Below, piece by piece: positions 1 to 62,853 of a stretch of 62,853 nt of DNA; positions within the stretch are counted from its first letter, which is position 1, and every line of letters starts with the position of its first letter. Origin of the DNA: Anaerolineae bacterium (lineage in GTDB: Bacteria; Chloroflexota; Anaerolineae; S140-20); the NCBI GenBank assembly GCA_027021705.1, contig JALUTT010000018.1:1-62853 (forward strand). The letters are read 5' to 3'. Below the pieces are notes generated by a model. The model ran no database searches. It was not told where the DNA came from and worked only from the letters and a program-made list of their open reading frames with translations. The translations under genes were made by a program, and so were the position numbers.

Positions 1-1458
1 ATGGTCTGGACTTGGGTCGAGATCGGCGTGTTGAGGCTGCTGCGCCTCTCTCCGGTGCCCTTGAACCGGCTCCGGCGCTGGGCCATCATCCTGGGCCTCT
101 TCGTCGCCTCGCCGGTCGTGGGACGGATTATGGTCAGGGGGGGGAAGCTCCCCCAGCTCCTGCTGGGAGGGCTTGGTGGCCTCGTCGGGGGGCTCATCCT
201 CTACCGGTTGGGCCGGATGGAGTATGGCATCCTGGCCATCGCCGCCACCGCCGGCTTCGTCCGCTTCAAGCTGCCCACAGGCACCCAGAGCGAGATCGTC
301 GCCAGCTTGCTCGTCTCTCTCCTCATCCTGGGTGTCTGGGTGGCCAAGATGTTGCTCGTCGAAAAGCGGCTCACCATCAAGCCGGCCCCGACGAACCGCC
401 CTTTGCTGAGTTTTATGGCCGTCTGCGTTATCGCTTACGTTTGGAGCAATGCCTTCCGAGACCCCCTGGTGAAAAGCTGGGGAAGCTTCCCGATGGTCCA
501 GCTAGCCTCCCTGGCCGTGATGCTGGCCTTGCCCGGCGTCTACCTCCTGGTCTCCAACTACGTGGAGGAGATAGGCTGGCTGAAGGTCCTGGCCTGGATC
601 ATCCTGGTCATCGGGGCCGGGGCCATCGTCTCCTACAAGTGGGGGTTGCCCACCAAGCGCATCTTCGGCACCGGAGGCATCTTTCCCACCTGGTTCATCG
701 CTCTGGCCTATGCCTTCGTCCTCTTCGACGAGACGCTGAACTGGAAGGTTCGCCTGGGCCTGGTGGGCTTTATGGCCCTCTGGATCTACTGGGTCTTCTT
801 CAAAGGGCTGCTGTGGATGTCGGGCTGGGTGCCGGCCTTCACGGCGATGGGGGTCATCACCCTCCTGCGCTCCCGCAAGCTGACCGTCCTGGCCGGTATC
901 GCTGTCCTAGCTTACTTGGCGATCAACTACGAGTACTACTACGAGAAGGTCATCGTCGCTTCCGAGGAGGAGGGGGACTACCAACGGTTGGAACTCTGGA
1001 AGACCAACCTGGACCTGGTCTCTAAGCATCCGCTCCTGGGCACGGGGCCGGCAGGCTACGCAGTCTACTACATGACCTACCACCCGGAGAATGCCCGCTC
1101 CACCCACAACAACTACTTCGACATCATCGCCCAGACGGGGGTCATCGGGATCAGCCTCTACCTCTGGTTCTTCGCCTCGCTGGCCTGGGCCGGCTACAAG
1201 CTCTTCCGCGTGTTGAGGTACCAACGGGACTTCGAGGTCGCTTTCGCTGCCGGTACGTTGGGGGGAACCGTTGGGGCGATCCTCTCCGGGATGCTGGGGG
1301 ATTGGGTCATCCCCTTCGCCTACAACCAGACGATCCGAGGGTTCGACCATTCCGTCTACTCCTGGCTGCTGATGGGCGGGATGATGGCGTTGTATCGGAT
1401 GAAGGTGGGGAAAGACGGAGGGGAAGCGCATTGTCTAATCCAACCAAAAGGAGTATAA
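1..1458 (+). CDS. O-antigen ligase / Wzy_C family polytopic membrane protein (true start may lie upstream)
   Basis: Many TM helices; RLELW...HPLLGTGPAGY and THNNYFDIIAQTGVIG motifs typical of Wzy_C. Confidence 0.8.
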   Translation: MVWTWVEIGVLRLLRLSPVPLNRLRRWAIILGLFVASPVVGRIMVRGGKLPQLLLGGLGGLVGGLILYRLGRMEYGILAIAATAGFVRFKLPTGTQSEIVASLLVSLLILGVWVAKMLLVEKRLTIKPAPTNRPLLSFMAVCVIAYVWSNAFRDPLVKSWGSFPMVQLASLAVMLALPGVYLLVSNYVEEIGWLKVLAWIILVIGAGAIVSYKWGLPTKRIFGTGGIFPTWFIALAYAFVLFDETLNWKVRLGLVGFMALWIYWVFFKGLLWMSGWVPAFTAMGVITLLRSRKLTVLAGIAVLAYLAINYEYYYEKVIVASEEEGDYQRLELWKTNLDLVSKHPLLGTGPAGYAVYYMTYHPENARSTHNNYFDIIAQTGVIGISLYLWFFASLAWAGYKLFRVLRYQRDFEVAFAAGTLGGTVGAILSGMLGDWVIPFAYNQTIRGFDHSVYSWLLMGGMMALYRMKVGKDGGEAHCLIQPKGV

Positions 1459-1459
1459 T
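1431..1459 (+). promoter_or_regulatory. sigma70-type promoter for the MNT gene
   Basis: TTGTCT-17 bp-TATAAT; imperfect inverted repeat ttgtct(aat)ccaacca / tggttggagacaa (1485-1497). Confidence 0.6.
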
Positions 1460-1501
1460 CCATTTTGTCGGATAAAAATCCATCTGGTTGGAGACAATGC
1501 G

Positions 1502-2047
1502 ATGTTTGAAGGGATATTCGCGACCAGTCAGGCACGGGTATTGCGTTTCCTGGCCCGCCGTATCGGACAGTCGTTTTACGAGCGCGAAATTGTGGAAGCC
1601 ACAGGGGTCAGTCGAAGCGCGGTCAACCTGGCAACCCGATCCCTTTGCAAGGCCGGTTTGCTTCTACGAGAGCGACGTGGGCGGATGAATTTCTACGCGG
1701 CCGACGACCGACATCCCTTTGTGCGGCAGTTCAAGGTGCTGGACACCGTCGCCCGGCTGGAACCGTTGCTACGGAAGCTACGGCCTCTGGCCCGCCAGAT
1801 CATCCTTTTCGGCAGTTGTGCCGAGGGCACGGACACGATGGACAGCGATGTGGATCTGTTCATCCTAACGTCGAATCGCGGTCAGACAATGGCGGTCATC
1901 AGCCATCATCCAATGGATCGCCCCATTCAGCCCGTTGTTGTAGACAACCAAGAGATGGTTTTGCTCAAAGAGCAAGACGCAGCGTTCTATGCTCAGGTCC
2001 AGCGCGGGATCGTGCTGTGGGAGGCAGGGGATGAATTGGGCTCTTGA
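1502..2047 (+). CDS. HTH + minimal nucleotidyltransferase (MNT antitoxin)
   Basis: N-terminal wHTH (REIVEATGVSRSAV); LFGSCAEG..SDVDL Pol-beta motif. Confidence 0.8.
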   Translation: MFEGIFATSQARVLRFLARRIGQSFYEREIVEATGVSRSAVNLATRSLCKAGLLLRERRGRMNFYAADDRHPFVRQFKVLDTVARLEPLLRKLRPLARQIILFGSCAEGTDTMDSDVDLFILTSNRGQTMAVISHHPMDRPIQPVVVDNQEMVLLKEQDAAFYAQVQRGIVLWEAGDELGS

Positions 2048-2201
2048 ATTTGATGATTTAGACGATGCCCGTGCTCTGCGGGAGGATGCGGATTATCGGA
2101 CAGAGTTTTCAGAGGCGGGTGCACGACACAATCTGACGGCTGCTAAAAAGCTGGTTGAGCAGGCCGATATGCTGCTGGCCGGATGGGAAGAGGGAGGATA
2201 G
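2031..2201 (+). pseudogene. HEPN toxin remnant with an apparent internal deletion
   Basis: 56 aa ORF overlapping the MNT stop; MNWALEFDD joined directly to the HEPN C-terminus ARALREDADY. Confidence 0.6.
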
Positions 2202-2208
2202 CTGTATT

Positions 2209-3537
2209 ATGGGAAAACAGGTGTCACGGCGAAGGTTTTTGGCGCTGACGGCGGGAGGGGCGGCGGCGCTGGGAGGCGCGGCCCTCCTGGAACCTCTCCT
2301 CGGTTTCTGGAGTCGGGTGGGCAAGCGGCTGGGGCTCATCCCACCCCCACCGGCCCCCTCCGTGCCCGGCCGGTCGGCCATCTACCGGGTAGATGGAATG
2401 CCCCGTCCCACCTGGCGACCGGCCGATGACCCGGCTGCCGACTGGCAGGCAACCCACGCCGGCGTTGAGGCTCTGCTGGACCTGATGGGCGAGCAGGGGC
2501 TTCCTTTCTACCGCTCGGCAGCCCAGGGAACCGACAGGCGCAGCGGCCCCGATGGGCTGGTCGGCCCCGACGACGTCGTCCTCATCAAGGTCAATGCCCA
2601 ATGGAAGCGGCGGGGGATGACCAGCACCGACGTGGTGCGCGGGCTCATCCGCGCCGTCCTGGCCCACCCCGATGGCTTCCGGGGGGAGGTCGTCATCGTC
2701 GAGAACGGCCAGTGGAAGCGGCATCTCCTGGCCGAGGAAGGGGAGAACAACGACGACTTTGAGCCGGATCACCCCCAGTCCTTCGCCGACGTGGCGGCCC
2801 TCTTTGCCGCTCAGGGGTTCGCCGTTTCCATCTACCCCTGGTCGGACCACCGCAACCAGGTGCGGGAGTGGGACGAGGGAGACGAGGAGGCGGGCTACGT
2901 GATGGCCGGCCCTTACCCCCTCAACTACCCCAAGTTCACCACCGCCTACGGTACCCGGATCAGCCTGCGGCGGGGCATCTGGGACGGGGAGCGATACGAC
3001 AACGACCGGCTCACCTTCATCAACCTGCCGGTCCTCAAGCACCACGACTGGTTTGGGACGACGGCAGCGGTCAAGAACTTTCTGGGGGTGATGTCCAAAT
3101 ACGCCGGCGTCGAGCAGATCGGCGGCAAGCCGGAGTTCCACGACGCCCTGATCAAGCCCTTCAACGGCCTGCCGCCGGGGCTGCCGGGCAGCCTGATGGC
3201 CCTCCGCTTCCCCGACCTGAACATCGTGGACGCCACCTACGTGGGCGTCTGGGGGAACCGCACCGATCAGGCGACTTATGAGCGGAGCCCACGCCAGGGG
3301 ACGCTGCTGGCGGGGCGGGACCCGGTGGCGTTGGACTACTACGCCGCCCGCGAGGTCCTAGGTCCGCTGAAGCGGGAGGCCGGCCTTCCCCGCTATCAGC
3401 AGGAGAACGGCGACCCGGACAAGGACGGCCTCTTCCGACGCTACCTCATCGCCTCGCAGGAGCGGCTTCTGGAGGCCGGCTACACCGTCCGCTTCGGCCC
3501 CGATGCCTTTGACCTCTTTTCCACGAGGCTGAGCTGA
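2209..3537 (+). CDS. Tat-exported DUF362 domain protein
   Basis: SRRRFL twin-arginine signal; VLIKVN, INLPVLKHH, AVKN and DPVALD motifs. Confidence 0.75.
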   Translation: MGKQVSRRRFLALTAGGAAALGGAALLEPLLGFWSRVGKRLGLIPPPPAPSVPGRSAIYRVDGMPRPTWRPADDPAADWQATHAGVEALLDLMGEQGLPFYRSAAQGTDRRSGPDGLVGPDDVVLIKVNAQWKRRGMTSTDVVRGLIRAVLAHPDGFRGEVVIVENGQWKRHLLAEEGENNDDFEPDHPQSFADVAALFAAQGFAVSIYPWSDHRNQVREWDEGDEEAGYVMAGPYPLNYPKFTTAYGTRISLRRGIWDGERYDNDRLTFINLPVLKHHDWFGTTAAVKNFLGVMSKYAGVEQIGGKPEFHDALIKPFNGLPPGLPGSLMALRFPDLNIVDATYVGVWGNRTDQATYERSPRQGTLLAGRDPVALDYYAAREVLGPLKREAGLPRYQQENGDPDKDGLFRRYLIASQERLLEAGYTVRFGPDAFDLFSTRLS

Positions 3538-4451
3538 TGGCGGAATCCACGCTCCTCTCCATCCTCATCGTCAACTGGAACACCCGGGAGTTGCTGGCCC
3601 AGTGCCTGCATTCCATCTACGCCGCGGCAGGCGACTTGGCCCTGGAGGTGGTGGTGGTGGACAACGCTTCCTCCGACGGCAGCGTGGAGATGGTCCGGCA
3701 GACCTTCCCCCAGGTGCGCCTCATCGCCAACGATGCGAACCTGGGCTTTGCCCGGGCCAACAACCAGGCCATCGCCGTCAGCCGGGGGCGCTATCTCCTG
3801 CTGCTCAACAGCGACACCGAGGTCAGGCCGGGGGCCTTGCAGGCGCTGGTGGCCTTTATGGACGCGCATCCGGAGGCCGGTGCCGTAGGGGGACGGCTGC
3901 GCTTCCCCGACGGTCGGGTGCAGGGGAGCCACGGTCGGCTGCCCACCCTCTTCTCGGAGATCGTGAACACGCTGGGCTTCGTCGCTTGGCGCTCCACCTC
4001 GCCGGCCGACGCCGAGGCTGCGCCGGACGACCGCCGGGCCGTCGAGACGGAGTGGCTGCTGGGAGCCTGCCTGATGGTGCGCCGGGAAGTGGTCGAGCAG
4101 GTGGGAGGGCTGGACGAGCAGTTCTTCATCTATTCCGAGGAGATTGACTGGTGCCGGCGCATCCGAGAGGCGGGCTGGCGTATCTTCTACCTGCCCCAGG
4201 CCGAGGTGATCCACTACTGGCGGGGGAGCACCCGTCAGCGGCAGGCGGCGATGAAGGCGGAGCTCTACCGCAGCAAGCTCCAGTACTTCCGCAAGCACGA
4301 CGGTCCCTGGGCGGCGCTGGCCCTGCGCGGCGCGGTCCTGATCACCTCTTTGGGCAAATCGGCCCTCTACGGGCTCCTGGCCCTGGCCCAACACCATCGC
4401 CGTCTTCAGGCCCGGATGTGGTGGACCGTTGCCCGCCGGATGTTGCCGTAG
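3537..4451 (+). CDS. GT2 family glycosyltransferase (WbbL/rhamnosyltransferase-like)
   Basis: [43 protein letters not shown]. Confidence 0.9.
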
Positions 4452-4484
4452 TCCGCAGTCCACAGTCCGCAGTCCACAGTCGGC
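4450..4484. repeat. Heptamer tandem array (AGTCCRC) x5
   Basis: agtccgc agtccac agtccgc agtccac agtcggc right after the GT2 stop. Confidence 0.8.
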
Positions 4485-4535
4485 GGTCAGTCTACAAAGC
4501 GTGAAGTGTGAGCAAGAGTGGGAGGCGATTGAACG

Positions 4536-6185
4536 ATGACCCGACGACATCGTGTTCTCATCCTGGGGTTGGACGGTGCGACCTTTGACATCATCAAACC
4601 GCTGGTGGCCCAGGGGAAGCTGCCCCACCTGGCCCGCCTGATGCGGGAGGGGACCCACGGGGTGCTGGCGTCCACCTTCCCCCCTATCACCCCCACGGCC
4701 TGGACCTCGTTTATGACGGGGAAGAACCCGGGGCGGCACGGCATCTTCGACTTCGAGCAGGCGGCCTGGGGGAGCTACGACTTCAGGCCGGTGCCGGCCA
4801 ACCAGCACGGCCACAAGACGCTCTGGCGGATTGCCGGGGAGCAGGGCCGGACCGCCGTCGTCATTGACGTGCCCTTCACCTACCCGCCCGAGCCCATCCG
4901 AGGCTACATGATCACCGGCTACGGTACGCCGGTGGCCGGTGCTCCCTCCTTCACCCATCCGCCCGACCTGGAGCAGGAGCTGGCCGCCGCCTGTGGCGAG
5001 TGCCGACCCGCCATCCCCGAAAGCCTCCCCAATCTGACCCCCGACTTCTTCCGGGAGTGGGATCGGCTCCTGGACAACCGGGACTGCATCAACGACTACC
5101 TACTGCGGGAGGTGGACTGGGACCTCTACATGATCGTCTTCGGGGTGACGGACAACGTCCAGCACGTCCTCTGGAACTACCTGGAGCCGCTGCACCCCGA
5201 TTACCACAGCAAGGAGGGGGCCGACTTCCGGGCCCGCCTCTTCCACTACTACGAGCGGGTGGATGCCTCCATCGGGCGGATGCTGGCCCACGTGGACGAG
5301 GGGACCCACATCGTTGTGATGTCCGACCACGGCTTTGGCAGCGTCCGTCCCGGCCTCTTCCTGCCGGGCCTGCTGATGGAGTGGGGGATGCTGAAGTTCC
5401 GTCAGTCGGCCCTGGCCGGGGTGGGGGAGCGGGCGATGCGCTTCGTGCTGAACCTCTACCGCCGCAGCCCCCGCCTGCGGGCGATGCTCAACCGGATGCG
5501 CACGGAGAACAAGGAGCGGCTGCGCAGCGCGATGACCAAGGCCAACCTGCTTCCTTCGATGGATCAAGTGGACTGGTCTCAGACGAAGGTCTTCGCCACC
5601 CGCTTTGGCGTCAACCTCTTCGTCAACCGGGTGGGGCGTTTCCCCCACGGGATTGTGCGACCAGGGGCCGAGTACGGGGCCCTGCTTCAGGAGCTGGAGG
5701 AGCGGTTGCTGGGCCTGCGGGACGAGGCGCTGGGGACGCCGGTGGTCAAAGCGGTCCATCGGCGGGAGGCCCTCTACCGGGGGGAGCACACCGAGTTGGG
5801 GCCTGACCTGGTCGTCGAGTGGGCCAACCTCTACGATCCGGCCCGGGATGGCAGGAATGACGTGCGGGTGCCCGGTGTGGTGGGCAACCACGTGCCCGAG
5901 GGGGTCTACATCCTACACGGGCCGGGCGTGCGGCCTGGCGCGACCCTCGATGCCCAGATCACCGACATCGCGCCGACGGTGCTCTACCTGATGGGGCTGC
6001 CGGTGCCCTCGGATATGGACGGGCGGGTGCTGCTAGAGGCGTTGGAGCCGGCCTATACCCAGGACCATCCGGTGGTGGCGGGGGAGCCGGCCGTCGTCGC
6101 CGGCCCCGTCGAAGGCTACAGCTACAGCGCCGAGGAGCAAGCCCAGATCGAGGAGCAGCTTCGCGGGCTGGGGTACATTGATTAG
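4536..6185 (+). CDS. Alkaline phosphatase superfamily (type I phosphodiesterase/nucleotide pyrophosphatase) protein
   Basis: LGLDGA, STFPPITPTAWTSFMTGKNPGRHG, MSDHGFG, DIAPTVL, C-terminal LRGLGYI. Confidence 0.85.
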   Translation: MTRRHRVLILGLDGATFDIIKPLVAQGKLPHLARLMREGTHGVLASTFPPITPTAWTSFMTGKNPGRHGIFDFEQAAWGSYDFRPVPANQHGHKTLWRIAGEQGRTAVVIDVPFTYPPEPIRGYMITGYGTPVAGAPSFTHPPDLEQELAAACGECRPAIPESLPNLTPDFFREWDRLLDNRDCINDYLLREVDWDLYMIVFGVTDNVQHVLWNYLEPLHPDYHSKEGADFRARLFHYYERVDASIGRMLAHVDEGTHIVVMSDHGFGSVRPGLFLPGLLMEWGMLKFRQSALAGVGERAMRFVLNLYRRSPRLRAMLNRMRTENKERLRSAMTKANLLPSMDQVDWSQTKVFATRFGVNLFVNRVGRFPHGIVRPGAEYGALLQELEERLLGLRDEALGTPVVKAVHRREALYRGEHTELGPDLVVEWANLYDPARDGRNDVRVPGVVGNHVPEGVYILHGPGVRPGATLDAQITDIAPTVLYLMGLPVPSDMDGRVLLEALEPAYTQDHPVVAGEPAVVAGPVEGYSYSAEEQAQIEEQLRGLGYID

Positions 6186-6249
6186 AGCGTGACCAAAAGG
6201 GGTTGGTGTAAGGGCAGCCTGCAGGTCACCCTTATGCCTCCCAACAAGT

Positions 6250-6317
6250 TTTGTGAGAAATTCGTGGACAGCCTGCTACGGACCACTCTCTCGCTCACTT
6301 GTGGGTAATCACCGCAG
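6250..6317. repeat. 68 bp dispersed repeat, inverted copy of 60600-60667
   Basis: Reverse complement of 60600-60667 matches with 4 mismatches. Confidence 0.9.
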
Positions 6318-6452
6318 GGTTTGTGGATTGACGATTGGTGCATGAGGTTGTAAAATTTTCGAAGGGGGGTGACAGACGGTGCTTTCCCCGCAGTCCAGAT
6401 GCATTTGGGGTATCGGATTCGCCGGTCCGCAAGGACTACCATCAACCAGAGA

Positions 6453-7994
6453 ATGAAAGCCATCGCTATGAAACTGAAATCGCTGGCTTGTTACCGTGCC
6501 ATCAAGGCGAGCCTGCGTGCCCGCTTCGCCTTGGGCCTCGCTTTGCCCATCTTTCTGATGATGGCCCTGTTGTCTCTGGTGCACTCTCAACGCGAACGTC
6601 AGCTCTTTGAAGCGCAGCTTCGGCTCTCTTCTTCACAACTGGGTGATATGTTGATGGGGAGCCTGCGCCATGCGATGCTCACGGACGACCGTGCAATGAT
6701 CGGCGAGATCCTGGACAGCGTCGCGCAGATGGACACCATCCAGCGGATCCAGATCATTGACCTGAATGGGGAGGTAAGGGTGGACAGCGCGGGTCGGGAT
6801 GTGGGGAAGCGACATCGCGAAGGTGACCTGGGGTGTAAGGAGTGTCACCGATTCCCTCCCGAAGACCGTCCTCGCACGGCGAAGCTCATCGTCGCCTCGA
6901 ATGTGCTGCGGATTTCCACGCCCATCGCCAACGGGCCGGAGTGTGTCAGGTGTCATTCGGAGAAAAACGGACACCTCGGTGTGTTGCTAGTTGATGCCTC
7001 CCTCGTGGATTTTGAGAGGCATCTGTGGAACGATCTGAAGATCGAGGCGGTGATCACCCTGATGATGACGGTGGTGATCATCCTGGTGGTCTATGCGCTG
7101 GTCCATCGCCTCGTTATACGCCGGATGGTTGCCCTGAGCAGACCCCTGGCGAGGTTGGCTGCAGGGGACTTCTCCACCAGGCTCCCGGTCTCGTCGGGTC
7201 CTCCCGACGAATTGGACCGGTTGGCGGGCACCTTGAACAGGATGGCCGAGGAGTTGGAGCGCCACGTCCGTGAGCAGGAGGAGCACCATCAGTTGCGGGA
7301 ACAGGCGATCATTGAAGAGCGCGAACGGATTGCCCGCGAGCTGCACGACGGAATCGCCCAGCTCCTCGGGTATGTCAATACCAAAGCGATGGCAGTACGG
7401 TTGATGCTTAAGAACCAGAAGCTTGAGGCAGCCGACCAACAACTGTTTCAGCTCGAGGAGGCAGCCCGCCGGCTCTTTGTGGATGTGCGGGAGGCGATCC
7501 TGGGGTTGAGGATTGCGGGGCGTAATAAGGGCGCTAGCCTGGCCGCTACTTTGGAGGAGTTCACCATCCAGTTCAGCCGACTAAGTGGTCTGCCCGTTCA
7601 GCTCACGCTGGCCCCGGCGGTCGAAGACCTCTCGCTTAAGGCCGAGGTCGAACTGCACTTGATACGCATCGTCCAGGAAGCATTGGCCAACGTTCGCAAA
7701 CACGCGATGGCTACCAATGCTCAGGTGCGCTTGGAGGTTCACGATGGGACGCTAGAGCTCGAGGTTAGCGATAACGGTGTCGGCTTCGACCCCAACCATA
7801 TCCAGGCGGACCGCCGGCCCCATTTCGGGCTGTGCACGATGCGCGAGCGAGCCGAGGCGATCGGGGCCGAGTTTCAACTGGACTCTAGGCCGGGCGTAGG
7901 GACCCGCATTGTCGTGCGCCTGCCGCTTGAGAAATCGTCCCAACGATCAATGGTGAAGGAGGATGGACACAATGCGCGTGCTGGTAGCCGATGA
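6453..7994 (+). CDS. HAMP/HisKA_3 sensor histidine kinase with a diheme-c extracytoplasmic domain
   Basis: 2 TM helices; CKECH (6834-6848) and CVRCH (6942-6956) between them; HAMP; ERERIARELHD; QEALANVRKH; DNGVGF. Start uncertain (6453 or 6468). Confidence 0.9.
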   Translation: MKAIAMKLKSLACYRAIKASLRARFALGLALPIFLMMALLSLVHSQRERQLFEAQLRLSSSQLGDMLMGSLRHAMLTDDRAMIGEILDSVAQMDTIQRIQIIDLNGEVRVDSAGRDVGKRHREGDLGCKECHRFPPEDRPRTAKLIVASNVLRISTPIANGPECVRCHSEKNGHLGVLLVDASLVDFERHLWNDLKIEAVITLMMTVVIILVVYALVHRLVIRRMVALSRPLARLAAGDFSTRLPVSSGPPDELDRLAGTLNRMAEELERHVREQEEHHQLREQAIIEERERIARELHDGIAQLLGYVNTKAMAVRLMLKNQKLEAADQQLFQLEEAARRLFVDVREAILGLRIAGRNKGASLAATLEEFTIQFSRLSGLPVQLTLAPAVEDLSLKAEVELHLIRIVQEALANVRKHAMATNAQVRLEVHDGTLELEVSDNGVGFDPNHIQADRRPHFGLCTMRERAEAIGAEFQLDSRPGVGTRIVVRLPLEKSSQRSMVKEDGHNARAGSR

Positions 7995-8634
7995 TCACTC
8001 GCTGTTCCGTGACGGCATTATCAGCTTGTTGGAGGCGGCAGGGTTTGAGGTCGTCGGGCAGGTCGGCGACGGCCAAGCAGCCGTTGAGGCGGTGCTGCGC
8101 CTGCGCCCGGACCTGGTGTTGATGGACATCACAATGCCCCGAATGAGCGGCTTGGAGGCGTTGCGCATCATCAAGCAGATGTTGCCTGAGACCCAGGTCG
8201 TGATGTTGACCGTCTCCGATGACGATGCTGACCTCTTCGAGGCCATCAGATCGGGGGCCAGCGGCTACCTGCTGAAGAGCCTAAATGCTGAGGAGTTCCT
8301 GACGATGTTGAACGGCCTGCAGCGGGGTGAGGCGGCGATGACCCGGAAGACGACGGCCCGCTTGATCCGAGGGCTCACCGAGTCGTCTTCCCGGCCTCAG
8401 CATGATAGGTCGGTGCAGCGCCTGACCGAACGGGAGATAGAGCTTCTCCGGCTGGTGGCCGAGGGGATGTCGAACAAAGCCATCGCCCACGCCCTCTCGG
8501 TCAGCGAGAACACGGTCAAGTACCATATGAAGAACATCCTTCAGAAGCTGAACGCCCAGAACCGGACGGAAGCGGTTACCCACGCCATTCGCGCTGGATT
8601 GCTCGATCTGACCTCTACAGATGATGGCAAGTAG
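7972..8634 (+). CDS. NarL/LuxR family response regulator
   Basis: VADDH, LMDITMP, GYLLK, LTEREIELL..GMSNKAIA; AGGAGG RBS upstream. Confidence 0.95.
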   Translation: MRVLVADDHSLFRDGIISLLEAAGFEVVGQVGDGQAAVEAVLRLRPDLVLMDITMPRMSGLEALRIIKQMLPETQVVMLTVSDDDADLFEAIRSGASGYLLKSLNAEEFLTMLNGLQRGEAAMTRKTTARLIRGLTESSSRPQHDRSVQRLTEREIELLRLVAEGMSNKAIAHALSVSENTVKYHMKNILQKLNAQNRTEAVTHAIRAGLLDLTSTDDGK

Positions 8635-8830
8635 CCTGAGTTCTTCCAGGGGGCGTGGGACGGCTTGTCGGGCCGTCCCGCTTTGCTTCTGTACGGGGTG
8701 CGTCCGAGGCGTGTTGCTTCTCTTTTCTCCTTCTTGGCTCCCTGCGCTCGCGGCTGTGTAACCCGATTCACGGTGCCTGTTGGGTAAGGGTTGATCGGTC
8801 ATTGCGCCGCGATGGTGGCGGGAACCCTCC

Positions 8831-8871
8831 TACCCATTTGGGTAAATCTCCCCCCTCGCCCACCTAGGTGG
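8831..8871. promoter_or_regulatory. Candidate NarL-family operator palindromes
   Basis: TACCCA-TT-TGGGTA (8831-8844) and CCACCTAGGTGG (8860-8871). Confidence 0.45.
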
Positions 8872-8926
8872 TTTTCCCCATTGGAATTCCTACCCGCACT
8901 GATGCTCATCCTTGGACGAATGGGTG

Positions 8927-8955
8927 TTGTTGGACACCTCTTCCTCGCTTAGAAT
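8927..8955 (+). promoter_or_regulatory. Candidate promoter of the cytochrome operon
   Basis: TTGTTG-17 bp-TAGAAT followed by an AT-rich stretch. Confidence 0.4.
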
Positions 8956-9144
8956 TAAGGCGTAAATTTTGCGTAAAATTTCTCGAAGTAGCTGGCAGGA
9001 CGCCGGGACTGTGTGGGCTGGCAGATGTTGATTCCTGGCAAAACCCTGGGCCGCTTACCTGAATACTGGACAACTGCCCCCCGGCCAGATACCTTTGGGT
9101 GGGAATCAGCCATAGATAGTTGTCAGCCAGTCGAGGGGTGCAGA

Positions 9145-9516
9145 GTGCGGATATGCGTTGCCATTCTGTCAAGCCATTCGCTTTTTGCCGAAGGCGTTGT
9201 TAACCGGCTGCGCCAATACTTGCACGATGTGGAATTTGCGATTGTAGACCCCCGGCGGCCGGACGTGATGTCCCAAATCGCTGCTGTCTGCCCCACAGTT
9301 GTACTCCTGGATGTCACGGATCCTGCAACAACTCGGTTTTGCCCTTTGAGCAAGCTTCTACTAACCTTTCCAGAGCTTAAGGTGATACGCTTGGATCAGC
9401 AGCATGAGCAGATTCAGGTGCTGACCAGCGAACGCCGACCAGCCGTGAGGATCCGTGATCTGGTCGAGGTCATCGCTGCCAACGACTCGTCAGGTCCCAA
9501 GCAGGCCCACGTGTGA
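9145..9516 (+). CDS. Stand-alone degenerate receiver (REC-like) domain protein
   Basis: GTG start after GAGGGG; VAILSSHSLFAEGV resembles VLVADDHSLFRDGI of the neighbouring regulator; VVLLD. Confidence 0.55.
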   Translation: MRICVAILSSHSLFAEGVVNRLRQYLHDVEFAIVDPRRPDVMSQIAAVCPTVVLLDVTDPATTRFCPLSKLLLTFPELKVIRLDQQHEQIQVLTSERRPAVRIRDLVEVIAANDSSGPKQAHV

Positions 9517-9549
9517 TAGGGCCATCCCCTAACGCCTGAAGGTGGCGCG

Positions 9550-9577
9550 TTTCCCCACGCTTTATGCAGTGGGGAAA
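9550..9577. other. Intergenic hairpin
   Basis: TTTCCCCAC...GTGGGGAAA 9 bp stem. Confidence 0.45.
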
Positions 9578-9644
9578 TTACAAGCTTTGTTTGTGAATAA
9601 CGACACATACCAGCGGCGTTGCCGGCAAGGGTAGGGAGAGCTCC

Positions 9645-10946
9645 ATGAGGATTGCTTCCCATCGGGATGGGAAGAACTCGATCTCGAAGGGCTGCCGATG
9701 GTTGGGAGTATTGGTTGTCCTGGTGGGGGTTCTGGGGTTGTTCGGATGGGCGTGGCGCGTTGAGGCAAGTGCGCCGTTCAGCCCGGTTTCGGTGGAAGGG
9801 GGTGTAGCCTCGGGGTCGGATCCTGATACCAACTGCCTGATGTGTCACTCGGACCCCGATTTCAAAGGCACCTTTCGGAATGGGGAATTGATCTCTCTGT
9901 ACGTTGACAAAGGAGAATATGAGCAATCGGTTCACGGGCCGGCCGGCTTGGAGTGTCTGGCGTGTCACACGAGCATCAGCCGCTACCCCCACCACGAGGA
10001 GGAGCAGGTCACCTGTGTGGCGTGCCACGGAGAGGCGGTGAGCAAGGGAAACATCACGTATGCGACCTTGCGGGTGCAGCTCCCCTACGCCGACCGTCGG
10101 GAGATGACCCTGACCATCAATGAGGCCTGCCGTTCCTGCCACGAGCGAGAGTTTGAGGTGGCCGGCGACAGCGCCCACGTGAGGGTGCTGCGGGGGGGGA
10201 ATCGGGAGGCCCCTGTCTGTGTGGATTGTCACGGCAGCCACGACATCACGCCGCCCGAGGAGCCCCGGGCCAAGATCTCTCACACCTGTGGGAAGTGCCA
10301 TCGTGCGGTCTACTCGACCTACCGCACCAGCATCCACGGGTCGGCTCTGGACCAGGAGTCAAACCCGGATGTTCCTACCTGTGTGGACTGCCACGGGGTG
10401 CACAGTGTCCGGGGACCGCGTGATGCTGCTTTCCGCAACGATAGCATCGCCATCTGCGGCGAGTGTCACGCCAACAAGGCTCTGATGGACAAGTACGGGA
10501 TCTCCACCAGCGTTTTCCAGACCTATCTGGATGATTTCCACGGTCGTACGGTGGATCTCTTCCGCCGCCAGCACCTGGGTATTCCCAGCAACAAAGCGGT
10601 CTGCTTCGATTGCCACGGCATCCACAATATCCGCCGGGTGGATGATCCCTTGTCCACAGTCTATCCGACCAACCTTCAGCACACCTGTCAGCAGTGCCAT
10701 ACCGATGCCAACATCCGGTTCCCACGGGCGTGGCTTGGTCACTACATTCCCACGCTGGAGGAGACGCCGGCGTTGTACGTCGTCAACCTGGCCTATCGCA
10801 TCTTGATCCCTTTGGTGATCGGTGGCTTCCTCCTCTATATTGGTTTGGATGCTCGCCGGCGGTGGCTTGACAGGCGTCAGATGGTACGCCAGGCCCTCGC
10901 TGAAGTGGAACTCGATGAATATGACTTCACCAACGATTTCTCCTAA
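9645..10946 (+). CDS. Decaheme c-type cytochrome with C-terminal TM helix (CbcL cytochrome c domain-like)
   Basis: Signal peptide; 10 CxxCH (CLMCH, CLACH, CVACH, CRSCH, CVDCH, CGKCH, CVDCH, CGECH, CFDCH, CQQCH); C-terminal TM. Confidence 0.9.
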   Translation: MRIASHRDGKNSISKGCRWLGVLVVLVGVLGLFGWAWRVEASAPFSPVSVEGGVASGSDPDTNCLMCHSDPDFKGTFRNGELISLYVDKGEYEQSVHGPAGLECLACHTSISRYPHHEEEQVTCVACHGEAVSKGNITYATLRVQLPYADRREMTLTINEACRSCHEREFEVAGDSAHVRVLRGGNREAPVCVDCHGSHDITPPEEPRAKISHTCGKCHRAVYSTYRTSIHGSALDQESNPDVPTCVDCHGVHSVRGPRDAAFRNDSIAICGECHANKALMDKYGISTSVFQTYLDDFHGRTVDLFRRQHLGIPSNKAVCFDCHGIHNIRRVDDPLSTVYPTNLQHTCQQCHTDANIRFPRAWLGHYIPTLEETPALYVVNLAYRILIPLVIGGFLLYIGLDARRRWLDRRQMVRQALAEVELDEYDFTNDFS

Positions 10947-11832
10947 CGCAGGTCACGACTACGAGGAAGAGCTGGCCTCGATCGAGCAGATCAAGCGGAA
11001 GGCACGGGCTCGCAAGTTACGAGCCGCTCGATCCCTTGCGGCCCGGATGCAGATTATGCCGGATGGCTCGCGGGTCTTCATCCGCTTCAACCGGACGGAG
11101 CGCTTTGAGCATCAGGTTCTCATCGTGACATTCACCACCCTGGCCGTGACAGGGTTGCTTCAGCGCTACAGCCAGCACCTCGTTGTTGGCTGGATCATCA
11201 ACCTCCTGGGTGGGGTGGAGACGATGCGCACGCTTCATCACTTGGCGGCCTTCGTCTTCATCCTAGAAGCGGTGTACCACACCTGGCGGATTCTGGTGAT
11301 CTGGTTTGTCAAGCGAGAACGCGGTGCGATGTGGCCCTCGCTGCGCGATTTTCGGGACCTGGTGCATATGGTGAAGTTCAACCTGGGTCTGGTGGATCAC
11401 CGACCGGAGTTTGACCGCTTCACCGTCGAGGAGAAGCTGGAGTATTGGGCATTGCTGTGGGGGGCACCCCTGATGATCATCACCGGACTGATGATGTGGT
11501 TCCCGGTCACCGTGACCTCGGTGTTGCCCGGTGATGCAATCCCGGTGGCTCGGGCCTTGCACGGTTGGGAAGCGATTTTGGCTACCCTGTCCATCCTGAT
11601 CTGGCACATGTACCATACCGTCATCAAGGAGCGAAACAGGAGCATCTTCACGGGCATTATGACGGAAAGGGAGATGCAGCACGCGCATCCCTTGGAGTAC
11701 CGGCGCATCCTGGCAGCCTACGCCTATCTTCAGAAGGTCGCTGCAGAGGAGATGCCCACCGAGGAAGGTCCAACCCATCCCCAAAAGATCCTGGCAGGGA
11801 CCGGTTATGAAGCGACCCAGGGTGTTGGATGA
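10915..11832 (+). CDS. Cytochrome b subunit (FdnI/HydC family; CbcL b-domain-like)
   Basis: RFNRTERFEH, LHH, EKLEYW, ITGLMMW, LHGWEAILA, WHMY; four TM helices with His ligands. Confidence 0.88.
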   Translation: MNMTSPTISPNAGHDYEEELASIEQIKRKARARKLRAARSLAARMQIMPDGSRVFIRFNRTERFEHQVLIVTFTTLAVTGLLQRYSQHLVVGWIINLLGGVETMRTLHHLAAFVFILEAVYHTWRILVIWFVKRERGAMWPSLRDFRDLVHMVKFNLGLVDHRPEFDRFTVEEKLEYWALLWGAPLMIITGLMMWFPVTVTSVLPGDAIPVARALHGWEAILATLSILIWHMYHTVIKERNRSIFTGIMTEREMQHAHPLEYRRILAAYAYLQKVAAEEMPTEEGPTHPQKILAGTGYEATQGVG

Positions 11833-13402
11833 ACAGGCCATCGCTGTAGATGAACAGATCATTGTGGACGAGCAGGCCATCGAGGAGTATGGCGAGGCGG
11901 CTTCCGTCCTTGTCGAGCCCCGGCCATACCGGCGTAGGCTCCGATGGCCGAAGGTGGTCATTGACCTCAGCCGTCCCAAGCATCGGCTGAACCTGCTCAT
12001 AGCCCTTGGGGTTCTGCTCCTGGTGGGCCTTGTCTTCCTGTTCAGCGGATACCAAGTCTACACCTACACCGAAAGCGCCGAGTTCTGTGGCACGGTCTGC
12101 CATCCGATGAAGTCGGAGTTCGTCCGTTACGAGCGCTCCCCGCACGCCAATGTCGAGTGCGCCAAGTGCCACATCGGGCCGGGGGCTTCCTTCTTCGTCA
12201 GATCCAAGATTGACGGGCTGAAGCAGGTGGTGGCCGTCCTGGCAAACAGCTACAGCCGCCCTATCAAGAGCCCTGTCTACAACCTGCGTCCTGCCCGGGA
12301 GACGTGTGAGGAGTGCCATACACCCACCCTCTTCCGCGACAACATCATTAAGACGATCGTCCACTACGACAACGATGAGGCCAACACACCGGTCCAGTCC
12401 ACCCTCATCCTAAAGATGGGAGGATGGCGGGAGAGCACAGGGGTCAGCGAAGGCATCCACTGGCACATTACCAACCCGGTCTACTACATCGCTGCCGATG
12501 AACAGCGACAGGTAATCCTGTGGGTGGGCGTAGAGCAGGAAGATGGGACGCTGAAGGAGTTCTATGCCCGAGATATGCTCAATATGGCTTGGACCGAGTT
12601 TGTGGAGGAAGCGCGTGCCAGGGGAGAGATCCGCAAGATGGATTGTATAGACTGCCATAACCGCACCGCCCACTTCATCCCTCCGCCAGAGGTGGTTGTG
12701 GATGAGGCCATCAGCGTAGGGAAGATCTCCAGGAAACTGCCCTACATTCGGGCCAAAGCGGTTGAGGTGCTGTCGGTAGAGTACGCCAGCGAGGCCGAGG
12801 CCTATGCTGCCATAGAAGGGCTTCTAGACTTCTACCGGGTAGGGTACCCGGAAGTGTACACCAAGTATCGCGCTGAGCTGGATGCGGCCATCGAGGAGCT
12901 CAAGCGGATCTACAGCAGCACCAACTTCCCCGATATGCGGTTGAGTTGGCGGACCAACCCCAACAACGAACGCCACACGCCTTTCCTGGGATGCTTCCGC
13001 TGCCACGATGGCAAACACGTCAACGTGGACAAATCGGGGAATGAGGTGGAGGTTATCAGCGTTAAGTGCAATCTTTGCCACACCGTCCCCATTGTCGGGC
13101 GGGGCGACGATATGCTCGTAGAGGCCCCGGTCATCGTCGGGTCTGTACCGCCCTCCCATTCAGACTTCCGATGGACCATCGAACACCGTTCGGTGACCGA
13201 GGAGGAGAGGCAGGAGTGCTACCAGTGCCACGGACAGGGCTTCTGTAGCAACAGCGTGTGTCACAATCTCTCGCATCCTCCGGATATGCTCTTCACCCAT
13301 GCCGAGGAGTATCGCAAGACGGGGAATCAGGTCTGCTACACCTGTCACCAGGATATTCTGTGTAGCCGTTGCCATCCAGGCGGCATAGTGTCCAATCCTT
13401 AG
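11807..13402 (+). CDS. imcH: ImcH-like NapC/NirT family membrane multiheme cytochrome c
   Basis: TES..FCGTVCH, SPHA.VEC..CH.GPGA, NLRPARETCEECH, GIHWHI, MDCIDCHNR, GCFRCHDGKH match recalled Geobacter ImcH motifs; 8 CxxCH + CX3CH + CX4CH. Confidence 0.8.
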   Translation: MKRPRVLDEQAIAVDEQIIVDEQAIEEYGEAASVLVEPRPYRRRLRWPKVVIDLSRPKHRLNLLIALGVLLLVGLVFLFSGYQVYTYTESAEFCGTVCHPMKSEFVRYERSPHANVECAKCHIGPGASFFVRSKIDGLKQVVAVLANSYSRPIKSPVYNLRPARETCEECHTPTLFRDNIIKTIVHYDNDEANTPVQSTLILKMGGWRESTGVSEGIHWHITNPVYYIAADEQRQVILWVGVEQEDGTLKEFYARDMLNMAWTEFVEEARARGEIRKMDCIDCHNRTAHFIPPPEVVVDEAISVGKISRKLPYIRAKAVEVLSVEYASEAEAYAAIEGLLDFYRVGYPEVYTKYRAELDAAIEELKRIYSSTNFPDMRLSWRTNPNNERHTPFLGCFRCHDGKHVNVDKSGNEVEVISVKCNLCHTVPIVGRGDDMLVEAPVIVGSVPPSHSDFRWTIEHRSVTEEERQECYQCHGQGFCSNSVCHNLSHPPDMLFTHAEEYRKTGNQVCYTCHQDILCSRCHPGGIVSNP

Positions 13403-13425
13403 GGCTATAGGAGGCTTCCTGAAAT

Positions 13426-14388
13426 ATGCCTACGCTCAACGGGTCCACGCAGAAAGGCCGAAGCTTTAACACGCAAGAGATCCAGCGGGCCATCTGGATC
13501 GTGCTGACGGCTCTGATTGTCAGTGTCATACTCTTCGGCGGCTACTACTACTGGGATCGCTATGTTCGCCTGAAGGACAAGTCGCCGATGGAGATGGACA
13601 TCGAGCGGCTGGAGCAGGCGATCCGTGAAGATCCTCAGAATCCCGATGCCCGGGTCGCCCTGGCCGAGTATTACCTGCGCAGCGGGATGCCCCAGAAGGC
13701 CCTGGAGCAGGCGAATCAGGTGTTGAAGGTTTACCCGGAGCACGAGGGAGCGTTGCTCATCGCAGGGATTGCCTACGTTCGCCTCAACCAGCCCGAGGCT
13801 TCCCTGGCCCCCCTGGAGAAGTTCGTGGAACTGCGCAAGGATCGCCCGATGGCCGGTGTGGATACTGCCCTGGAGACGGCGTACTACTTCCTCGGCGAGA
13901 GCTACGTCAAGTTGAACCGGCCTGAGGATGCGATCCCTGTGCTGGAAGCAGCGCTGAAGATCACTCCGACGGATGCCGATGCGCTCTATCAGGCGGGTGT
14001 GGCTTATCAGGCTACCGGTGAGTTGGAGACGGCTCTGGAGCGCTATCATAGGGCTGTGCGCCTCGTCCCCGACTTCCTCGAGGCCTACCAAGGCATGGTC
14101 GAGAGCTATTCTGCCTTAAACCAGCCGGATTACGTGGTGTACGCTCAGGGGATGGAAGCTTTCTGTCGGAAGGATTATCAGACGGCTCAGGACTACCTGG
14201 AACAGGCCACCGAGGCGCTGCCAGACTTTGCCCCGGCCTTTCTGGGCCTGGGGTTGACCTATGAGCAGATGGGAGATTTAGAAGCCGCGCTGGCAGCCGT
14301 GGAGCGGGCCCTGGAGTTGCAGCCCAATGACTTCGCCATCCTGCAGGCGCGTGGTCGTATCCAAGCCGCACTGGACTCAAAGAAGTGA
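13426..14388 (+). CDS. Membrane-anchored TPR protein
   Basis: N-terminal TM helix followed by many TPR repeats (e.g. AYYFLGESY, ALYQAGVAY, AFLGLGLTY). Confidence 0.9.
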   Translation: MPTLNGSTQKGRSFNTQEIQRAIWIVLTALIVSVILFGGYYYWDRYVRLKDKSPMEMDIERLEQAIREDPQNPDARVALAEYYLRSGMPQKALEQANQVLKVYPEHEGALLIAGIAYVRLNQPEASLAPLEKFVELRKDRPMAGVDTALETAYYFLGESYVKLNRPEDAIPVLEAALKITPTDADALYQAGVAYQATGELETALERYHRAVRLVPDFLEAYQGMVESYSALNQPDYVVYAQGMEAFCRKDYQTAQDYLEQATEALPDFAPAFLGLGLTYEQMGDLEAALAAVERALELQPNDFAILQARGRIQAALDSKK

Positions 14389-14394
14389 GCGCAT

Positions 14395-15606
14395 ATGTCG
14401 AACATAGACGCCGGGAACCAGGTTTCTGAGCACGACCTCAGCCTTATCGAAGAAGAAGAGCGGGCGGAGAAACGACGCCGGTGGTTGCTCCTGCTGCTCT
14501 TGCTGCTGCTGACGTTGCTGGCTTGTGTGCTCTTGCTCTTCATCCGCTATCTGCGGCAGCCGGAGCCGTTGCCCGAGATGATCCCGCTGCCGGTGGACGT
14601 GAACTACCCGCCCCATTACTTGTTCTCGATCTACGGAGTGGACAAGCCGGTCGGTGTGGCCTACTCGCTGAGGAATGACCGCATCTATGTCGCGGAAACC
14701 GGCGGCAAACGTCTGGTGAAGATCTTCGACCGGGATGGCAACCCGCTGGGCTCCTTCGCGCCTCCACGCACGATGCCCGGCGAGCGGTCGCCGGTCTACC
14801 TGGCTGTTGACGGAGCCGGCCGTGTCTTCGTCACCGATCGCCTTCAGCACGCGATATTCGTATACGACGAGAACGGGACCTTTCTAGATACCATCCTGGG
14901 GCCGGACCTGACGCTGAGCGAATATGTGCTCAAGCACGTGAACAACCTGCGACCCGATGCCACCTTCGCCTACAACCAGTTCGAGCACGTGGTCTACTAC
15001 AAAAGCCCCGGAGAACCGGAGCGGACGTTGCCCACACCCGAGCCGGCGATGTGGGCTCCGCTGGGGATCCGATTCGATCGCACCGGTAGGCTGCTGTTCA
15101 CGGATGTGAGACAGGAACGCAATGCTGTGTACTTGATCTCGGCCGATGCCTTCTCGCCCTCCTCTTGGCGGAATTTCGATCCGCCTGTGATCTCCTTCGG
15201 TTCGACGGGGCAGGGAGATGGGCAGTTCCTCTTCCCCAACTCGGCGGTCGCCGATTCCCAGGGACGGATCTACGTCACCGATGGGAACAATGGCCGCATC
15301 TCTGTGTGGGATGAGAAGGGGCAGTTCCTGTTCCACTTCGGTGGAGGTTCTGGTGAAGGTGCGCTCAGCCTGCCTCGCGGTGCGGCCATAGACGAGCGGG
15401 ATCGGCTTTACGTGGTGGATGCTGTGGGGCAGAACGTGAAGGTCTACGATGTTTCGGGACCGGAGCCTGACTTCCTCTTCGCCTTCGGCGACTGGGGAAT
15501 GGGTGATGGGCAGTTCAACTATCCCAACGACATCGCTTTGGATCGCTACGGGCGATTGTACATCGCCGATCGAGAGAACAATCGTATCCAGGTTTGGTCT
15601 TACTAA
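14395..15606 (+). CDS. Membrane-anchored NHL-repeat beta-propeller protein
   Basis: Poly-Leu TM; GDGQFLFP..GRIYVTD, LPRGAAID..LYVVD, GDGQFNYPNDIA..LYIADRENNRIQ. Confidence 0.9.
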   Translation: MSNIDAGNQVSEHDLSLIEEEERAEKRRRWLLLLLLLLLTLLACVLLLFIRYLRQPEPLPEMIPLPVDVNYPPHYLFSIYGVDKPVGVAYSLRNDRIYVAETGGKRLVKIFDRDGNPLGSFAPPRTMPGERSPVYLAVDGAGRVFVTDRLQHAIFVYDENGTFLDTILGPDLTLSEYVLKHVNNLRPDATFAYNQFEHVVYYKSPGEPERTLPTPEPAMWAPLGIRFDRTGRLLFTDVRQERNAVYLISADAFSPSSWRNFDPPVISFGSTGQGDGQFLFPNSAVADSQGRIYVTDGNNGRISVWDEKGQFLFHFGGGSGEGALSLPRGAAIDERDRLYVVDAVGQNVKVYDVSGPEPDFLFAFGDWGMGDGQFNYPNDIALDRYGRLYIADRENNRIQVWSY

Positions 15607-15787
15607 GTCATATCGGTGTGCTAGCGCGAGCGGCTCCCCGATCATGGCCAACGATTGGATGGGGGTTCAACGGGCCACGAGCACACGCCGTAAAGAAAGG
15701 AGGTGGTAGGGGCAGAAGCACAGATTACGGACTTCATACCATCGGCCACACATTGTGAGAACAGTTTGGGAGATGGGAGGTAGAGAG

Positions 15788-16783
15788 ATGAGAAAACTGA
15801 TCCTAGCCACAGTCGTCGTCCTAGCCTTGGCTCTGACCATGGTTGGGTTGGCGTCTGCCAATGGCGGACCCCACGGCGGCTACACGGCGACCACCGATGC
15901 GTGCGCCGGCTGTCACCGGGCGCACACCGCCATCGGCCCCAGGCTGCTCGTCCGGTCCAGCACCTATGACCTGTGCATCTCCTGCCACGGGTCTGCGGGG
16001 GCGGGCGCCAACACCAACGTGGAGGACGGTTACTACCTGTCCAGCCGCGATGATCCGCCCGGTGGTGCGGATGGCAACGTGGGTGCGGCCAACACACCCG
16101 ACAACGCCCCGTTGCTGGGTGGCGGCTTCCAGTACTACCAGGGGATAACCGTCACCTCCTCGCACGATCCGACCGGGACGGTGCTCGCTGCCTGGGGTAA
16201 TGCGGTTGACCGAGGCACCACGGCCGACCTGTCGGAGGGCCTGAGCTGCGCCTCCTGCCACGATCCCCATGGCTCCCCCAACTACCGCATCATCAAGGCT
16301 ACGGTCAACGGTGTTGCGGTGTCGGTGGACCAGGTGGATGAGGGCGCGGCCAAGGACTACGATACCGAGCAGTGGGGCGCTGGCATGAGCAACATCTGCG
16401 CTGCCTGCCACGTGGCCTACCACGAGACAGGGGCCGACGTGGGCCACGACACCACCAACCAGGCCTACGGTGGCGGCTTCACCCACCGGGTGGATATGCC
16501 CTGGAACGGTGATGCGCTCACGGACCCGCTGATCGGTATGGGCACGAACAACCCCGAGACGGTTGGCTTCGGTGGCTACACCCTGCCGTTGGCCGAGAGC
16601 GGTACTGCCGACCGGGTGGTCTGCATGACCTGCCACCTGCCGCACGGCACATCGGCCCAGATGACCGGCTTCGCTGATCCGGCCTTCGACCCCAGCGGGC
16701 CGCAGGGTCCGATCCCGGCAGGCGATAGCTCGCTGCTGCGCCTGGATAACCGCGGTGTGTGTGAGGTCTGCCACCAGAAGTAG
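15788..16783 (+). CDS. OmcS-like hexaheme cytochrome c (putative nanowire subunit)
   Basis: Sec signal ending ASA; 6 CxxCH; PH..CAGCHRAH, GPRLL, GGGF, LSCASCHDPHG..YRI, GAGMS..CAACH, VCMTCH.PH, terminal CEVCHQK in OmcS order. Confidence 0.8.
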   Translation: MRKLILATVVVLALALTMVGLASANGGPHGGYTATTDACAGCHRAHTAIGPRLLVRSSTYDLCISCHGSAGAGANTNVEDGYYLSSRDDPPGGADGNVGAANTPDNAPLLGGGFQYYQGITVTSSHDPTGTVLAAWGNAVDRGTTADLSEGLSCASCHDPHGSPNYRIIKATVNGVAVSVDQVDEGAAKDYDTEQWGAGMSNICAACHVAYHETGADVGHDTTNQAYGGGFTHRVDMPWNGDALTDPLIGMGTNNPETVGFGGYTLPLAESGTADRVVCMTCHLPHGTSAQMTGFADPAFDPSGPQGPIPAGDSSLLRLDNRGVCEVCHQK

Positions 16784-16816
16784 GAGCACGGCATAGCCGC
16801 TCGACCTAACCTCTGC

Positions 16817-16851
16817 TTGTCCCCTCCCGCCTTCGGGCGGGAGGGGGACAA
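16817..16851 (+). terminator. Strong stem-loop after the first OmcS-like gene (terminator or 3' stabiliser)
   Basis: TTGTCCCCTCCCGCC-TTCG-GGCGGGAGGGGGACAA with cUUCGg tetraloop; no U-tract. Confidence 0.65.
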
Positions 16852-16869
16852 TCGGAGAAGGAGGTTAGT

Positions 16870-17928
16870 ATGAAACTCAGGATCGCCCTCGTCATCGGCT
16901 TGCTAGCGCTCCTTGCTCTGCCAACCGGCTTGGCCCTGGCTGACAATGGCCCCCACGGGGGGTATACGGCGACCACCGACGCCTGCGCCGGTTGTCACCG
17001 AGCGCACACCGCTCCTGCGGCCCGGCTGCTGTTGGATACCGTACCCAACCTCTGCTTCACCTGCCACGGCAGCACGGCCACCGGTGCAGATACCAACGTT
17101 GAGGATGGCATCTACGTGGATCGCGACTTCGAAGCCGAAGCGCCTGCCGAGGGCGACGTCAACCGGGGGTTGAAGGGTGGTGGCTTCGTCTATGCCTTGA
17201 TGGATACGGACTTCGACGGAGCAGCTACCAGCTCCCCTGTGACGTCTTCCCACCTGAACGATGGAAGCACCGGTACGGCCTGGGGTAACGGCAACATCGG
17301 CTCCGGACCTGGGGCGGCGAACTTCAGCCTGTCGTGCACTTCGTGCCACGACCCTCACGGTGGCGCCAGCACCACTGGCGGTGCAACCTACCGCCTGCTG
17401 CGGCCAATACCGATCAACTCAGGGGCAGCTATCGGCGTCAACGTCACCGATGAGACCGACAAGATCTACACGGTCGCTGACGCCAATAACAAGTACTTCG
17501 GAGAAGGCTACCCGTACACGCCTGGAGACACCTGGTCCTCGATGGACCAGCAGGAGCGGGAGATGTCCGACTGGTGTGCGCAGTGCCACACCCGCTATCT
17601 GGCCGATTCCGGCAGCGGGAGCACGAGCTCAGGCGATGACATCTTCATGTATCGCCACATGTCCGAGGGCACGCCCAGCGCCACCTGCAACGACTGCCAC
17701 ATTGACTACGGCTCTCCCCCCACCCTTCGGACTACCGTTGGCCCCGAGTGGCATCACAACGTAGAATGCATGACCTGCCACGTGGCCCACGGGACATCCG
17801 CAACGATGACGGGGTATGCCGCCTACGTCGAGTGGCCGGATGGGTCAACGACGCCCGATGGGGACGCTCGCAGCTCCCTGCTGCGCGGCGATGGCCGCGG
17901 GGTGTGCCAGCGCTGCCACGGCAAGTAG
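16870..17928 (+). CDS. OmcS-like heptaheme cytochrome c
   Basis: Signal peptide ending ALA; 7 CxxCH; MSDWCAQCH; paralog of 15788-16783; GGAGG RBS. Confidence 0.8.
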   Translation: MKLRIALVIGLLALLALPTGLALADNGPHGGYTATTDACAGCHRAHTAPAARLLLDTVPNLCFTCHGSTATGADTNVEDGIYVDRDFEAEAPAEGDVNRGLKGGGFVYALMDTDFDGAATSSPVTSSHLNDGSTGTAWGNGNIGSGPGAANFSLSCTSCHDPHGGASTTGGATYRLLRPIPINSGAAIGVNVTDETDKIYTVADANNKYFGEGYPYTPGDTWSSMDQQEREMSDWCAQCHTRYLADSGSGSTSSGDDIFMYRHMSEGTPSATCNDCHIDYGSPPTLRTTVGPEWHHNVECMTCHVAHGTSATMTGYAAYVEWPDGSTTPDGDARSSLLRGDGRGVCQRCHGK

Positions 17929-18096
17929 GCCGCTTGACGGTAGCCTTCCAGCGGGTATAGAACTGTCTACGGCGATGCTCGGGCCCGTTTCATCCATAGC
18001 TCTAGATGGTCTGAGAGATGATGAGGCGACGGAGCGGCACCAGATGCCCAGAGCGCTTCTGTAGATGGCGATGGGCGATGGGTCGCCCCACAGGCG

Positions 18097-18128
18097 TGGC
18101 GGGCCGGGCTGCCCATCCCGGCCCGCCA
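18097..18128. other. Intergenic GC-rich hairpin
   Basis: TGGCGGGCCGGG / CCCGGCCCGCCA 12 bp stem. Confidence 0.55.
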
Positions 18129-18159
18129 GAGGCCCGCCTTGGGTACAAGGAGTAGTCCC

Positions 18160-19203
18160 GTGAACCGGTCTCATCGCAGATCGTTGACGATCTCCTTCTT
18201 GGCCTTGCTCATCACTGCGCTCTTCCTGGGCTCTGGCGCGTCCGTTGCACGGGCCGACAACGGTCCTCATGGAGACTACACAGCGACGACCGATGCCTGC
18301 GCCGGTTGTCATCGGGCACACACGGCCGGCGCTCCTCGTCTGCTGCTCGACGACGTGCCCAATCTCTGTTACACCTGCCACGGCAGCGGCGGCAACGGCG
18401 CCGATACCAACGTCGTGGATGGCATCTATCTGGAGAGGGACCTGGACACCGAAGACCCCGCTGAGGGCATCGCTGGGCGGGGCTTGAAAGGTGGCGGTTT
18501 TGTCAACGCGCTGATGGATACGGATTGGGATGGCGCTGCCACCAGTGCACCGACCACGTCAAGCCACCTGGTAGACGGCAGCACCGGCACGGCGTGGGGC
18601 AATGGGGATATTGGCTCCGGCCCCGGGGCGACCATCCCCCTCTCGTGCACCTCTTGTCACGACCCGCACGGCAGGGCCAGTACCACCGGAGGGCCTACCT
18701 ACCGCCTGCTCCGCGCCATCCCCGTCAACTCGGGTGCGACCACGGGGGTAGATGTCGAAGATGAGGTGGATAAGGTCTACACCGTCTCCGACACCGCCCA
18801 GAAGTCCGGCAACCAGTATTTCGGCGAGGATTACGGAACCCAGGGGGACCAGCTCTCCGAGTGGTGTTCCCAGTGTCATACCCGCTACCTGGCCCCCGGT
18901 GGCAGTGGGAGCACCGACTCCGGCGATCCGATCTTCGCCTATCGCCACCTGACCCAAGGATCCCCCAGTTGTAGCCTCTGCCACGACGTCCACGGCGGCA
19001 CACTGCCGACCGGCGGGCCGATGTTCAGCCACGACGTGACTTGTGTGACCTGTCACGTTGCCCACGGCACCTCTGCCAGTATGGGAGGGTACGCCGAAAA
19101 CGTTGAATGGCCCGATGGTGCGACCGACCCCTCGGGGAACAACCGGAGTTCTCTTCTCCGGGTGGACAACCGGGGTACCTGCCAGTTGTGTCACGGGAAG
19201 TGA
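18160..19203 (+). CDS. OmcS-like heptaheme cytochrome c
   Basis: GTG start after AAGGAG; signal ending ARA; 7 CxxCH; LSEWCSQCH; close paralog of 16870-17928. Confidence 0.8.
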   Translation: MNRSHRRSLTISFLALLITALFLGSGASVARADNGPHGDYTATTDACAGCHRAHTAGAPRLLLDDVPNLCYTCHGSGGNGADTNVVDGIYLERDLDTEDPAEGIAGRGLKGGGFVNALMDTDWDGAATSAPTTSSHLVDGSTGTAWGNGDIGSGPGATIPLSCTSCHDPHGRASTTGGPTYRLLRAIPVNSGATTGVDVEDEVDKVYTVSDTAQKSGNQYFGEDYGTQGDQLSEWCSQCHTRYLAPGGSGSTDSGDPIFAYRHLTQGSPSCSLCHDVHGGTLPTGGPMFSHDVTCVTCHVAHGTSASMGGYAENVEWPDGATDPSGNNRSSLLRVDNRGTCQLCHGK

Positions 19204-19243
19204 TGGCTGACCGGATTCCCCACGACCTCCGGTAGGGGAGAGG

Positions 19244-22200
19244 TTGAAACGCAACGATGGGAACGGACGGACCAGCCTCAGGGAAAAGATGATGAAGCAT
19301 CCTCGCAACGGCACTCCATGGCAACCACGTACTCACAACAAGGAGCGGATCCGGCTTCTCAGAACGCTCCGCCGGAGCCACGCTCTCACCCGAATGGCCG
19401 TCCTCTCCCTGACCATCCTGGGACTGTACTTCTCCCTCCTCGTCGGTGGGGTGCCGACCATTGGGGCCGAGCAGGCCCCCACGGAGACCCCGACCCCTGA
19501 CATGGGTACGGTGACGGGGGTGCCCACCAGCGCTCCCTTGGACGAGGAAGACGGCACGACTACCGCCACGCCGACGGTGACCTCCACGCCGTTCATCACC
19601 CCGACGGCGACGCCGGCCTGGACCGCCACACCTCCGGTGACCCCCACGGAGGTCATCACGCCGACGGTGGTGTCTTCGACCCCTGTCCTCCCGACGGTCA
19701 CGCCCACCGAGCCCTTTACCCTGACGGTCCCCCCCTCAACGCCGGACACCCCAACCCCTGTGCCGACGGAGCCTATTACCCTGACGGCAACCCCTTGGCC
19801 GGTGGAATCGCCGTCGGCGACTCCAGTCTCCAGCCCCTCCGTTCCGGTGACCTCGACGGCGACGCCCACCGAGACGGCTGAGCCCACAGCATCGGTCACG
19901 CCAACGGTCCCGCCTGCTCCGTCGGCCACGCCGACGATCACCCCTACGCCTGCGGTCACCGTCACCGTGACCGTGACGCCCACGGAGACCACGGTGCCGG
20001 AGGTCTCGCCTACCGTCACGGTCACCCCGATCGTTACGCCAACGCCGGTGGCGTTCGAGGGTAGCTACGTGCCGGATGAGGTGCTCGTCCGCTTCCTGCC
20101 GTTGCCGCTCCCAGGGTTTTCGGCCACGACAGCGGCGGCCCTCGCCGAGACTCATAAGATCGAGGTGGAAGGCACTCTGAGCCGCCTGGGCGTGTGGGTG
20201 ATGAAGGTCCCACCGGGCCAAGTCGAGCAGGTTGTCTCGGACCTCCGGCAGGATCCGAGGGTCCTGTTCGCTGAACCTAACTACATCGCCCGAGCCTACC
20301 TCACCCCCGACGATCCCAGTTGGCCGCTGCAGTCCTACCTGTCGAACATCCAGGCCCCTCAGGCGTGGGATGTAACGACGGGATCGCCGGAGGTGGTTAT
20401 CGCGGTAGTGGACACCGGTGTGGACCTCACCCATCCCGACTTGGTGAACAAGATCTGGCACAACCTGGGGGAGATGGGGCTGGACGCCGAGGGCAACGAC
20501 CGGCGCACCAACGGCGTGGACGACGACGGCAACGGCTACGTGGACGACTGGGTGGGGTGGAACACCGTTGCCGGCACGGGTGATGTGCAGGATGACCACG
20601 GTCACGGCACCTATGTGGCCGGCGTGGCCGCTGCCGATACCAACAATGGGCAGGGGATCGCCGGGGTCTCCTGGGGGGCGCGGATTATGCCGGTAAAGGT
20701 GCTGGATAGCACCGGTTTCGGTACCTATGCTCAAGTGGCTGCGGGCATCATCTACGCCACCGACCAAGGGGCGCGGATCATCAATCTGAGCCTCGGGGGC
20801 ACGGAGCCCAGCGCCCTGCTCGAGGCTGCCATCGGGTATGCTGCCGCCCACGGCGTCACCGTGATCGCGGCCACCGGCGATTCGGGGACCTCGGGCGTGA
20901 GCTATCCGGCGGCCTATCCCAGCGTGATTGCCGTCGGGGCGACCGATGGTAACAATCAGATCGCCCCCTTCTCCACCTTCGGCGACGCGGTGGACCTGGT
21001 AGCCCCTGGGGTGGACGTCTACTCCACCTATCCGGGCGGTTACGCCCAGTTCTCGGGTACCTCGGTGGCTGCGGCCCACGTCTCGGGGGTGGCTGCCCTC
21101 TTGGCCAGCCTGCCGGCCTTCGATACCCCGGACAAGATCCGGGCGGCGCTGGAGGCGACGGCCCTCGACTTGGGGGAGCCGGGTTGGGATCCCTATTACG
21201 GGTTTGGTTTGGTGCAGGCCTACGATGCATTGACCCAGCCGCCCCCGGTTGGCCCGACGCCCACGCCCACCCCCACGGCGACGCCGGGGCCATCGCCAAC
21301 CCCGACGGCGACGCCGACGCGAGGGCCGACGCCCACCCCGTCGGGGGGTGGTGGTGTACGCGCTTTGGTCACCGAAGAGCTGTGGGCCACGGCACAGGAC
21401 TGTGATTATCCCATCACCGATCCGGCGAACAGCATTGACCTGGCCTTCAACGATCTGGTGGCCTCCTGCACGGGGGATTTTGGGAGGGACAGGACGAGTT
21501 GGACCTATACCGCCTTCCAAGATACGACGCTGGCTACCATCGTGATGGTAACGCTGGACGTGCGCTTCTACATGACGGGCTGGGTGGATGATCGCATTGA
21601 TCTGGAGATCTTCAACGGGGATCGCTGGTACCGGCTGGCCCGTTTCGAAGGTGGGGAGGAAACGCCGCCGGGGACGTTGACCACCCTTTCCTACGATGTC
21701 TCATCGTGGTTCACCACACCCGCCGAGGTCAATGCGGCTCAGTTGCGCTTCCGAGGGCGCAGGAGGAACGGCGGTACGGATACCATCACCATCTACCTGG
21801 ATGAGGCTCGCCTCAATGCCAGTGATGTGATTCCCACACCCACGCCGGCGCCGCCCCTACCGACGCCGACATCCCCGCCACCGGCGCCCACCGACGTGCC
21901 TATTGCCGGGGATCCTCACGTGGATTACAGCCCGACGACCGACAGTTGCGCGGCCTGCCACCGTTCCCACACCGCCTACGGCATGGTGCTGCGCCAGGCG
22001 TGGCCGGAAGAGGATCTCTGCTTCGGCTGCCATACCGATGGCGGCACGGGCACCAACGTCCAGCCGGCCTTCACCAGCTACACCAATACTTCCACCCGCA
22101 TCTTCAAGCACGACATCGCCGCCACCAATGGTGTCCATCGGATCGGGCAGACCACCGGTGCCGACTTCGGAGGAACCAGCCGGCACGTGGAGTGTGAGGA

Positions 22201-23065
22201 CTGCCACGAGCCCCACGAGGCCACCCGTGGTCCGTCCGATGCCCCGATGCTCCAGCGGGAGATGAACTACGCCTCGGGTGTGGATCCGGTCTGGACAGGG
22301 CCCGGTGCGCCGACCTCCTACGTCTGGCTGCAGCAGGCCGAGCGGGAGTATCAGGTCTGCTTCAAGTGCCACTCCAGCTTCACCACCCTCCCCACCTACG
22401 TACCTGACGGCTGGGATGGTAGCCAGTATGTGGCCGATGGCCTGCGCAAGCTGACCAGCACCGATCCCAACCAGGTGCTGGACAGCCGGGATATGGCCCA
22501 GGAGTTCAACCCTTACAACGCCAGCTTCCATCCGGTGGTGGCCCAAGGTCGGAACCAGTCCATCCCGGCGGGGAGTTTCGTCACCGGCTGGTCGCAGACC
22601 AGCATGGTCTACTGCACCGACTGCCACAGCAGTGCCGACCCCACTCAGGGGGATGGTCCTCACGGTTCTCCTCTGTTGCACCTCCTTACCGGCAATGGTG
22701 GGCAGACGAACTACGTCACAGCACCGGGGGGCTGGGTGACCATCACCAGCGATTGGGTCTGCTTCAAGTGCCACCGGTACGAAACCTACGTTTCAGGCAC
22801 CGACCCTTCCACCAACACCAACTTCCGCAGGGGCAACCGTAACCTGCACGAATTGCACTCCGACCGACGTAACGTGCCCGATGCCTCGTGCTATGCCTGC
22901 CACGACTCCCACGGCAGCGAGCAACTGCACCTGATCAACTTCGACGCGAGCTGGGGTGGGGGCATCACTTTCCTGAATGGCCGGAACAGCCAGACAGCCT
23001 GGACCGGCAACAGCTGCTACCTCGTCTGTCACGGCAGAGATCACTCCAACATCACGTATCCCTGA
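19244..23065 (+). CDS. S8 subtilase / octaheme cytochrome c fusion with Pro/Thr linkers
   Basis: Hydrophobic N-terminal segment; ~200 aa P/T tract; prodomain (YVPDEVLVRF..AEPNY); VVDTG, HGT, SGTS triad; C-terminal 7 CxxCH + CYLVCH. Start uncertain. Confidence 0.85.
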   Translation: MKRNDGNGRTSLREKMMKHPRNGTPWQPRTHNKERIRLLRTLRRSHALTRMAVLSLTILGLYFSLLVGGVPTIGAEQAPTETPTPDMGTVTGVPTSAPLDEEDGTTTATPTVTSTPFITPTATPAWTATPPVTPTEVITPTVVSSTPVLPTVTPTEPFTLTVPPSTPDTPTPVPTEPITLTATPWPVESPSATPVSSPSVPVTSTATPTETAEPTASVTPTVPPAPSATPTITPTPAVTVTVTVTPTETTVPEVSPTVTVTPIVTPTPVAFEGSYVPDEVLVRFLPLPLPGFSATTAAALAETHKIEVEGTLSRLGVWVMKVPPGQVEQVVSDLRQDPRVLFAEPNYIARAYLTPDDPSWPLQSYLSNIQAPQAWDVTTGSPEVVIAVVDTGVDLTHPDLVNKIWHNLGEMGLDAEGNDRRTNGVDDDGNGYVDDWVGWNTVAGTGDVQDDHGHGTYVAGVAAADTNNGQGIAGVSWGARIMPVKVLDSTGFGTYAQVAAGIIYATDQGARIINLSLGGTEPSALLEAAIGYAAAHGVTVIAATGDSGTSGVSYPAAYPSVIAVGATDGNNQIAPFSTFGDAVDLVAPGVDVYSTYPGGYAQFSGTSVAAAHVSGVAALLASLPAFDTPDKIRAALEATALDLGEPGWDPYYGFGLVQAYDALTQPPPVGPTPTPTPTATPGPSPTPTATPTRGPTPTPSGGGGVRALVTEELWATAQDCDYPITDPANSIDLAFNDLVASCTGDFGRDRTSWTYTAFQDTTLATIVMVTLDVRFYMTGWVDDRIDLEIFNGDRWYRLARFEGGEETPPGTLTTLSYDVSSWFTTPAEVNAAQLRFRGRRRNGGTDTITIYLDEARLNASDVIPTPTPAPPLPTPTSPPPAPTDVPIAGDPHVDYSPTTDSCAACHRSHTAYGMVLRQAWPEEDLCFGCHTDGGTGTNVQPAFTSYTNTSTRIFKHDIAATNGVHRIGQTTGADFGGTSRHVECEDCHEPHEATRGPSDAPMLQREMNYASGVDPVWTGPGAPTSYVWLQQAEREYQVCFKCHSSFTTLPTYVPDGWDGSQYVADGLRKLTSTDPNQVLDSRDMAQEFNPYNASFHPVVAQGRNQSIPAGSFVTGWSQTSMVYCTDCHSSADPTQGDGPHGSPLLHLLTGNGGQTNYVTAPGGWVTITSDWVCFKCHRYETYVSGTDPSTNTNFRRGNRNLHELHSDRRNVPDASCYACHDSHGSEQLHLINFDASWGGGITFLNGRNSQTAWTGNSCYLVCHGRDHSNITYP

Positions 23066-23223
23066 TGCGGGTTCGTTCCCAAGGCTTCCTGGAGGGATGC
23101 TTCTGCGTCCCCGGGGCTGGTCGCCGGACGCTTTCCCCAGAGGCCTCTCGGAGAGCGGTCGGCGGGCCGGGTAGGGCAAGACCTGCCCAGTGCACCCCCA
23201 GGGGGCGTTGAAGTGTCTACTGG

Positions 23224-26200
23224 ATGGTGGTTCCTATGGTGACTTCTGCGGTTTTCCTCACGCCTCGACGGCACATCCGGTCTCGGGGGAGGAGGCAGAT
23301 CAGACAGGGGCTGGGTCGGGGATTGCACCTTCTCGCTCGGGCCATCCTGTTGATGGCGCTGGTGACGACGATCATCCCGGTTCCAGGGATCTATGCGGCC
23401 ACCTTCGACGTGAATGACCCAAATGATGCCGGGGATACCTCTCCGGGCGACGGAATCTGTGACAGCGACGAGGCTTCCCCCGGCCCCCAGTGTACGTTGC
23501 GCGCCGCCATCGAAGAGGCCAACGCCCTGCCGGGTCCTGATACCATCAATCTGGCTGCGGCCGGCCCCTACTACCTGACCGAAGGCGTGCTCACGGTCAC
23601 CAGCGAGATCACCCTGAACGGCAACGGAGAGACCATCAGTGCAGGTGGGCTCTCCCGTATCTTTTTGGTGGAAGGGGATGGCGTGCTCTCGTTGGACGGC
23701 GTGACCCTTCGGGATGGTGTGGGGGATGAAGGTGGCGCGATCCACGTTCGACCGGGGGGAACGCTGTACATCTCGAACAGCGCCATCGTCAACAACGCGG
23801 CGGTCAACACGGAGTCCAGCTCTGGCGGCGGCATCAACAACTGGGGGGGCACGGTCACCATCGTCAACACCACCATCTCCGGCAACCGGGCCAACGCCGG
23901 CGGTGGTGGCATTGCGAACCTGACCGCTTACGAGGGGGGCAGCTTTGTTTACGGCACGATCACCCTGACCCACGTGACGATCACCGACAACATCGCCGAT
24001 TTCGACGGGTCCGATGGCAACAGTCACGATGGTGGGGGGATCTTCACCTTTGGGATGCTCAATGTCGGGAGTTCCATCATCGCCGGCAATGTGGACAATA
24101 GCCCCGCCTTAGGCACGGTCTACCCCGATTGTGTCAACTGGTATTACCTCACTACCCAGCAGTACAACCTGATCGGGGATAACACCGGCTGTGATGTACC
24201 GTACCCCGCCGACGACCCGACCAGCTACTTCCCGCCGGGCACCCCCAATGACAACCACGACTTCGTCGGTACCGGCGACGCGCCCCTAGACCCGCTGCTC
24301 GGCGATCTGACCGGCAACCCGGCCTATCACCCGCCCCTGGCCGGCAGCCTGGCCATAGACCAGATCCCCGCGGATGCCTGCTCGGTCACCAGAGATCAGA
24401 TCGGGACGCCTCGCCCCCAGGGGACGGCCTGCGACATCGGTGCTGTGGAGGTCGCCTCCCAGGTGGACCTGAGCATCACCAAGACGGTCACCCCCACCCT
24501 CCCCGTCGCGCCGGGCCAGAGGGTCACCTACACCCTCACCTTCAGCAACCAGGGCGAGGGCATCGCCCCTGAGGTCGTCATCACCGACATCGTTCCGGTG
24601 ACCCTGACCCACGTCAGCGTCATCAGCAGCGGCGTGACCGTGACGGATACCGGGGTGAGGCCGGGCTTTGTGTGGGGCGTGGAGGACCTCTCGCCGGGCG
24701 AGGGCGGGATCATCACCATCAGCGGTCGGATCAGCGAGAGCCTGATTGCCGCGACCATCTTCACCAACACCGCCGTCATCGCTACCAGCGCTCAGGATTC
24801 TGACGCCGACAACAACGAGGCCGCTGTGGGGGTGACGGTGATCCCCCACGAGTCCGAGTGGTCCGACTTTTGCCTTCTCCAGCGGATGGAGATCACGGGC
24901 ATCGGGATGGGAGATCGTTACGGTGCCATCAACCCCCAGACTATCTCCCTGTCCGATCCGGATGGGGTGAATTGGCTGTTGGTCCAGGTCGCCGGACGAC
25001 GAGCCTTTGGGGCACCGATCCCGGACCAGGTGGTCCTGACTCCCGATCGGCCCCCGTCGTTCACCCTCTACCAGCCTCACCGCAGCAGCCCACACGGCTA
25101 CACCTTTGAGGCGAACCTGCGCCCGACGAACCAGATCACGGCCTTCGTCAGCAACGTGGGGGAGGACTACAAGACGCCTCGGGGCCTGGTGCTGTACAGC
25201 AAGCGGGCTACTGTGGACCGCTGGACCTCCGTCGGCAGGACCGCCAACAAGTTCATCTACCGAGGATGGAAGGGCTCCCACACTGAGGTGCTGACCTTCC
25301 CGCCGTTGCAGAGCGCGACGGACCTCTTCGCCACCGCCGTGGTCATTGACAACGATGATGATGCCCGCCCGATTGTGGTCACGGCGGAGGCCGGAGGGGT
25401 GACCGACACCGTGAGCATCCTCGGTTCCTCGGACGGTCCGGGTCTGAACATCGTTCGCCTGGCCCTCCCCCAGGTACCCACCGGAACCCAGCAGATCAGC
25501 ATCACGGTCCAGTCGCCGACCAGCAACGGCGATTCGATGGTCCTGACGGGGGTAGACGTTAGCTTCTCGTGCGAGAGGCCAACCGGTGCGGTGGTGCGCG
25601 TCGAGCCCTCACCGGCGACGATCCCCCTGGGGGCGACCCGCTTGTTGACCGTGACGGTGGACCCCGGCTCGGCCCAGGTCAACGGTGTGCAGATCCACGG
25701 TCAGGTGGACCCCGCATACCTGCACCTGGTGGATGTCCGGCCCAGTGGGACCCTGACGGTGGAGCTGGACCCCGTGGCCTTTGACCCCACGACGGGGGAG
25801 TTCCGCTACGGGGCGAGCCTCCTCGACGGCGTCATCACCGAGCCCTTCCCGGTGCTGACCCTTGAGGTCCAGGCGGTAGCTCTCACCGATGGAACCTGGG
25901 TTAAGTTCCTCGACGAGCCCCCGCCGACCGACGTCAGCGGTCCCGACGGCAGCGTGATGAGCCAGGCCCAAGATGGGTTGGTCATCGTGACGCAGGCTCC
26001 TGTCCTCCGTGGATCGGTGGATATGCAGGGCCGTCCTCCCAAGCCTGCACCCCCCTGGGCGATCCCGTTGACGGTTTGGCTCTCACCGCCGGGGGATACG
26101 ACCCCGATCTACACCGCGACCGTCACCACCAACCAATATGGCGAATTCACCCTTGCCCTGGGCGATCTCCCCTCTGGTCCGTACGATGTCCGGTTGAAGG

Positions 26201-26985
26201 GCAACCATACCTTGCGCAACCTGGCTCCGGCGGTCCCTCTGGAGGTGGGGGATAACCGCTACTTCTTCGGCACGCTGTTGGAAGGGGATGTCGAGACGGT
26301 AGGCACCTTCAACTGGGTATGGTGGCCCGATGTCTGGGTGATGGCCGGCTCCTTTGGCCGATGTCGAGGGTCGCCGGGCTTCGTGGCCAACGCGGACCTG
26401 GACGAGAGTGGATGCGTGTGGTTACCCGACTTTGGCCTGCTGGCGGGCAACTTCGGCAAGGCCGGAGACATCGTCGTCACTCCCACGGTCACCTCCCAAG
26501 CGGTGTTGCGCCCGGCGGACGGTGGTGGACCGTGGTTGCTGTTCAATGCCGAAGAGGTGCAGGTTGCGGTCGGTGAGGTGGTGACCCTATCCCTCGATCT
26601 GGACCCCGAAGATCGGCCGACCAACGGTGTGATGGCCCAACTGCGCTTCGACCCCGATCTGGTCGAGGTGATGGACGTCACACTCACCGACCGCCTGCCC
26701 TTGGTCTTGATGGAACCGGTGGTGGACGACGAGCAGGGGACGGTGCGCTTTGCGGCGGGGGTTCTTGGTCGGACCCTCACCGAGCGGTTCACCGTTGCTC
26801 GCCTCACGGTAAAGGTGAAGGCAGCGACCACCGGGACGGCCATCGCGTTGGTGGATCTGCCCACCGCGACCGACGTCAGCGGTCCCGAGGGGCGCATTCA
26901 AGTGAAATGGAAAGGGGTGACGCTCAGGACGGAGGCCCAGGCATCGCCGGAGCATCTCCTCTACCTGCCCCTTGTGACCCGGTAG
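23224..26985 (+). CDS. CSLREA / choice-of-anchor Q / DUF11 / cohesin / dockerin-like surface protein
   Basis: CTLRAAIEEAN; GGGI beta-helix repeats; DQIGTPRPQGTACDIGAVE; DLSITK..VTYTLTFSN; two cohesin-like domains; ADLDESG.V...DF; C-terminal YLPLVTR. Confidence 0.8.
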   Translation: MVVPMVTSAVFLTPRRHIRSRGRRQIRQGLGRGLHLLARAILLMALVTTIIPVPGIYAATFDVNDPNDAGDTSPGDGICDSDEASPGPQCTLRAAIEEANALPGPDTINLAAAGPYYLTEGVLTVTSEITLNGNGETISAGGLSRIFLVEGDGVLSLDGVTLRDGVGDEGGAIHVRPGGTLYISNSAIVNNAAVNTESSSGGGINNWGGTVTIVNTTISGNRANAGGGGIANLTAYEGGSFVYGTITLTHVTITDNIADFDGSDGNSHDGGGIFTFGMLNVGSSIIAGNVDNSPALGTVYPDCVNWYYLTTQQYNLIGDNTGCDVPYPADDPTSYFPPGTPNDNHDFVGTGDAPLDPLLGDLTGNPAYHPPLAGSLAIDQIPADACSVTRDQIGTPRPQGTACDIGAVEVASQVDLSITKTVTPTLPVAPGQRVTYTLTFSNQGEGIAPEVVITDIVPVTLTHVSVISSGVTVTDTGVRPGFVWGVEDLSPGEGGIITISGRISESLIAATIFTNTAVIATSAQDSDADNNEAAVGVTVIPHESEWSDFCLLQRMEITGIGMGDRYGAINPQTISLSDPDGVNWLLVQVAGRRAFGAPIPDQVVLTPDRPPSFTLYQPHRSSPHGYTFEANLRPTNQITAFVSNVGEDYKTPRGLVLYSKRATVDRWTSVGRTANKFIYRGWKGSHTEVLTFPPLQSATDLFATAVVIDNDDDARPIVVTAEAGGVTDTVSILGSSDGPGLNIVRLALPQVPTGTQQISITVQSPTSNGDSMVLTGVDVSFSCERPTGAVVRVEPSPATIPLGATRLLTVTVDPGSAQVNGVQIHGQVDPAYLHLVDVRPSGTLTVELDPVAFDPTTGEFRYGASLLDGVITEPFPVLTLEVQAVALTDGTWVKFLDEPPPTDVSGPDGSVMSQAQDGLVIVTQAPVLRGSVDMQGRPPKPAPPWAIPLTVWLSPPGDTTPIYTATVTTNQYGEFTLALGDLPSGPYDVRLKGNHTLRNLAPAVPLEVGDNRYFFGTLLEGDVETVGTFNWVWWPDVWVMAGSFGRCRGSPGFVANADLDESGCVWLPDFGLLAGNFGKAGDIVVTPTVTSQAVLRPADGGGPWLLFNAEEVQVAVGEVVTLSLDLDPEDRPTNGVMAQLRFDPDLVEVMDVTLTDRLPLVLMEPVVDDEQGTVRFAAGVLGRTLTERFTVARLTVKVKAATTGTAIALVDLPTATDVSGPEGRIQVKWKGVTLRTEAQASPEHLLYLPLVTR

Positions 26986-27024
26986 CCTGCTCGAAGCCGA
27001 TCAGCCGTCTGCGCTCTTGCGAAG

Positions 27025-27055
27025 GGGGCGACCTCACGGTCGCCCCTGGCTTTTT
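27025..27055 (+). terminator. Hairpin / likely intrinsic terminator ending the cluster
   Basis: GGGGCGACC-TCAC-GGTCGCCCC followed by tggcTTTTT. Confidence 0.55.
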
Positions 27056-27066
27056 CTGCCCGGCTG

Positions 27067-27075
27067 TGATACAAT
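27067..27075 (+). promoter_or_regulatory. Extended -10 promoter
   Basis: TGA-TACAAT upstream of the glycoside hydrolase gene. Confidence 0.4.
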
Positions 27076-27110
27076 GGGAGGGCGAATCCACAAGTCAGCG
27101 AGCACGGCCT

Positions 27111-29300
27111 ATGCGAATCCCATTCGTCCTCCCACTGCTCTTCGCTTTCGCCTCTTTGCTCCTGCTCCTCTCGGTCGGCTTTTCCGCCGGGGCGGAGCCT
27201 CTGAGCCTGACCCCCCTTCCCCCGGTGACCGAGGCCGACGGTCGGCTGGGCGTCTGCTACGCCTTCTACGAGGAGCCGCCCGACAGCGGACAGCGCCCCT
27301 ACCTGGAGCGGATGATCGAGGCGGGCGCCCGCCACGACCGCTGGGATTTCAACTGGAACATCATCCAGCGGGATGGTCAGAGCCAGTGGAACTGGAGCGG
27401 CCACGAGAAGATCGTTCGGGCAGAGACCGGCCGGGGCGTCTCGGTGACGGGGATTCTCCTCTGGACGCCCCAGTGGGCCTCCACCTGCCCCGGCGGGACG
27501 GCGCTGCGGAAGGAGCCGCTGCGCGACATCCCTTGGCGCCCCGGCCTGGAGCGCTTCCCGGAGGATGGCCTCCTGCTGCTCGGTCCATCCGGCCTGGCCC
27601 ACCGAGGCGGTCCCCCGACCCCCCAGGGCTTTGACCCCTGGGATGCCTGTCCGCCCCGCAACCTGGACCAGCCCGTCTTCCTGGACAACGGGGACCCCAA
27701 TCCCGACAACCCGTGGGGCTACTTCGTCTACCACCTGGTCCGCCACTTCAGCGGGGTTGACGACCCGGCGCTGCGGGTGGATGCCTGGGAGGTCTGGAAC
27801 GAGCCGGAGTGGTCCTTCTTCTGGACCGGCTCGGCGGCCGACTACTACCGGTTGCTCAAAGTGGCCTACCAGGCGGCCAAGGCGGCCAATCCCAACGCGA
27901 TCATCCTCTTCGGCGGGCTCCACTACTGGGCCGACCCCGACTTCTACAAGCAGGTGCTCGACCTGGCCGCGGCCGATCCCGAGGCGGCGGCCTACAACGG
28001 CTTCTTCGATGTGATGTCGGTCCACTTCTACAGCCGGAGCGACAATACCTACGACCGGGTTTTGGAAATCCGCAACGAGGTAGCGGCTCGCGTGGGGGAT
28101 CATCCCATCTGGCTGACGGAGACGGGCGCTCCCATGTGGTTGAGCGGTGGGGATCCACCCGACTACTGGCTGACGGAGGATGAAGAGGCGGCCTACCTGA
28201 TTCAGTCCTACGCCAACGGGCTGGCGGCCGGCCTGGAGCGCTACTACTTCTTCCGTGCCCACGACGATGGGATGGCGGAGCCCTACGGCCTCCTGCGTAA
28301 CGACCAGACCCTCCGCCCCGCCTACCTGGCCTACCAGGTGGCCGCTCGCTACCTGCAGGGGGAGAACCAGGTCACCCGCGTCGCCACGACCCGGACGGTC
28401 CGGGTGACCCTCTGGGGCACCCCTCGGGGGAAGATCAGCGTCCTCTGGAACCGGACGCCGAACCCGGTCACTTACACGCTGCCGGCGGCGATGCCCCAGG
28501 CGACGTTGGTGGACCGCTGGGGCGTCACCCGGACGATCACGGCCACCCAGGGTGTCTACACCCTCTCCCTGCCGGTGGCCACGGCCAACCTGGCCAGCGA
28601 TCCCACCGATTACATCGTCGGGGGGGATCCGCTTCTCCTCATCGAGACGGACACGACGCCGCCCACCTCCACGATGCTGGCGCTGCCGACCTTGACCATC
28701 GGCCAGCGGGTCACCCTCACCTGGCAGATGGGGGACGTGGGGGCCGGCCCCTGGTACGTCGAGGTCCAGGTGGCCTCCGCGCCCGATGGCCCCTGGCAGA
28801 CGGCGGCCACCTGGCCGGCCACCGAGGGCGTCACCCAGACCGTCTACCTCGGTCGGCACGGGCAGACCGCCTACTTCCGGGCGCGGGCGCGGGATCGGGT
28901 GGGGAACTGGGAGGATTGGCCGGCCACCTACGAGGTCTCTACCACGGTGGACGCCGACACGGAGCTCCACTGGCGGGTGGAGGGCCTCTTCGCCGACGCG
29001 GACGGGGATGGGCTCCAGGGTTCGCTGGAGGTCCCGCTGACGGCCACGATGCGCTTCGTGGATGAGCAGGGGCGGGATGTTGTCTCTCCCACCGTGGGGA
29101 ATTCCTGGGCCTTCACCGTGACCCTCTTGCCGGGGACCTACACCTTCAGCGCTTTCGCCACCGACGACGCGGGACAGCGCTGGGCAGCCTATATCTCCCT
29201 GACGTTGGATGGCAGCGTAGATCCGCTGCAGGCGCCGGCCAACCCCCGCGTTGGGCTGGTTCCCTGGAACCAGGTGTACCTTCCGTTGGTGAGGAAGTGA
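27111..29300 (+). CDS. Secreted clan GH-A glycoside hydrolase (GH39/GH5-like) with Fn3-like domain
   Basis: Signal peptide; WEVWNEP (acid/base), IWLTETG (nucleophile); YFRARARDRVGN; C-terminal VYLPLVRK. Confidence 0.8.
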   Translation: MRIPFVLPLLFAFASLLLLLSVGFSAGAEPLSLTPLPPVTEADGRLGVCYAFYEEPPDSGQRPYLERMIEAGARHDRWDFNWNIIQRDGQSQWNWSGHEKIVRAETGRGVSVTGILLWTPQWASTCPGGTALRKEPLRDIPWRPGLERFPEDGLLLLGPSGLAHRGGPPTPQGFDPWDACPPRNLDQPVFLDNGDPNPDNPWGYFVYHLVRHFSGVDDPALRVDAWEVWNEPEWSFFWTGSAADYYRLLKVAYQAAKAANPNAIILFGGLHYWADPDFYKQVLDLAAADPEAAAYNGFFDVMSVHFYSRSDNTYDRVLEIRNEVAARVGDHPIWLTETGAPMWLSGGDPPDYWLTEDEEAAYLIQSYANGLAAGLERYYFFRAHDDGMAEPYGLLRNDQTLRPAYLAYQVAARYLQGENQVTRVATTRTVRVTLWGTPRGKISVLWNRTPNPVTYTLPAAMPQATLVDRWGVTRTITATQGVYTLSLPVATANLASDPTDYIVGGDPLLLIETDTTPPTSTMLALPTLTIGQRVTLTWQMGDVGAGPWYVEVQVASAPDGPWQTAATWPATEGVTQTVYLGRHGQTAYFRARARDRVGNWEDWPATYEVSTTVDADTELHWRVEGLFADADGDGLQGSLEVPLTATMRFVDEQGRDVVSPTVGNSWAFTVTLLPGTYTFSAFATDDAGQRWAAYISLTLDGSVDPLQAPANPRVGLVPWNQVYLPLVRK

Positions 29301-29442
29301 GGCGTTGTCCCCTCCCGCAGGTGACGCGGTGGGCGGTAACCGCAATGGCTATCGGAGGCTGCCTGTGACGCGCTTCAGACCGTAGAGGGGGCCTGCGGGA
29401 GGGGCTGTCATCGGAGATTGCCGGAGGAGGACGAGAGCGCTT

Positions 29443-30324
29443 ATGAGCGATTCGGAGATCGTGATCCGGGAACCCCGTACCTACGCCGAGTTTGATGCCA
29501 TCCGCCGGGTTCAGCGGGCCGCCTTCAAGATGGGCCCCGAAGGCGGCCTTTACGTTCCCTTCCTGGTCACCGCCGCCCGGAACGGCGGCATCGTCCTGGG
29601 GGCTTTCGATGGGGAGAGGCTGGTCGGCTACATCTTCAGCTACCTGGGTCGCGCCCCCGACGGGCGGATCAAGCTGGTCTCCCAGACGATGGGGGTTCTG
29701 CCCGAGTACCAAGGGCGGGGGATCGCCACCCGGCTGAAGCTGGCCCAGCGGGAGCGGGCGCTGGCCCAGGGGCTCTCCCTCATCACCTGGACCTTCGACC
29801 CGCTGCTGAGCCCCAACGCTCACCTGAACCTGCACAAGCTGGGCGGCATCGTGCGCGTCTACGAGCGGAACTACTACGGCGAGGAGTTCCCCGGCGTCTA
29901 CCGGGGGCTGCCGACGGATCGCTTCCTGGTGGAGTGGTGGATTCGCAGCGAGCACGTGGTGGAGCGGCTGCGGGCCCTGGAGGGAGGGGAGAAAAGGGAA
30001 GGGGAGGGGGCGCCTCCCTTCGGCCCGGAGCGCCCCCTGGTGACGCGCGTGGAGGGCGAAGGGACGGCCCGGCGGTTGGTGGGATACGATCTGGGGGTTG
30101 ACGCGCCCGAGGTGTGGGCCGAGATCCCTGCGGACTTCCTGGCCCTCAAGGCGGCGGACCGGGCGCTGGCCCTGGCCTGGAGGGAGGGAAGCCGGGAACT
30201 CTTCGAGCACTACTTGGCCCGAGGCTACGTGGCGGTGGACTTTCGGCGCTGGCGGGAGGGGGAGCGCCGGCGCGGCGCCTATCGGCTGTGGCGGCCGCCG
30301 GCCGGATGGCCCGGCGGGGCGTAG
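29443..30324 (+). CDS. GNAT superfamily acetyltransferase
   Basis: GVLPEYQGRGIA, WTFDPL, NAHLNLHKLG. Confidence 0.8.
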   Translation: MSDSEIVIREPRTYAEFDAIRRVQRAAFKMGPEGGLYVPFLVTAARNGGIVLGAFDGERLVGYIFSYLGRAPDGRIKLVSQTMGVLPEYQGRGIATRLKLAQRERALAQGLSLITWTFDPLLSPNAHLNLHKLGGIVRVYERNYYGEEFPGVYRGLPTDRFLVEWWIRSEHVVERLRALEGGEKREGEGAPPFGPERPLVTRVEGEGTARRLVGYDLGVDAPEVWAEIPADFLALKAADRALALAWREGSRELFEHYLARGYVAVDFRRWREGERRRGAYRLWRPPAGWPGGA

Positions 30325-30334
30325 CCGACCACGT

Positions 30335-30516
30335 CAAGGACCACCCGACCCCTCGACCAAACGACCAAGTGACCAAGGGGCAAGGGGCAGGGGGCAAGAG
30401 GCAAGGACCACCCGACCACTCGACCGCCTGACCAAACGACCAAGTGACCAAGGGGCAAGGGGCAAGGGGCAAGAGGCAAGGACTACTCGACCACTCGACC
30501 ACTCGACCAAGCGACT
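30335..30516. repeat. Compound 7/8-mer tandem array with a higher-order ~70 bp duplication
   Basis: GACCACTC/GACCAAAC octamers alternate with GGGGCAA heptamers; block repeated at 30335-30401 and 30402-30476. Confidence 0.85.
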
Positions 30517-30519
30517 ACT

Positions 30520-30921
30520 TCAGGCCAGCCGGCGCACGCTCTGGATGCCTGCGGTCGTGGCCCGGCGGGCTAGGGCCTCCGGTGTGGTGTCCGTCCGCAC
30601 CAGCGCCACCTCCAGCAGGAGGGGGAGGTTGACGCCAGCCACGATGGGGTAGGGCCGGGGGAGGGCGAGGCTACGGCGGAGGAGAAGCGCCTGGTTGGCC
30701 GGCGTGCCCCCCGCCATATCGGCCAGGAGGAGCACCCCCTCTCCCCGGTCGGCCTGTTGCAGAGCCTGCCGGAGGGCCGCCTGGAAGCTCTCCGGGCTCT
30801 GGTCGGAGGCCAGGTCCACGGCGATGAGGGCCTCCTGGGGGCCGGCGATGGCGGCCACGGCGTCCACCAGCGCTTGGGCCAGGCCCGCGTGTCCGACGAC
30901 GACGATCCCCACCATCCCCAT
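30520..30921 (-). CDS. PTS mannose/fructose-type EIIA component
   Basis: IVVVGH, LLADMAGGTPAN, AGVNLPLL. Confidence 0.85.
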   Translation of the reverse strand: MGMVGIVVVGHAGLAQALVDAVAAIAGPQEALIAVDLASDQSPESFQAALRQALQQADRGEGVLLLADMAGGTPANQALLLRRSLALPRPYPIVAGVNLPLLLEVALVRTDTTPEALARRATTAGIQSVRRLA

Positions 30922-30925
30922 CGTC

Positions 30926-31684
30926 CTACCGGAGCTCCCGCATCGCCGCTTCCACGGTCGCGCCGCCGTGCACCAGAGCCGCGATCGCCGCCGTCATCCG
31001 GGCCGGGCTGGGGTGCCCCCAGATGTTGCGCCCCATCGCTACCCCTCGGGCACCGGCCTCCAGCGCCTCGTGGATCATCTGGAGCAGGCCCCGCTCATCC
31101 TCGACCCGAGGCCCCCCCAGGATGAGGATGGGCACGTAGCAGTTTTCCACGACTTGGCGGAAGGTATCGGGATCGCCGGTGTAGAGGGTCTTGATGAAGT
31201 CGGCGCCGGCCTCGGCACCGATACGGGCGGCCTGGGCGATCCCCTCCGGCGTGTGCTGCTCCCGGGCCGCGAAGCCGCCGGGGATCATCTCGGCCATCAG
31301 GGGCAGCCCCCAGCGGTCGCAGAGGACCCCCAGCTCGTTGAGGTAGACGGTGGAGTGGGGGATCTCGGGATCGCCGGGGAAGCCCATCGCGCAGACGGCG
31401 TCGGCCCCCAGTCGCAGGGCCGCTTCGACGGACCAGCGGGCCGAGGGGAGCGTGTGGTCCACCCGCAGGATGAGGCCGGCCCGCCCCAGGGCGTCGGCAG
31501 CGTGTCGGGCCGTGCCGTAGGGGAGCAGGAGCGCGTCGGCCCCGCCGGAGACCACGGCCCGGATCACCTCCGAGGGGTGCTCCAGGCCGGCCGTCCGCAT
31601 TCCGAACACCATCGTGTGGTCCATAGCCACGACCACCGCCCGCCCGTCGGGGGCGAAGATGCGGTTCCAACGTCGTCGCTTCAT
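30926..31684 (-). CDS. Class I aldolase, DhnA/LsrF/FbaB family
   Basis: VAMDH, ALRLGADAV, GAEAGADFIKT, ILGG, MGRNIW. Confidence 0.85.
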   Translation of the reverse strand: MKRRRWNRIFAPDGRAVVVAMDHTMVFGMRTAGLEHPSEVIRAVVSGGADALLLPYGTARHAADALGRAGLILRVDHTLPSARWSVEAALRLGADAVCAMGFPGDPEIPHSTVYLNELGVLCDRWGLPLMAEMIPGGFAAREQHTPEGIAQAARIGAEAGADFIKTLYTGDPDTFRQVVENCYVPILILGGPRVEDERGLLQMIHEALEAGARGVAMGRNIWGHPSPARMTAAIAALVHGGATVEAAMRELR

Positions 31685-31693
31685 CTCACCCCC

Positions 31694-31853
31694 CGTTGCC
31701 TCGTTGCCTTGTTGCCTCATCACTTCGTTGCCCCGTTGCCTCGTTGCTTCATTGCCTCGTTGCTTCGTTGCCTCGCTGCCTCGTTGCCTTGTTGCCTTGT
31801 TGCTTCGTTACCCCGTTGCCCCATTCCCCCATCGCCTCATTGCCCCATCGCAT
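31694..31853. repeat. Octamer tandem array (CRTTGCCY) x20
   Basis: 20 in-register degenerate 8-mers between the aldolase start and the GNAT 3' end. Confidence 0.9.
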
Positions 31854-32382
31854 TCGCTTCCCACTCCTCCTTGAGGATGGCCATCAGGTGGATGTCGTGC
31901 CAGCTTCCCTCGCGGTAGAGGGCCTGGCGGCGCGTCCCCTCCCGTCGGAAGCCGGCCTTTTCGTAGGCCCGGATGGCGCGGGTGTTGAAGTCGTAGACCT
32001 CCAGCTCCACCCGGTGCAAGTTCAGTTCCTCAAAAGCGTAGCGCAGGAGGAGGCGGGTGGCCTCGGTGCCGTACCCCTTTCCCCAGAAGCGCTTGTTCCC
32101 GATGAAGATGCCGAAGGAGGCACAGCGGTTCTTCCAGTCAATGTTCCTGAGACCGCAGTTGCCCAGGAGGTGGCCCCCTTCAACCGTGAGGATGGCGAAA
32201 ACGATCTGGTCCTGAGCCTTGCGCACCCGGTCGAACCACTCCTCCTCGTCCTCGGAGGTCAGGAAGCGCATCTGGCCGGGGAAGAGGTACCGGCCGACCT
32301 CGGGGTCATTGACCCATGCCAGGTATTGGGGCAGGTACTCCCGCTTGAGAGGCCCCAGTTGGACCAACCTACCTACGTACAT
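31837..32382 (-). CDS. RimJ/RimL family GNAT N-acetyltransferase
   Basis: WGKGYGTEA, LNLHRVEL, NTRAIRAYEKAGFRREG. Confidence 0.9.
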   Translation of the reverse strand: MYVGRLVQLGPLKREYLPQYLAWVNDPEVGRYLFPGQMRFLTSEDEEEWFDRVRKAQDQIVFAILTVEGGHLLGNCGLRNIDWKNRCASFGIFIGNKRFWGKGYGTEATRLLLRYAFEELNLHRVELEVYDFNTRAIRAYEKAGFRREGTRRQALYREGSWHDIHLMAILKEEWEANAMGQ

Positions 32383-32702
32383 TCCCTGAGACTCCGCTGC
32401 TCTAGAATGATTTCGCTTAAGGGCTTCCCTTCGGCTCGATGTAGTGCTTCTTGGACCTCCTCCAGACGTACTGTTGGATCTGCCTTCGCAAGCAAGGTGG
32501 GGCCCAACTCTGTGAGTAGGCCCGCAGCGCGAAGGACCGCTCGTACCTGCTTCCGGCCTCCGTTGAGGACCTCATCCACTAGCGCGAGACGCTCTGCGAG
32601 CCATTCTTGAGCCACAGCCTGGGGAGACTTTCCCTGGCGGGTTGCTTCTTCACGCAGCCGATGGTACAGTTCGGGTGGGAGTTCCAAACTCAGTTTCGTC
32701 AT
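32373..32702 (-). CDS. Small antitoxin-like (RHH-like) protein
   Basis: [21 protein letters not shown]-terminus; [13 protein letters not shown]-terminus; lower GC than flanks. Confidence 0.55.
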
Positions 32703-34294
32703 CTCGCTATCTCCTCTGAAATACCGTATCCTCCTCCCCCTGGAGTGCGGATGCTGAGCACGTCCCCCGGCTGCAGGAGCACAGAGCCCTTGCCCGGCAA
32801 GCGGTGTTCCTCTCCAGCACGGATCAGGATGTTCTCCCCCGGCGCGCCGGGTTCCCCTCCCGCCAGGCCGTAGGGCGGCAGTCGCCGCCGCTCGGTGAGG
32901 AGGCTCACCTGGACCTCGGTCAGGACCCGGATGTCCCGCCGGATGCCGTCACCGCCCCGATAGCGGCCCCGTCCGCCGGAGCCCCGGCGCACCTCGTAGC
33001 GCTCTACCCGGAAGGGGTAGGTGTACTCCAACGCTTCCACGGGCGTGTTCAGCGTGTTGGTCATGTGGCTGTGCACGGCCGAGGCACCGTCCCGGTCGGG
33101 CCGGGCACCCATCCCGCCGCCGATGGTCTCGTAGTAGGCGAAGGGGTGGTTTCGCTCGGGGTCCCAGCCGCCGATGGTGATGTTGTTCATCGTCCCTTGG
33201 CTGGCCGCCGGCACCCGTTCGGGGAGGGCCTGGGCCAGGGCCCCCAAGAGCACGTCCACGATGCGCTGGGAGGTCTCCACGTTCCCCCCCGCCACCGGGG
33301 CCGGTCGCGTCGCGTTCACCACCGTCCCCTCCGGCGCGATGACCCGGATGGGGGCCAGGCAGCCGCTGTTGTTGGGCACGTCCAGGCCGATGAGGCAGCG
33401 GAAGACGTAGTAGACGGCCGAGAGGGTGATGGCGTAGACGGCGTTGATGCTTCCCCGCTGCTGGGGGGCCGAACCGGTGAAATCCACCGTCGCCGTGTCG
33501 CCCTCGATGGTGATGGAGACGCTGATGGGGATGGGTTCGTCGCCGATGCCGTCGTCGTCCAGGTAGTCGGTGAAGCGGTAGGTGCCGTCGGGCATCCGCT
33601 CCAGGAGCCGCCGGGTCATCCGTTCGGTGTAGGCCAGCAGGGCCTGCATGTAGTGGGTGACCTCCTCGACCCCGTAGCGGGCGATGATTTCCTGCAGGCG
33701 GATCACCCCGCGCTGGTTGGCAGCCAGTTGGGCTCGCAGGTCGCCGGCCCGCTCCTCCGGCGTGCGCACGTTGGCCAGGATCAGGTCCATCACCCCCTGG
33801 TTGAGCCGGCCCCCCTCGGCCAGCTTCAGGGGCGGGATGATGAGCCCTTCCTGGTAGATCTCCCGGGCCACGGGCATCGAGCCGGGGGTCATCCCCCCCA
33901 CGTCGGCGTGGTGGGCCCGGTTGGCGGCGAAGCCGAAGAGGCGCGGCTCTCCGGCCTCCTCGATGAAGATGGGCGTGATGAGGGTGATGTCGGGCAGGTG
34001 GGTGCCTCCCCGGAAGGGGTCGTTGAGGATCACCACGTCCCCCGGTGCGAAGGCGATCTCCTGGATGGCCTGGGCCACCGAGAGGGGCATCGAGCCCAGG
34101 TGGACGGGGATGTGGGCGGCCTGGGCGATCATCCTGCCCTGGGCGTCGAAGAGGGCGCAGGAAAAGTCCCGGCGTTCCTTGATGTTGGGGGAGTAGCTGG
34201 CCTTGCGCAGCACCACCCCCATCTCCTCGGCAACGGCGGCGAAGAGGTGCTTGAAGACTTCCAAGCGGATGGGGTCGTAGGGCGTTTGGGTCAT
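32699..34294 (-). CDS. Hydantoinase B / oxoprolinase family protein
   Basis: [53 protein letters not shown]. Confidence 0.93.
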
Positions 34295-34381
34295 CAGGAT
34301 CTCCTTTCACCATTCTGAGCGTGGCCTGTGACCGGCGCTGGCACTTCGGTCAGCACGAAGAAGCGTTGGGTTGACTGCTAT

Positions 34382-34412
34382 GACTTCCTAAGTCTGCTGG
34401 ACTTCGGAAGTC
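34382..34412. repeat. REP-like doublet palindrome
   Basis: GACTTCCTAAGTC-tgctg-GACTTCGGAAGTC; halves are inverted with 1 mismatch. Confidence 0.6.
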
Positions 34413-34450
34413 TCGACCCAGGAGTTATTCGCGCCAACGCACTTTGCGGT

Positions 34451-36052
34451 TCATTGCCTGTAGTATTCTCCCCCAAGCCCCCGTAGGTACTCGTTGATGG
34501 CTTTGGTCAGGAGGTCTCTTCTCGTCGCCAGGAAGTCCCGAAACCGGCCGATTCCCCAGAGCCTCGCATCCAGAGGCACAAGCTGGGCTTGAAGCCGTTC
34601 GGGTTCGATCCCTGGGAGATACTGGTCGGGCGGAGCGTTGAGGATAACTCGATTGGCTCTCTGGGAGAGGAACGCGATGTTCGATAGATCATCAATTTCG
34701 TGTGTCTCAAACTCGCTCTCCCGCTTCAAAACCGCTCGGGGGAAAATGTGGTGGAGCTCTATCTGGTGTTCTGGCCCGACGTTGGTGGAACTTAGCACAG
34801 TGCCTGTGAACCAGTCTCTGGCTTCATTCTGCCGGAAGATGGTGAAGACAAGAGGAAGAAAGGGATGACGCTGGTATTTCCCCTCGATCATTTCAGGAGT
34901 GATGTCGAACCCAGCGATCTCGCGCCTCAAGTTTGCAATCAGCCCCTCGGGAGAGCGCTGTTCTGCAATGGCTCGCAAGTCTTGATCAATTTTGGCCTCG
35001 GGACTCCCTGTGAATCTCCCGTGCACTGTCGCTTGGAAAAACCAGAAGAGCAACCCCTTTGTCTCCTCATCCGAAAGGGGCTCACTGCCGCCCTTGGCAA
35101 AGTAGACAACCAGCGGCACCAGTGCGTTGATGGATGGGATCCACCGAGATGATTCAATCCCTGCGTTGTTCTTTAGGAAGTTGATTGTGTGGTCAACGCC
35201 TTTTCTCGTGCTTCTCCAAATGGTCTGAAGTTCTCCCAATCCCTTTTCCCACAGTTTACCTAGGTGCCGAAATCGGCTTTGGTTTGTGCCCACGGCTACG
35301 AAACATCGCATTAAGAAACGGGCCTCCAAGTCGTAGTGGGCCTGGCTGTACTCTTCCAAGGCTGCCTCAAACTCCCTCACGATAGCGCCAGGCCAGCGGA
35401 AGGCAAGTTGGGCCATTGCCAACTCCGCTTCCCGTAACCGTGTGCCTCGGGAGTTGATTCTAATGAAAGATTCTGTGACCTCTTCATAATCGTCTGTGTG
35501 GATGATCATTACAGGATAGCGATATTCCTTAACCTTCTCTAAGCGAGTTAGACGATCCAGGTACTCATCCAGTTTGGACTCCTCCACCTTTACGGATTCA
35601 GCACGCAAGCGTTCGCGGAGATCCCGCCACACTTTCACCGCGCCCCTACTAAGCACCTCCCTGACGGAGACCCACAGGGGATTGGCTTTCAATTTCGCGC
35701 TGTAGATTTGGAATGTCTCATCCTCCACGTGGAAGTAGACATCTATGGTGCCGGAAAAGACTCGTTGTAGGGAGGTCAAGCGCTGCTGTCCATCTAGGAC
35801 AAGCAAACTGGGACGCTTGTCGTGGTCAACCTTCTGCCCGAAGGAACCTTGACGGAGTTCTGGGAGTTCTTCAGGCTTCCATAAAAGAATCAGCCCGGAG
35901 GGATATTCCCGATAGAGGGAATCCAGAAGGTCCCTGGCCTGTGGTCTGTTCCAGACGTAACCTCGTTGAATTTCAGGGAGCCCCAATTCCCCTTTATCGA
36001 GTTCCTCGAGTAGCACACTAATTGGCTTGTCAGTGCGCTCTAGTTTCGCCAT
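34451..36052 (-). CDS. DUF262 + C-terminal HNH (DUF1524-like) GmrSD family restriction endonuclease
   Basis: LPEIQRGYVW, LDGQQRLTS, FIRINSRG; ELHHIFP..LSNIAFLSQRAN; lower GC than flanks. Confidence 0.82.
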   Translation of the reverse strand: MAKLERTDKPISVLLEELDKGELGLPEIQRGYVWNRPQARDLLDSLYREYPSGLILLWKPEELPELRQGSFGQKVDHDKRPSLLVLDGQQRLTSLQRVFSGTIDVYFHVEDETFQIYSAKLKANPLWVSVREVLSRGAVKVWRDLRERLRAESVKVEESKLDEYLDRLTRLEKVKEYRYPVMIIHTDDYEEVTESFIRINSRGTRLREAELAMAQLAFRWPGAIVREFEAALEEYSQAHYDLEARFLMRCFVAVGTNQSRFRHLGKLWEKGLGELQTIWRSTRKGVDHTINFLKNNAGIESSRWIPSINALVPLVVYFAKGGSEPLSDEETKGLLFWFFQATVHGRFTGSPEAKIDQDLRAIAEQRSPEGLIANLRREIAGFDITPEMIEGKYQRHPFLPLVFTIFRQNEARDWFTGTVLSSTNVGPEHQIELHHIFPRAVLKRESEFETHEIDDLSNIAFLSQRANRVILNAPPDQYLPGIEPERLQAQLVPLDARLWGIGRFRDFLATRRDLLTKAINEYLRGLGGEYYRQ

Positions 36053-36743
36053 AGCGTTGTCCCTCCTCTGCTTGGAACCTCAACGGGCCTATCTTCTGTG
36101 CGACTACCACTTTGTGGTTGCGCCGGAACGGGGCGACCTCGATCTCCTGGAAGCCCAGGGCGGTCAGGTGCTCCCGGTACCAGTCCAGGCTCAGGGCAGC
36201 GCTCAGGGTGGCCCAGCCTTGGTAGAGGCTCAGGACCAGGGTCCCTTCGGGCTTCAGCACACGCCTCAGCTCCCGCAGCCGCCGGGCCGGCCGAGGAAGC
36301 GTTTCCAACAGGCCCAAGCAGAAGACCAGATCGAAGGTGTCGTCGTCGAAGGGGAGGGCTTCGCGAAGGTCGGCCACCCGGAATTGGACCCGCTCGTCCA
36401 GCCCCCTGCGGCGGGCTGTTGCCTGGGCGGTGGCGATCATCCGAGGGGACCAATCCACACCCCACACCTGCCCCTGGAAGCCGGGCATCGCCGCGATGGT
36501 CAGGGGCAGGTCGCCCACCGCTGTGCCCACGTCGAGGACCGCCTCGTCCCCGCGCAGATGGATCCGACATAACAGGTCACGCCAGCGCTCGGCCTCGCTG
36601 CGGGCGCTGAAGATGGCCGGCCCCAGGCGGTCGTAGACCTGGTAGATCAGCGCCTTGCCGAAGTAGCGGCCATCGGTCAGCAGCACGAAGAGGAGAAGCA
36701 AGACCGCGATGGCCAGAACGATGATCAGGGTCAGGGTGGTCAT
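36030..36743 (-). CDS. Class I SAM-dependent methyltransferase with N-terminal TM
   Basis: VLDVGTAVG, GVDWSPRMI, LPFDDDTFDLV, LRRVLKPEG. Confidence 0.85.
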   Translation of the reverse strand: MTTLTLIIVLAIAVLLLLFVLLTDGRYFGKALIYQVYDRLGPAIFSARSEAERWRDLLCRIHLRGDEAVLDVGTAVGDLPLTIAAMPGFQGQVWGVDWSPRMIATAQATARRRGLDERVQFRVADLREALPFDDDTFDLVFCLGLLETLPRPARRLRELRRVLKPEGTLVLSLYQGWATLSAALSLDWYREHLTALGFQEIEVAPFRRNHKVVVAQKIGPLRFQAEEGQRYGETRAH

Positions 36744-38011
36744 ATCGCACACACCCAGGGCGACATCGTTTGCACCTGCTCGAACAGGGCCAGCAACTGA
36801 TCGGCGATGATGGGCCAGGCGTACCCTTCGGCCCAACACTGGGCTCGGTACCCCATCCGCTGGCGGAGCAATGGATCCTCCATCAGCCGCAGGATGGCCG
36901 CCGCCAGCGCCTCAGGATCCCTGTCGGGAACGCGGAAGCCCGTCGCCCCATCCCGAACCAGGTAGGCCAGCCCGCCCACGTCGGAGGCGATGACCGGGGT
37001 GCCACAGGCCATTGCCTCCAAGGCCACCATCCCGAAGGACTCGTAGTGGGAGGGGACCACGACCACCTCGGCGGCCGAGTAGTAGTATTGCAGCGTGTCC
37101 TGATCCTTGGCTCCCAAGAAAGTGACCAGATCGCCGATGCCCAACTCCTCCCGCAGCCGCTGCAGGCGGGCCATCTCGGCGTTCTCCCGCTGCCCCTCCG
37201 GGCTGGGGTCGCCGCCGATGATGGAGACGCAGGTGTCGCGGAGCCAGTCGGGGTGACGCCGGACCAACAGCGCCATCGCCCGCATCAGGGTGTCAATCCC
37301 CTTCAGCGGCTCGATGCGGCCCACGAAGAGGACCATCCGATGCTCTACCGGGATGCCGATGGTCTGTTTGGCGAGGGTTGGCTCGATGGGGTGGAAGCGG
37401 TTGAGGTCCACGCCCGGCGGGATGACGGCGATCCGGTCGGGATCGGCCCCGTAGAACTCGATGAGCTGGTCTTTCTCAACCGGCGTGGCTGCCACCAGCC
37501 GGTCGGCGAACTGGACGATCTCCGTCTCCACGGCGATGCGCAGGGGGGGCTCCCGCTCCTCAGGCCGGCGAGCGATGCGGTTCTTCAGGTGGCCCAACGT
37601 GTGGAACATCTGAACGATGGGGATGCCCCACCGCTCCCGCAGCGCCCGGGCCACCCAGCCGGAGAGCCAGTAGTGGCTGTGCAGGAGGTCGTAGCGGACC
37701 CCTTCGGCCTCGGCGAAGGCGATGACGCCCTCGACGAAGGCGGGCAGGTGGTCGAAGAGGTGGTACTTGTCGTAAGGGGCCTCGGGACCGGCCACTAGGT
37801 GGACCACCCGCCCTAGCGGCCCCAAACGGTGGCTCACCTTGGCGACCTGGGGGTTCTGGGAACGGGTGAAGACATCCACCGCGATCCCTCGCCGGACCAG
37901 CTCCCGGCTCAGGTCGCGCACGTAGACGTTCATCCCCCCCGTCTCCTTACCGCCTAGCGTCGCCAGGGGGCAGGTGTGGACGCTCAGCATCGCGATGCGC
38001 TGGATGGTCAT
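36740..38011 (-). CDS. mshA: MshA-like GT4 glycosyltransferase
   Basis: SVHTCPLA..GGMNVYV, HSHYWLSG, FHTLG, VGRIEPLKG, ESFGMVALEA. Confidence 0.75.
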   Translation of the reverse strand: MTIQRIAMLSVHTCPLATLGGKETGGMNVYVRDLSRELVRRGIAVDVFTRSQNPQVAKVSHRLGPLGRVVHLVAGPEAPYDKYHLFDHLPAFVEGVIAFAEAEGVRYDLLHSHYWLSGWVARALRERWGIPIVQMFHTLGHLKNRIARRPEEREPPLRIAVETEIVQFADRLVAATPVEKDQLIEFYGADPDRIAVIPPGVDLNRFHPIEPTLAKQTIGIPVEHRMVLFVGRIEPLKGIDTLMRAMALLVRRHPDWLRDTCVSIIGGDPSPEGQRENAEMARLQRLREELGIGDLVTFLGAKDQDTLQYYYSAAEVVVVPSHYESFGMVALEAMACGTPVIASDVGGLAYLVRDGATGFRVPDRDPEALAAAILRLMEDPLLRQRMGYRAQCWAEGYAWPIIADQLLALFEQVQTMSPWVCAI

Positions 38012-39027
38012 CGTGGCTCCTGGGAGGGGCGGTGGATGAGGAGGCGATGGACGGTGGTGTCCACGCCGCCCAGATCGTACTTGTACCCCTCGTTTCCACG
38101 CAGGAAGTCCACCGTTCGATAGCCCCGCTCGATGGCGTCTCGGATCAGGTGGGCCATCAGGACGATGCCGGGGCTGAGCCGGCCATAGGCAGGGTCGAAA
38201 CCGGAGTTGTAGACCAGGACCTGGCCTCCGTAGAGGAAGTTGAAGTAGGTGGCCACCGGCCTCTCCAAATCGGTCAGGAAGGCCAATTGCAGCCAACCGG
38301 CCTGATGGGTAGCCTGGGCGATGGCGTGGAAGAAGGCCTGATGGCGTTGGTCCAGGATGAACTCCGCCTTGTCTGGATGGCTCTTGCGCATTAACTCGAT
38401 GAACCGGTCCACCTCGGCGCTCAGGTCGTGCTCCGGCCCGACCTGGTACCACTCCAGTTCGGCGGCCCGGCGCAGCTTGCGCCGCAGTTCGTGGCGCTGC
38501 TTGCGGGGCAGTGCGGCCAGATAGGCCTCCCAGGTCGTGGGCAGGGAGAGCACCGGACAGACCTCCTCCAGTTCGATTTCCACGGTCAGCCCCCGGCGGC
38601 GGGCCAGGTCGGGCAGGACGGAGAGGGAGACGGACTCCTGGGGAACGTTGCAGAGGCAGAGACAGTCCCAGGAGGGCACGTCGGGGTGGGTCAGCAGCGC
38701 TTCCAACAGGGCCTCGTAGACCGGGGCCTCGTGACCGGTAGCCACGATCCATTCCAGGTAGTCGGAAACATCCACGCAGCCCACGGTCTTGAAGATTCGA
38801 TGGCCTTCCTCGGCGGTCAAGAAGAGAGGAGCGATGCCTAGGAGTTGACCGTCGGGAGCGCGGGCGCTCACCAGGCAGAGCTCCCCTTCGTGGAGGTGCA
38901 TCCACCAGGTCTTCTGCCAGGCGTGGGTCAGGAAGATGTAGTTGGCCCGGCTGGTCCGCACCAGCGGGTCCCACTCGTCGGCCAGAGCGTCGAATCCCTC
39001 AGCCGTTCGGTAGACGGTGATCTGCAT
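38008..39027 (-). CDS. GNAT family (CelD/BcsL-like) acetyltransferase
   Basis: FLTHAWQKTW, GIAPL, SDYL, YNSGFDP..LSPG, DFLRGNEGYK. Confidence 0.85.
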   Translation of the reverse strand: MQITVYRTAEGFDALADEWDPLVRTSRANYIFLTHAWQKTWWMHLHEGELCLVSARAPDGQLLGIAPLFLTAEEGHRIFKTVGCVDVSDYLEWIVATGHEAPVYEALLEALLTHPDVPSWDCLCLCNVPQESVSLSVLPDLARRRGLTVEIELEEVCPVLSLPTTWEAYLAALPRKQRHELRRKLRRAAELEWYQVGPEHDLSAEVDRFIELMRKSHPDKAEFILDQRHQAFFHAIAQATHQAGWLQLAFLTDLERPVATYFNFLYGGQVLVYNSGFDPAYGRLSPGIVLMAHLIRDAIERGYRTVDFLRGNEGYKYDLGGVDTTVHRLLIHRPSQEPR

Positions 39028-39033
39028 AGTTGG

Positions 39034-39093
39034 GTCCTCAGTCCTCGGTCCTCAGTCCTTGGTCCTCAGTCCTTGGTCCTTGGTCCTTGGTCC
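39034..39093. repeat. Heptamer tandem array (GTCCTYR) x8
   Basis: gtcctca/gtcctcg/gtccttg units immediately upstream of the GNAT start codon. Confidence 0.9.
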
Positions 39094-39198
39094 GGTGGAT
39101 CGGCTTTCGGGCGGTGTGCTGGTCTCCGCCCTGCCCGGCGGGCTCACCGCCTCGCAGGATTGTACTTCAGGATTCGGGGAGAGGCAAGTGGCTCTTGC

Positions 39199-39227
39199 TT
39201 GTCGCTCCTCTCCGATGGTTGTATAAT
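39199..39227 (+). promoter_or_regulatory. sigma70-type promoter of the tsaE operon
   Basis: TTGTCG-17 bp-TATAAT. Confidence 0.65.
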
Positions 39228-39299
39228 CTGCCTGGGGGAGGGGCGACACCGGTCGCCTCCCGTTTCTGACACACTGTCCTAACCATGGAAGAAGGACCT

Positions 39300-39803
39300 A
39301 TGTCCCCCATCCTTGATCCCCATAGTCTGGAATGTTTCAGCCACAGTCAGGAACAGACCCAGCGTCTGGGTGCCCGGCTGGGTGAGTTGCTCCGTCCGGG
39401 CGATCTCGTCTGCCTGGAGGGGGATCTGGGAGCCGGCAAGACTCAGTTCGCCCAGGGTGTGGGGCGGGGATGGGGGGTGTTGGAGACGCTGACCAGCCCG
39501 ACCTTCACGCTGATCAACGAGTATCAGCGGCCTCAGGACGGGGCTTGGCTCTACCACATTGATCTCTACCGGATCGCTTCTGCTGAGGAAGCGGTCGGTT
39601 TCGGCCTAGAGGACTACCTGGATGGCGAGGCGCTGATCCTGATGGAGTGGCCGGAGCGGGTGTTGCCGTTGCTCCCGGCGGAGCGGCTGTGGATTCAGAT
39701 CGAGATGATCAGCGGGACCAAGCGGCTGTTGCGGATGCAGGCCATCGGTGAGCGCTATCAGGCGCTGTTGCGGGCCTTTCGTGAACGGGCCTTCGGCGTG
39801 TGA
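39300..39803 (+). CDS. tsaE: tRNA threonylcarbamoyladenosine biosynthesis ATPase
   Basis: GDLGAGKT, SPTFTLINEY, HIDLYR, MEWP. Confidence 0.95.
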   Translation: MSPILDPHSLECFSHSQEQTQRLGARLGELLRPGDLVCLEGDLGAGKTQFAQGVGRGWGVLETLTSPTFTLINEYQRPQDGAWLYHIDLYRIASAEEAVGFGLEDYLDGEALILMEWPERVLPLLPAERLWIQIEMISGTKRLLRMQAIGERYQALLRAFRERAFGV

Positions 39804-39819
39804 GAAGGGGGGGGAGAGC

Positions 39820-40488
39820 GTGGAAGGATTGCTGCTGGCGGTGGATACCTCCACCCGATTGGCCGGGATCGCCCTCTACGACGGGGTGGCCGTGCGGGGG
39901 GAACTGACCTGGGAGTCGGCCCGCCACCATACGGTGGAACTGGCCCCTCGGACGGTGATGCTGCTCAGGAGTCTGGGGGCGGCTGCCGGCGATCTGACGG
40001 GATTGGCAGTGGCGCTGGGGCCGGGCTCCTTCACCGGCCTGCGCATCGGCCTGGCCCTCGTCAAGGGGCTGGCCCTGGCCCGGGGCATCCCGGTGGTAGG
40101 CATCCCCACGCTGGAGATCACCGCCTACGCCCAGCCCCATCGCAGCATGCCCCTCTACGCCGTCTTGCAGGCGGGACGGGGCCGCATCGCGGTGGGGCGC
40201 TACCGCTGGCGACGGGGAGCGTGGCGGGCTACCGGAGACCCCTTTTTGAGCACCTGGGAGAAGCTGATCGAGCAGGTGGAGGAGAAAGCTTTCTTCTCCG
40301 GCGAGCTGGACGCGGCGGGGGTGGCGCTGCTGCGGGAGCGGTTGGGAGGCGGGGCGGTGATCGCACCGCCGGCCAGCCGCCTGCGTCGGGCCGGCTACCT
40401 GGCCGAGTTGGCCTGGCAGCGCCTGGAGCGGGGAGAGCAGGACGACCCCACAACGCTGGTGCCCATCTACCTGCACGAACCGGTGTAA
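39820..40488 (+). CDS. tsaB: t6A biosynthesis protein TsaB
   Basis: LAVDTST, GPGSFTGLRIG, LVPIYL. Confidence 0.95.
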   Translation: MEGLLLAVDTSTRLAGIALYDGVAVRGELTWESARHHTVELAPRTVMLLRSLGAAAGDLTGLAVALGPGSFTGLRIGLALVKGLALARGIPVVGIPTLEITAYAQPHRSMPLYAVLQAGRGRIAVGRYRWRRGAWRATGDPFLSTWEKLIEQVEEKAFFSGELDAAGVALLRERLGGGAVIAPPASRLRRAGYLAELAWQRLERGEQDDPTTLVPIYLHEPV

Positions 40489-40557
40489 AACTGTTCACCC
40501 TCCCGCAGGTGCTGAAAGCGCCCTCGACTGGTGACCTGCGGGAGGGTAGGCTGATAG

Positions 40558-41223
40558 ATGCGAACCGGTGTAGAGGACGCGGTGGCGAGAAGGACCGTTC
40601 TGACGGAGATGGGACCTTTCATCGTCCAGCCGATGGTCTGGCAGGACGTTTCCGAGGTGATGGCCATCGAGCGCCTCTCCTTCCCCCTCCCCTGGCCCAA
40701 GCACGCCTATCGCTACGAACTGGAGGAGAACGACCTCTCCCACTACATCGTCGTGCGGGAGCGGGCGAGAGAGACAGCCCAGGAGAGGCCGGCGCGCTGG
40801 TGGCACCGCTTCTGGTCGCCCCGGCGGGCCGCTCCGGTGCTGGGCTATGGGGGCTTCTGGATGATGGCCGGCGAGGCCCACGTCAGTACCTTGGCCGTCC
40901 ATCCTGACTGGCGGGGACGTGGGCTGGGGGAGCTCCTGCTGCTGACGATGCTGAAGCAGGCAATCGCTATGGAAGCGGCCATCGCCACGCTGGAGGTGCG
41001 GGCCTCCAACCGGGTGGCTCAGGCCCTCTACCGGAAGTACGGCTTCCGCATGGCCGGCGTCCGTCCTCGCTACTACCGGGATAACAAAGAGGATGCCCTC
41101 ATTATGACGGTGGAAGCGTTGAGGACGCCGGCCTATCGGGCGCGCCTGGAGGCGCTGGAAGCGGCCCTGCGGGAGCAGCTGGCCCGGGCCGTGCCCTCTC
41201 CCGAGGCGATGGTTTCGGGGTGA
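40558..41223 (+). CDS. rimI: Ribosomal protein alanine N-acetyltransferase
   Basis: IERLSFPLPW, AVHPDWRGRGLG, LEVRASN, YYRDNKEDALIM. Start uncertain. Confidence 0.9.
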   Translation: MRTGVEDAVARRTVLTEMGPFIVQPMVWQDVSEVMAIERLSFPLPWPKHAYRYELEENDLSHYIVVRERARETAQERPARWWHRFWSPRRAAPVLGYGGFWMMAGEAHVSTLAVHPDWRGRGLGELLLLTMLKQAIAMEAAIATLEVRASNRVAQALYRKYGFRMAGVRPRYYRDNKEDALIMTVEALRTPAYRARLEALEAALREQLARAVPSPEAMVSG

Positions 41224-41226
41224 TGC

Positions 41227-42057
41227 TCAGGGCGTTCCCCGTCCCCGGTGCCGCACCACCAGGGCGATGGCCGCAACCACGGCCATCGTCAGCGAGATGA
41301 CCATCGCCACCGGCAGGCCCAGGCTGGGCACCAGCCAGGCGTCGGGCCGGAAGAAGTACTCGATGACGCTCCGTCCCAGGGGATACCAGATGGCATAGAG
41401 CAGGATGATGTCGCCGTCCTTGAGCCGATCGGCGTAGCGACGGCCCACCCCCATCAGGAAGAGGAAGCCCAGAAAGTTCCACACCGACTCGTACAGGAAG
41501 GTGGGGTGGAAACGGGTCGTCTCCACGGGATAGCGGCTCAGGTCGGCGTAGCGGGGCAACCGGTGCAGCGCGTCAATCTTGATCCCCCAGGGCAGCGTTG
41601 TCGGCGGGCCGTAGAGTTCCTGGTTGAAGTAGTTGCCCCACCGTCCGATGGCCTGAGCCAGGATCAGGCCCGGCGCGGCGATGTCCATCCAGCGCCAGGG
41701 GTTCAGGCGGTGGCGGCGGGCGTAGAAGAGCAGGCCGATGACGCCCCCGAGGACCGCGCCGTAGATGCCCAGCCCCCCCTGCCAGATCTTGACGATCTCC
41801 ACAGGGTTCGAGAGGTAGTAGCGCAGCCCCAGACCTCCCTCCTGGGGGCTGGAGACGACGTGGTAGAGGCGGGCGCCGATGATGCCCAGGATGAGGACGA
41901 GGATCAGCCCGTTCCAGACGTGGTCGGGGTCCTCGCCCCGCCGGCGGGCTTCGATGGAGGCGATGTAGCCGCCGAGCAGCGCGCCCACGGCGATGAGCAG
42001 TCCGTACCAGCGGATGGTGAAGGGGCCTGCCTGGAGAAGGATGCCGGTGTCGTTCAT
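41227..42057 (-). CDS. lgt: Prolipoprotein diacylglyceryl transferase
   Basis: RWYG, GARLYHV, GGLGIYG, GRWGNYFNQELYG, HPTFLYES. Confidence 0.95.
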   Translation of the reverse strand: MNDTGILLQAGPFTIRWYGLLIAVGALLGGYIASIEARRRGEDPDHVWNGLILVLILGIIGARLYHVVSSPQEGGLGLRYYLSNPVEIVKIWQGGLGIYGAVLGGVIGLLFYARRHRLNPWRWMDIAAPGLILAQAIGRWGNYFNQELYGPPTTLPWGIKIDALHRLPRYADLSRYPVETTRFHPTFLYESVWNFLGFLFLMGVGRRYADRLKDGDIILLYAIWYPLGRSVIEYFFRPDAWLVPSLGLPVAMVISLTMAVVAAIALVVRHRGRGTP

Positions 42058-42443
42058 CGGCTTCCCTCCTTGGAAGCCTTCCTGCCGAAGAGGGCCTGAA
42101 GGGTGCGGGCGATCCAGAAGACCGCCCAGAGGCCGGCGAAGATGCCCGCCAGGGCGATCCGCCCTTCGTCCAGCACCGGCTCCACCCGCACCCGGTCCGG
42201 GGTGACCTCGATGACGGCGATAGGCCGGGCGACGATGCCCCCTCCGCCGCTGGCACCTTCCGCTTCTGTCCCCTCCTCCCCCGTATCCGCTCCGCTTTTC
42301 CCGAATCCCAGGCCGAAGCCATACTTGACCTTGGCGACGGGGATCACCGTCCGCTCTCCGACCTGGACCGGCTTGCCGAAGACGGCGCTGACGTGGGCTG
42401 TCTGTTGGACTTCCTCGATGGTGTCAAAGAGTCGTTCGATCAT
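42054..42443 (-). CDS. GerW/YtfJ family protein
   Basis: VFGKPVQVGERTVIPVAKVKYGFG, GGGGIVARPIAVIEV. Confidence 0.8.
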   Translation of the reverse strand: MIERLFDTIEEVQQTAHVSAVFGKPVQVGERTVIPVAKVKYGFGLGFGKSGADTGEEGTEAEGASGGGGIVARPIAVIEVTPDRVRVEPVLDEGRIALAGIFAGLWAVFWIARTLQALFGRKASKEGSR

Positions 42444-42793
42444 AGGACCTCCTGATGGGTTGTTGCAGGGTGGGCCCTTGTTGTGGCCCGGATGATGAGC
42501 CAGAGCAGGGCGGCGAAGAGCAGGGCTCCCAGCCCGATGCTGAGCAGGGCGGTTTGGGTCTCGTCCCGGATGGGGAGGCGTTCCTCGCCCTCCGGCCCTT
42601 CGACGAGGACGGCGATGGGGGAGAGCCAGGCGACGGCCCAGCCCCAGCCGCTGATGTAGTCACTTCCCACCGTCCCCCGGCGCTGGCCCAGGGTGACCAC
42701 CCGCACCACGGGGGTGAGTCGGACCGGTCCGGCCTCGATGGGCCTGCCGGTCACTGTCGTGATACGCACCTTGGGCGTTCGGAGATTTGGCAT
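42440..42793 (-). CDS. Hypothetical YtfJ-like membrane protein
   Basis: GRPIEAGPVRLTPV..PIAVLV; C-terminal TM; 4 bp overlap with the downstream gene. Confidence 0.55.
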   Translation of the reverse strand: MPNLRTPKVRITTVTGRPIEAGPVRLTPVVRVVTLGQRRGTVGSDYISGWGWAVAWLSPIAVLVEGPEGEERLPIRDETQTALLSIGLGALLFAALLWLIIRATTRAHPATTHQEVL

Positions 42794-42803
42794 CCTTGCA
42801 CCT

Positions 42804-42979
42804 CGTTGCCTCATTGTCTCATTGCCTCGTTGCCTCATTGCCTCATCGCCTCGCTACCTCGTTACCTCATTGCCCCATTGCCTTATTGCCTCATCGCCCC
42901 ATCACCTCATCGCCTCATCGCCCCATCACCTCATCGCCTCACCGCCCCATCACCTCATCGCCTCGCCGCCTCGCCGCCT
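42804..42979. repeat. Octamer tandem array (CRTYRCCY) x22
   Basis: 22 in-register 8-mers of the same family as 31694-31853; overlaps the 3' end of cca. Confidence 0.9.
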
Positions 42980-45596
42980 CACCCTCCTCCCCCATCTCCT
43001 CCAACAGCCGCTCCAGCAGGGCCTCTTCCTCTTCAGGAGAGGTGACCTCCCCATCCAGCCAGGCATCCCGCAGCCGCTCCAGCAGCCGTCCTAACTGCGG
43101 TCCTGGCCGGAGCCCCCGGGCCAGCAGGTCGTGGCCGGTGAGGGTGGGGCGCACGTGGCGCAGCTTGTGGTAGAAGTGGGCGATCTGAGCACGGGCCGTC
43201 TCGTTCTCGGTGGCTGCCCATCCCACCAGCAGCACCCGGGCCCGGTAGGCGTGGAGCAGCCGGTAGAGCCGGCTGGGGCGCAAGGGCTGCGAGAGCGTGT
43301 CCATCTGGTCCCGCAGGTGGTGGACCCAGCGCACGTCGGTGGCGGTGCGGGCCTGGACCTTCAGCCGCTTCAGGAGCGTCTCCCGGGCCTCCCGGTTCAG
43401 CCGGTAGGCCAACAGGCCGAAGTAGGGGAAGATGAGGGAAGGGAGCTCGTCTTCCGGGGCCATACGCCAGGCCCCGCTGGCGAGCCCTTCGCGTAGTCGT
43501 GAGAAGGCGGCGCGGAGCCAGTCATCCACCGTCAGGTCGGGGTGGAGCTGGGCCAGCACGCCCAGCGACTCCAGCCGGGCCAGCACCCGCTCCGGCTCCC
43601 TCTCCTGGAGGATCAGCTCCAGTTCGTGGCGCACCCGGTCGCCGCTGACCCGCCGGAGCAGGGGAGCGGCCTCCCGGATCAGTTCCTCGGTGCGGGCCTC
43701 GATGCGAAACCCCAGCCGCTGCTCCAGCCGGGCGGCCCGCAGCATGCGCGTCGGATCGTCCACAAAGCTCAAGCTGTGGAGGACGCGGATGATCCCCTCG
43801 CGCAGGTCCTTCTCCCCGCCGTAGAAGTCCAGCAGTTCGCCGAAGCGGTCGGGGTTGAGGCAGATGGCCAGGGTGTTGATGGTGAAGTCCCGGCGGTGCA
43901 GGTCCAGCTTGATGGAACCCCGCTCCACCTGAGGCAGGGCGGTGGGGTGTTCGTAGAACTCGGTGCGGGCGGTGACGAAGTCTATGGCCTTGGGGATGCC
44001 CGGCTTTCCCTCCCATCGGCTTCCCGGCAGCAACCACTTGGCGGTGCCGAAGCGACGGTGGCTGCGCACCCGTCCTCCGTACTTCCGCCGCAGTCGGTGG
44101 GCCAGCCGGATCGCCTCTCCCTCGACGACCAGGTCTATGTCGGTGTTGGGGATGCCCAAGAGCAGGTCGCGCACCAGCCCGCCGACGAAGTAGAGGTTGT
44201 AGCCCATCTCGTCGGCCATCTGGCTGATGTGGCGGACCAGATCCAGGAGGGCAGGCGGGAGGGAGCGGCTGAGCAGGTCGGCGATCTCCTGCCGTCGGCT
44301 GACCACCGAGGGCATCCCCCACAGGTTGATCAGGTCGGTGCGGGTCACGATCCCCACCAGCCGGCCCTCGGCGACAACGGGCACCTGGCCCCAGCCGTAG
44401 GTTGTCATCACCTGCTGGAGGCGTTCGATGGAGTCGTCGGGGGAGACGTAGACCTCGCCCTTCTCCATCACCCGCTCGATGGGGATGCCGCTCAGGCCGT
44501 GGCGCAGCGCCCGGTCCACCGCTTGACGGGTCAGCAGGCCCACGATGCGTCCATTGTCCACCACCGGATACCCTTCGTGGCCTAGCCGCTGCATCCGCTC
44601 CGCCGCCTCCTGGACGGTCATCTGGGGGGAGAAGGTCTGGACGCCGTAGGACATAATCTGGCCGACGGTGATGGCCGGGCGGACGAAGCGAGGGAGCAAG
44701 CGGCGGAGTTCCGACCGCACCTCGTCCAGAGTTCGCTCGCGGATCAGGGCAGCGGCAGCGCGGGGATGTCCTCCGCCTCCGAAGTGGGTAGCGATCTGGG
44801 CGACGTCAATGGAGTCGGTGGTGCTGCGGGCGACCATCTGCACCCGGCGGTCCAGGGCCACCAACACGAAGAGGGCGGCCGGCTCGAAGAGATCGCGCAG
44901 CTTGTGGGCCAGGGTGGAGATCTCCTCGGTCAGTTCCGGGGCCTCGGCCCAGGCGATCATCACCGTCTGGCCGTCGAGGTCCAGCGTCTCCGTCTGCTCG
45001 ATCAGTTGCTCGTAGAGGGCGCGTTGGTCAGGGGCCAGGGGATGGTGCAGGTACTCGTTGACTACGGCCAGATTGGCCCCCTGCTCCAGCAGCCAGGCCG
45101 CCACCCGCAGGTCCCGGGGGGTCGTGGATTCGTAGGTGAGCTGACCGGTATCCTCGTAGATGCCCAGCAGCAGGAGGGTGGCCTCCAGGGGGGAGAGGGT
45201 GAGCCCTTGCTCGGCGATCTGCTCCACCAGGAGGGTGGTCGTCGCGCCGGTAGGCTCACCCGTGTAGGTCCAGCCGGCGGGGAGCTCGCGGCTCAGTTCG
45301 TGGTGGTCAATGATGTTGACCTGGATCTGGGGATCCATCTTTTTGAGGGTGGTTAGGCTCTGGGTGTCCACGAGGATTGCACCCGTGATCCGCCCCCGAG
45401 GCAGGTCATCGGGTGCAACGAAGGGAAGCGCACCACCGTAGAGAGCCAGGAAGGCCCGCCCGTTCCGGTTGATGCGGCGAGGGAGCACAGGGATCGCCCT
45501 GGGGTAGAGCTTCGAGGCGGCCAGCAGGGATGCCAGGGCGTCGAAGTCAGCGTTTTCGTGGGTTAGAATTACGGTGAGCTCGTTTCGTGGACTCAC
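42939..45596 (-). CDS. cca: tRNA nucleotidyltransferase (DHH-DHHA1-CBS-PolyA_pol; CCA- or A-adding)
   Basis: THENADFD, IDHH, GGGGH, CBS pair, VGGLVRD..DID, RRDFTIN, DDPTRMLR. Confidence 0.9.
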   Translation of the reverse strand: MSPRNELTVILTHENADFDALASLLAASKLYPRAIPVLPRRINRNGRAFLALYGGALPFVAPDDLPRGRITGAILVDTQSLTTLKKMDPQIQVNIIDHHELSRELPAGWTYTGEPTGATTTLLVEQIAEQGLTLSPLEATLLLLGIYEDTGQLTYESTTPRDLRVAAWLLEQGANLAVVNEYLHHPLAPDQRALYEQLIEQTETLDLDGQTVMIAWAEAPELTEEISTLAHKLRDLFEPAALFVLVALDRRVQMVARSTTDSIDVAQIATHFGGGGHPRAAAALIRERTLDEVRSELRRLLPRFVRPAITVGQIMSYGVQTFSPQMTVQEAAERMQRLGHEGYPVVDNGRIVGLLTRQAVDRALRHGLSGIPIERVMEKGEVYVSPDDSIERLQQVMTTYGWGQVPVVAEGRLVGIVTRTDLINLWGMPSVVSRRQEIADLLSRSLPPALLDLVRHISQMADEMGYNLYFVGGLVRDLLLGIPNTDIDLVVEGEAIRLAHRLRRKYGGRVRSHRRFGTAKWLLPGSRWEGKPGIPKAIDFVTARTEFYEHPTALPQVERGSIKLDLHRRDFTINTLAICLNPDRFGELLDFYGGEKDLREGIIRVLHSLSFVDDPTRMLRAARLEQRLGFRIEARTEELIREAAPLLRRVSGDRVRHELELILQEREPERVLARLESLGVLAQLHPDLTVDDWLRAAFSRLREGLASGAWRMAPEDELPSLIFPYFGLLAYRLNREARETLLKRLKVQARTATDVRWVHHLRDQMDTLSQPLRPSRLYRLLHAYRARVLLVGWAATENETARAQIAHFYHKLRHVRPTLTGHDLLARGLRPGPQLGRLLERLRDAWLDGEVTSPEEEEALLERLLEEMGEEGEAARRRGDEVMGR

Positions 45597-45683
45597 GAAG
45601 GTTGTCCTCTATTCTAACCAATTTTACCAATTTTTAACTTTTCTTTGACGTGAGTTTAAGGTTTTCGGTGTAGGATGTAGCTC

Positions 45684-45923
45684 AGAGAGAGGCCCTGGAT
45701 TGCGGTAAGCCCTGGTCATCGCACCCCCCCCATCCGCCAGGTCTCGCCCGCGCCAGACCGGGTAAGTCGCTCTCACACTGTGGCAACGTCGCAGCTTCAT
45801 CGGCCTGACATCCCAGCCCGTTGTAGCCCACATCGCCGTACGTTCACCCGCGTCACAGCCGCAACGTCGCCCTTATGCATCATCGGCCCCGGTTTCGGTA
45901 ACACCGCGCCGGGGCCTCTCTCT
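45684..45923 (+). ncRNA. Structured ~240 nt ncRNA candidate (6S RNA-like)
   Basis: 5' AGAGAGAGGCCCTGG pairs with 3' CCGGGGCCTCTCTCT; further helices; mismatches are G-U only on the + strand; TAGGAT 7 nt upstream. Confidence 0.55.
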
Positions 45924-45945
45924 TTCCCGTGTCCCCGCCCGGCTC

Positions 45946-47064
45946 TCACGATGTGCGGCGGCGTACCGCCTCCAGGTGTTCCCGAATCCTGGGGATAGCG
46001 ACTTCCCCCTCGACGGTCATCAGAGCAGCGGCCTCCTCCAGCGCTTGCAGCGCTTCCTCGTAGCGTTCCAGCTTGTAGTAGACCCAACCCAGTGTATCCA
46101 AGGCCATCGCCCGGGTGTAGGTATCCTTGGCATTTCGGACGGCCCGCTGAGCCAACCGGACGGCCTCCTCCAGGTCGGTACCCAGGTACTCAGCACGGTA
46201 CCAGGCCCGGGCGCTCAGGACGATGGGATCTGAAGGGTCTTGCTCGGCGGCTCGTCTCAGGTCAATCATCCCCAAGTCGCTCTCTCCCATCTCGCCGTAG
46301 GTCAGCGCTCGTCCGACCAGGGCTGCCGTCAGCTCTGGCTGGATCTGGAGAGCTCTGCCGTAGTCGGCCAACGCCTCTTCGAAGCGGCCCAGGGCACGCA
46401 GAGCGTTGGCCCGATTCAGGTACCCGATGGGTTTTTCCGGCAGGAGGGTGACCACCTGCTCGAAGTCGGCCAGCGCTTCCTCCGACCGTCCCTGCCACAG
46501 GTAGAGAGTCCCACGTGTGTTGTACACATCGGCCATCGTGGCATCCAAGGCGAGGGTCTGCTCGAAGGCCCGCATCGCCTCTGACCATCGCCGCAGTTGG
46601 ACGAGGGCCACGCCGCGTCCATAGAGGGCCCGGACGTGGTTGGGGTCCCGCTCCAGGACGTAGTCGAAGTCTTCCAGGGCTGCTTCGGGGGCGTTGAGCT
46701 CAAGGTAAGAAAACCCTCGTTGGACCCGCAAGTCCAGGTCATCGGGGTTGCGGGCAATGTTTAGGTCGAAGCGGGTGCGGGGCAGCACGGGGGTGGGAGT
46801 GGGCCTCGGTGTGGGTGTGGGCACCGGGGTGGGTGGTGGTGTTGGGCTGGGAGCGAGGGTGGGAAGCGCGGCGACGGGGATGGGCTCCGGTCCCCGCGCC
46901 AGCCCGATGGCCACCCAGGCCAGGGCACATATCACCACCACCTCCACCAGAGCCATTGCTGCCAAAAAGAGACGTTGGCGCTGGGTCAGGCCTTTGAGAA
47001 GGAGTTGCAGGGCGGGAAGCACTTGTTGGACGATCTCGCCGGGGCTGGGGCGCTCCTCTACCAT
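45946..47064 (-). CDS. Membrane-anchored TPR protein with Pro/Thr linker
   Basis: TM helix, PTPPPTPVPTPTP, multiple TPRs, DTLGWVYY. Confidence 0.85.
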   Translation of the reverse strand: MVEERPSPGEIVQQVLPALQLLLKGLTQRQRLFLAAMALVEVVVICALAWVAIGLARGPEPIPVAALPTLAPSPTPPPTPVPTPTPRPTPTPVLPRTRFDLNIARNPDDLDLRVQRGFSYLELNAPEAALEDFDYVLERDPNHVRALYGRGVALVQLRRWSEAMRAFEQTLALDATMADVYNTRGTLYLWQGRSEEALADFEQVVTLLPEKPIGYLNRANALRALGRFEEALADYGRALQIQPELTAALVGRALTYGEMGESDLGMIDLRRAAEQDPSDPIVLSARAWYRAEYLGTDLEEAVRLAQRAVRNAKDTYTRAMALDTLGWVYYKLERYEEALQALEEAAALMTVEGEVAIPRIREHLEAVRRRTS

Positions 47065-47156
47065 ACCATTGCTCTCCTCACAAGGGAATTGTGGACAGCG
47101 GCCTGGACAAGTATAGCATTCGCGGCCCTCCCCGTCAAATCGGGGTATGAGGCTTC

Positions 47157-47305
47157 CAGGGCTTATCAACACTTAACCCTGGAGATCCCGAGGCCTGGAA
47201 AGTCGTCCTGGGAAGCAACCTGCTCCCCTTTTCGAGGGCATCCCAAGGTGAAGATCGTCTCACGGAGACCTCGGGAATCTAGCCTTTTTGACATGGTTGA
47301 CAGGC
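47157..47305. mobile_element. MITE-like element with imperfect terminal inverted repeats (second, partial copy at 51057-51141)
   Basis: cagggcttatcaacacttaaccctggagatccc...tgctcccctt is shared with 51057; agatcccgaggcct / agacctcgggaatct inverted arms. Confidence 0.55.
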
Positions 47306-47373
47306 TGGAGGAGACGGGGTATCATAGGGTGCAAGCGGTAGCAAGGAAGCCTGGCGCGCTCAGGAGGTGCCCC

Positions 47374-47802
47374 GTGGCCGAGATGGCGGTGAAGAAGGAT
47401 GATGCCGGCGGAGGTGTGACGTGAAGCCCAAGCAATCCTCCCCTGTGACCCCTGTGATGGAGGATGCCGAACCGAGAGCCGGACATCGCCGTGATGCTGG
47501 CGGAGCACGCCCACCGTCGCCACGAGCAGTACTGGGAAGTCCCCGACCTGGTGGTTGAGGTGGTCTCGCCGGAGAACCGTCGGCACGACCTGGAGACGAA
47601 ACGGCGGGAGTACGCCCAGGCCGGCATCCCCGAGTACTGGATCGTGGACCCGCAAGAGGAGCAGATCACCGTCCTGACGCTGGAGGGGGAGCGCTACACC
47701 GTCCACGGAACCTTCGGACGGGGGACGGTCGCCCGTTCGGCGCTGTTGTCCGGCTTCGAGGTTGCCGTGGACGATGTGTGGGACGCAGCCAACCCCTCCT
47801 GA
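47374..47802 (+). pseudogene. Truncated Uma2 family endonuclease
   Basis: Only the C-terminal half (EPDI, PDLVVEVVSP, K..EYAQAGIPEYWIVDP) at 47464-47802; an orphan RBS+GTG start at 47374 stops after 16 codons. Confidence 0.65.
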
Positions 47803-47887
47803 CGCCGGGCAGGGTCACAGGATTTGAACGCGGGTCTGGTCGAAGGGCCGAGGGTCGGCACCATCATCTCGCCGGGTAGAGGTTCAC

Positions 47888-49042
47888 GTGTCTGCTGGAG
47901 TCTACGTCCTTGACATCCGCACGGCCACCAGCCATTTCCCCGGCATCGGGCGCTACGGGGTCAACCTGGCCCACGCGATGATCCCTCTGCTGAACGAGGA
48001 TGAGCGGCTGGTCCTCCTGCGCGATCCCGCCCGGCCCTCTCCTTGGGACCTGTCGGCGCTGCGCGGTGACCGTGTCCAGATCGTAGACCTCCCCCTCTCC
48101 CCCTTCTCCCTCCGCCAGCAGTGGGCCGTCCCTCGCCTGCTGCGTCGCCTGAAGGCCGATCTCTACCACAGCCCTTACTACCTGATGCCCTACCGCCCCG
48201 GTCGCCCCGCTCTCCTCACCGTCCACGACCTCATCCCCCTCCTCTTCCCCCGCCATTCGACCCGTCAGGCCCGCCTCCTCTTCCGCTGGACGACGGCCCT
48301 GGCCCTGCGCACGGTCTGTCGGGCCATCGCCGTTTCCGAGGCCACGCGGCAGGACCTGCTGCGCCACTTCCGTCTCCCCGCCGAGCGAGTCACCGTGATC
48401 CCCGAGGCTGCCGACCCCGCCTTTCGCCCCCGCCCTCCCGCCGAAGTGGAAGCAGTCCGCTGTAAGCACGGCCTTCCAGAACGGTACCTGCTCTATTTGG
48501 GCTCCAACAAACCCCATAAGAACCTCACCCGCCTTGTGGAAGCCTGGGCACACGTCGCGCAACGCACAACACGCTTGACGTTTGACGTTTCACGCTTCAC
48601 GCTCATCATTGCCGGCGTCTGGGACCCCCGTTATCCCCAACCCAAACGTCGGGCCGAGGAGCTGGGGCTGGGAGACACCGTGCGCTTCCTCGGTCCTGTG
48701 GCCGAAGCAGACCTGCCGGCCCTCTACAGCGGGGCGATGGCCTTCGTCTTCCCCAGCCTCTACGAGGGCTTCGGCCTGCCCGTCCTGGAAGCGATGGCCT
48801 GCGGTGTGCCGGTGGCCTGTTCCGAGACCTCCAGCCTGCCGGAGGTGGGCGGCGATGCGGTCCTCACCTTCGACCCGACCGATGTCGAGGCGATGGGCGA
48901 GGCGTTGCGGCGCATTCTGGAAGATGCCTCGTTGCGGGAGCACCTGCGGCAGCGGGGTCTGGCCCGCGCCGCGACCTTCTCCTGGGAGCGGACGGCCGGG
49001 GAAACTCTGGCCCTCTACCGCACGGTCGGAGAGCCCGCCTGA
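47888..49042 (+). CDS. GT4 family glycosyltransferase (MtfB/WbaZ-like)
   Basis: GIGRY, TVHDLIP, GSNKPHKN, FPSLYEGFGLPVLEAMACG. Confidence 0.92.
   Translation: MSAGVYVLDIRTATSHFPGIGRYGVNLAHAMIPLLNEDERLVLLRDPARPSPWDLSALRGDRVQIVDLPLSPFSLRQQWAVPRLLRRLKADLYHSPYYLMPYRPGRPALLTVHDLIPLLFPRHSTRQARLLFRWTTALALRTVCRAIAVSEATRQDLLRHFRLPAERVTVIPEAADPAFRPRPPAEVEAVRCKHGLPERYLLYLGSNKPHKNLTRLVEAWAHVAQRTTRLTFDVSRFTLIIAGVWDPRYPQPKRRAEELGLGDTVRFLGPVAEADLPALYSGAMAFVFPSLYEGFGLPVLEAMACGVPVACSETSSLPEVGGDAVLTFDPTDVEAMGEALRRILEDASLREHLRQRGLARAATFSWERTAGETLALYRTVGEPA
48551..48603. repeat. Heptamer array lying in frame within the GT4 gene
   Basis: cacgtcg cgcaacg cacaaca cgcttga cgtttga cgtttca cgcttca encoding HVAQRTTRLTFDVSRFT. 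Confidence 0.7.
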
Positions 49043-49111
49043 CCGATTCCCCGGGCTCGATCTTGGCAGACCCGCGCTCCGGCAGGGGAACAGCCGGGCA
49101 GCCCCAAGACT

Positions 49112-49139
49112 TTGCCGATTCAAACTTACCGTGTATAAT
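49112..49139 (+). promoter_or_regulatory. Promoter of the MNT-HEPN fusion
   Basis: TTGCCG-16 bp-TATAAT. Confidence 0.55.
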
Positions 49140-49197
49140 GGGGAGTGGAGCAGGTGTATCGCCCCTTCTGAGTGACCCGGTTGGGAGAGACCATCCG

Positions 49198-49935
49198 ATG
49201 GCCGATCGGCGAGAGGAGGCCCGGCAGTTCTTCATCCGGCGGCTGCTTCAGAGCCCGGTGGGGAGGCAAGTTGCCCAGATCACCCTCTTCGGCAGCTCCG
49301 CTCGCGGAGAGGATGTCGCCGACAGCGACATTGACCTCTACATCGTTGCCTTGGAATCCCCCGAGCGGGTCGGCGAGGTTTGTGACGCCCTGGCTCTGGA
49401 AACCGCCCTGCGTTTCGATGAAGTGGTGGAGCCGGTTGTCGGTTGTGTGGACGAATTCCGTGAACAGTATCCCCCCTACTTCTTCCAAAGCGTGCTTCGC
49501 GATGGGCAGGAGGTCTACCGAATGGACGAGGAATCCTGGCGGCAGGGCGAAGCGGCCAACTTCCTGGCTCTGGCGACCGAGTACCTGGAGCAGAGTCGGG
49601 ACAATCTGCCCCTGGGCCACTATCGGCTTCTGGTAGATGGGGCCTACAACGCGGCTGAACTCTGCGTCAAGGGGCTTCTCCGACTGAAGGGAGAACCGAT
49701 CCCCAAGCGGCACGGTCGCATCGTTCAGCGCTTCTCCCGTCTTTACGTGTTGAGTGGGGAACTTCCTCGCGAGATGGGAAGGCGCCTGAATCGGGGGTTG
49801 CGCCTGCGCAATCGAGCCCGTTACGAGTACCACGCGGAGATCACCGAGCGCGATGCCCGGGAGATGTTGGAACTGGCCGAAAGTCTGGTACGGGTCTTGG
49901 AAGAGCGGCTGGCTGTATGGGGAGAAAGAGGATGA
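49198..49935 (+). CDS. MNT-HEPN fusion protein
   Basis: LFGSSARG..DSDIDL followed by HEPN AYNAAEL..H..RNRARY. Confidence 0.8.
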   Translation: MADRREEARQFFIRRLLQSPVGRQVAQITLFGSSARGEDVADSDIDLYIVALESPERVGEVCDALALETALRFDEVVEPVVGCVDEFREQYPPYFFQSVLRDGQEVYRMDEESWRQGEAANFLALATEYLEQSRDNLPLGHYRLLVDGAYNAAELCVKGLLRLKGEPIPKRHGRIVQRFSRLYVLSGELPREMGRRLNRGLRLRNRARYEYHAEITERDAREMLELAESLVRVLEERLAVWGERG

Positions 49936-51077
49936 AAATCCTCCATTTGTACAAAGACTATTTCCCCGTTCTTGGAGGCATCGAGAACCACATCCGGGTT
50001 CTGGCCGAGGCCCAGGCCGCCGCCGGCCACCAGGTCACCGTCCTGGTCTGCGATCCCGGTCCACGCACCCGGACGGAAACGCGCAACGGTGTGCGGGTCA
50101 TCAAGGCGGGCCGGCTGACCACCCTGGCCTCGATGCCCATCAGCCTGAGCCAGCCCCTTTGGGTGGCCCGCCTGCGCCCCGACATCGCCCACGTCCACTC
50201 TCCCTACCCCCTGGGCGAACTGGCCAATTGGCTCCTGGGCCGCGCCCGGCGCACCGTGATCACCTACCACTCCGACGTCGTGCGGCAGAAGCGGATCCTC
50301 CGCTTCTACGCCCCCTTCCTGCGGCGGGTCTTGGCGGCCGCCGACCGCATCATCGCCACCAGCCCCCACTATATCCGCACCTCCCCCTTTCTGAGCCGGG
50401 TGGCCGACCGGTGCACCGTCATCCCGCTGGGCGTGGACGTCGAGCGCTTCGCCCGGGTCTCCGAGGGGGCCGGCGCCGCGCTGCGGGCACGGATCGGGCT
50501 GGACGACCCCGCGCCTCCCCCCCTGCTCCTCTTCGTCGGCCGGCTCCGCTACTACAAGGGGCTGGACGACCTGCTCCGGGCTCTCCCTCGCGTTCCCGAT
50601 GCCCATCTGCTGGTCGTCGGCGACGGGCCGATGCGGGCCGAGTGGGAGACCTTGGCCCGGGAGCTGGGGCTGGCAGATCGGGTGCACTTCTTGGGCGATC
50701 TGCCCGACGCCGACCTGCCGGCCAGCTACGCCGTTGCCGACCTCTTCGTCCTGCCGGCCAACGCCCGCGCCGAAGCCTTCGGTACCGTCCTGCTGGAGGC
50801 GATGGCCGCCGGCCTCCCCCTCATCTGCACCGAGGTGGGCTCTGGAACCTCCTTCGTCAACCGCCACGGCGAGACAGGGCTGGTCGTCCCCCCTCGGGAT
50901 CCGGCGGCTCTGGCCGCTGCTATCAACGCCCTGCTGGCCGATCCCGCCCGCCGCCGGGCGATGGGCGAGGCGGCTCAGAGGCGGGTACGCGAGCAGTTCA
51001 CCGTCGAGCAGATGATCGCCCGGGTCGAGGCCCTCTACCATCAACTATTGAACCGGCAGGGCTTTTCAACGCTTTAA
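49932..51077 (+). CDS. GT4 family glycosyltransferase (WfcD-like)
   Basis: YFPVLGGIE, ITYHSD, VGRLRYYKG, EAFGTVLLEAMAAG. Confidence 0.92.
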   Translation: MKILHLYKDYFPVLGGIENHIRVLAEAQAAAGHQVTVLVCDPGPRTRTETRNGVRVIKAGRLTTLASMPISLSQPLWVARLRPDIAHVHSPYPLGELANWLLGRARRTVITYHSDVVRQKRILRFYAPFLRRVLAAADRIIATSPHYIRTSPFLSRVADRCTVIPLGVDVERFARVSEGAGAALRARIGLDDPAPPPLLLFVGRLRYYKGLDDLLRALPRVPDAHLLVVGDGPMRAEWETLARELGLADRVHFLGDLPDADLPASYAVADLFVLPANARAEAFGTVLLEAMAAGLPLICTEVGSGTSFVNRHGETGLVVPPRDPAALAAAINALLADPARRRAMGEAAQRRVREQFTVEQMIARVEALYHQLLNRQGFSTL

Positions 51078-51141
51078 CCCTGGAGATTCCCAGGGTCTAG
51101 AAAGCGGCCCTGAGAGGCCATATGCTCACCTTGGGGTTCCC
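51057..51141. repeat. Partial second copy of the 47157 MITE-like element
   Basis: cagggcttttcaacgctttaaccctggagattcccagggtctagaaag...tgctcacctt; supplies the GT4 stop codon. Confidence 0.65.
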
Positions 51142-51147
51142 CTCTTA

Positions 51148-51178
51148 GGGGGCTCCCACGCTCTGTGTGGGAGCCCCC
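51148..51178. repeat. REP-like palindrome
   Basis: GGGGGCTCCCAC-GCTCTGT-GTGGGAGCCCCC. Confidence 0.7.
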
Positions 51179-51258
51179 GCTTTCCGCACCCGGAGGGTGG
51201 AAACGAGGGAGGCCCGGAGGGTGACTACTCCTTGTGGGTAATCATCCCACCACCCCGC

Positions 51259-51287
51259 CTGACTATTGGGGAGGGATGTGCTATAAT
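51259..51287 (+). promoter_or_regulatory. Promoter of the MNT/HEPN pair
   Basis: CTGACT-17 bp-TATAAT with extended TG. Confidence 0.6.
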
Positions 51288-51305
51288 ATCCGGGAGGATA
51301 CCACG

Positions 51306-51665
51306 ATGGGGTTCGATACATCTCTGTGGGACAACGTGCTGGCCCGGCGGCGGGCGGCTCTGGAGCGGGAGCGTAGAGCATTGCTCGACCAGATCTTCCG
51401 TCTTCTGGACGAGCACGGAGCCCGGTACGGCATCCGTCGGGCCTACATCTTTGGTTCGGTCACCAAGCCGGGCAGTTTTACAGAGGCGTCGGATGTGGAC
51501 ATTGGGGTGGAAGGGATAGACCCTGAGCGGTTCTGCGAGGCCATCGGTCACTTCGCCTCCCTCTTGGGCCGGGAGGTGGACCTGATCGAACTCCAACGCT
51601 GTCCTTTCGCCCATCGGATACGGGAGCGAGGAATCCTATGGACCGGGCAACCTTCGTCCTCCTGA
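51306..51665 (+). CDS. MNT antitoxin (MntA-like nucleotidyltransferase)
   Basis: YIFGSV..SDVDIGV, REVDLI. Confidence 0.85.
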   Translation: MGFDTSLWDNVLARRRAALERERRALLDQIFRLLDEHGARYGIRRAYIFGSVTKPGSFTEASDVDIGVEGIDPERFCEAIGHFASLLGREVDLIELQRCPFAHRIRERGILWTGQPSSS

Positions 51666-52120
51666 AATCGGACCTTCAGGACCAGATGGCACTCATTGAA
51701 GCCGTCTACGAGACGTTGGAGAAGCGGGCTGCCCGGCTACAGCCCGACGATGAGGCAAGCCTGGAAAGCCTGGCCTACCAGTTGCACAATCTGTACAACG
51801 CTGTCGAGGACCTCTTAAAGCTGGTGGCTGCCTGCTTTGAGAACCAAATCACCGATGTAGCCCGCTGGCATGTCGCCTTGCTGCGGCGGATGCAGCACGA
51901 GATTCCTGGGGTGCGCCCTGCCCTTCTCTCGGAGGACAGCTATCGCCTGCTCAACACGTTAAGGGGGTTCCGCCACTTCTTCCGGCACGCTTATGCGGTT
52001 CCCCTCGACTATGACCAGCTTCGGGTGAACCTGGAGAGAGCGCGGCAGCTTCGCCCCGTACTTCGGCAGGACGTCCAGCGATTCCTGCGTCAGCTTGAGA
52101 AAACGATTCGGGAGGAGTGA
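51638..52120 (+). CDS. HEPN toxin (HepT-like RNase)
   Basis: LHNLYNAVE, WH..LL, RGFRHFFRHAY (RX4H/Y). Confidence 0.85.
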   Translation: MDRATFVLLKSDLQDQMALIEAVYETLEKRAARLQPDDEASLESLAYQLHNLYNAVEDLLKLVAACFENQITDVARWHVALLRRMQHEIPGVRPALLSEDSYRLLNTLRGFRHFFRHAYAVPLDYDQLRVNLERARQLRPVLRQDVQRFLRQLEKTIREE

Positions 52121-53085
52121 TGCAGGTTTTGGTAACAGGGGGAGCCGGCTTCATCGGCTCTCATCTGGTGGACCGACTTCTGGATGAAGGCCATCGGGTT
52201 ACCGTGCTAGATGACCTTTCCACGGGAACGGTGGACAACATCGGCCACCACTTGGGGAACGACCGCCTCCGCTTGGTCGTGGGCTCCATCCTTGACAGGG
52301 CCACGCTGGAGCCCCTGGTGCAACAGGCCGACCAGGTCTACCATCTGGCCGCCCTCGTCGGCGTGAAGCGGGTGGTGGATGACCCGCTGGCCGGGATCCT
52401 GACCAACGTGCAGGGGACGGAAAACGTTCTGGCCCTGGCCTACAAATACTGGGTGCCGGTGCTCATCGCCTCCAGCTCCGAAGTCTACGGCAAGTCGGTG
52501 GACCTCCCCTTCCGGGAGGATGGAGAGATCGTACTCGGACCGACCACGGTCCCCCGCTGGTCCTACGCCCACAGCAAGGCGCTAGACGAGCACCTGGCCC
52601 TGGCCTACGCCCGCAAGGGATTGCCCGTCGTCATCGTCCGCTACTTCAACGCCTATGGCCCCCGCACCGATCCCCGAGGCTACGGCAGCGTGGTCGCCCG
52701 GTTCATCGCCCAGGCGCTGCGGGGAGACCCCATCACGGTCTATGATGACGGGCAGCAGACCCGTTGCTTCACCTATGTGGCCGACACGGTTTGGGGGACG
52801 ATCCTGGCTGCTCAGACGCCTAAAGCCCAAGGCCGGGTCTTTAACATCGGTCGTGACCAGGAGACCTCTATCCTAGAGCTGGCCCGGCTCGTCCGCCGGA
52901 TGACCGGCTCGACTTCGGAGATCGTGCACATCCCCTATCGGGATGCCTACGGACCGAATTTCGAGGAAAGTCGCCGACGGGTGCCTGACACCCGCCGTGC
53001 CCGAGAGGTGCTGGGATTTCAAGCGGGCACCTCGTTGGAGGACGGGTTGAAGGCAACCATCGCCTGGTTCCAAGAGAGAGGGTAG
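52120..53085 (+). CDS. NAD-dependent nucleotide-sugar epimerase/dehydratase
   Basis: TGGAGFIGS, SSSEVYG, YAHSK, RYFNAYGP, QTRCFTYV. Confidence 0.92.
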   Translation: MQVLVTGGAGFIGSHLVDRLLDEGHRVTVLDDLSTGTVDNIGHHLGNDRLRLVVGSILDRATLEPLVQQADQVYHLAALVGVKRVVDDPLAGILTNVQGTENVLALAYKYWVPVLIASSSEVYGKSVDLPFREDGEIVLGPTTVPRWSYAHSKALDEHLALAYARKGLPVVIVRYFNAYGPRTDPRGYGSVVARFIAQALRGDPITVYDDGQQTRCFTYVADTVWGTILAAQTPKAQGRVFNIGRDQETSILELARLVRRMTGSTSEIVHIPYRDAYGPNFEESRRRVPDTRRAREVLGFQAGTSLEDGLKATIAWFQERG

Positions 53086-53086
53086 G

Positions 53087-56000
53087 ATGTCTACGAAGCT
53101 AAGCGTCTGGTGTGATAAGGTCATCGAGGCCGGCTGGCTGGCCGCGTTGGTCATTGCCCCCCTCTTCTTCAACGTCCACTCCAGCCGCGTCTTTGAGCCC
53201 GATAAACTAACCCTGGTTCGTTCCATCGCCGTAATCATGGCCGCAGCCTGGCTGGTGCGGTGGGCCGAGGAGCGCAGCAGTGGAAAATCGGGAGGCCGCC
53301 TCAATCTCCGCACGCCGCTGGTCCTGCCTACTTTGCTCCTGGTCATCGCCTACCTCATCAGCACCCTCTTCTCGGTCACGCCCCGGGTCAGCCTGTGGGG
53401 GTCCTACCAGCGGCTTCAGGGGACTTACACCACCTTTTCCTACATCGTCATCTTCTTGCTCCTCTTGGAGGGATTGCGCCGTCGAGAGCAGGTAGATCGC
53501 CTTATCAACACCGTCATCGTCACCAGCCTGCCCATCGCCTTCTACGGGCTGATCCAGCACTACGCCATTGATCCGCTTCCCTGGGGTGGAGATGTCACCA
53601 AGCGGGTGGCCGCCAATATGGGCAACGCCATCTTCATCGCTGCCTACTTGATTATGGCCTTCTTCCTCACCTTGGGGCGGGTGGTCCAGAGCTTCGTCGT
53701 CATCCTCACCGAGGAGGCCGAGTCGTCGCTAGAGGCGACGATGGAGATCCTTCGGGCTTCGGCCTACATCTTCATTATGCTCATCCAAGTGGTCACCATC
53801 TACTTCAGCCAGAGCCGAGGGCCTTGGCTGGGGTGGGCGGCCGGCCTCTTCGCCTTTGCCCTCTTCGGATTGCTGACCCTGCGTCGCCTGGCAGCGGACC
53901 AAGGTCCGCTCACCTTCCAGGACGTGGTCGAGGCGCTGCTGACGATGCTCGGCAGCACCATCCTGGGCGCCGGCCTGTTGATGGGGCTCTTCCTGATGGC
54001 CCAGGCCGTGGGGCGGATGACGATGAATACAACGATGCGCCTGATGGCTCTGACGATGGGCGGGATCTTTGGAGGAGCCCTGGTCATCTTGGCCCTGGCC
54101 GCCTTCCGACGGACCTGGAAGTGGCTCTGGCTGAGTTGGATCCTGCAGACGATGGCCGTCGCGGGCTTCCTGGTTGTCTTCAACCTGCCCTCGACCCCTC
54201 TGGAGCCGCTGCGGGAGGCCCCCTACGTGGGCCGGCTGGGAAAGATTTTGGAAACCGAGACGGGGACGGGCAAGGTCCGCGTCCTCATCTGGCAGGGAGC
54301 CCTCCGTCTCTTCCTCCCCCACGAGCCCATTGTCTACCCCGACGGCACGCCCGATCGCTGGAACCTCCTGCGCCCCCTCATCGGCTACGGTCCCGAGGCG
54401 ATGTACGTGGCCTACAACCGCTTCTACCCACCCGATCTGGCCCATTATGAGGCCCGCAATGCCTCTCCCGACCGTTCGCACAACGAGACCTTCGATGCCC
54501 TGATCATCACCGGGCTCCTGGGCTACCTGGCCGAGGAACTTCTGTTCCTGAGCGTCTTCTACTATGGCCTGAAGTGGTTGGGATGGATCCGCTCCCGACG
54601 ACAGCGGAACTTCTACCTGCTCTTCTTCATCGGCGGCGGTGTGATCGGGGTGGTCATCTCCGTGCTCTTGGGCAAGCCCTACTTTCTGGGTGTAGGAGCT
54701 CCCTTTGGGCAGATTGCCGGCCTGATCCTCTACCTGATCGGCCACGCCCTCTTCGTCCGCCAGACCGAGGAGGCCAGGGATATGGATCGGCTGATCCTAA
54801 TCCTGAGCCTGTTGGCCGCCGTTATGGCTCACTTCGTCGAAATCCACTTTGGCATCGCCATCGCGGCCACCCGAACTTACTTCTGGGCCTTCGCTGGCCT
54901 GATGGTCGTGGTGGGCCAGGGGATGCTTCAGGACCGGGTTGCCGAAGCTCCCGAAAAGGTGCCCGAGCCGGAGTCGGCGGCACCACCCAAGACACGCCGT
55001 AGTCGTCGCCGCCGCCGACCGTCGGCCGGTGGTCCAGCCCGCCCTCGCCGCGTCGGTCCCTCCGCCGCAGGCTGGTTGATGCCGGTGCTGGCCGTGTCCC
55101 TGGTTTTGGGTCTGATCCTGGCGACGTTGGCCTACGACTTCATCACTACCAATGCGATGACGCCTGATGTGCGCCAGCAGACGACGGCCACCGAAGTGCT
55201 CCGCTACGCCTTCACCGTCCTGCCCCCGGGCCAGGGGAGAAAGGTCCAGACCACCTCGCCGATGGTGCTGCTGATGTTCACCCTCACCTGGCTCTTGGGA
55301 GGGCTTCTCTTCGTGGCCGATATGGTGCGACAAGGGCGCTTTCAGAGCCGGGAGGGCGACCTTGTGCCGGCCGTCCTGATCCTACTGGGCAGTTCGCTGG
55401 CCCTGGGGCTGGGATTTGCCCTCTACGATGCCGGCCTCCAGGCCTCCATCGCCCGCACCATCCTTCCCCAGCAGGACCCCGCTATGGCCATTCGAATGCT
55501 GGTCCAAGTGGCAGGTCGTGTTGGTAGCCTGCTGACCGGCTTCTATCTCTTCGTGGGCCTCTACCTGGCGGCTATGGGAGCGGTGCTGGTGGCGGAGCGT
55601 CGGACCCCTCCCCTCGTCGCCCAACCGTGGGGCTTGGCCATCTTCATCCCGGCCCTGTTGGTCGCCCTCGTCGTCGTCGCCCAGACCAATCTGCGGGTCA
55701 TCCAGGCCGACATCTACTACAAGCAGGGGGAGCCCTGGAACCGAAGTGGGCAGTGGGATGCAGCGCTGGCCCATTTCAAACAGGCGATCCGCCTCGCGCC
55801 CAACGAGGACTTCTACTACCTCTGGACGGGTTCGGCCTTTCTGGAGAAGTCGAAACAGGCACCGACGGATTACCGCATCCTGCCGGACAGCCCAACCCTT
55901 TCGGCGGTTCTGGACCTCTCCATTGAAGATACAGGACGCTTGAGCCGGGTAGACCTGCTGGTCGCGGCCGAGACCGTCCTCAAGCGTGCTCGCGAGATCA

Positions 56001-57001
56001 ATCCCTTGAACACGGACCACTCGGCCAACCTGGCCCGTCTCTACAAGAACTGGGCCGATATGGCAAAGGGGGAGGAGCGGCAGAAGCTTGTCCAGAAATC
56101 CATTGCTGAGTATGAAACGGCGTTGACCCTCAGTCCCAACGCCGCTCATCTGTGGAATGAACTGGCTATTGACTACCTTTACCTGCTAGGAGAGCCGGAA
56201 AAAGCACGAGCGTTGATAGAACACTCTCTCTCCCTGGATGACCGTTTTGACCAAACTTATATGATCCTGGGGGACTTCTACCTGACCGAGGGCAAGACAG
56301 AAGATGCCCTGGCTGCCTACCAGAAGGCTCTGGAAGTCAACCCCCGTCTGACCAACGTCTACCTGAACGTGGCCCGTCTCTATCAGCAGCAGGGGGAGAT
56401 CACCAAGGCGATCCAGACCTACCAGGAGGCCCTGGCGCGCAAGCCCAAGTTCCCCGAGGCTCACTACAGCCTGGGGCAGCTTTACGAGAGCCAAGGAGAG
56501 CGCGAGCAGGCCATTCTGGCCTACCAGCAGGCGGTGGAGCAGGCCCCCAAGCGGGTGGAGTACCGAATCGCCCTGGCCAACTTGCTGGCTCAGGAGGGTC
56601 AGTTCTCCGAAGCTCTCCGGCACGTCCAGGCCGCGCTGGAGCAGGCTCCTGACGATCCGTTGCTCCGCCGCAGCGCCGCTATCCTTCAGGCCCAGATGGG
56701 GCAGTTGGAGCAGGCTATTGCCGAGGGAGAGCGGGCCTACCAGCTCGCCCCTACCGATCCCAGCATCCTGAACCTGCTGGCGGACCTCTACCGTCAGAAG
56801 CTGGCCCTGAATCCCCAGGCGGCCGATGCCTGGAGCACCCACTGGAAGCTGGCCCAGGTCTACCAGGGGCTGGGGCGCTACCAGGATGGGTTGAACGAGG
56901 CGACCACCGCCTACCAGATGGCCCCGCCGGAGCAGCGGCCGGCCCTGGAGCAGCTCATCCAGCAGCTTCAAGGCCAGGCGGAGGCCTCGGGTGGGGGATA
57001 G
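53087..57001 (+). CDS. Large O-antigen ligase/oligosaccharyltransferase-like membrane protein with C-terminal TPRs
   Basis: GSYQRLQG, MGNAIF, SQSRGPWLG, RVLIW, GYGPE, DRSHNETFD; many TM helices; TPR tail. Confidence 0.8.
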   Translation: MSTKLSVWCDKVIEAGWLAALVIAPLFFNVHSSRVFEPDKLTLVRSIAVIMAAAWLVRWAEERSSGKSGGRLNLRTPLVLPTLLLVIAYLISTLFSVTPRVSLWGSYQRLQGTYTTFSYIVIFLLLLEGLRRREQVDRLINTVIVTSLPIAFYGLIQHYAIDPLPWGGDVTKRVAANMGNAIFIAAYLIMAFFLTLGRVVQSFVVILTEEAESSLEATMEILRASAYIFIMLIQVVTIYFSQSRGPWLGWAAGLFAFALFGLLTLRRLAADQGPLTFQDVVEALLTMLGSTILGAGLLMGLFLMAQAVGRMTMNTTMRLMALTMGGIFGGALVILALAAFRRTWKWLWLSWILQTMAVAGFLVVFNLPSTPLEPLREAPYVGRLGKILETETGTGKVRVLIWQGALRLFLPHEPIVYPDGTPDRWNLLRPLIGYGPEAMYVAYNRFYPPDLAHYEARNASPDRSHNETFDALIITGLLGYLAEELLFLSVFYYGLKWLGWIRSRRQRNFYLLFFIGGGVIGVVISVLLGKPYFLGVGAPFGQIAGLILYLIGHALFVRQTEEARDMDRLILILSLLAAVMAHFVEIHFGIAIAATRTYFWAFAGLMVVVGQGMLQDRVAEAPEKVPEPESAAPPKTRRSRRRRRPSAGGPARPRRVGPSAAGWLMPVLAVSLVLGLILATLAYDFITTNAMTPDVRQQTTATEVLRYAFTVLPPGQGRKVQTTSPMVLLMFTLTWLLGGLLFVADMVRQGRFQSREGDLVPAVLILLGSSLALGLGFALYDAGLQASIARTILPQQDPAMAIRMLVQVAGRVGSLLTGFYLFVGLYLAAMGAVLVAERRTPPLVAQPWGLAIFIPALLVALVVVAQTNLRVIQADIYYKQGEPWNRSGQWDAALAHFKQAIRLAPNEDFYYLWTGSAFLEKSKQAPTDYRILPDSPTLSAVLDLSIEDTGRLSRVDLLVAAETVLKRAREINPLNTDHSANLARLYKNWADMAKGEERQKLVQKSIAEYETALTLSPNAAHLWNELAIDYLYLLGEPEKARALIEHSLSLDDRFDQTYMILGDFYLTEGKTEDALAAYQKALEVNPRLTNVYLNVARLYQQQGEITKAIQTYQEALARKPKFPEAHYSLGQLYESQGEREQAILAYQQAVEQAPKRVEYRIALANLLAQEGQFSEALRHVQAALEQAPDDPLLRRSAAILQAQMGQLEQAIAEGERAYQLAPTDPSILNLLADLYRQKLALNPQAADAWSTHWKLAQVYQGLGRYQDGLNEATTAYQMAPPEQRPALEQLIQQLQGQAEASGGG

Positions 57002-57025
57002 CTTACTGCATTGGAGGGGAAGCCG

Positions 57026-57544
57026 GTGCATCGCCCGGATTTGGACACCACGGCCCTAAACGAAACCTACAAGGAACTGGCTCTCGCCTACACAGAGGCC
57101 CTGAAGGACCACCTGGGAGATGACCTGGTTGCCGTTGTCCTCTTTGGATCGGTGGCACGCGGGGAGGCCGGCCCCCAGTCCGACATTGACCTGCTGGTCA
57201 TTGCCTCCAACTTGCCCGAGGGTCGGCTAGCCCGGCATCGCTGCCTGGAGAAGGCCGACGCCGCGCTGGACGCGCGGTTGCGGGACCTGCGCCGGCAAGG
57301 CATCCTGACCGACTTCTCCCCGCTGCTGAAAACCCCCGAAGAAGCCGCCCGCTTGACGCCCCTTTACTTCGACCTGGTGGAGGACGCCTTGATTCTCTAC
57401 GAGCGGGAGGGCTTCTTCTCCGCCGTCTTGGAGCGCCTTCGGGCCTCCTTCCAGCGCCTTGGAGCCCGTCGGATCCAACGGGGCAGGATACGTTACTGGG
57501 AACTCAAGCCCGATTACATCTACGGTGAGGTTTTCGAGATATGA
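57026..57544 (+). CDS. Nucleotidyltransferase (MNT antitoxin), orphan
   Basis: VVLFGSVARGE..SDIDLL; C-terminal RYWELKPD..GEVFEI. Confidence 0.85.
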   Translation: MHRPDLDTTALNETYKELALAYTEALKDHLGDDLVAVVLFGSVARGEAGPQSDIDLLVIASNLPEGRLARHRCLEKADAALDARLRDLRRQGILTDFSPLLKTPEEAARLTPLYFDLVEDALILYEREGFFSAVLERLRASFQRLGARRIQRGRIRYWELKPDYIYGEVFEI

Positions 57545-57568
57545 CCAACTGAGCAGGAGTGAGGACCG

Positions 57569-58579
57569 ATGACGACGACGATGTTGATCTTTGCTGGTGC
57601 GTTGATCCTGGCGATCGGTGGAACCCCGTTGGCCCGCTACTTGGCCCCCTACCTGGGAGTGATAGATCAGCCCTCTCAACGCAAGATGCACACCCGCCCG
57701 ATGCCCCGGCTGGGTGGGATGGCGATCTACCTGACGGTGATGGCTGCAGCGTTGGTCTTGCGAACGCGCTACAACATCCACCAGTTGGTCAGCATCCTGC
57801 TGGGAGCCAGTTGGGTCTCCTTCCTGGGTGTCTGGGACGACCGATGGGGGTTGCGACCGCTGCTCAAGCTGGTGGGGCAGATCGCCGGTGCCCTCTTCCT
57901 CGTCCTCAGCGGCGTTCAGGTCAACCTGCCCCTGACCCCGCCCTGGGCCGATGTCCTGGTCACCGTCCTCTGGCTGGTTGGGATCACCAATGCCTTCAAC
58001 CTGCTGGACAATATGGACGGTCTGTCGGGAGGGGTGGCGGCCATTGCCGCCGCCTTCTTCGTTCTGCTCACTGCCTTTAGCGGGCAGTACCTGGTCGGGG
58101 CGCTCTCGGCCGCCGTCCTGGGGGCCTGCTTGGGCTTTTTGATCTACAACTTCAACCCCGCCAGCATCTTCATGGGGGACAGCGGCAGCCTCTTCCTGGG
58201 CTTCCTGTTGGCGGCCATTGGCATCAAACTTCGCTTTCCCGACAACGTCACCTTCGTCACCTGGATGGTACCGGTGTTGGTCCTGGGGCTCCCCATCTTC
58301 GACACCACGCTGGTCATCGTCTCCCGGCTGCGCCGGGGGCTCAATCCGCTGACCACGCCGGGCAAGGACCACGTCTCCCACCGGTTGGTGATGGCGGGGC
58401 TCACCCAACGGGAGGCGGTGCTGACCCTCTACCTGATCAGCGGCGCTCTGGGCGTGCTGGCCATCTTCGTGACCCAGGCGAGCATCCTGGAGGGGTATGC
58501 CGTTGGAGGCACTGTCGCCCTTGCCGGGTTGATTGCGTTGTGGAAACTGGAGCAGGTCTACAACAGGGAGAGAGGTTAG
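57569..58579 (+). CDS. wecA: Undecaprenyl-phosphate alpha-GlcNAc-1-phosphate transferase (WecA/TagO)
   Basis: PRLGG, GVWDD, NAFNLLDNMDGL, NFNPASIFMGDSGS, DHVSHRL. Confidence 0.9.
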   Translation: MTTTMLIFAGALILAIGGTPLARYLAPYLGVIDQPSQRKMHTRPMPRLGGMAIYLTVMAAALVLRTRYNIHQLVSILLGASWVSFLGVWDDRWGLRPLLKLVGQIAGALFLVLSGVQVNLPLTPPWADVLVTVLWLVGITNAFNLLDNMDGLSGGVAAIAAAFFVLLTAFSGQYLVGALSAAVLGACLGFLIYNFNPASIFMGDSGSLFLGFLLAAIGIKLRFPDNVTFVTWMVPVLVLGLPIFDTTLVIVSRLRRGLNPLTTPGKDHVSHRLVMAGLTQREAVLTLYLISGALGVLAIFVTQASILEGYAVGGTVALAGLIALWKLEQVYNRERG

Positions 58580-59917
58580 ATGGCAGAAGGGACGGAGCGC
58601 ATTCGGGTTGCTGTGATCGGACTGGGCTACGTAGGGTTGCCTCTGGCGACAGCTCTGGCCGCCGTTGGTCACACCGTCGTAGGCGTTGACGTGAACGCCG
58701 AGCGGGTGCGTCAGATCAACCAGGGCCAGAACTACATCCCTGACGTATCGGACGAGGAACTGGCCGAGTTGGTGGCGGTTGGTCGGCTGCGGGCCACCAC
58801 CGACTACGATGCCCTGCGGGAGGTCGAGGCCATCTTCATCTGCGTCCCCACCCCCCTCGACGCAATGCGGGCCCCGGACCTCTCCTACATCGTCAAAGCC
58901 TCCGAGGGCATCGCCCGGAGGTTGCAACCCGGCCACTTGGTCATCCTCCAGAGCACCACCTATCCGGGCACCACCGAGGAGGTCGTCCTCCCCATCCTGG
59001 AGCGCTCGGGGCTCAAGGCCGGCGTGGACTTCAACCTGGCCTTCTCGCCGGAGCGGCTCGATCCCGGACAGACGGGGAGCAAGGGGTGGAATGTCGCCAA
59101 CACCCCCAAGGTCGTCGGTGGCCTCACCCCCCAGTGCACCGAGCGAGCAGCGGACCTTCTGGCCAGCCTGGGTGCACCGGTGCACCTGGTCTCCGCGCCC
59201 CGGGTGGCCGAGATGACCAAGATGCTGGAGAACATCTACCGCAGCGTCAACATCGCCTTGGTGAACGAACTGGCTCTGCTGGCCGAACGGATGCAGATTG
59301 ACTTTTGGGAGGTCATCGAAGCGGCCAGGACCAAGCCCTTCGGCTTCATGCCCTTCTATCCAGGGGCCGGCGTTGGAGGACACTGCATTCCTGTGGATCC
59401 TTACTACCTCTCCTGGAAGGCCCGGGAGTACGACTTCTACACCAAGTTTATCGAGCTGGCCGCCGAAGTGAACCAGGCCATGCCCTTTCACGTGGTCGAG
59501 TTGATCGGCCAGGGGCTGGGACGACGGGGGCGGGCCCTGCGCGATGCCCGGGTCTTGGTCGTGGGAGTGGCCTTCAAAGCTGACGTAGACGACGCCCGCA
59601 ACTCCCCTGCTCAACGGGTGATGGAACTGCTCCTGACCCGGGGGGCCCACGTGGCCTACCACGATCCCTACGTGCCCCAGTTCTCCATCGGGGGAAATGT
59701 CTTCTACCGTGAGAAGCGCACCTTTCAGAGCTTGCCTTTGACCGACCAGGTGATCCGACAGCAGGACTGCGTGGTCATCGTGACCGGTCACCACAGTGTG
59801 GACTACGGTCGGATCGTTCGCTGGGCTCCTCTGGTGGTGGACAGTTGCAATGCCACCGCCCGGGTCCGCAACGGGCGGGAGAAGATCATCCGTCTGGGCA
59901 CAGCCCTGCCCCGTTAA
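58580..59917 (+). CDS. UDP-N-acetyl-hexosamine dehydrogenase (WbpA/WecC family)
   Basis: GLGYVG, CVPTP, STTYPGTT, SPER, ENIYRSVN, GGHCIPVDP. Confidence 0.92.
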   Translation: MAEGTERIRVAVIGLGYVGLPLATALAAVGHTVVGVDVNAERVRQINQGQNYIPDVSDEELAELVAVGRLRATTDYDALREVEAIFICVPTPLDAMRAPDLSYIVKASEGIARRLQPGHLVILQSTTYPGTTEEVVLPILERSGLKAGVDFNLAFSPERLDPGQTGSKGWNVANTPKVVGGLTPQCTERAADLLASLGAPVHLVSAPRVAEMTKMLENIYRSVNIALVNELALLAERMQIDFWEVIEAARTKPFGFMPFYPGAGVGGHCIPVDPYYLSWKAREYDFYTKFIELAAEVNQAMPFHVVELIGQGLGRRGRALRDARVLVVGVAFKADVDDARNSPAQRVMELLLTRGAHVAYHDPYVPQFSIGGNVFYREKRTFQSLPLTDQVIRQQDCVVIVTGHHSVDYGRIVRWAPLVVDSCNATARVRNGREKIIRLGTALPR

Positions 59918-59994
59918 ACACCGCAACCGCTTCAACGGCGGAAGACGTGGAAGGGCCTGCGTGCTATGCCTGTGGGGAGGAGGGCAGGCCAGGG

Positions 59995-60558
59995 ATGAGT
60001 GGTTGGGAGGAGAGAGGGGTGCTTAGCCCTGCTGGGAGGCGAAGGCGGGCGTTGGGGCCGATCCTGTTGGCCCTTTTCATCTCTCTGTTGGTCTTCTGGC
60101 TCGTCGCCCGGCAGCGGACCCGGGTCCAAGAGGTCGCCACCTACGGCTACCTGGGGGCCTTCATTGTAGGGTTTCTGGGCAACGCCACGGTGATCCTGCC
60201 GGCACCCAGCCTAGGGGTCACCTTTGTCCTGGGCGGTGCGTTGAATCCCTTCCTCCTCGCCATTGTCGTCGGATTGGGGGAGGCGCTGGGGGAGCTCACC
60301 GGCTACCTGGCCGGCGTGGGGGGCAAGGTGATCGTAGAGGACCGGCAGCGGTACGCCCAGGCCCGCGACTTGGTCCACCGCTACGGCTGGCGCATCCTGC
60401 TGGTCCTGGCCGCCATCCCCAACCCCTTCTTCGACGTGGCGGGCATCGTCGCCGGCGCTACCCGCTACCCGATGTGGAAGTTTCTCCTGGCCTGCTGGGG
60501 GGGGAAGGCGATTAAAGCCTTCCTCTTCGCCGGCATCGGTCGTCAGCTCCTCCGGTGA
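59995..60558 (+). CDS. VTT/DedA (SNARE-associated) membrane protein
   Basis: NATVILPAP, GELTGYLAG, IPNPFFDVAG. Confidence 0.8.
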   Translation: MSGWEERGVLSPAGRRRRALGPILLALFISLLVFWLVARQRTRVQEVATYGYLGAFIVGFLGNATVILPAPSLGVTFVLGGALNPFLLAIVVGLGEALGELTGYLAGVGGKVIVEDRQRYAQARDLVHRYGWRILLVLAAIPNPFFDVAGIVAGATRYPMWKFLLACWGGKAIKAFLFAGIGRQLLR

Positions 60559-60599
60559 GCGGAGAGGTAGGGCAATTTGACAAACTGCCTCCCACAGTT

Positions 60600-60756
60600 C
60601 TGCGGTGATTACCCACAAGTGAGCGAGAGGGTGGTCCGTAACAGGCCGTCCACGAATTTCGCACAAATGCACGAATGAGGCGGTCCTTAATTCGTGTATT
60701 CGTGCCCCATTCGTGGACGGCTAGTCTCCCTATCTCCAAAGATATGGGTAATCACC
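60600..60756. mobile_element. MITE-like element with GGTGATTACCCA / TGGGTAATCACC ends and internal CACGAAT/ATTCGTG inverted repeats
   Basis: Terminal inverted repeats visible; left 68 bp duplicated at 6250-6317; end motif also at 51231-51244. Confidence 0.6.
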
Positions 60757-60769
60757 ACACAGTCCTTGG

Positions 60770-60798
60770 TTGACGGGGGCGGGGGGATGTGGTATACT
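60770..60798 (+). promoter_or_regulatory. valS promoter
   Basis: TTGACG-17 bp-TATACT with extended TG. Confidence 0.75.
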
Positions 60799-60857
60799 TC
60801 CCGCCAACATCGCGCCGACCCGGTGTTGCTGCGAATTTCCCAAGTCGCTCTGAGAGC

Positions 60858-61135
60858 AAAGACGAGGAACAGGAGGAGTAGGCGGGCCAGGTCCGGGCGA
60901 ACCGGTCGCCGACCGGGCAGAGAAAGGGGTCACCGGCTGCAAGCCCCTGCCGCACCACCCGCCGAAGGTCGCCTGGGAGTCGGCTGGTCGAAAGCTCAGT
61001 AGGCCAGCCCGGGAGCGCCCGTTATCGCGCCAGAGGGCGGCGGTCTCAGGCCCTGCCATCACCGCCTGCAACCGCCGAACCAGGGTGGTACCGCGGAAGG
61101 GAGCCCCTTTCGTCCTTGGACGGAAGGGGTTTTTG
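60858..61135 (+). promoter_or_regulatory. T-box riboswitch leader (Val)
   Basis: AGTA and AGAGA/GCTG stem I motifs; probable GTC specifier (60968-60970); T-box AACCAGGGTGGTACCGCG (61078-61095); terminator 61103-61135. Confidence 0.9.
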
Positions 61136-61180
61136 CGTGAGCGATTCAGAAACTCAAAGGTGCTGGTGGAGGAGGGTGTT

Positions 61181-62853
61181 ATGGCCGAGTCGGAAATGCC
61201 CAAGACCTACGACTTCAAGGGCACGGAGTGGCGGATTTACCAGTGGTGGGAGGAGCAGGGTTGGTTCAAGCCGGAGGTCCATCCCGACGCCGAACCCTTC
61301 GTCATCTCCATCCCCCCGCCCAACGTGACGGGGGAGCTCCACCTGGGCCACGCGATGTTCGTCGCCCTGGAGGACCTGATGATCCGCTACCACCGGATGC
61401 GGGGGTACGCGGCCCTCTGGGTGCCGGGCACCGACCACGCCGGCATCGCCACCCAGCTCCAGGTGGAAAAGGCCCTGGAGGCCGAGGGGCTCACTCGAGA
61501 GGACCTGGGGCGGGAAGCCTTCCTGAAGCGCGTCTGGGCGTGGAAGGAGAAGTACGGCGGGCACATCGTCCGGCAACTCCGCCGCCTGGGAGCCTCCTGC
61601 GACTGGGATCGGGAGCGCTTCACCCTGGACCCCGGCCTCTCCCGGGCGGTGCGCGAAGCCTTCGTCCGCCTCTACCGGATGGGCCTCATCTACCGAGGGG
61701 AATACCTGATCAACTGGTCCCCGGGGCTCCAGACGGCCGTCTCCGACCTGGAGGTGGAGTACAGCGAGGAGGAGGGCACCCTTTACTACTTCAAGTACCC
61801 GTTGGCCGGGAAGCCGGACCAGTACATCCCCGTCGCCACCACGCGCCCGGAGACGATCCTGGGCGACACCGCCGTCGCCGTCCATCCCGATGATGAGCGC
61901 TACCGCCACCTCATCGGCGAGACCTGTCTGGTGCCCATCCTCAACCGGCCCATCCCGGTCATCGCCGACCCGGCGGTGGATATGGAGTTCGGCACCGGCG
62001 CTCTCAAGATCACCCCGGGCCACGACCCCACCGACTTCGAGATCGGTCGGCGTCACGGGCTGCCCGTCGTCAACGTGATGAACCCCGACGCGACGATGAA
62101 CGAGAACGCCGGCCCTTACGCCGGCCTGGACCGCTTCGAGTGCCGCCGGCGGCTGTGGGAGGACATGGAGCGGGCCGGACTGACCATCAAGACCGAGCCC
62201 TACCGCATCACCATCCCCCGCTCCCAGCGGGGTGGCGAGATCATCGAGCCGATGGTGAGCACCCAGTGGTTCGTCCGTATGAAGCCCCTGGCCGAGCTGG
62301 GGCTGGAGGCGGTGCGCAGCGGTCGCATCCGCATCGTCCCGGAGCGGTTCACCAAGGTCTACTACAACTGGCTGGAGAACATCCGGGACTGGTGCATCAG
62401 CCGCCAGCTCTGGTGGGGCCACCGCATCCCCGTCTGGTACTGCGCCGACTGCGGCGGGCAAACGGTGACGATGGAAGACCCGGACCGCTGCGCCCACTGC
62501 GGCAGTCCCCGCATCGAGCAGGACCCGGACGTGCTGGACACTTGGTTCAGCTCCGCCCTCTGGCCCTTCTCCACCCTGGGCTGGCCCGACGACACGCCCG
62601 ATCTGCGCCGCTACTACCCCACCGACGTGATGGAGACGGGGTACGACATCCTCTTCTTCTGGGTGGCACGGATGATCATGACCGGCCTGCTCTTCACCAA
62701 CGACGTGCCCTTCCACACCGTCTACCTGCACGGCCTGGTGCGGGACGACCGGGGGCGTAAGATGTCCAAGACAACGGGCAACGTGGTGGACCCCCTCTGG
62801 CTCCTGGACGGGGCAGGGCCGGAGCAGCTGCCCGAGTACGTCCGTTCCCAGTA
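61181..62853 (+). CDS. valS: Valine--tRNA ligase (partial, runs off the window)
   Basis: PKTYD, PPPNVTGELHLGH, GTDHAGIATQ, DWCISRQLWWGH, DTWFSS, KMSK; GGAGG RBS. Confidence 0.97.
   Translation, partial: MAESEMPKTYDFKGTEWRIYQWWEEQGWFKPEVHPDAEPFVISIPPPNVTGELHLGHAMFVALEDLMIRYHRMRGYAALWVPGTDHAGIATQLQVEKALEAEGLTREDLGREAFLKRVWAWKEKYGGHIVRQLRRLGASCDWDRERFTLDPGLSRAVREAFVRLYRMGLIYRGEYLINWSPGLQTAVSDLEVEYSEEEGTLYYFKYPLAGKPDQYIPVATTRPETILGDTAVAVHPDDERYRHLIGETCLVPILNRPIPVIADPAVDMEFGTGALKITPGHDPTDFEIGRRHGLPVVNVMNPDATMNENAGPYAGLDRFECRRRLWEDMERAGLTIKTEPYRITIPRSQRGGEIIEPMVSTQWFVRMKPLAELGLEAVRSGRIRIVPERFTKVYYNWLENIRDWCISRQLWWGHRIPVWYCADCGGQTVTMEDPDRCAHCGSPRIEQDPDVLDTWFSSALWPFSTLGWPDDTPDLRRYYPTDVMETGYDILFFWVARMIMTGLLFTNDVPFHTVYLHGLVRDDRGRKMSKTTGNVVDPLWLLDGAGPEQLPEYVRSQ

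Follow-up and report, generated by a model that had tools for sequence, protein, structure and literature searches.

A conserved Anaerolineae gene cluster that probably moves respiratory electrons across a single-membrane cell wall

Introduction

ImcH, one of the closest characterised relatives of the membrane modules considered here, has seven haems and three membrane helices. CbcL combines nine c haems with a dihaem cytochrome b (PMC9129911). Together with ImdcA of Thermincola, both have been described as quinol oxidases (PMC9129911, PMC12307469, PMC7911101), and the Geobacter CbcL and ImcH are tuned to different potentials (PMC12307469). For Thermincola potens and T. ferriacetica, a porin-less route has been proposed that involves ImdcA (TherJR_1117/Tfer_0070) and CwcA (TherJR_1122/Tfer_0075), PdcA and OcwA being further named components (PMC7911101). 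As described there, ImdcA is membrane-anchored, carries ten haems and lies five locus numbers from the hexahaem CwcA, whose polymer is a model only (PMC7911101).

Within the Chloroflexota, the monoderm Ardenticatena maritima 110S has been shown to perform both anodic and cathodic extracellular electron transfer (EET) and has a seven-haem surface cytochrome (ARMA_0580, 430 aa); the available text of that study discusses neither OmcS nor a gene cluster for this organism (PMC5808234). Anaerolineales genomes were reported to encode large multihaem proteins and no porin complexes, and a BLASTP search of these genomes in the same report found no OmcS homologue (PMC7399161). The multihaem richness of Anaerolineae has also been noted elsewhere (bioRxiv 10.1101/2021.08.23.457424), and in the accessible parts of both sources the class is suspected of EET without a named mechanism; Chloroflexi go unmentioned in the available text of PMC10954620. 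In the literature that we searched, no description was found of the Chloroflexota gene cluster reported below or of its protease-octahaem fusion. An earlier note on this DNA was not aware of such a pathway having been characterised in the phylum; this needs qualification, since EET has already been shown in Ardenticatena, a porin-less design has already been proposed for Thermincola and Anaerolineales genomes rich in multihaem proteins and without porins have been noted.

Results

The window, that is, the whole stretch of DNA analysed, comprises 62,853 nt of contig JALUTT010000018.1 (assembly GCA_027021705.1) from an Anaerolineae bacterium (Chloroflexota; S140-20). Thirteen consecutive open reading frames, all on the plus strand, span positions 6453-26985; the co-orientation and place given in the earlier note are correct, its count of 14 genes is not. 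Its estimate of about 50 haem motifs agrees with our count of 47 CxxCH and three extended motifs (CGTVCH, CSNSVCH and CYLVCH), 50 altogether, which are distributed over the sensor kinase (2), a membrane decahaem protein (10), a NapC-type protein (10), three secreted cytochromes (6, 7 and 7) and a protease fusion (8). These motifs are not chance occurrences, because their numbers are kept in homologues of the octahaem protein, of cytochrome A and of the NapC-type protein. We sampled synteny in 75 loci from named genomes (by record title 69 Chloroflexota, four uncultured bacterium and two Eubacteriales), 45 of which extend at least 7 kb upstream. Within these 45, TPR and NHL genes are found in 44, the NapC-type gene in 33 and the c/b pair described below in 24; at least one of the latter two modules is present in 40 loci and both in 17. 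The cluster is real, intact and conserved.

Its distribution is patchy, the cytochrome A family being found in 16 of 300 sampled genomes of the class, 12 of 300 of the phylum, 3 of 40 relatives and none of three genomes of the same family. In the front eight genes GC3 is 0.61-0.81, lower than the 0.86-0.91 of six flanking genes, a difference suggestive of acquisition by transfer. Conceivably, the cluster could then be a decaying or silent horizontally acquired island, in keeping with this difference in GC3 and with its absence from the three same-family genomes. Such a relic is highly improbable given that 13 of 13 frames are intact and that ligands, catalytic triad and operator are conserved.

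A valS fragment at the end of the window shares 78-86% identity with the closest relatives that lie beyond its own cluster, and all seven taxon-bearing entries among 120 listed matches are assigned to Anaerolineae, Caldilineae, Anaerolineales or Chloroflexi, as anticipated for a Chloroflexota host. The host genome (completeness 94.9%, contamination 4.5%) yielded no match to Omp85 (PF01103), MtrB/PioB (PF11854) or LpxC (PF03331), and hence no sign of an MtrCAB-type porin-cytochrome complex; among 14 control genomes the same searches were positive in seven, one and four, respectively, the lone MtrB positive lying below the cut-off and none above it. Within the cluster there is neither a porin gene nor a PpcA-type shuttle. 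The envelope markers thus support a single-membrane host, and the diderm with porins elsewhere, which the earlier note had set beforehand as fatal to its porin-less monoderm, did not materialise. Nor are haem c maturation genes lacking, a further point on which that reading hinged: ccmA, B, C, E, F, G, H and ccdA lie on host contig C170, and hemC lies on C176. In this genome menA is present and menB, mqnA and mqnC were not found, so the quinone step would rest on salvage of a naphthoate precursor. At least two CxxCH motifs occur in each of 29 host open reading frames.

The cluster opens with a membrane sensor histidine kinase (6453..7994; HAMP, HisKA_3 and HATPase) with two CxxCH motifs in its external sensor domain. 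Both are retained in each of the 10 relatives whose alignment covers this domain; 19 further matches, four of them cut by contig edges, align in the kinase core only and are devoid of the motifs. It is followed by a NarL/LuxR-family response regulator (7963..8634; Pfam Response_reg and GerE), for which the best NCBIfam model is NarL, below cut-off, and by a small protein without a DNA-binding domain (9145..9516, start inferred; the frame opens at 9013). The latter, receiver-like as judged by inspection, has no Pfam or NCBIfam match and has a homologue at the same position in 12 of the 75 loci. A candidate operator (8830..8895) combines a palindrome, TACCCA-TT-TGGGTA at 8831-8844, with a CTACCC half-site at 8890. 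CTACCC or its complement GGGTAG, often in palindromic arrangement, is found in all 16 spacers examined downstream of the regulator, whose 31 sites compare with 1.7 +/- 1.3 in 200 shuffles and with three sites in 55 control spacers that are together twice as long, an enrichment that is overstated because the motif was chosen post hoc and several of the loci are closely related. The motif resembles the NarL heptamer and is most simply read as the site of the cluster's own regulator.

Two membrane modules follow. The first is a split CbcL-like unit, composed of a decahaem c cytochrome with N- and C-terminal membrane helices (9645..10946; ten CxxCH) and a FdnI/HydC-type dihaem cytochrome b (10915..11832, start inferred), the gene for which overlaps the end of the decahaem gene. 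The b-half scores above the cut-off of PF01292 and below that of TIGR01583 and has, by inspection, four His in membrane segments, as in CbcL. In one of 30 related loci (L012), c and b are fused in a single frame of 753 codons (66-72% identity), which corresponds to the CbcL layout. Canonical CbcL is one polypeptide with nine c haems, whereas here there are two genes and ten haems; the architecture of the CbcL-like module proposed earlier holds, for a unit that is two genes. The pair is predicted to work like CbcL and is not a canonical member. The second module is a NapC/NirT-type decahaem protein with one membrane anchor (11807..13402; PF03264 above cut-off). Its N-terminus aligns with NrfH (2j7a_C, E 2.7e-4), haem 1 is bound by CxxxCHxM, and ten motifs are present in 38 of 38 full-length orthologues. 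It shares a NapC/NirT-type quinol site with ImcH, so that the earlier label 'ImcH-like' is apt for this domain and loose for a protein with ten motifs and one helix, as opposed to the seven haems and three helices of ImcH proper. By described features, it fits ImdcA of Thermincola better.

Downstream, domain matches identify a membrane-anchored TPR protein (13426..14388) and a membrane-anchored NHL beta-propeller (14395..15606), both as noted earlier; the latter has no second high-similarity copy in the host genome.

Three secreted cytochromes come next: the hexahaem A (15788..16783), a distant OmcS homologue; the heptahaem B (16870..17928), with an OmcS-type core and one motif inserted between core haems 4 and 5; and the heptahaem C (18160..19203), whose GTG start is inferred from AAGGAG in a frame that opens at 18139. 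B is 37% identical to A and 66% to C. Relatives of A number 1,771 among 7,999 scored candidates, and six motifs are retained in 114 of 120 homologues. A single-sequence search with A, without a profile, did not reach OmcS. A profile of 127 family members aligned with OmcS residues 7-406 (E 8.6e-20), with six collinear CxxCH. Identity over the structural alignment is 27%, and the fold match is moderate. Distal His (mature H5, H22, H102, H137, H209 and H262) are present in A, B and C and in 125-127 of the 127 rows, four aligning with those of OmcS directly and two by inspection. We take H22 to be the candidate equivalent of OmcS His16, an intersubunit ligand. A thus resembles Geobacter sulfurreducens OmcS (PDB 6EF8/6NEF) in its collinear six-haem chain, conserved distal His and signal peptide, whereas the A, B and C subunits are about 100 residues shorter and distant in sequence. 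Profile homology, collinear haems and distal His together bear out the OmcS relation, and the fold comparison came out in favour of the OmcS fold on which the earlier note had relied. As in the OmcS/osc companion operon, paralogues lie side by side with companion genes (PMC13194489, PMC12307469).

Must such subunits form a wire? Alternatively, A, B and C may stay monomeric or form small oligomers bound to the wall, storing electrons or reducing soluble acceptors such as humics, quinones or chelated metals. The moderate fold match would allow this, three paralogues and the long covalent haem chains of relatives could give fixed-length adaptors, and Ardenticatena filaments conducted too poorly for their conductivity to be measured (PMC5808234). 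Against it, the His of CxxCHxxH that aligns with the His after OmcS haem 1 is kept in 125 of 127 members, and the dedicated TPR and NHL companions are nearly invariant. We consider this alternative unlikely and favour stacking of the OmcS-type subunits.

The next gene encodes a secreted subtilase-octahaem fusion (19289..23065), made up of a Pro/Thr stalk, an I9-like prodomain, an S8 subtilase with the triad D390/H454/S607 (numbered from 19244), a domain of about 160 aa and an octahaem domain. It is one continuous open frame, here and in relatives, as the earlier note had read it. Relatives of the octahaem domain number 893 out of 5,689 candidates, which are 671-2137 residues long, and the domain occurs in 8 of 300 class genomes, three matches spanning only its first half. 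Eight motifs are kept in 118 of the best 120 homologues, of which 77 have an S8 domain and 43 lack it. Asp-His-Ser is intact in 75 of the 77, the other two alignments being truncated; at the oxyanion Asn position the fusion of the window has Asp, shared with 21 of the 77. Homology to the A/B/C family covers haems 1-4, with the N-terminal PH and CxxCHxxH shared as well (hhalign 99.5%); for haems 5-8 the hhalign comparison revealed no homology to that family. In two loci (L022 and L046), the octahaem domain comes immediately after an OmcS-like unit, both being parts of a single chain that also bears S8. Ten other frames extend an OmcS-type heptahaem into chains of 13-19 haems, and the terminal tail of the 17-haem chains weakly matches the octahaem C-terminus.

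The pairing of a subtilisin-like protease with an extracellular octahaem cytochrome is reminiscent of OmcZ and OzpA (PMC9473688, PMC12307469), whereas here both are parts of one polypeptide and the haem domain starts with OmcS-type haems 1-4. The fusion is not a simple OzpA equivalent, because 43 of 120 homologues do without the protease and A, B and C have no cleavable extension: they end two residues after the last motif, which also sets them apart from an OmcZ-type precursor with a cleavable C-terminal domain. Given the stacking order of OmcS, an octahaem protein with OmcS-type haems 1-4 and different haems 5-8 would dock onto the end of a stack and offer no tail to a further subunit. By this analogy, we infer that it would serve as tip or terminator. 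Self-release or clearing of surface protein are our guesses for the protease.

The last frame (23224..26985) encodes a large surface protein (CSLREA-like, choice-of-anchor Q, DUF11, YLPLV.R tail). None of the 75 loci contains a match to it, and YLPLV.R-like tails occur, by a loose pattern, on up to 55 host frames; what had been listed as the cluster's adhesin is a generic surface protein and not a conserved member.

Discussion

The cluster probably moves respiratory electrons across the cell wall. In our favoured reading, to which we assign a probability of roughly 0.6, it is a regulated accessory pathway that takes electrons out of the quinone pool to the exterior, through a single-membrane envelope and a stacked OmcS-type conduit. 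What the sequences show is which genes are present, their homologies, the conservation of ligands and gene order, the envelope markers of the host and its maturation genes. Beyond this, we envision a scenario whereby the dihaem kinase reads the outside redox state and the NarL-type regulator switches the operon through the CTACCC sites. Quinol would be oxidised by two modules, the split c/b pair and the NapC-type decahaem, perhaps tuned to different potentials like CbcL and ImcH of Geobacter. These would supply haem chains located on the membrane's outer face, from where electrons would go directly to the OmcS-type subunits. The TPR and NHL proteins may be assembly factors that fold, anchor or export these subunits, and A, B and C would form a head-to-tail stack, in which haem 6 of one subunit abuts haem 1 of the next, as a wall-crossing conduit. 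Its free end would most likely be occupied by the subtilase-octahaem protein as the terminal unit, and the acceptor might be a mineral, humic matter, an electrode or a partner cell.

The same conduit might instead run mainly inward, from Fe(II) minerals, a cathode or a syntrophic partner to the quinone pool, for CO2 fixation or O2/NO reduction. Multihaem chains are reversible, the host encodes an acetyl-CoA synthase, NiFe hydrogenases and two haem-copper oxidases, and Ardenticatena transfers electrons in both directions (PMC5808234). The description of the closest characterised membrane modules as quinol oxidases argues for outward flow, and we regard a mainly inward direction as quite unlikely.

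Of the described systems compared above, Thermincola, like our host, is a single-membrane organism without a porin in which the gene for a secreted hexahaem OmcS homologue is preceded, a few genes upstream, by one for a membrane-anchored decahaem cytochrome; by description, its CwcA is proposed to stack across the wall, as would the OmcS-type subunits here. In contrast, the present cluster has three OmcS-type paralogues, two with a seventh haem, and adds the CbcL-like pair, the dihaem sensor kinase and the subtilase-octahaem fusion. It differs from Geobacter and its OmcS in the monoderm host, in having quinol oxidases in the same operon and in the lack of a PpcA-type shuttle in the cluster.

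A more specific proposal, which we put forward tentatively and regard as doubtful, is that Anaerolineae build OmcS-type wires from several subunit types with a dedicated octahaem tip, having an OmcS docking head, a different tail, a stalk and its own subtilase. The subtilase may then release the tip or clear a path for it through a protein surface layer.

Sediments, aquifers, digesters and anode biofilms commonly harbour Anaerolineae. The cluster provides specific candidate EET genes together with a marker set, found in about 5% of the sampled class genomes. It also offers a compact system for three questions about OmcS-type wires: what assembles them, what charges them when there is no periplasmic shuttle, and what ends them. 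In one operon, the protease-octahaem fusion joins two themes of wire biogenesis, OmcS companions and OmcZ-type proteolysis. If the octahaem protein did act as a tip, it would be the first defined terminator for an OmcS-class wire, and the cluster would represent a complete sensor-to-tip operon in a monoderm phylum that is abundant in sediments and digesters.

Further cytochrome loci in the host genome and its relatives

Besides the window's CbcL-like module, a decahaem c cytochrome paired with an FdnI-type cytochrome b, the host genome (G000) carries two additional c/b modules, at C170:56596-61948 (L079) and C37:17790-22631 (L080). The former also includes another NapC-type protein, together with an octahaem lipoprotein that has a collagen stalk, and no OmcS-type genes were found with either module. 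Two other multihaem loci, at C162:14716-19023 (L081) and C22:29711-32326 (L082), encode class III-like cytochromes with 16 and 12 haems, as well as a protein with 11-12 haems whose MtrC/MtrF-like matches are weak. On contig C27, a NiFe hydrogenase large subunit match (25262-26815) contains two internal TGA stops; the enzyme may use selenocysteine, or the gene may be broken.

How do the secreted cytochromes vary among relatives? At the equivalent cluster position, six loci of other Anaerolineae (L015, L028, L061, L067, L071 and L072) harbor giant repeats of OmcS-like haem units, with 24-35 haems per ORF; among representatives, the haem count reaches 42. Small one-haem and five-haem genes are interspersed between the secreted cytochromes of L011, L015, L017, L036 and L046, and none of these is present in the window. 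Immediately downstream of the cluster in another relative, L060, lie putative haem-synthesis genes (15133-19212), which, judged from their N-termini, look like enzymes of that pathway.

Other genes of the window

Minimal nucleotidyltransferase genes (1502-2047, 49063-49935, 51234-52120 and 57011-57544), some of them paired with HEPN in a toxin-antitoxin-type arrangement, are dispersed through a glycosyltransferase region, and a GmrSD-type restriction nuclease gene of low GC content is located at 34451-36052. A GH5/GH39-like secreted protein (27111-29300) shares its YLPLV.R tail with the adhesin, the large surface protein neighboring the main cluster. At most 55 host-genome ORFs match this tail when a loose pattern is used, and it is conceivable that the tail represents a Chloroflexota sorting signal.

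Follow-up and report, generated by a model that had tools for sequence, protein, structure and literature searches.

A multiheme cytochrome locus of an Anaerolineae bacterium that looks built for exporting respiratory electrons through distant relatives of OmcS

Results

Gene content and host of the locus

The stretch of DNA that was analyzed, referred to as the window, has 62,853 bases and comes from a member of the Chloroflexota, as the preliminary description had proposed, and more precisely of the class Anaerolineae, given that all eight organism-named matches among the best 120 for valS belong to this class. Likewise, the six organism-named matches among the best 120 for a window cytochrome are all from Chloroflexota/Anaerolineae. 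The forward-strand ORFs carry 50 heme-binding motifs (47 CXXCH, two CX3CH, and one CX4CH), which agrees with the approximately 50 announced earlier. All 47 CXXCH motifs lie within positions 6834-22889, and the only other one in the six frames of the window is found on the reverse strand at 18913, a clustering that is far beyond chance expectation. Thirteen co-oriented ORFs of at least 100 amino acids are contained in the interval 6453-26985, while the fourteenth of the 14 genes originally counted, a GH5-like ORF (26907-29300), merely starts inside it. The domain content given beforehand for the sensor, the regulator, the TPR and NHL proteins, and the protease-cytochrome fusion was found as described. 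Domain models match neither porin families nor a catalytic reductase subunit among the 14 cluster proteins, and the catalytic heme motif CXXCK occurs in none of them. Motif and domain searches also bear out the claim that the cluster holds no porin and no small triheme cytochrome of the PpcA type, and heme-maturation genes were not found inside the window. All features described below are on the forward strand.

Regulatory genes

The cluster opens with a sensor histidine kinase (6369..7994, likely starting at the ATG at 6453) with HAMP, HisKA_3, and HATPase_c domains and a NarQ/NarX-like C-terminal half. Its two CXXCH motifs, at residues 156 and 192, lie in the outward-facing sensor domain, N-terminal to the helix that precedes HAMP, and are kept in all five close full-length orthologues (from the related loci L001, L005, L016, L025, and L029). 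The NarL/LuxR-type response regulator that follows (7963..8634; Response_reg 1.1e-28, GerE 4.1e-22; 3.1e-53 to the NarL model, which is under its curated cut-off) is also found 3' of the kinase in L001, L005, L010, L016, and L025. Just 3' of the regulator, a terminator-like hairpin (8655..8691; 12-pair stem with eight G-C pairs, T-rich tail) probably marks the boundary between the two regulatory genes and the structural ones. The region has 10 terminator-like sites versus a mean of 9.9 in shuffles, so that this call relies on position and stem length only.

Between 8634 and 9645 the only further supported ORF encodes a small conserved protein (9013..9516, its true start probably downstream of 9013) with counterparts at the same position in L001, L005, L010, and L016. 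This protein has no Pfam or NCBIfam match, and its Atlas neighbors are clusters of about 120 amino acids, most often from Chloroflexota. A structural match to response-regulator families (TM 0.50) offers a lead that it may possibly have a receiver-like fold.

Putative quinol-oxidizing membrane modules

The next two genes encode a decaheme c-type cytochrome with a C-terminal membrane helix (9645..10946; 10 CXXCH, cytochrome c7/c3 and paired-CXXCH domains) and an FdnI/HydC-like membrane cytochrome b (10822..11832, likely start near 10915; Ni_hydr_CYTB 2.1e-11, and 1.4e-15 to the formate dehydrogenase gamma model, under its cut-off). Of the 75 longer relatives of the cytochrome b, 62 are single fused proteins to which the decaheme and the cytochrome b align in that order, the decaheme corresponding to the N-terminal part (e.g., 45% identity over 347 amino acids with P0253). 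At least four CXXCH are present in 67 of the 75 longer relatives, and in 59 of the 75 the hemes are N-terminal to the b domain. At the level of features, this fits the CbcL-like module of the preliminary description and suggests a CbcL-type quinol oxidase split in two genes, with the decaheme as the putative heme half and the cytochrome b as the putative quinol-facing half. The approximately ten c-type hemes and the FdnI/HydC-type b domain are shared with Geobacter CbcL as published, which differs from the two-gene unit of the window.

The gene at 11807..13402 encodes a protein with a single helix (residues ~63-83), a CX3CH motif at residue 94, eight CXXCH, one CX4CH, and an N-terminal region similar to NapC/NirT (2.7e-14); the CX3CH after the single helix is kept in all seven Chloroflexota orthologues. 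These features, the CX3CH among them, are those published for ImcH, and the earlier label of a membrane-anchored, ImcH-like multiheme quinol oxidase appears well chosen. Geobacter ImcH, as described in the literature, has the same CX3CH beside a membrane helix, NapC/NirT-like stretch, additional CX2CH motifs, and length of about 500 amino acids, but three helices instead of one. One-helix forms are among those published, for Anaerolinea thermophila and Intrasporangium.

TPR and NHL proteins

Two membrane-anchored proteins are encoded next: a TPR protein (13426..14388; many TPR models), in which basic residues precede an N-terminal hydrophobic helix as read from its sequence, and an NHL-repeat beta-propeller (14395..15606; NHL 1e-28, six-bladed propeller 1.9e-13), also with an N-terminal helix. 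Their neighborhood was compared in 66 related loci, 49 of which are from Chloroflexota, Actinomycetota, Bacillota, and 'Deinococcota' and 17 from other phyla. The TPR gene adjoins the NHL gene in 34 of the 49 versus none of the 17, and an NHL gene lies at most 300 bp from an OmcS-family gene in 36 of the 49 versus six of the 17. In the 13 loci of the single-membrane phyla without an adjoining NHL match, some contigs are truncated. The triad of TPR, NHL, and OmcS-like genes is also present in cultured Neobacillus.

The synteny check that had been suggested for this locus shows that the order kinase, regulator, small protein, decaheme, cytochrome b, ImcH-like protein, TPR, NHL, and hexaheme recurs in L001, L005, and L010; in L025 it is kept with the small protein undetected, and in L002, L008, and L016 it is kept partly.

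Small cytochromes of the OmcS superfamily

Three secreted cytochromes follow: the hexaheme CytA6 (cytA6, 15755..16783; six CXXCH, signal peptide ending at ASA|NGGPHGG) and the heptahemes CytB7 (cytB7, 16870..17928) and CytC7 (cytC7, 18139..19203), each with seven CXXCH. The heptahemes have 70% identity and are sisters in the tree, in which CytA6 belongs to a clade of 12 rows, all from Chloroflexota, that has a support of 100. Proteins of Desulfuromusa (L055) and Desulfosudis (L059), found in the search for relatives of a window cytochrome, match OmcS of the PDB at 2.6e-66 and 1.5e-79, respectively. The profile of the window family (A1, first sequence CytB7) was aligned with hhalign to an OmcS-clade profile of 14 proteins (A2), which gave a probability of 99.85% and an E-value of 8.8e-31 over 274 columns, near end to end, with the six heme motifs in the same order and the seventh motif of CytB7 between hemes 4 and 5 of OmcS. 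In the merged alignment, both clades show 98-100% conservation in the columns of the six CXXCH motifs and of the histidine at +3 of motifs 1, 3, and 5. Given that each clade has three further conserved histidines at nearby positions, there are six candidate distal ligands for six hemes, three of which occupy different alignment columns in the two clades.

An AlphaFold2 model of mature, heme-free CytA6 (pLDDT 79.6) has OmcS (6ef8_A) as its sole PDB fold match at E <= 0.001 (E 6.8e-4, probability 0.97), with a modest superposition (TM 0.42 by query and 0.33 by target, rmsd 13.5). The fold search with an earlier model from a shallower alignment (pLDDT 58.4) found nothing. Profile and fold comparisons together indicate that the homology of the three small cytochromes to OmcS is clear although remote, as had been anticipated.

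The family is large: a threshold of E <= 0.001 yields 3163 cluster representatives, and one of E <= 1e-30 yields 496. Its first motif is CxxCHxxH in 115 of 121 ORFs, 79 of the 121 being hexahemes; as this motif is kept across the superfamily, it does not separate filament formers from non-formers. Filament structures are published for OmcS and are not known for its Geobacter paralogues OmcT, OscC, and OmcJ.

Protease-heme fusion and neighboring surface protein

The gene at 19244..23065 encodes an S8 subtilase (Peptidase_S8 7.3e-58, fervidolysin-type prodomain; catalytic motifs DTG, HGT, and GTS readable in the sequence) with a C-terminal OmcS-related heme domain carrying seven CXXCH and one CX3CH; Pro/Thr-rich linkers and a domain with no assignment lie between the two. 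The C-terminal domain matches A1 in the N-terminal signature (98.2%, 51 columns) and A2 in the region of hemes 4-6 (96.9%, 122 columns). This type of fusion also occurs in L001, L010, L025, and L029, and nine further loci have the seven-heme domain with other N-terminal parts. The large surface protein that follows (23224..26985; choice-of-anchor Q and DUF11), was previously included in the cluster as an adhesin. None of the 66 related loci encodes a counterpart of it, and it therefore adjoins the system with its membership unsupported.

Discussion

Comparison with known systems

The window cytochromes share with OmcS of Geobacter sulfurreducens (PDB 6EF8) the order of six heme motifs, CxxCHxxH at the mature N-terminus, the CHDPH and CH(R/V)AH motifs, a similar size, Sec export, and the best fold match, while the identity is only ~17-27% and two of the three paralogues have a seventh heme. 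A beta-propeller gene beside the cytochrome is also found in some two-membrane relatives. In the two-membrane locus L059, the OmcS homologue is flanked by a PPIase, a YNCE-type propeller, and LpoB/GNA1162-like lipoproteins, which by their order look like OscH, OscD, and OscE-G as these are presented in a citing paper (PMC13194489). Such folding-helper and channel-type genes are absent from the triad loci and from the window cluster, so the assembly route, if any, must differ; instead of these osc-type genes, the window has the TPR protein and the membrane-anchored NHL propeller, and its system has no outer membrane to cross.

Another published counterpart is CwcA of Thermincola (Tfer_0075 / TherJR_1122), described as a single-membrane hexaheme cytochrome and remote OmcS homologue with 18% identity, which acts in the pathway ImdcA-PdcA-CwcA-OcwA and was modeled in 2021 as an OmcS-like polymer running through the peptidoglycan and fed by a membrane decaheme (PMC7911101). 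As presented there, CwcA was never purified or imaged and could not be kept soluble, which its authors read as a tendency to polymerize; the main text makes no mention of NHL (PMC7911101). On this published description, the likeness is that of a hexaheme OmcS-like cytochrome in a single-membrane bacterium; the window has, in addition, modules of the ImcH type and of a split CbcL type as well as the protease fusion. A locus from a Thermincola ferriacetica MAG (L057) reads TPR, NHL, hexaheme, NHL, hexaheme; the published cwcA primers have no match in it, indicating that its genes are other members of the family.

NHL propellers that are co-located and co-expressed with multiheme outer-surface cytochromes, and proposed to stabilize the cytochrome complex, are described for Desulfovibrio ferrophilus (DFE_0448-0451 and DFE_0461-0465; PMC5815863). 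The likeness is one of NHL neighborhood, and these clusters differ by their two-membrane host, their function linked to electron uptake, and the lack of a TPR partner in the account given by that source (PMC5815863). The fusion protein has a parallel of its own. Maturation of OmcZ in Geobacter is carried out by the subtilisin-like protease OzpA. By analogy, the occurrence of a subtilase in a locus for nanowire-type cytochromes may point to proteolytic maturation, with the differences that protease and heme domain are here one polypeptide and that the heme domain is related to OmcS and not to OmcZ.

Proposed mechanism and alternatives

Gene content, homologies, and the recurrence of the cluster in related genomes are what was observed, and from them we infer filament formation and electron transfer to metals, electrodes, or other species. 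That this is an extracellular electron transfer locus in which quinol modules feed a stacked heme wire of OmcS-family subunits, with outward flow, we consider reasonably probable. The heme-bearing kinase and the NarL-type regulator would switch the genes on according to the redox state outside the cytoplasm. The split CbcL-type unit and the one-helix ImcH-type cytochrome would oxidize menaquinol and hand the electrons to their own heme domains at the outward side of the membrane, from which the Sec-exported cytochromes, one hexaheme and two heptahemes, would accept them. These would stack head to tail like OmcS, the histidine of CxxCHxxH, three residues past the first heme motif, ligating a heme of the next subunit, and the resulting wire would run through the wall and perhaps beyond. 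The TPR protein and the NHL propeller may form an assembly or anchoring platform in place of the parts that serve outer-membrane secretion in the osc system of Geobacter. The subtilase-heme fusion could act as a maturation protease or else process itself and become a terminal or anchor subunit, its cleavage being purely conjectural.

The same export pathway could operate without wires, with OmcS-family proteins sitting as monomers or short oligomers in the wall or the surface layer and passing electrons to shuttles or to acceptors that are soluble, chelated, or colloidal, and with the TPR and NHL proteins merely holding the cytochromes at the membrane. This is rather unlikely in our estimation, but it has several observations in its favor: the filament-signature motif is universal in the family and hence non-diagnostic, many relatives are fused to long additional heme domains with 11-26 hemes, which suits surface reductases and wire subunits alike, and both accessory proteins are membrane-anchored. 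The known surface reductase of Thermincola, OcwA, is not known to form filaments. Nonetheless, six heme motifs and six candidate distal histidines are kept, including the one that OmcS donates to its neighbor, where one axial ligand of heme 5 is supplied by the adjacent subunit (PMC6584659); the insolubility of CwcA, as interpreted by its authors (PMC7911101), and a wall tens of nanometers thick that must still be crossed also argue for the wire.

An inward pathway, in which Fe(II), reduced minerals, cathodes, or partner cells would supply the quinone pool with electrons, is judged unlikely. It would accord with the occurrence of CbcL/MtoC/MtrH-type proteins in Fe(III) reducers as well as Fe(II) oxidizers (PMC6295460), with the anodic and cathodic electron transfer reported for Ardenticatena maritima (PMC5808234), and with the link of the D. 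ferrophilus NHL-associated cytochromes to electron uptake (PMC5815863). As of 2018, however, the ImcH homologues described were only in Fe(III) reducers (PMC6295460), domain models find no Cyc2-type or other recognized iron-oxidase gene in the cluster, and no feature of the window indicates a downstream acceptor pathway. Soluble nitrogen or sulfur respiration, with a nitrite, hydroxylamine, or sulfite reductase and an NrfH-type anchor in place of extracellular electron transfer, is highly improbable: a weak, sub-threshold likeness to NrfH (2.8e-14), NrfB, and cytochrome c552 models and the NarX/NarL-like regulatory pair are set against the lack of CXXCK in the 14 proteins and of NrfA, molybdopterin, or siroheme subunits in the domain-model search, NCBIfam matches to named reductase subunits that are all far under the curated cut-offs, and the homology of the small cytochromes to OmcS.

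Significance

The preliminary statement that no such system was known to be characterized in this phylum is too strong, and the novelty of the locus is lowered accordingly, because it is preceded by the electrode respiration of Ardenticatena maritima (Chloroflexi), with a seven-heme cytochrome reported as cell-surface-localized (PMC5808234), by the ImcH homologue of Anaerolinea thermophila published in 2018 (PMC6295460), and, in another single-membrane bacterium, by the CwcA model (PMC7911101). What is new is the conserved triad of TPR protein, NHL propeller, and OmcS-like cytochrome in Chloroflexota, Actinomycetota, and Bacillota, in which the first two are likely conserved accessory factors. 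The core genes of the cluster are common to other single-membrane bacteria. Judged by its genes, the locus looks built for exporting respiratory electrons through distant relatives of OmcS; sequence does not fix the direction of flow, but outward flow is the most likely, with Fe(III)/Mn(IV) minerals, humics, electrodes, or partner cells as the recipients.

Composition of the Gene Cluster

Twelve co-oriented ORFs occupy positions 6369-23065 of the forward strand, and two further large ORFs follow them on the same strand (23224-26985 and 26907-29300). Together, these 14 ORFs hold 47 CXXCH, two CX3CH, and one CX4CH heme-binding motifs, that is, the approximately 50 that the preliminary description had reported, and chance does not explain this pattern. 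The 47 CXXCH are all confined to 6834-22889, and reading every frame of the window adds a single one, on the reverse strand at 18913. The 14 genes placed earlier within 6453-26985 correspond to 13 ORFs of at least 100 aa contained in these limits and a 14th that merely starts inside them.

The cluster opens with a sensor kinase (6369-7994) that has HAMP, HisKA_3, and HATPase domains and two CXXCH in its outward-facing part, followed by a NarL/LuxR-type regulator (7963-8634) and a 12-pair hairpin (8655-8681). A small conserved protein with no Pfam family is encoded between the regulator and the decaheme gene (9013-9516). Its Atlas neighbors fall in clusters of about 120 aa that are commonest in Chloroflexota, and the resemblance of its Atlas model to receiver domains is weak (TM 0.50); it may be a third signaling component. 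A decaheme cytochrome with a C-terminal helix (9645-10946), an FdnI/HydC-like cytochrome b (10822-11832), and an ImcH-like protein (11807-13402) come next, and then a TPR protein (13426-14388) and a six-bladed NHL propeller (14395-15606), each with an N-terminal helix. Three secreted cytochromes of 342-354 aa carry six (cytA6, 15755-16783), seven (cytB7, 16870-17928), and seven hemes (cytC7, 18139-19203), and the twelfth ORF encodes a fusion of an S8 protease with a heme domain (1273 aa, 19244-23065).

None of the 14 proteins matches a porin family in Pfam or NCBIfam, a search that a very divergent barrel could escape, while each ORF of the cluster is otherwise assigned; nor is there a small triheme cytochrome among them, and the absence of both a porin and a PpcA-type shuttle is thus borne out. 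The choice-of-anchor-Q/DUF11 protein (23224-26985), previously counted as the adhesin of the system, has no counterpart in 66 loci that hold relatives of the window cytochromes (handles of the form L001), and it was dropped from the system because of this lack of conservation. A counterpart of the weakly GH5-like protein (26907-29300) was likewise found in none of the 66 loci. Both of these neighboring proteins, which are large and secreted, finish with YLPLV, two more residues (TR or RK), and the stop codon (26962-26985 and 29277-29300). No other C-terminus of this kind exists in any frame of the window, and none occurs among the ORFs of at least 200 aa of the 66 loci. This ending may act as a sorting or anchoring signal at the C-terminus, of an undescribed kind.

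Host and Flanking DNA

The partial valS gene (61085-62851) shares 78-86% identity with the best of its named relatives, and all eight organism-named sequences among the best 120 matches are from Anaerolineae, Anaerolineales, Caldilineae, or "Chloroflexi", which confirms the placement of the host. The six organism-named cytochrome matches among the best 120 are also from Chloroflexota or Anaerolineae. The flanks are ordinary chromosome, with glycosyltransferases, tsaE/tsaB, lgt, a CCA-adding enzyme, and valS. Cytochrome c maturation genes are found neither in these flanks nor beside the relatives in L041, L047, and L057, where only unrelated genes occur. A GmrSD-type restriction endonuclease gene (34451-36052, reverse strand) coincides with the lowest GC of the window (0.556 versus approximately 0.65 elsewhere), and this stretch is probably a small acquired defense island. 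Nucleotidyltransferase, HEPN, and HepT-like genes (1502-2047, 49063-49935, and 51638-52120) are dispersed among polysaccharide genes and look like toxin-antitoxin-type pairs.

Relationship of the Small Cytochromes to OmcS

Searches of the PDB with the single sequences of cytB7 and cytA6 did not match OmcS. A profile of 57 family members with cytB7 first (A1) matched OmcS (6EF8) with an E-value of 5.4e-5, in partly collinear pieces. The genome scan seeded by A1 gave the 66 loci, and proteins from the distant loci of Desulfuromusa (L055) and Desulfosudis (L059) match OmcS over the full length (2.6e-66 and 1.5e-79, respectively). When A1 was compared by hhalign with an alignment of 14 proteins of this latter kind (A2), a probability of 99.85% and an E-value of 8.8e-31 were obtained over 274 aligned columns, covering residues 29-351 of 359 versus 49-374 of 390, with all six OmcS heme motifs paired in order. 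Both clades conserve the six CXXCH columns of the merged alignment at 98-100%, and likewise the histidine at position +3 of motifs 1 (CxxCHxxH), 3 (CHDPH), and 5 (CHxAH). Each clade has three additional conserved histidines, whose positions differ between the clades by 5-25 columns of this alignment. Per clade, this makes six histidines that are, from sequence, candidate distal ligands for bis-His ligation of the six hemes. The seventh heme of both heptahemes is an insertion between OmcS hemes 4 and 5. A collection of 121 family ORFs includes 115 with CxxCHxxH as the first motif and 79 hexahemes.

The histidine of CxxCHxxH is, reportedly according to Wang et al. in 2019, the ligand of OmcS heme 5 that a neighboring subunit donates, and the N-terminal residue given in this way is presumably His16. 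In OmcS, one axial ligand of heme 5 is supplied by the neighboring subunit (PMC6584659). A complex prediction with two mature cytB7 chains and four hemes gave a median of 0.38 versus a mark of 0.42, with controls at 0.00, and was counted neither way.

The AlphaFold2 model of cytB7 built on the 57-sequence alignment was poor (pLDDT 58.4), with no meaningful Foldseek match, and was replaced by modeling with 106 sequences from all clades (A3). The resulting model of mature cytA6 reached a pLDDT of 79.6 and a pTM of 0.81, and Foldseek against the PDB placed 6ef8_A first, as the sole match at E ≤ 0.001 (E 6.8e-4, probability 0.97, 17% identity), ahead of an undecaheme cytochrome of Carboxydothermus (E 0.94) and OmcE (E 1.8). 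The model thus finds the OmcS fold as its top match, though with a modest TM of 0.42/0.33, given that the model is heme-free and this fold is dictated by the hemes. The homology of the small cytochromes to OmcS is well supported by the profile alignment, the shared motifs and histidines, and the fold match, in agreement with the label that they had received. The family is large, with 3163 representatives at E ≤ 0.001, 1382 at 1e-10, and 496 at 1e-30 among 1.84 billion clusters searched.

Quinol Modules

ImcH as published combines three helices and six CX2CH with an atypical CX3CH adjoining the membrane domain and a stretch that resembles NapC/NirT, and one-helix homologues are described from Anaerolinea thermophila and Intrasporangium calvum (PMC6295460). 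The window protein is of the one-helix form and does not have three N-terminal helices. Its N-terminal region is NapC/NirT-like, and its helix (residues ~63-83) is closely followed by a CX3CH at residue 94 and then by eight CX2CH; it also contains the CX4CH. The arrangement of a helix and then CX3CH is kept in all seven Chloroflexota orthologues. In NCBIfam only sub-threshold matches to NrfH, TorC, and NapC are obtained, and the ImcH-like label was upheld by the published list of features, namely the CX3CH next to the helix and the CX2CH series.

For CbcL, a single chain is described that has nine c-heme motifs in front of a HydC/FdnI-like membrane domain (PMC6295460). In the window, by contrast with CbcL, MtrH, and MtoC, the unit consists of two adjacent genes (9645-10946 and 10822-11832). 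The cytochrome b domain matches PF01292 above the cut-off (2.1e-11) and TIGR01583 below it (1.4e-15). Among 75 longer relatives of this cytochrome b, 67 have at least four CXXCH, 59 have the hemes N-terminal to the b domain, and 62 also align with the window decaheme, in order; one such fused relative (P0253) is 45% identical to both window halves. The decaheme and the cytochrome b are, on these alignments, a split CbcL-type unit, because both genes align in order to single proteins. The CbcL-like label is supported at the level of features, with an FdnI/HydC b domain and with two genes in place of a single chain; the Geobacter proteins were compared by their description.

The Protease-Heme Fusion

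The product of 19244-23065 has a fervidolysin-type prodomain, Pro/Thr-rich linkers, and an S8 subtilase with recognizable DTG, HGT, and GTS motifs; besides an unassigned domain, it contains a heme domain at the C-terminus with seven CXXCH and one CX3CH. The first 51 residues of the heme domain match A1 at 98.2% with 49% identity and keep the signature PH..Y..TTD.C..CHR.H, and residues 157-301 match the region of hemes 4-6 of A2 at 96.9%. By these profile matches, the heme domain is a divergent member of the OmcS superfamily. The fusion is also present in L001, L010, L025, and L029, and in L012, L014, L017, L018, L020, L028, L033, L035, and L038 the seven-heme domain is joined to different N-terminal parts. 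Another kind of long relative is encoded at L002:7401-13938, L003:2261-9661, L005:9851-17155, and L057:12331-18771, where an OmcS-like N-terminal domain is followed by long heme regions with 11 to 26 CXXCH in 617-2147 aa.

Conservation Across Phyla

Synteny, a check that the preliminary description had proposed, was sampled at one genome per species and shows the order kinase, regulator, small protein, decaheme, cytochrome b, ImcH-like, TPR, NHL, and hexaheme again in Chloroflexota at L001, L005, and L010. The same order is found in L025, where the small protein was not detected, and part of it in L002, L008, and L016. An NHL-like ORF at most 300 bp from an OmcS-family gene is present in 20 of 27 Chloroflexota loci, 8 of 13 in Actinomycetota, 7 of 8 in Bacillota, and the single 'Deinococcota' locus (36 of 49 combined), and a TPR ORF next to the NHL gene in 20, 8, 5, and 1 of them (34 combined). 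In the 17 loci from other, mostly two-membrane, phyla, the counts are six for NHL and zero for TPR. Of the 49 loci, 24 have the ImcH-like gene, and the pair of decaheme and cytochrome b is confined to Chloroflexota (9/27 loci). Short contigs account for several of the misses.

A quick maximum-likelihood tree of 92 rows, from which 28 others had been dropped (other heme counts, short domains, and fragments), places the two-membrane OmcS clade in one group of 18 rows (support 99) and cytA6 in a clade of 12 that is exclusive to Chloroflexota (support 100). The heptahemes are sister paralogues within a 32-row clade of Chloroflexota and Actinomycetota (support 100).

Five loci belong to cultured Bacillaceae, namely Neobacillus niacini, N. 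vireti, N. drentensis (twice), and N. jeddahensis (L047, L049, L050, L052, and L053). Their block encodes two membrane-anchored proteins with 10 and 12 hemes, an NHL propeller, two to three OmcS-family hexahemes, and a seven-heme protein, and a TPR protein was detected by blastp in three of the five loci. As tractable hosts, these organisms could allow the module to be tested. In N. niacini, a full-length SecA gene lies directly upstream of the block (L047:998-3508, reverse strand) and a gene for a SEC-C-motif protein directly downstream. The 7-kb contig L007, labeled as a Deinococcus sp. MAG, carries TPR, NHL, and two hexaheme genes whose products share 39-47% identity with the window proteins and group within the clade of Chloroflexota and Actinomycetota, which points to a binning error or gene transfer.

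Comparison with Known Systems

A nitrite reductase of the NrfHA kind would contain a catalytic pentaheme subunit with CXXCK. This reading was rejected because the 14 window proteins have no CXXCK; the scores for NrfH, NrfB, and c552 are also far below the curated cut-offs. In the two-membrane locus L059, the genes around the OmcS homologue encode a PPIase, two propellers (a small one and a YNCE-type one of 480 aa), a protein of 743 aa that belongs to no family, and two lipoproteins similar to LpoB/GNA1162. The arrangement is reminiscent of the published osc operon, in which OscH reportedly acts in folding, the channel-like OscE-G in secretion, and the propeller OscD in morphology (as cited in PMC13194489). 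Of such companions the window has a propeller only: the small propeller of L059 resembles the window NHL protein (blastp E 1e-6), and the PPIase, LpoB/GNA1162-like, and YNCE-type families are matched by none of the 14 proteins in Pfam and NCBIfam. NHL propellers beside surface cytochromes have been noted in Desulfovibrio ferrophilus (PMC5815863).

Among single-membrane bacteria, CwcA of Thermincola was modeled on OmcS as a wall-spanning polymer and was never purified (PMC7911101). An identity of the L057 hexahemes with the published CwcA is not supported, as its peptide words were not found and the published cwcA primers are absent from the locus; the Thermincola genes seen there are probably other members of the family. 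Ardenticatena maritima respires iron and electrodes, its seven-heme cytochrome is reported as localized to the cell surface, and its authors presume a single membrane (PMC5808234); Anaerolineae are described as rich in multiheme cytochromes (bioRxiv 10.1101/2021.08.23.457424). The calls of the components in the preliminary description were largely right; the filament formation and the novelty for the phylum that it claimed exceed the evidence. In the literature searched, no paper describing the Chloroflexota cluster or the triad of TPR, NHL, and OmcS-like proteins was found; the survey by Shen et al. 2025, which reportedly covers osc clusters across phyla, may overlap with the conservation described above.

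Meaning of the Cluster

The locus is real and well conserved, probably serves electron export, and represents a version of the OmcS system for single-membrane cells rather than a categorically new one. What is observed are the components and homologies; beyond these, an electron path with an outward direction, a head-to-tail polymerization of the cytochromes into filaments, and the roles of the TPR, NHL, and protease proteins are proposed. A tentative reading, which we consider rather doubtful, is that the TPR protein, the NHL propeller, and the OmcS-like cytochromes form a dedicated nanowire assembly system free of an outer membrane and common to Chloroflexota, Actinomycetota, and Bacillota, including the cultured Neobacillus. 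If this were true, OmcS-type heme filaments would be an old and widespread single-membrane trait and not a specialty of Geobacter, the membrane-anchored propeller would be the part common to two-membrane systems, and the protease-heme fusion would be a self-cleaving cap or anchor subunit.

To our knowledge, cytochrome nanowires have been solved from few organisms only, and electron passage through a thick wall without an outer membrane rests mainly on one unverified homology model, that of Thermincola CwcA. Direct tests of sequence and fold on this locus connect the Anaerolineae, an abundant environmental group, with the OmcS family, and TPR and NHL emerge as a conserved accessory pair in three single-membrane phyla. 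Given that cultured Neobacillus carry the module, single-membrane OmcS-type wires and their assembly become testable. If they prove real, mineral respiration and direct interspecies electron transfer would be attributed to a wider set of organisms in sediments, digesters, and aquifers.

Follow-up and report, generated by a model that had tools for sequence, protein, structure and literature searches.

Three adjacent genes in the window (the whole 62,853-nucleotide stretch of DNA analyzed here), which we call cytA, cytB, and cytC, are predicted to encode secreted bis-His cytochromes of a Chloroflexota branch of the OmcS superfamily. They lie within a putative electron-export gene set, and we consider it fairly probable that their products, by homology, stack head to tail into a chain of hemes. 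We observe homology to OmcS, conservation of the heme ligands, and a conserved gene context, and each of these is described below. The three genes are as follows:

15788..16783, + strand: cytA, predicted secreted hexaheme cytochrome of the OmcS superfamily, six CxxCH motifs
16870..17928, + strand: cytB, predicted secreted heptaheme cytochrome of the OmcS superfamily, six core hemes plus one inserted CNDCH
18160..19203, + strand: cytC, predicted secreted heptaheme paralog of cytB, seven CxxCH motifs

An earlier note on this DNA had reported three tandem cytochrome genes, and three neighboring + strand ORFs are indeed present, at 15755–16783 (342 aa), 16870–17928 (352 aa), and 18139–19203 (354 aa). 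The first opens at GTG 15755, with ATG 15788 (MRKLIL...), 11 codons further in, as the likely start of cytA, and the third opens at TTG 18139, with GTG 18160, preceded by AAGGAG at 18148–18153, as the most likely start of cytC. In all three proteins an AxA-type signal-peptide end, judged from the sequence by eye, directly precedes (D/N)(N/G)GPHG. The mature proteins measure ~307–328 residues and are ~80–100 shorter than the OmcS PDB chain (407 residues), in agreement with the note. Their alignment begins with a common GPHG(G/D)YTATTDACAGCHRAHTA block, invariant except for one variable residue, and continues in the same order through GGGF, LSC(A/T)SCHDPHG...YR, (M/L)S..C..CH, C(M/V)TCH..HGTSA, and a C-terminal C..CH.K. 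The note had correctly recognized the N-terminal block and the order of motifs, but its motif list missed the second heme motif (C..CHGS in all three proteins) and the seventh CxxCH of cytB (CNDCH) and cytC (CSLCH); because these are also counted here, the totals are 6, 7, and 7 CxxCH for cytA, cytB, and cytC. The N-terminal two-heme block of each protein matches Paired_CXXCH_1 both in Pfam (PF09699; 58–70 bits vs. a cutoff of 20.6) and in NCBIfam (TIGR01905; 55–58 bits vs. a cutoff of 25.2).

Homology to OmcS and conservation of heme ligands

Profile comparisons identify cytA, cytB, and cytC as distant but clear relatives of OmcS, with homology over the full length. We compared a family profile of 62 sequences (A2) with a profile of 12 OmcS-like proteins (A3), two members of which match OmcS (6ef8) at E = 1.5e-79 and 2.6e-66. 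The two profiles align in hhalign over 309 columns, nearly their full length, with six CxxCH in register (Prob 99.9, E = 1.5e-33). An unrelated decaheme family, used as a negative control in the same kind of profile–profile comparison with A3, reaches E = 2e-5 over just 64 columns, so the resemblance to OmcS goes beyond chance. When the A2 profile is searched against PDB, OmcS is recovered in a collinear alignment (E = 0.0015), and is outscored by MtrA (7.3e-7) and NrfA (6v0a, 1.7e-5, ~100 residues) via short heme-motif matches. OmcS was not matched by single-sequence phmmer, and the best tblastn segment has ~24% identity. Foldseek searches of PDB returned OmcS, weakly, as the top match for a model with pLDDT 68 (E = 2.7e-3, TM 0.30) and for the cytB AF2 model with pLDDT 83.2 (E = 1.2e-3, TM 0.29), in both cases as the sole match below E 3. 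Fold servers are described as returning nothing for OmcS except close homologs (PMC9473688, in excerpt).

Conservation extends to the individual heme ligands. Six CxxCH are kept in 79/79 superfamily members, and six further His are kept in 79, 78, 79, 79, 79, and 77 of the 79. The 12 Cys and 12 His that serve six bis-His hemes (24 positions) could be mapped in cytA, cytB, cytC, and an OmcS homolog, and this alignment map places cytB H29 at OmcS H2 and cytB H46 at OmcS H16. Full-length profile homology and ligand positions kept one by one uphold the earlier description of these proteins as OmcS-like, and the His that the note had placed three residues past heme motif 1 is found in all three and in 78/79 relatives. 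In OmcS this residue is His16, which we take to ligate heme 5 of the neighboring subunit. CxxCHxxH is also the generic Paired_CXXCH_1 motif, and its trailing His may bind a heme of the same chain in other cytochromes. Subunits of OmcS, and also those of OmcE, are described as linked via a His that ligates the neighbor's heme (PMC9473688, in excerpt).

Gene neighborhood and the subtilase–cytochrome fusion

The cytochrome genes belong to a conserved, co-directional set whose predicted products point to electron export, and the set is probably under the control of a neighboring diheme kinase and LuxR-type regulator. The other genes are:

6369..7994, + strand: sensor histidine kinase (Pfam HAMP, HisKA_3, HATPase_c), two CxxCH between two hydrophobic segments
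7963..8634, + strand: LuxR/NarL-type response regulator (Pfam Response_reg and GerE), conserved beside the kinase
9013..9516, + strand: small conserved ORF (167 aa), same-place homologs in loci L001, L005, L010, and L016, weak in L025
9645..10946, + strand: decaheme c-type cytochrome (10 CxxCH; Pfam cytochrome c7/c3; hydrophobic residues 12–30 and 375–393)
10822..11832, + strand: cytochrome b561-like membrane protein (Pfam Ni_hydr_CYTB, E = 2.1e-11), conserved in related loci
11807..13402, + strand: NapC/NirT/NrfH-like multiheme cytochrome with N-terminal membrane anchor (Pfam Cytochrom_NNT, E = 2.7e-14; 8 CxxCH; hydrophobic 58–76)
13426..14388, + strand: TPR-repeat protein with N-terminal anchor (Pfam TPR families; hydrophobic 18–36)
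14395..15606, + strand: NHL-repeat beta-propeller with N-terminal anchor (Pfam NHL, E = 1e-28; hydrophobic 27–45)
19244..23065, + strand: membrane-tethered subtilase–cytochrome fusion (Pfam Peptidase_S8, E = 7.3e-58; Fervidolysin_NPro-like; hydrophobic 47–65)

The kinase is probably a heme-c redox sensor, since its two CxxCH fall in the loop between the hydrophobic segments, and many related loci have a kinase homolog upstream of their cluster. A terminator-like site with a 12-bp stem (8655–8681) follows the regulator gene. The decaheme protein, probably membrane-anchored because it has a hydrophobic segment at each end, is conserved in 13/66 related loci (including L001, L002, L004, L005, L008, L009, L010, and L025). 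Its likely quinol-oxidizing partner is the cytochrome b561-like protein; the ORF of the latter overlaps the decaheme gene, which makes its start uncertain. The NrfH-like gene, which also matches NCBIfam NrfH at E = 2.8e-14 (under the cutoff), is conserved in related loci. In 31/51 loci a TPR gene lies no more than 4.5 kb upstream of a superfamily member, and in 34/51, loci with true OmcS homologs among them, an NHL gene on the same strand lies no more than 3 kb upstream. OmcE and OmcS clusters are described as including genes for beta-propeller proteins (PMC13712944, in excerpt), and in the window the NHL gene likewise lies directly upstream of the cytochromes.

The whole arrangement of kinase, regulator, decaheme, cytochrome b, NrfH-like, TPR, NHL, and cytochrome genes is syntenic in L001, L005, L008, L010, and L025, where the L008 contig ends before the kinase and regulator. 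The kinase and regulator are instead downstream in L002, and they are placed differently in L004 and L009, which also have no NrfH-like match. Large outer-membrane beta-barrel proteins are encoded near OmcS and OmcE, but a Pfam scan found no barrel or porin family among the 20 ORFs of positions 1–32610, three of which (26907–29300, 30695–31918, and 31696–32610) had no Pfam match. This absence agrees with a host that has no outer membrane, which is probably true of this bacterium.

The fusion protein comprises an N-terminal hydrophobic segment, Pro/Thr-rich linkers, a fervidolysin-type prodomain, an S8 subtilase domain with Asp-His-Ser motifs, and a C-terminal cytochrome domain (~21884–23065) with 7 CxxCH and 1 CxxxCH. 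In hhalign the family of this last domain matches both the window family (Prob 99.4, E = 4.7e-22) and the OmcS-like proteins (Prob 98.8, E = 6.7e-17), and we classify it by these profile matches as a divergent OmcS-superfamily module. The same subtilase–cytochrome fusion is present in L001, L010, L025, and L029.

Proposed head-to-tail stacking and alternative readings

A nanowire, that is, a head-to-tail polymer, can reasonably be inferred from the homology to OmcS together with natural end-to-end fusions of the module. Protein P0122 contains four complete tandem hexaheme modules and P0125 three, with ~14 residues from the final CH.K of one module to the first His of the next. In the cytB model, which is heme-free, the longest low-confidence stretch is the N-terminal arm (residues 27–48), and the other two are short loops (213–216 and 283–290); the model, otherwise confident, gives the arm no position on the monomer. 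We know of no superfamily member outside Geobacter that has been characterized by experiment.

One alternative, which we think unlikely but take seriously, is that these are OmcS homologs without filaments, occurring as separate monomers or as small fixed assemblies, either embedded in the wall or S-layer or attached to the tethered subtilase–cytochrome. Electron relay would then span the length of one subunit or a few, and the hemes would be ligated within their own chain or in a closed dimer. The low TM to OmcS, the shorter chains, and the generic nature of CxxCHxxH are all consistent with this possibility. So is the occurrence of other domains fused to the module N-terminally (L057, L041, and the window's subtilase fusion) or C-terminally (L002, L003, L005, and L006), which means that not every copy can sit within an endless homopolymer. 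Furthermore, the excerpted account of CwcA (PMC7911101) contains no single-membrane relative with a demonstrated polymer. However, cytA, cytB, and cytC retain every one of the 24 OmcS ligand positions, that of His16 among them, and if the ligand wiring is conserved as well, heme 5 would be left without a ligand in a monomer. The natural concatemers and the unplaced arm also argue against free monomers and for head-to-tail stacking.

If the subunits do stack, paralogs might share a filament. The mature regions of cytB and cytC are 69% identical, the two are sisters in the tree, and they are products of a recent lineage-specific duplication, while cytA is 37% identical to either and sits in a 12-row clade that is Chloroflexota throughout (SH-aLRT 99). 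The cytA-type and B-type are old lineages, each conserved separately, and a B-type module adjoins the cytA-type gene in 9/11 related loci that have the latter. The N-terminal arm is 81–92% identical among the three proteins and the C-terminal heme-5/6 region 51–72%, vs. 37% overall between cytA and cytB/cytC, so that, if contacts are made as in OmcS, the parts involved would fit from one paralog to another; the near-identical arms would allow subunits to mix. These patterns, together with the fourth module bearing the same arm motif in the subtilase fusion, are what one might expect if all three proteins are built into a single heteropolymeric wire, mixed or ordered (for example, with cytA as adaptor or base and cytB/cytC as bulk). 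Nonetheless, nothing specifically supports the heteropolymer put forward in the note, and we consider co-assembly quite improbable. Two of the 11 loci with a cytA-type gene (L016 and L025) lack the B-type module, the recent cytB/cytC duplication would equally fit dosage or differential expression, and the arm is highly conserved family-wide, so identity among paralogs may reflect heme binding alone. OmcT, a tandem paralog in Geobacter, is reportedly absent from the solved OmcS filament, which also counts against a mixed wire.

It is hardly credible that cytA, cytB, and cytC are catalytic multiheme reductases (of nitrite, sulfite, or hydroxylamine type) instead of electron conduits: despite the profile match to NrfA, weak cytA matches to Pfam Cytochrom_C552 (23.9 vs. 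a cutoff of 24.1) and NCBIfam NrfA, and the NrfH-like gene upstream, NrfA-type matches are confined to the heme-3 to heme-4 stretch, NCBIfam NrfA/octaheme reductase scores reach 16–24 bits vs. cutoffs of 595–692, the full-length relative is OmcS, and the absence of CxxCK from the three aligned proteins, with six distal His for six core hemes, leaves no obviously open heme for substrate.

Known systems and proposed mechanism

Like OmcS of Geobacter sulfurreducens (PDB 6EF8/6NEF), the window proteins are predicted to be secreted, have their first His only a few residues into the mature chain, and end just past the last heme motif. They share with it six CxxCH in the same order and with similar flanks (C.GCH..H, C..CH, L.C.SCHDPHG, MS.WC..CH, C..CH.AH, and C..CH.K), six conserved distal His, the His16 counterpart among them, and an NHL-type propeller gene nearby. 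They differ in the seventh heme of cytB and cytC, in belonging to a Chloroflexota host, in lacking an outer-membrane barrel gene among the neighboring ORFs scanned, and in a predicted cytB fold that superposes poorly (TM 0.29) and has a beta-strand region at residues 108–155. The OmcS filament is a solved structure, whereas the polymer of cytA, cytB, and cytC is proposed from sequence.

Relatives of OmcS have been noted in other phyla. Thermincola CwcA (Tfer_0075/TherJR_1122), the putative cell-wall cytochrome of a Gram-positive bacterium, is described as a hexaheme protein of a single-membrane host with 18% identity when aligned to OmcS; its head-to-tail, wall-spanning polymer, with heme 5 ligated by the neighbor's His, is a homology model only, and expression in E. 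coli gave insoluble protein (PMC7911101, in excerpt). As far as that published description goes, its proposed role equals the one proposed here, but cytA, cytB, and cytC come from another phylum and are three paralogs, two of them with seven hemes. The Thermincola ferriacetica locus L057 holds OmcS-superfamily hexaheme modules, and published Tfer_0075 cloning primers had no match in it. An OmcS homolog in a bioanode Coriobacteriales (Actinomycetota) genome, with 28% identity and six CxxCH, is likewise a relative beyond Proteobacteria/Desulfobacterota, although in the excerpted source it is a single gene mentioned in passing, without cluster analysis (PMC7399161). In our tree, Actinomycetota members, among them a Coriobacteriales locus (L036), group in one half together with the window proteins.

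Two further systems resemble parts of the locus. In Geobacter the gene for the nanowire cytochrome OmcZ adjoins one for a subtilisin-family protease, OzpA, which is described as cutting OmcZ before filament formation (PMC9473688, in excerpt); the window similarly places OmcS-type cytochrome genes beside a subtilisin-family protease gene. However, OmcZ is unrelated in sequence to cytA, cytB, and cytC and is without inter-subunit His ligation, the window protease, in contrast to OzpA, is tethered to the membrane and carries an OmcS-type cytochrome domain in the same polypeptide, and cytA, cytB, and cytC show no evident processing site. Five-heme OmcE-like proteins, as excerpted, have an extra solvent-exposed heme predicted to make the wire "leaky" (PMC13712944). 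They share with cytB and cytC the insertion of one extra CxxCH into a conserved nanowire core, but belong to the OmcE family and not to the OmcS superfamily.

In the mechanism that we propose, the cytochrome b, decaheme, and NrfH-like membrane proteins would take electrons from the quinol pool and pass them to cytA, cytB, and cytC. The N-terminal arm of one subunit, carrying heme 1 and the conserved His (cytB His46, equivalent to OmcS His16), would dock at the heme-5/heme-6 end of the previous subunit and give heme 5 its missing axial ligand, and repeated docking would produce an unbroken heme chain across the envelope and beyond. The NHL propeller and TPR proteins may help in assembly or anchoring, and the membrane-tethered subtilase–cytochrome fusion could be an anchor, cap, or maturation factor. 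Polymerization, the direction of electron flow, and these accessory roles are what we infer.

A fuller version, less probable again than co-assembly of the three paralogs, is a wire made of several kinds of OmcS-type subunit, in a bacterium lacking an outer membrane, in which the fusion would be the base or initiator, with its module as the first docking end and its long Pro/Thr-rich linkers spanning the wall, cytA would be an adaptor, cytB and cytC would form the bulk, the seventh heme would be a "leaky" side branch, and the heme-binding kinase would act as a redox switch. If this were true, the side branch could pass electrons to minerals or partners along the length of the wire, and the kinase would turn the system on according to the redox state outside. 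Our findings suggest that single-membrane bacteria may build OmcS-like protein wires for passing electrons out.

The tandem cytochromes and their operon

The observation of three tandem multihaem cytochromes in the earlier note is real. Their genes (cytA, cytB and cytC) follow a series of redox and accessory genes and are followed by a protease-cytochrome fusion.

Genes and domains of the cytochrome cluster, in order
6369-7994, + strand: sensor histidine kinase, with CKECH and CVRCH in an outer loop between two hydrophobic segments
3' of the kinase: LuxR-type regulator, its gene followed by a strong hairpin
9013-9516, + strand: small ORF, 167 aa, between the regulator and decahaem genes
next after the small ORF: decahaem cytochrome, with a hydrophobic segment at either end
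after the decahaem gene: cytochrome b561-like protein
after the b561-like gene: NrfH/NapC-like multihaem protein
before cytA: TPR protein, then NHL propeller, each with one N-terminal hydrophobic segment
15755-16783, + strand: cytA ORF, 342 aa, following the NHL propeller
16870-17928, + strand: cytB ORF, 352 aa
18139-19203, + strand: cytC ORF, 354 aa
19244-23065, + strand: subtilase-cytochrome fusion, 1273 aa
21884-23065, + strand: cytochrome domain of the fusion, with seven CxxCH and one CxxxCH

All multihaem genes of the window fall within 9645-23065. An ATG does exist at 15788, where the earlier note began cytA, and is internal to the longer ORF; cytC probably starts at a GTG at 18160 with AAGGAG ahead of it. 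Each of the three proteins has a hydrophobic leader with an AxA-type site (read from the sequence by eye) directly ahead of (D/N)(N/G)GPHG, and with these putative signal peptides all three are predicted to be secreted. In alignment, every motif that had been named in them is present and in the order described; the inventory had overlooked haem motif 2 and, in cytB and cytC, a seventh CxxCH, which accounts for CxxCH counts of 6 in cytA, 7 in cytB and 7 in cytC. In their mature regions cytB and cytC share 69% identity, against 37% between cytA and either of them. The 230-base gap between cytB and cytC holds a G+C-rich perfect hairpin at 18098-18128 (+ strand, stem of ~11 bp, no T tail), which may have a role in transcript stability or read-through.

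A scan of species-representative genomes with A2, the alignment of the window family, gave 66 related loci (given L numbers here), and the gene order of the window recurs in related Chloroflexota loci. The family's operon is strongly conserved and includes a quinol-side module, accessory proteins and a redox-sensing regulator of its own. Homologues of the kinase and regulator accompany the cluster in many related loci, and the kinase may sense redox via covalently bound haem. The small ORF has counterparts at the equivalent position in L001, L005, L010 and L016, with a weak one in L025. In Actinomycetota, Neobacillus and Thermincola loci too, the cytochromes are preceded by the TPR-NHL pair. 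Of 51 loci, 34 have an NHL gene ≤3 kb upstream on the cytochromes' strand, several of these with true OmcS homologues; of the 17 lacking one, 5 have <1 kb of upstream sequence. Promoter and terminator scans found no more sites than in shuffled sequence, the hairpin after the regulator alone being noteworthy.

The available text of one study describes beta-propeller proteins and a large outer-membrane barrel in OmcE and OmcS clusters (PMC13712944). On that description the beta-propeller gene is common to those clusters and the window. A Pfam scan of 20 ORFs of 1-32610 revealed no outer-membrane barrel near cytA, cytB and cytC, as would suit a host that lacks an outer membrane. The bacterium is probably single-membraned. 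Two genes lie 3' of the cluster, encoding a 1253-aa secreted DUF11-repeat protein (23224-26985, +) and a 797-aa protein that matches nothing in Pfam (26907-29300, +); the 66 related loci contain no homologue of either, and both are therefore probably outside the conserved system. The genes at 1-6185 (+), upstream of the kinase, code for a protein resembling O-antigen ligases, a DUF362 protein whose leader is Tat-type, a glycosyltransferase of family 2 and a type I phosphodiesterase. Some published OmcE clusters have glycosylation genes beside them.

Homology to OmcS and predicted fold

Above cut-off, Pfam and NCBIfam recognize only Paired_CXXCH_1 in the three cytochromes, covering the N-terminal two-haem block; the rest gives weak matches to generic multihaem families, and single-sequence PDB searches with the window cytochromes returned nothing useful. 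The A2 profile (62 members) matches OmcS (6ef8) in the PDB at E 0.0015 in a collinear alignment that pairs LsCtsChdPhg with LHCSSCHDPHG and lsewCaqCht with MSEWCANCHT; in the same search MtrA and NrfA outscore OmcS via short haem-motif matches. The 66 loci also include bona fide OmcS homologues, such as L059 from a Desulfosudis oleivorans genome bin (E 1.5e-79 to 6ef8) and L055 from a Desulfuromusa genome bin (E 2.6e-66). A single such homologue used as query recovers Chloroflexota-type members directly from a set of 4449 ORFs (E 4.9e-6).

Profile-profile comparison (hhalign) of A2 with A3, an alignment of 12 OmcS-like proteins, extends over 309 columns, almost full length (Prob 99.9, E 1.5e-33), with all six haem motifs in register and CHRAH falling on CHTMH. 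Haem motifs are known to be sticky, and the decahaem family of the same operon served as control: against A3 it aligns over 64 columns only (Prob 77, E 2e-5). A MAFFT alignment of 79 members with six or seven haems, drawn from every recovered phylum, keeps the six CxxCH in 79/79, and the other His of cytB (H29, H46, H128, H163, H263 and H307) in 79, 78, 79, 79, 79 and 77 of the 79, respectively. Each of these six residues falls exactly on a His that is invariant among the OmcS-like proteins, and H29 and H46 match OmcS H2 and H16. Because of this profile homology, the control and the ligand conservation, membership of the window family in the OmcS superfamily is well supported at the sequence level, and the earlier description of the proteins as OmcS-like was right. 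Judged by sequence, the large Chloroflexota family is genuinely related to OmcS over its full length, and all haem ligands are conserved.

An initial AF2 model of cytB, built from 62 sequences, had pLDDT 68; a superfamily alignment of 138 sequences gave pLDDT 83.2 and pTM 0.83, low confidence being confined to two short loops and the N-terminal arm (residues 27-48), which carries His46 and haem motif 1. In Foldseek searches of the PDB both models return OmcS first as a weak match (E 2.7e-3 and TM 0.30 for the first, E 1.2e-3 and TM 0.29 for the second), and it is the sole meaningful match both times, the runner-up being OmcE at E 3.5. Deepening the alignment as a route to a better fold match was set aside, as pLDDT rose from 68 to 83 with TM to OmcS unimproved.

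In the subtilase-cytochrome fusion, a hydrophobic N-terminal segment and linkers rich in Pro and Thr accompany an S8 subtilase, whose Asp-His-Ser motifs are present, and a cytochrome domain at the C end. That domain found nothing in a single-sequence search of the PDB; hhalign matches it to A2 (Prob 99.4, E 4.7e-22) and to A3 (Prob 98.8, E 6.7e-17), and this placement, by profile comparison only, identifies it as a divergent OmcS-superfamily member. It opens with the family arm motif PH...C..CHR.HTA and closes with the conserved tail CH...H....Y.P. Fusions of this kind also occur in L001, L010, L025 and L029, and in Actinomycetota and Neobacillus loci similar domains, free of the protease, come after the hexahaem genes. 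The nearest parallel in the published text available to us is OzpA, a subtilisin-like protease that matures OmcZ (PMC9473688).

Possible polymerization and paralogue history

A head-to-tail polymer, that is, a cytochrome wire, is a good inference from these analyses, as yet unproven. The inter-subunit His of OmcS is presumably His16, following the 2019 structure papers. If ligands are wired as in OmcS, the His after haem motif 1 would serve haem 5 of a neighbor, and a monomer would be incomplete; inter-subunit His ligation is described for both OmcS and OmcE in the available text of two papers (PMC9473688; PMC7911101). Two proteins brought up by a profile search of 1.84 billion library representatives carry complete hexahaem modules in tandem: P0122 (1880 aa, 42 CxxCH) has four, at residues ~872-1880, and P0125 (1509 aa, 32 CxxCH) has three, at residues ~874-1509, in each case preceded by many further haem motifs. 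Both arm His and the remaining ligands are present in every module, with ~14 residues between the final CH.K of one and the first His of the next. In these natural concatemers each module therefore follows the last end to end, oriented as would be expected in a chain of OmcS type, and the tandem region is in effect a covalently linked stretch of wire. Also in favor of a polymer, the N-terminal arm is the sole long part that AF2 leaves unplaced on the monomer and the most conserved part among paralogues (81-92%).

Against a wire, we know of no OmcS relative outside Geobacter for which a polymer has been shown, and CxxCHxxH is a generic paired-haem motif. Modules are also joined to other domains, at the N end in L057, L041 and the window's subtilase fusion and at the C end in L002, L003, L005 and L006; such copies would be possible only as end subunits. 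The long B-type (cytB-like) fusions were considered as candidates for tandem OmcS modules and rejected: each has a complete B-type module, then a different multihaem extension.

C-terminally extended B-type fusions of related Chloroflexota, with 5-10 extra haems
L002, 7401-11986
L003, 2261-6368
L005, 9851-12160
L006, 3167-5152

One kind of extension ends like the domain of the window's subtilase fusion (C...CHG..H.P..Y), and the other has GAPP-type motifs. These C-terminally extended proteins could be end or tip subunits.

The earlier note went further and proposed a heteropolymer. In a quick IQ-TREE tree of 79 rows, cytA falls inside an all-Chloroflexota clade of 12 rows (SH-aLRT 99), and cytB and cytC are sisters (91) within a B-type clade with L001 and L003 (96). 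By this topology the cytA and B types separated long ago, and cytB and cytC diverged recently. A third, seven-haem type is present in L001, L005 and L010. A B-type module, free or fused, lies directly downstream in 9/11 related cytA-type loci and is absent from L016 and L025; the pairing is common, not obligatory. Compatible N-terminal arms would allow room for mixing of paralogues, and a heteropolymer of cytA, cytB and cytC is speculation.

Distribution, published parallels and significance

Among 8000 candidates scored, 1049 proteins are close relatives (E≤0.001), and those with names are called only "cytochrome c3 family protein", from Chloroflexota or Anaerolineae bacteria. The profile search of 1.84 billion representatives, clustered at 50% identity, places 1161 in the wider superfamily (E≤1e-30), whose range includes Actinomycetota and cultured Neobacillus species. 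Neobacillus isolates (L047, L049, L050, L052 and L053, from N. niacini, N. vireti, N. drentensis and N. jeddahensis) have two or three tandem superfamily hexahaem genes, lying between upstream NrfH-like, TPR and NHL genes and a downstream gene for a seven-haem protein; these cultured strains are possible laboratory models. A MAG labeled Deinococcus sp. (L007) has TPR and NHL genes and two B-type genes, 47% identical to cytB, that group inside Chloroflexota sequences in the tree, which could reflect gene transfer or a mis-binned contig.

Related proteins appear in several papers, each cited here for the text available. Thermincola CwcA, 18% identical to OmcS, was modeled as a wall-spanning polymer and was insoluble in E. 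coli (PMC7911101); we considered whether our Thermincola locus L057 is CwcA, and the Tfer_0075 primers in that paper's supplement do not match it, leaving the identity unproven. A Coriobacteriales genome encodes an OmcS homologue of 28% identity (PMC7399161). A BLAST survey of OmcS homologues (e<1e-5, coverage >75%) makes no mention of Chloroflexi or Gram-positives in its available text (PMC10954620), and the available text on Carboxydothermus 11- and 12-haem proteins relates them to TherJR_1122 and "bacillary hexahaems" with no mention of OmcS (PMC7829351). Five-haem OmcE-like proteins have an extra haem predicted to be exposed, a parallel, in the text available, to the seventh haem of cytB and cytC (PMC13712944). 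We found no paper tying Chloroflexota proteins to OmcS; most subscription journals were outside our coverage, and prior publication is possible. As found in the window, the OmcS-type module is shorter, is present in three copies of which two have seven haems, and sits in a conserved operon together with a tethered protease-cytochrome partner.

To our knowledge, cytochrome nanowires with solved structures are limited to two archaea and a few relatives of Geobacter, and the passage of electrons through the thick envelope of bacteria without an outer membrane is poorly understood. Sediments, digesters and anode biofilms commonly contain Anaerolineae-type Chloroflexota, and an OmcS-type wire, if true, would help explain the suspected electroactivity of these bacteria.
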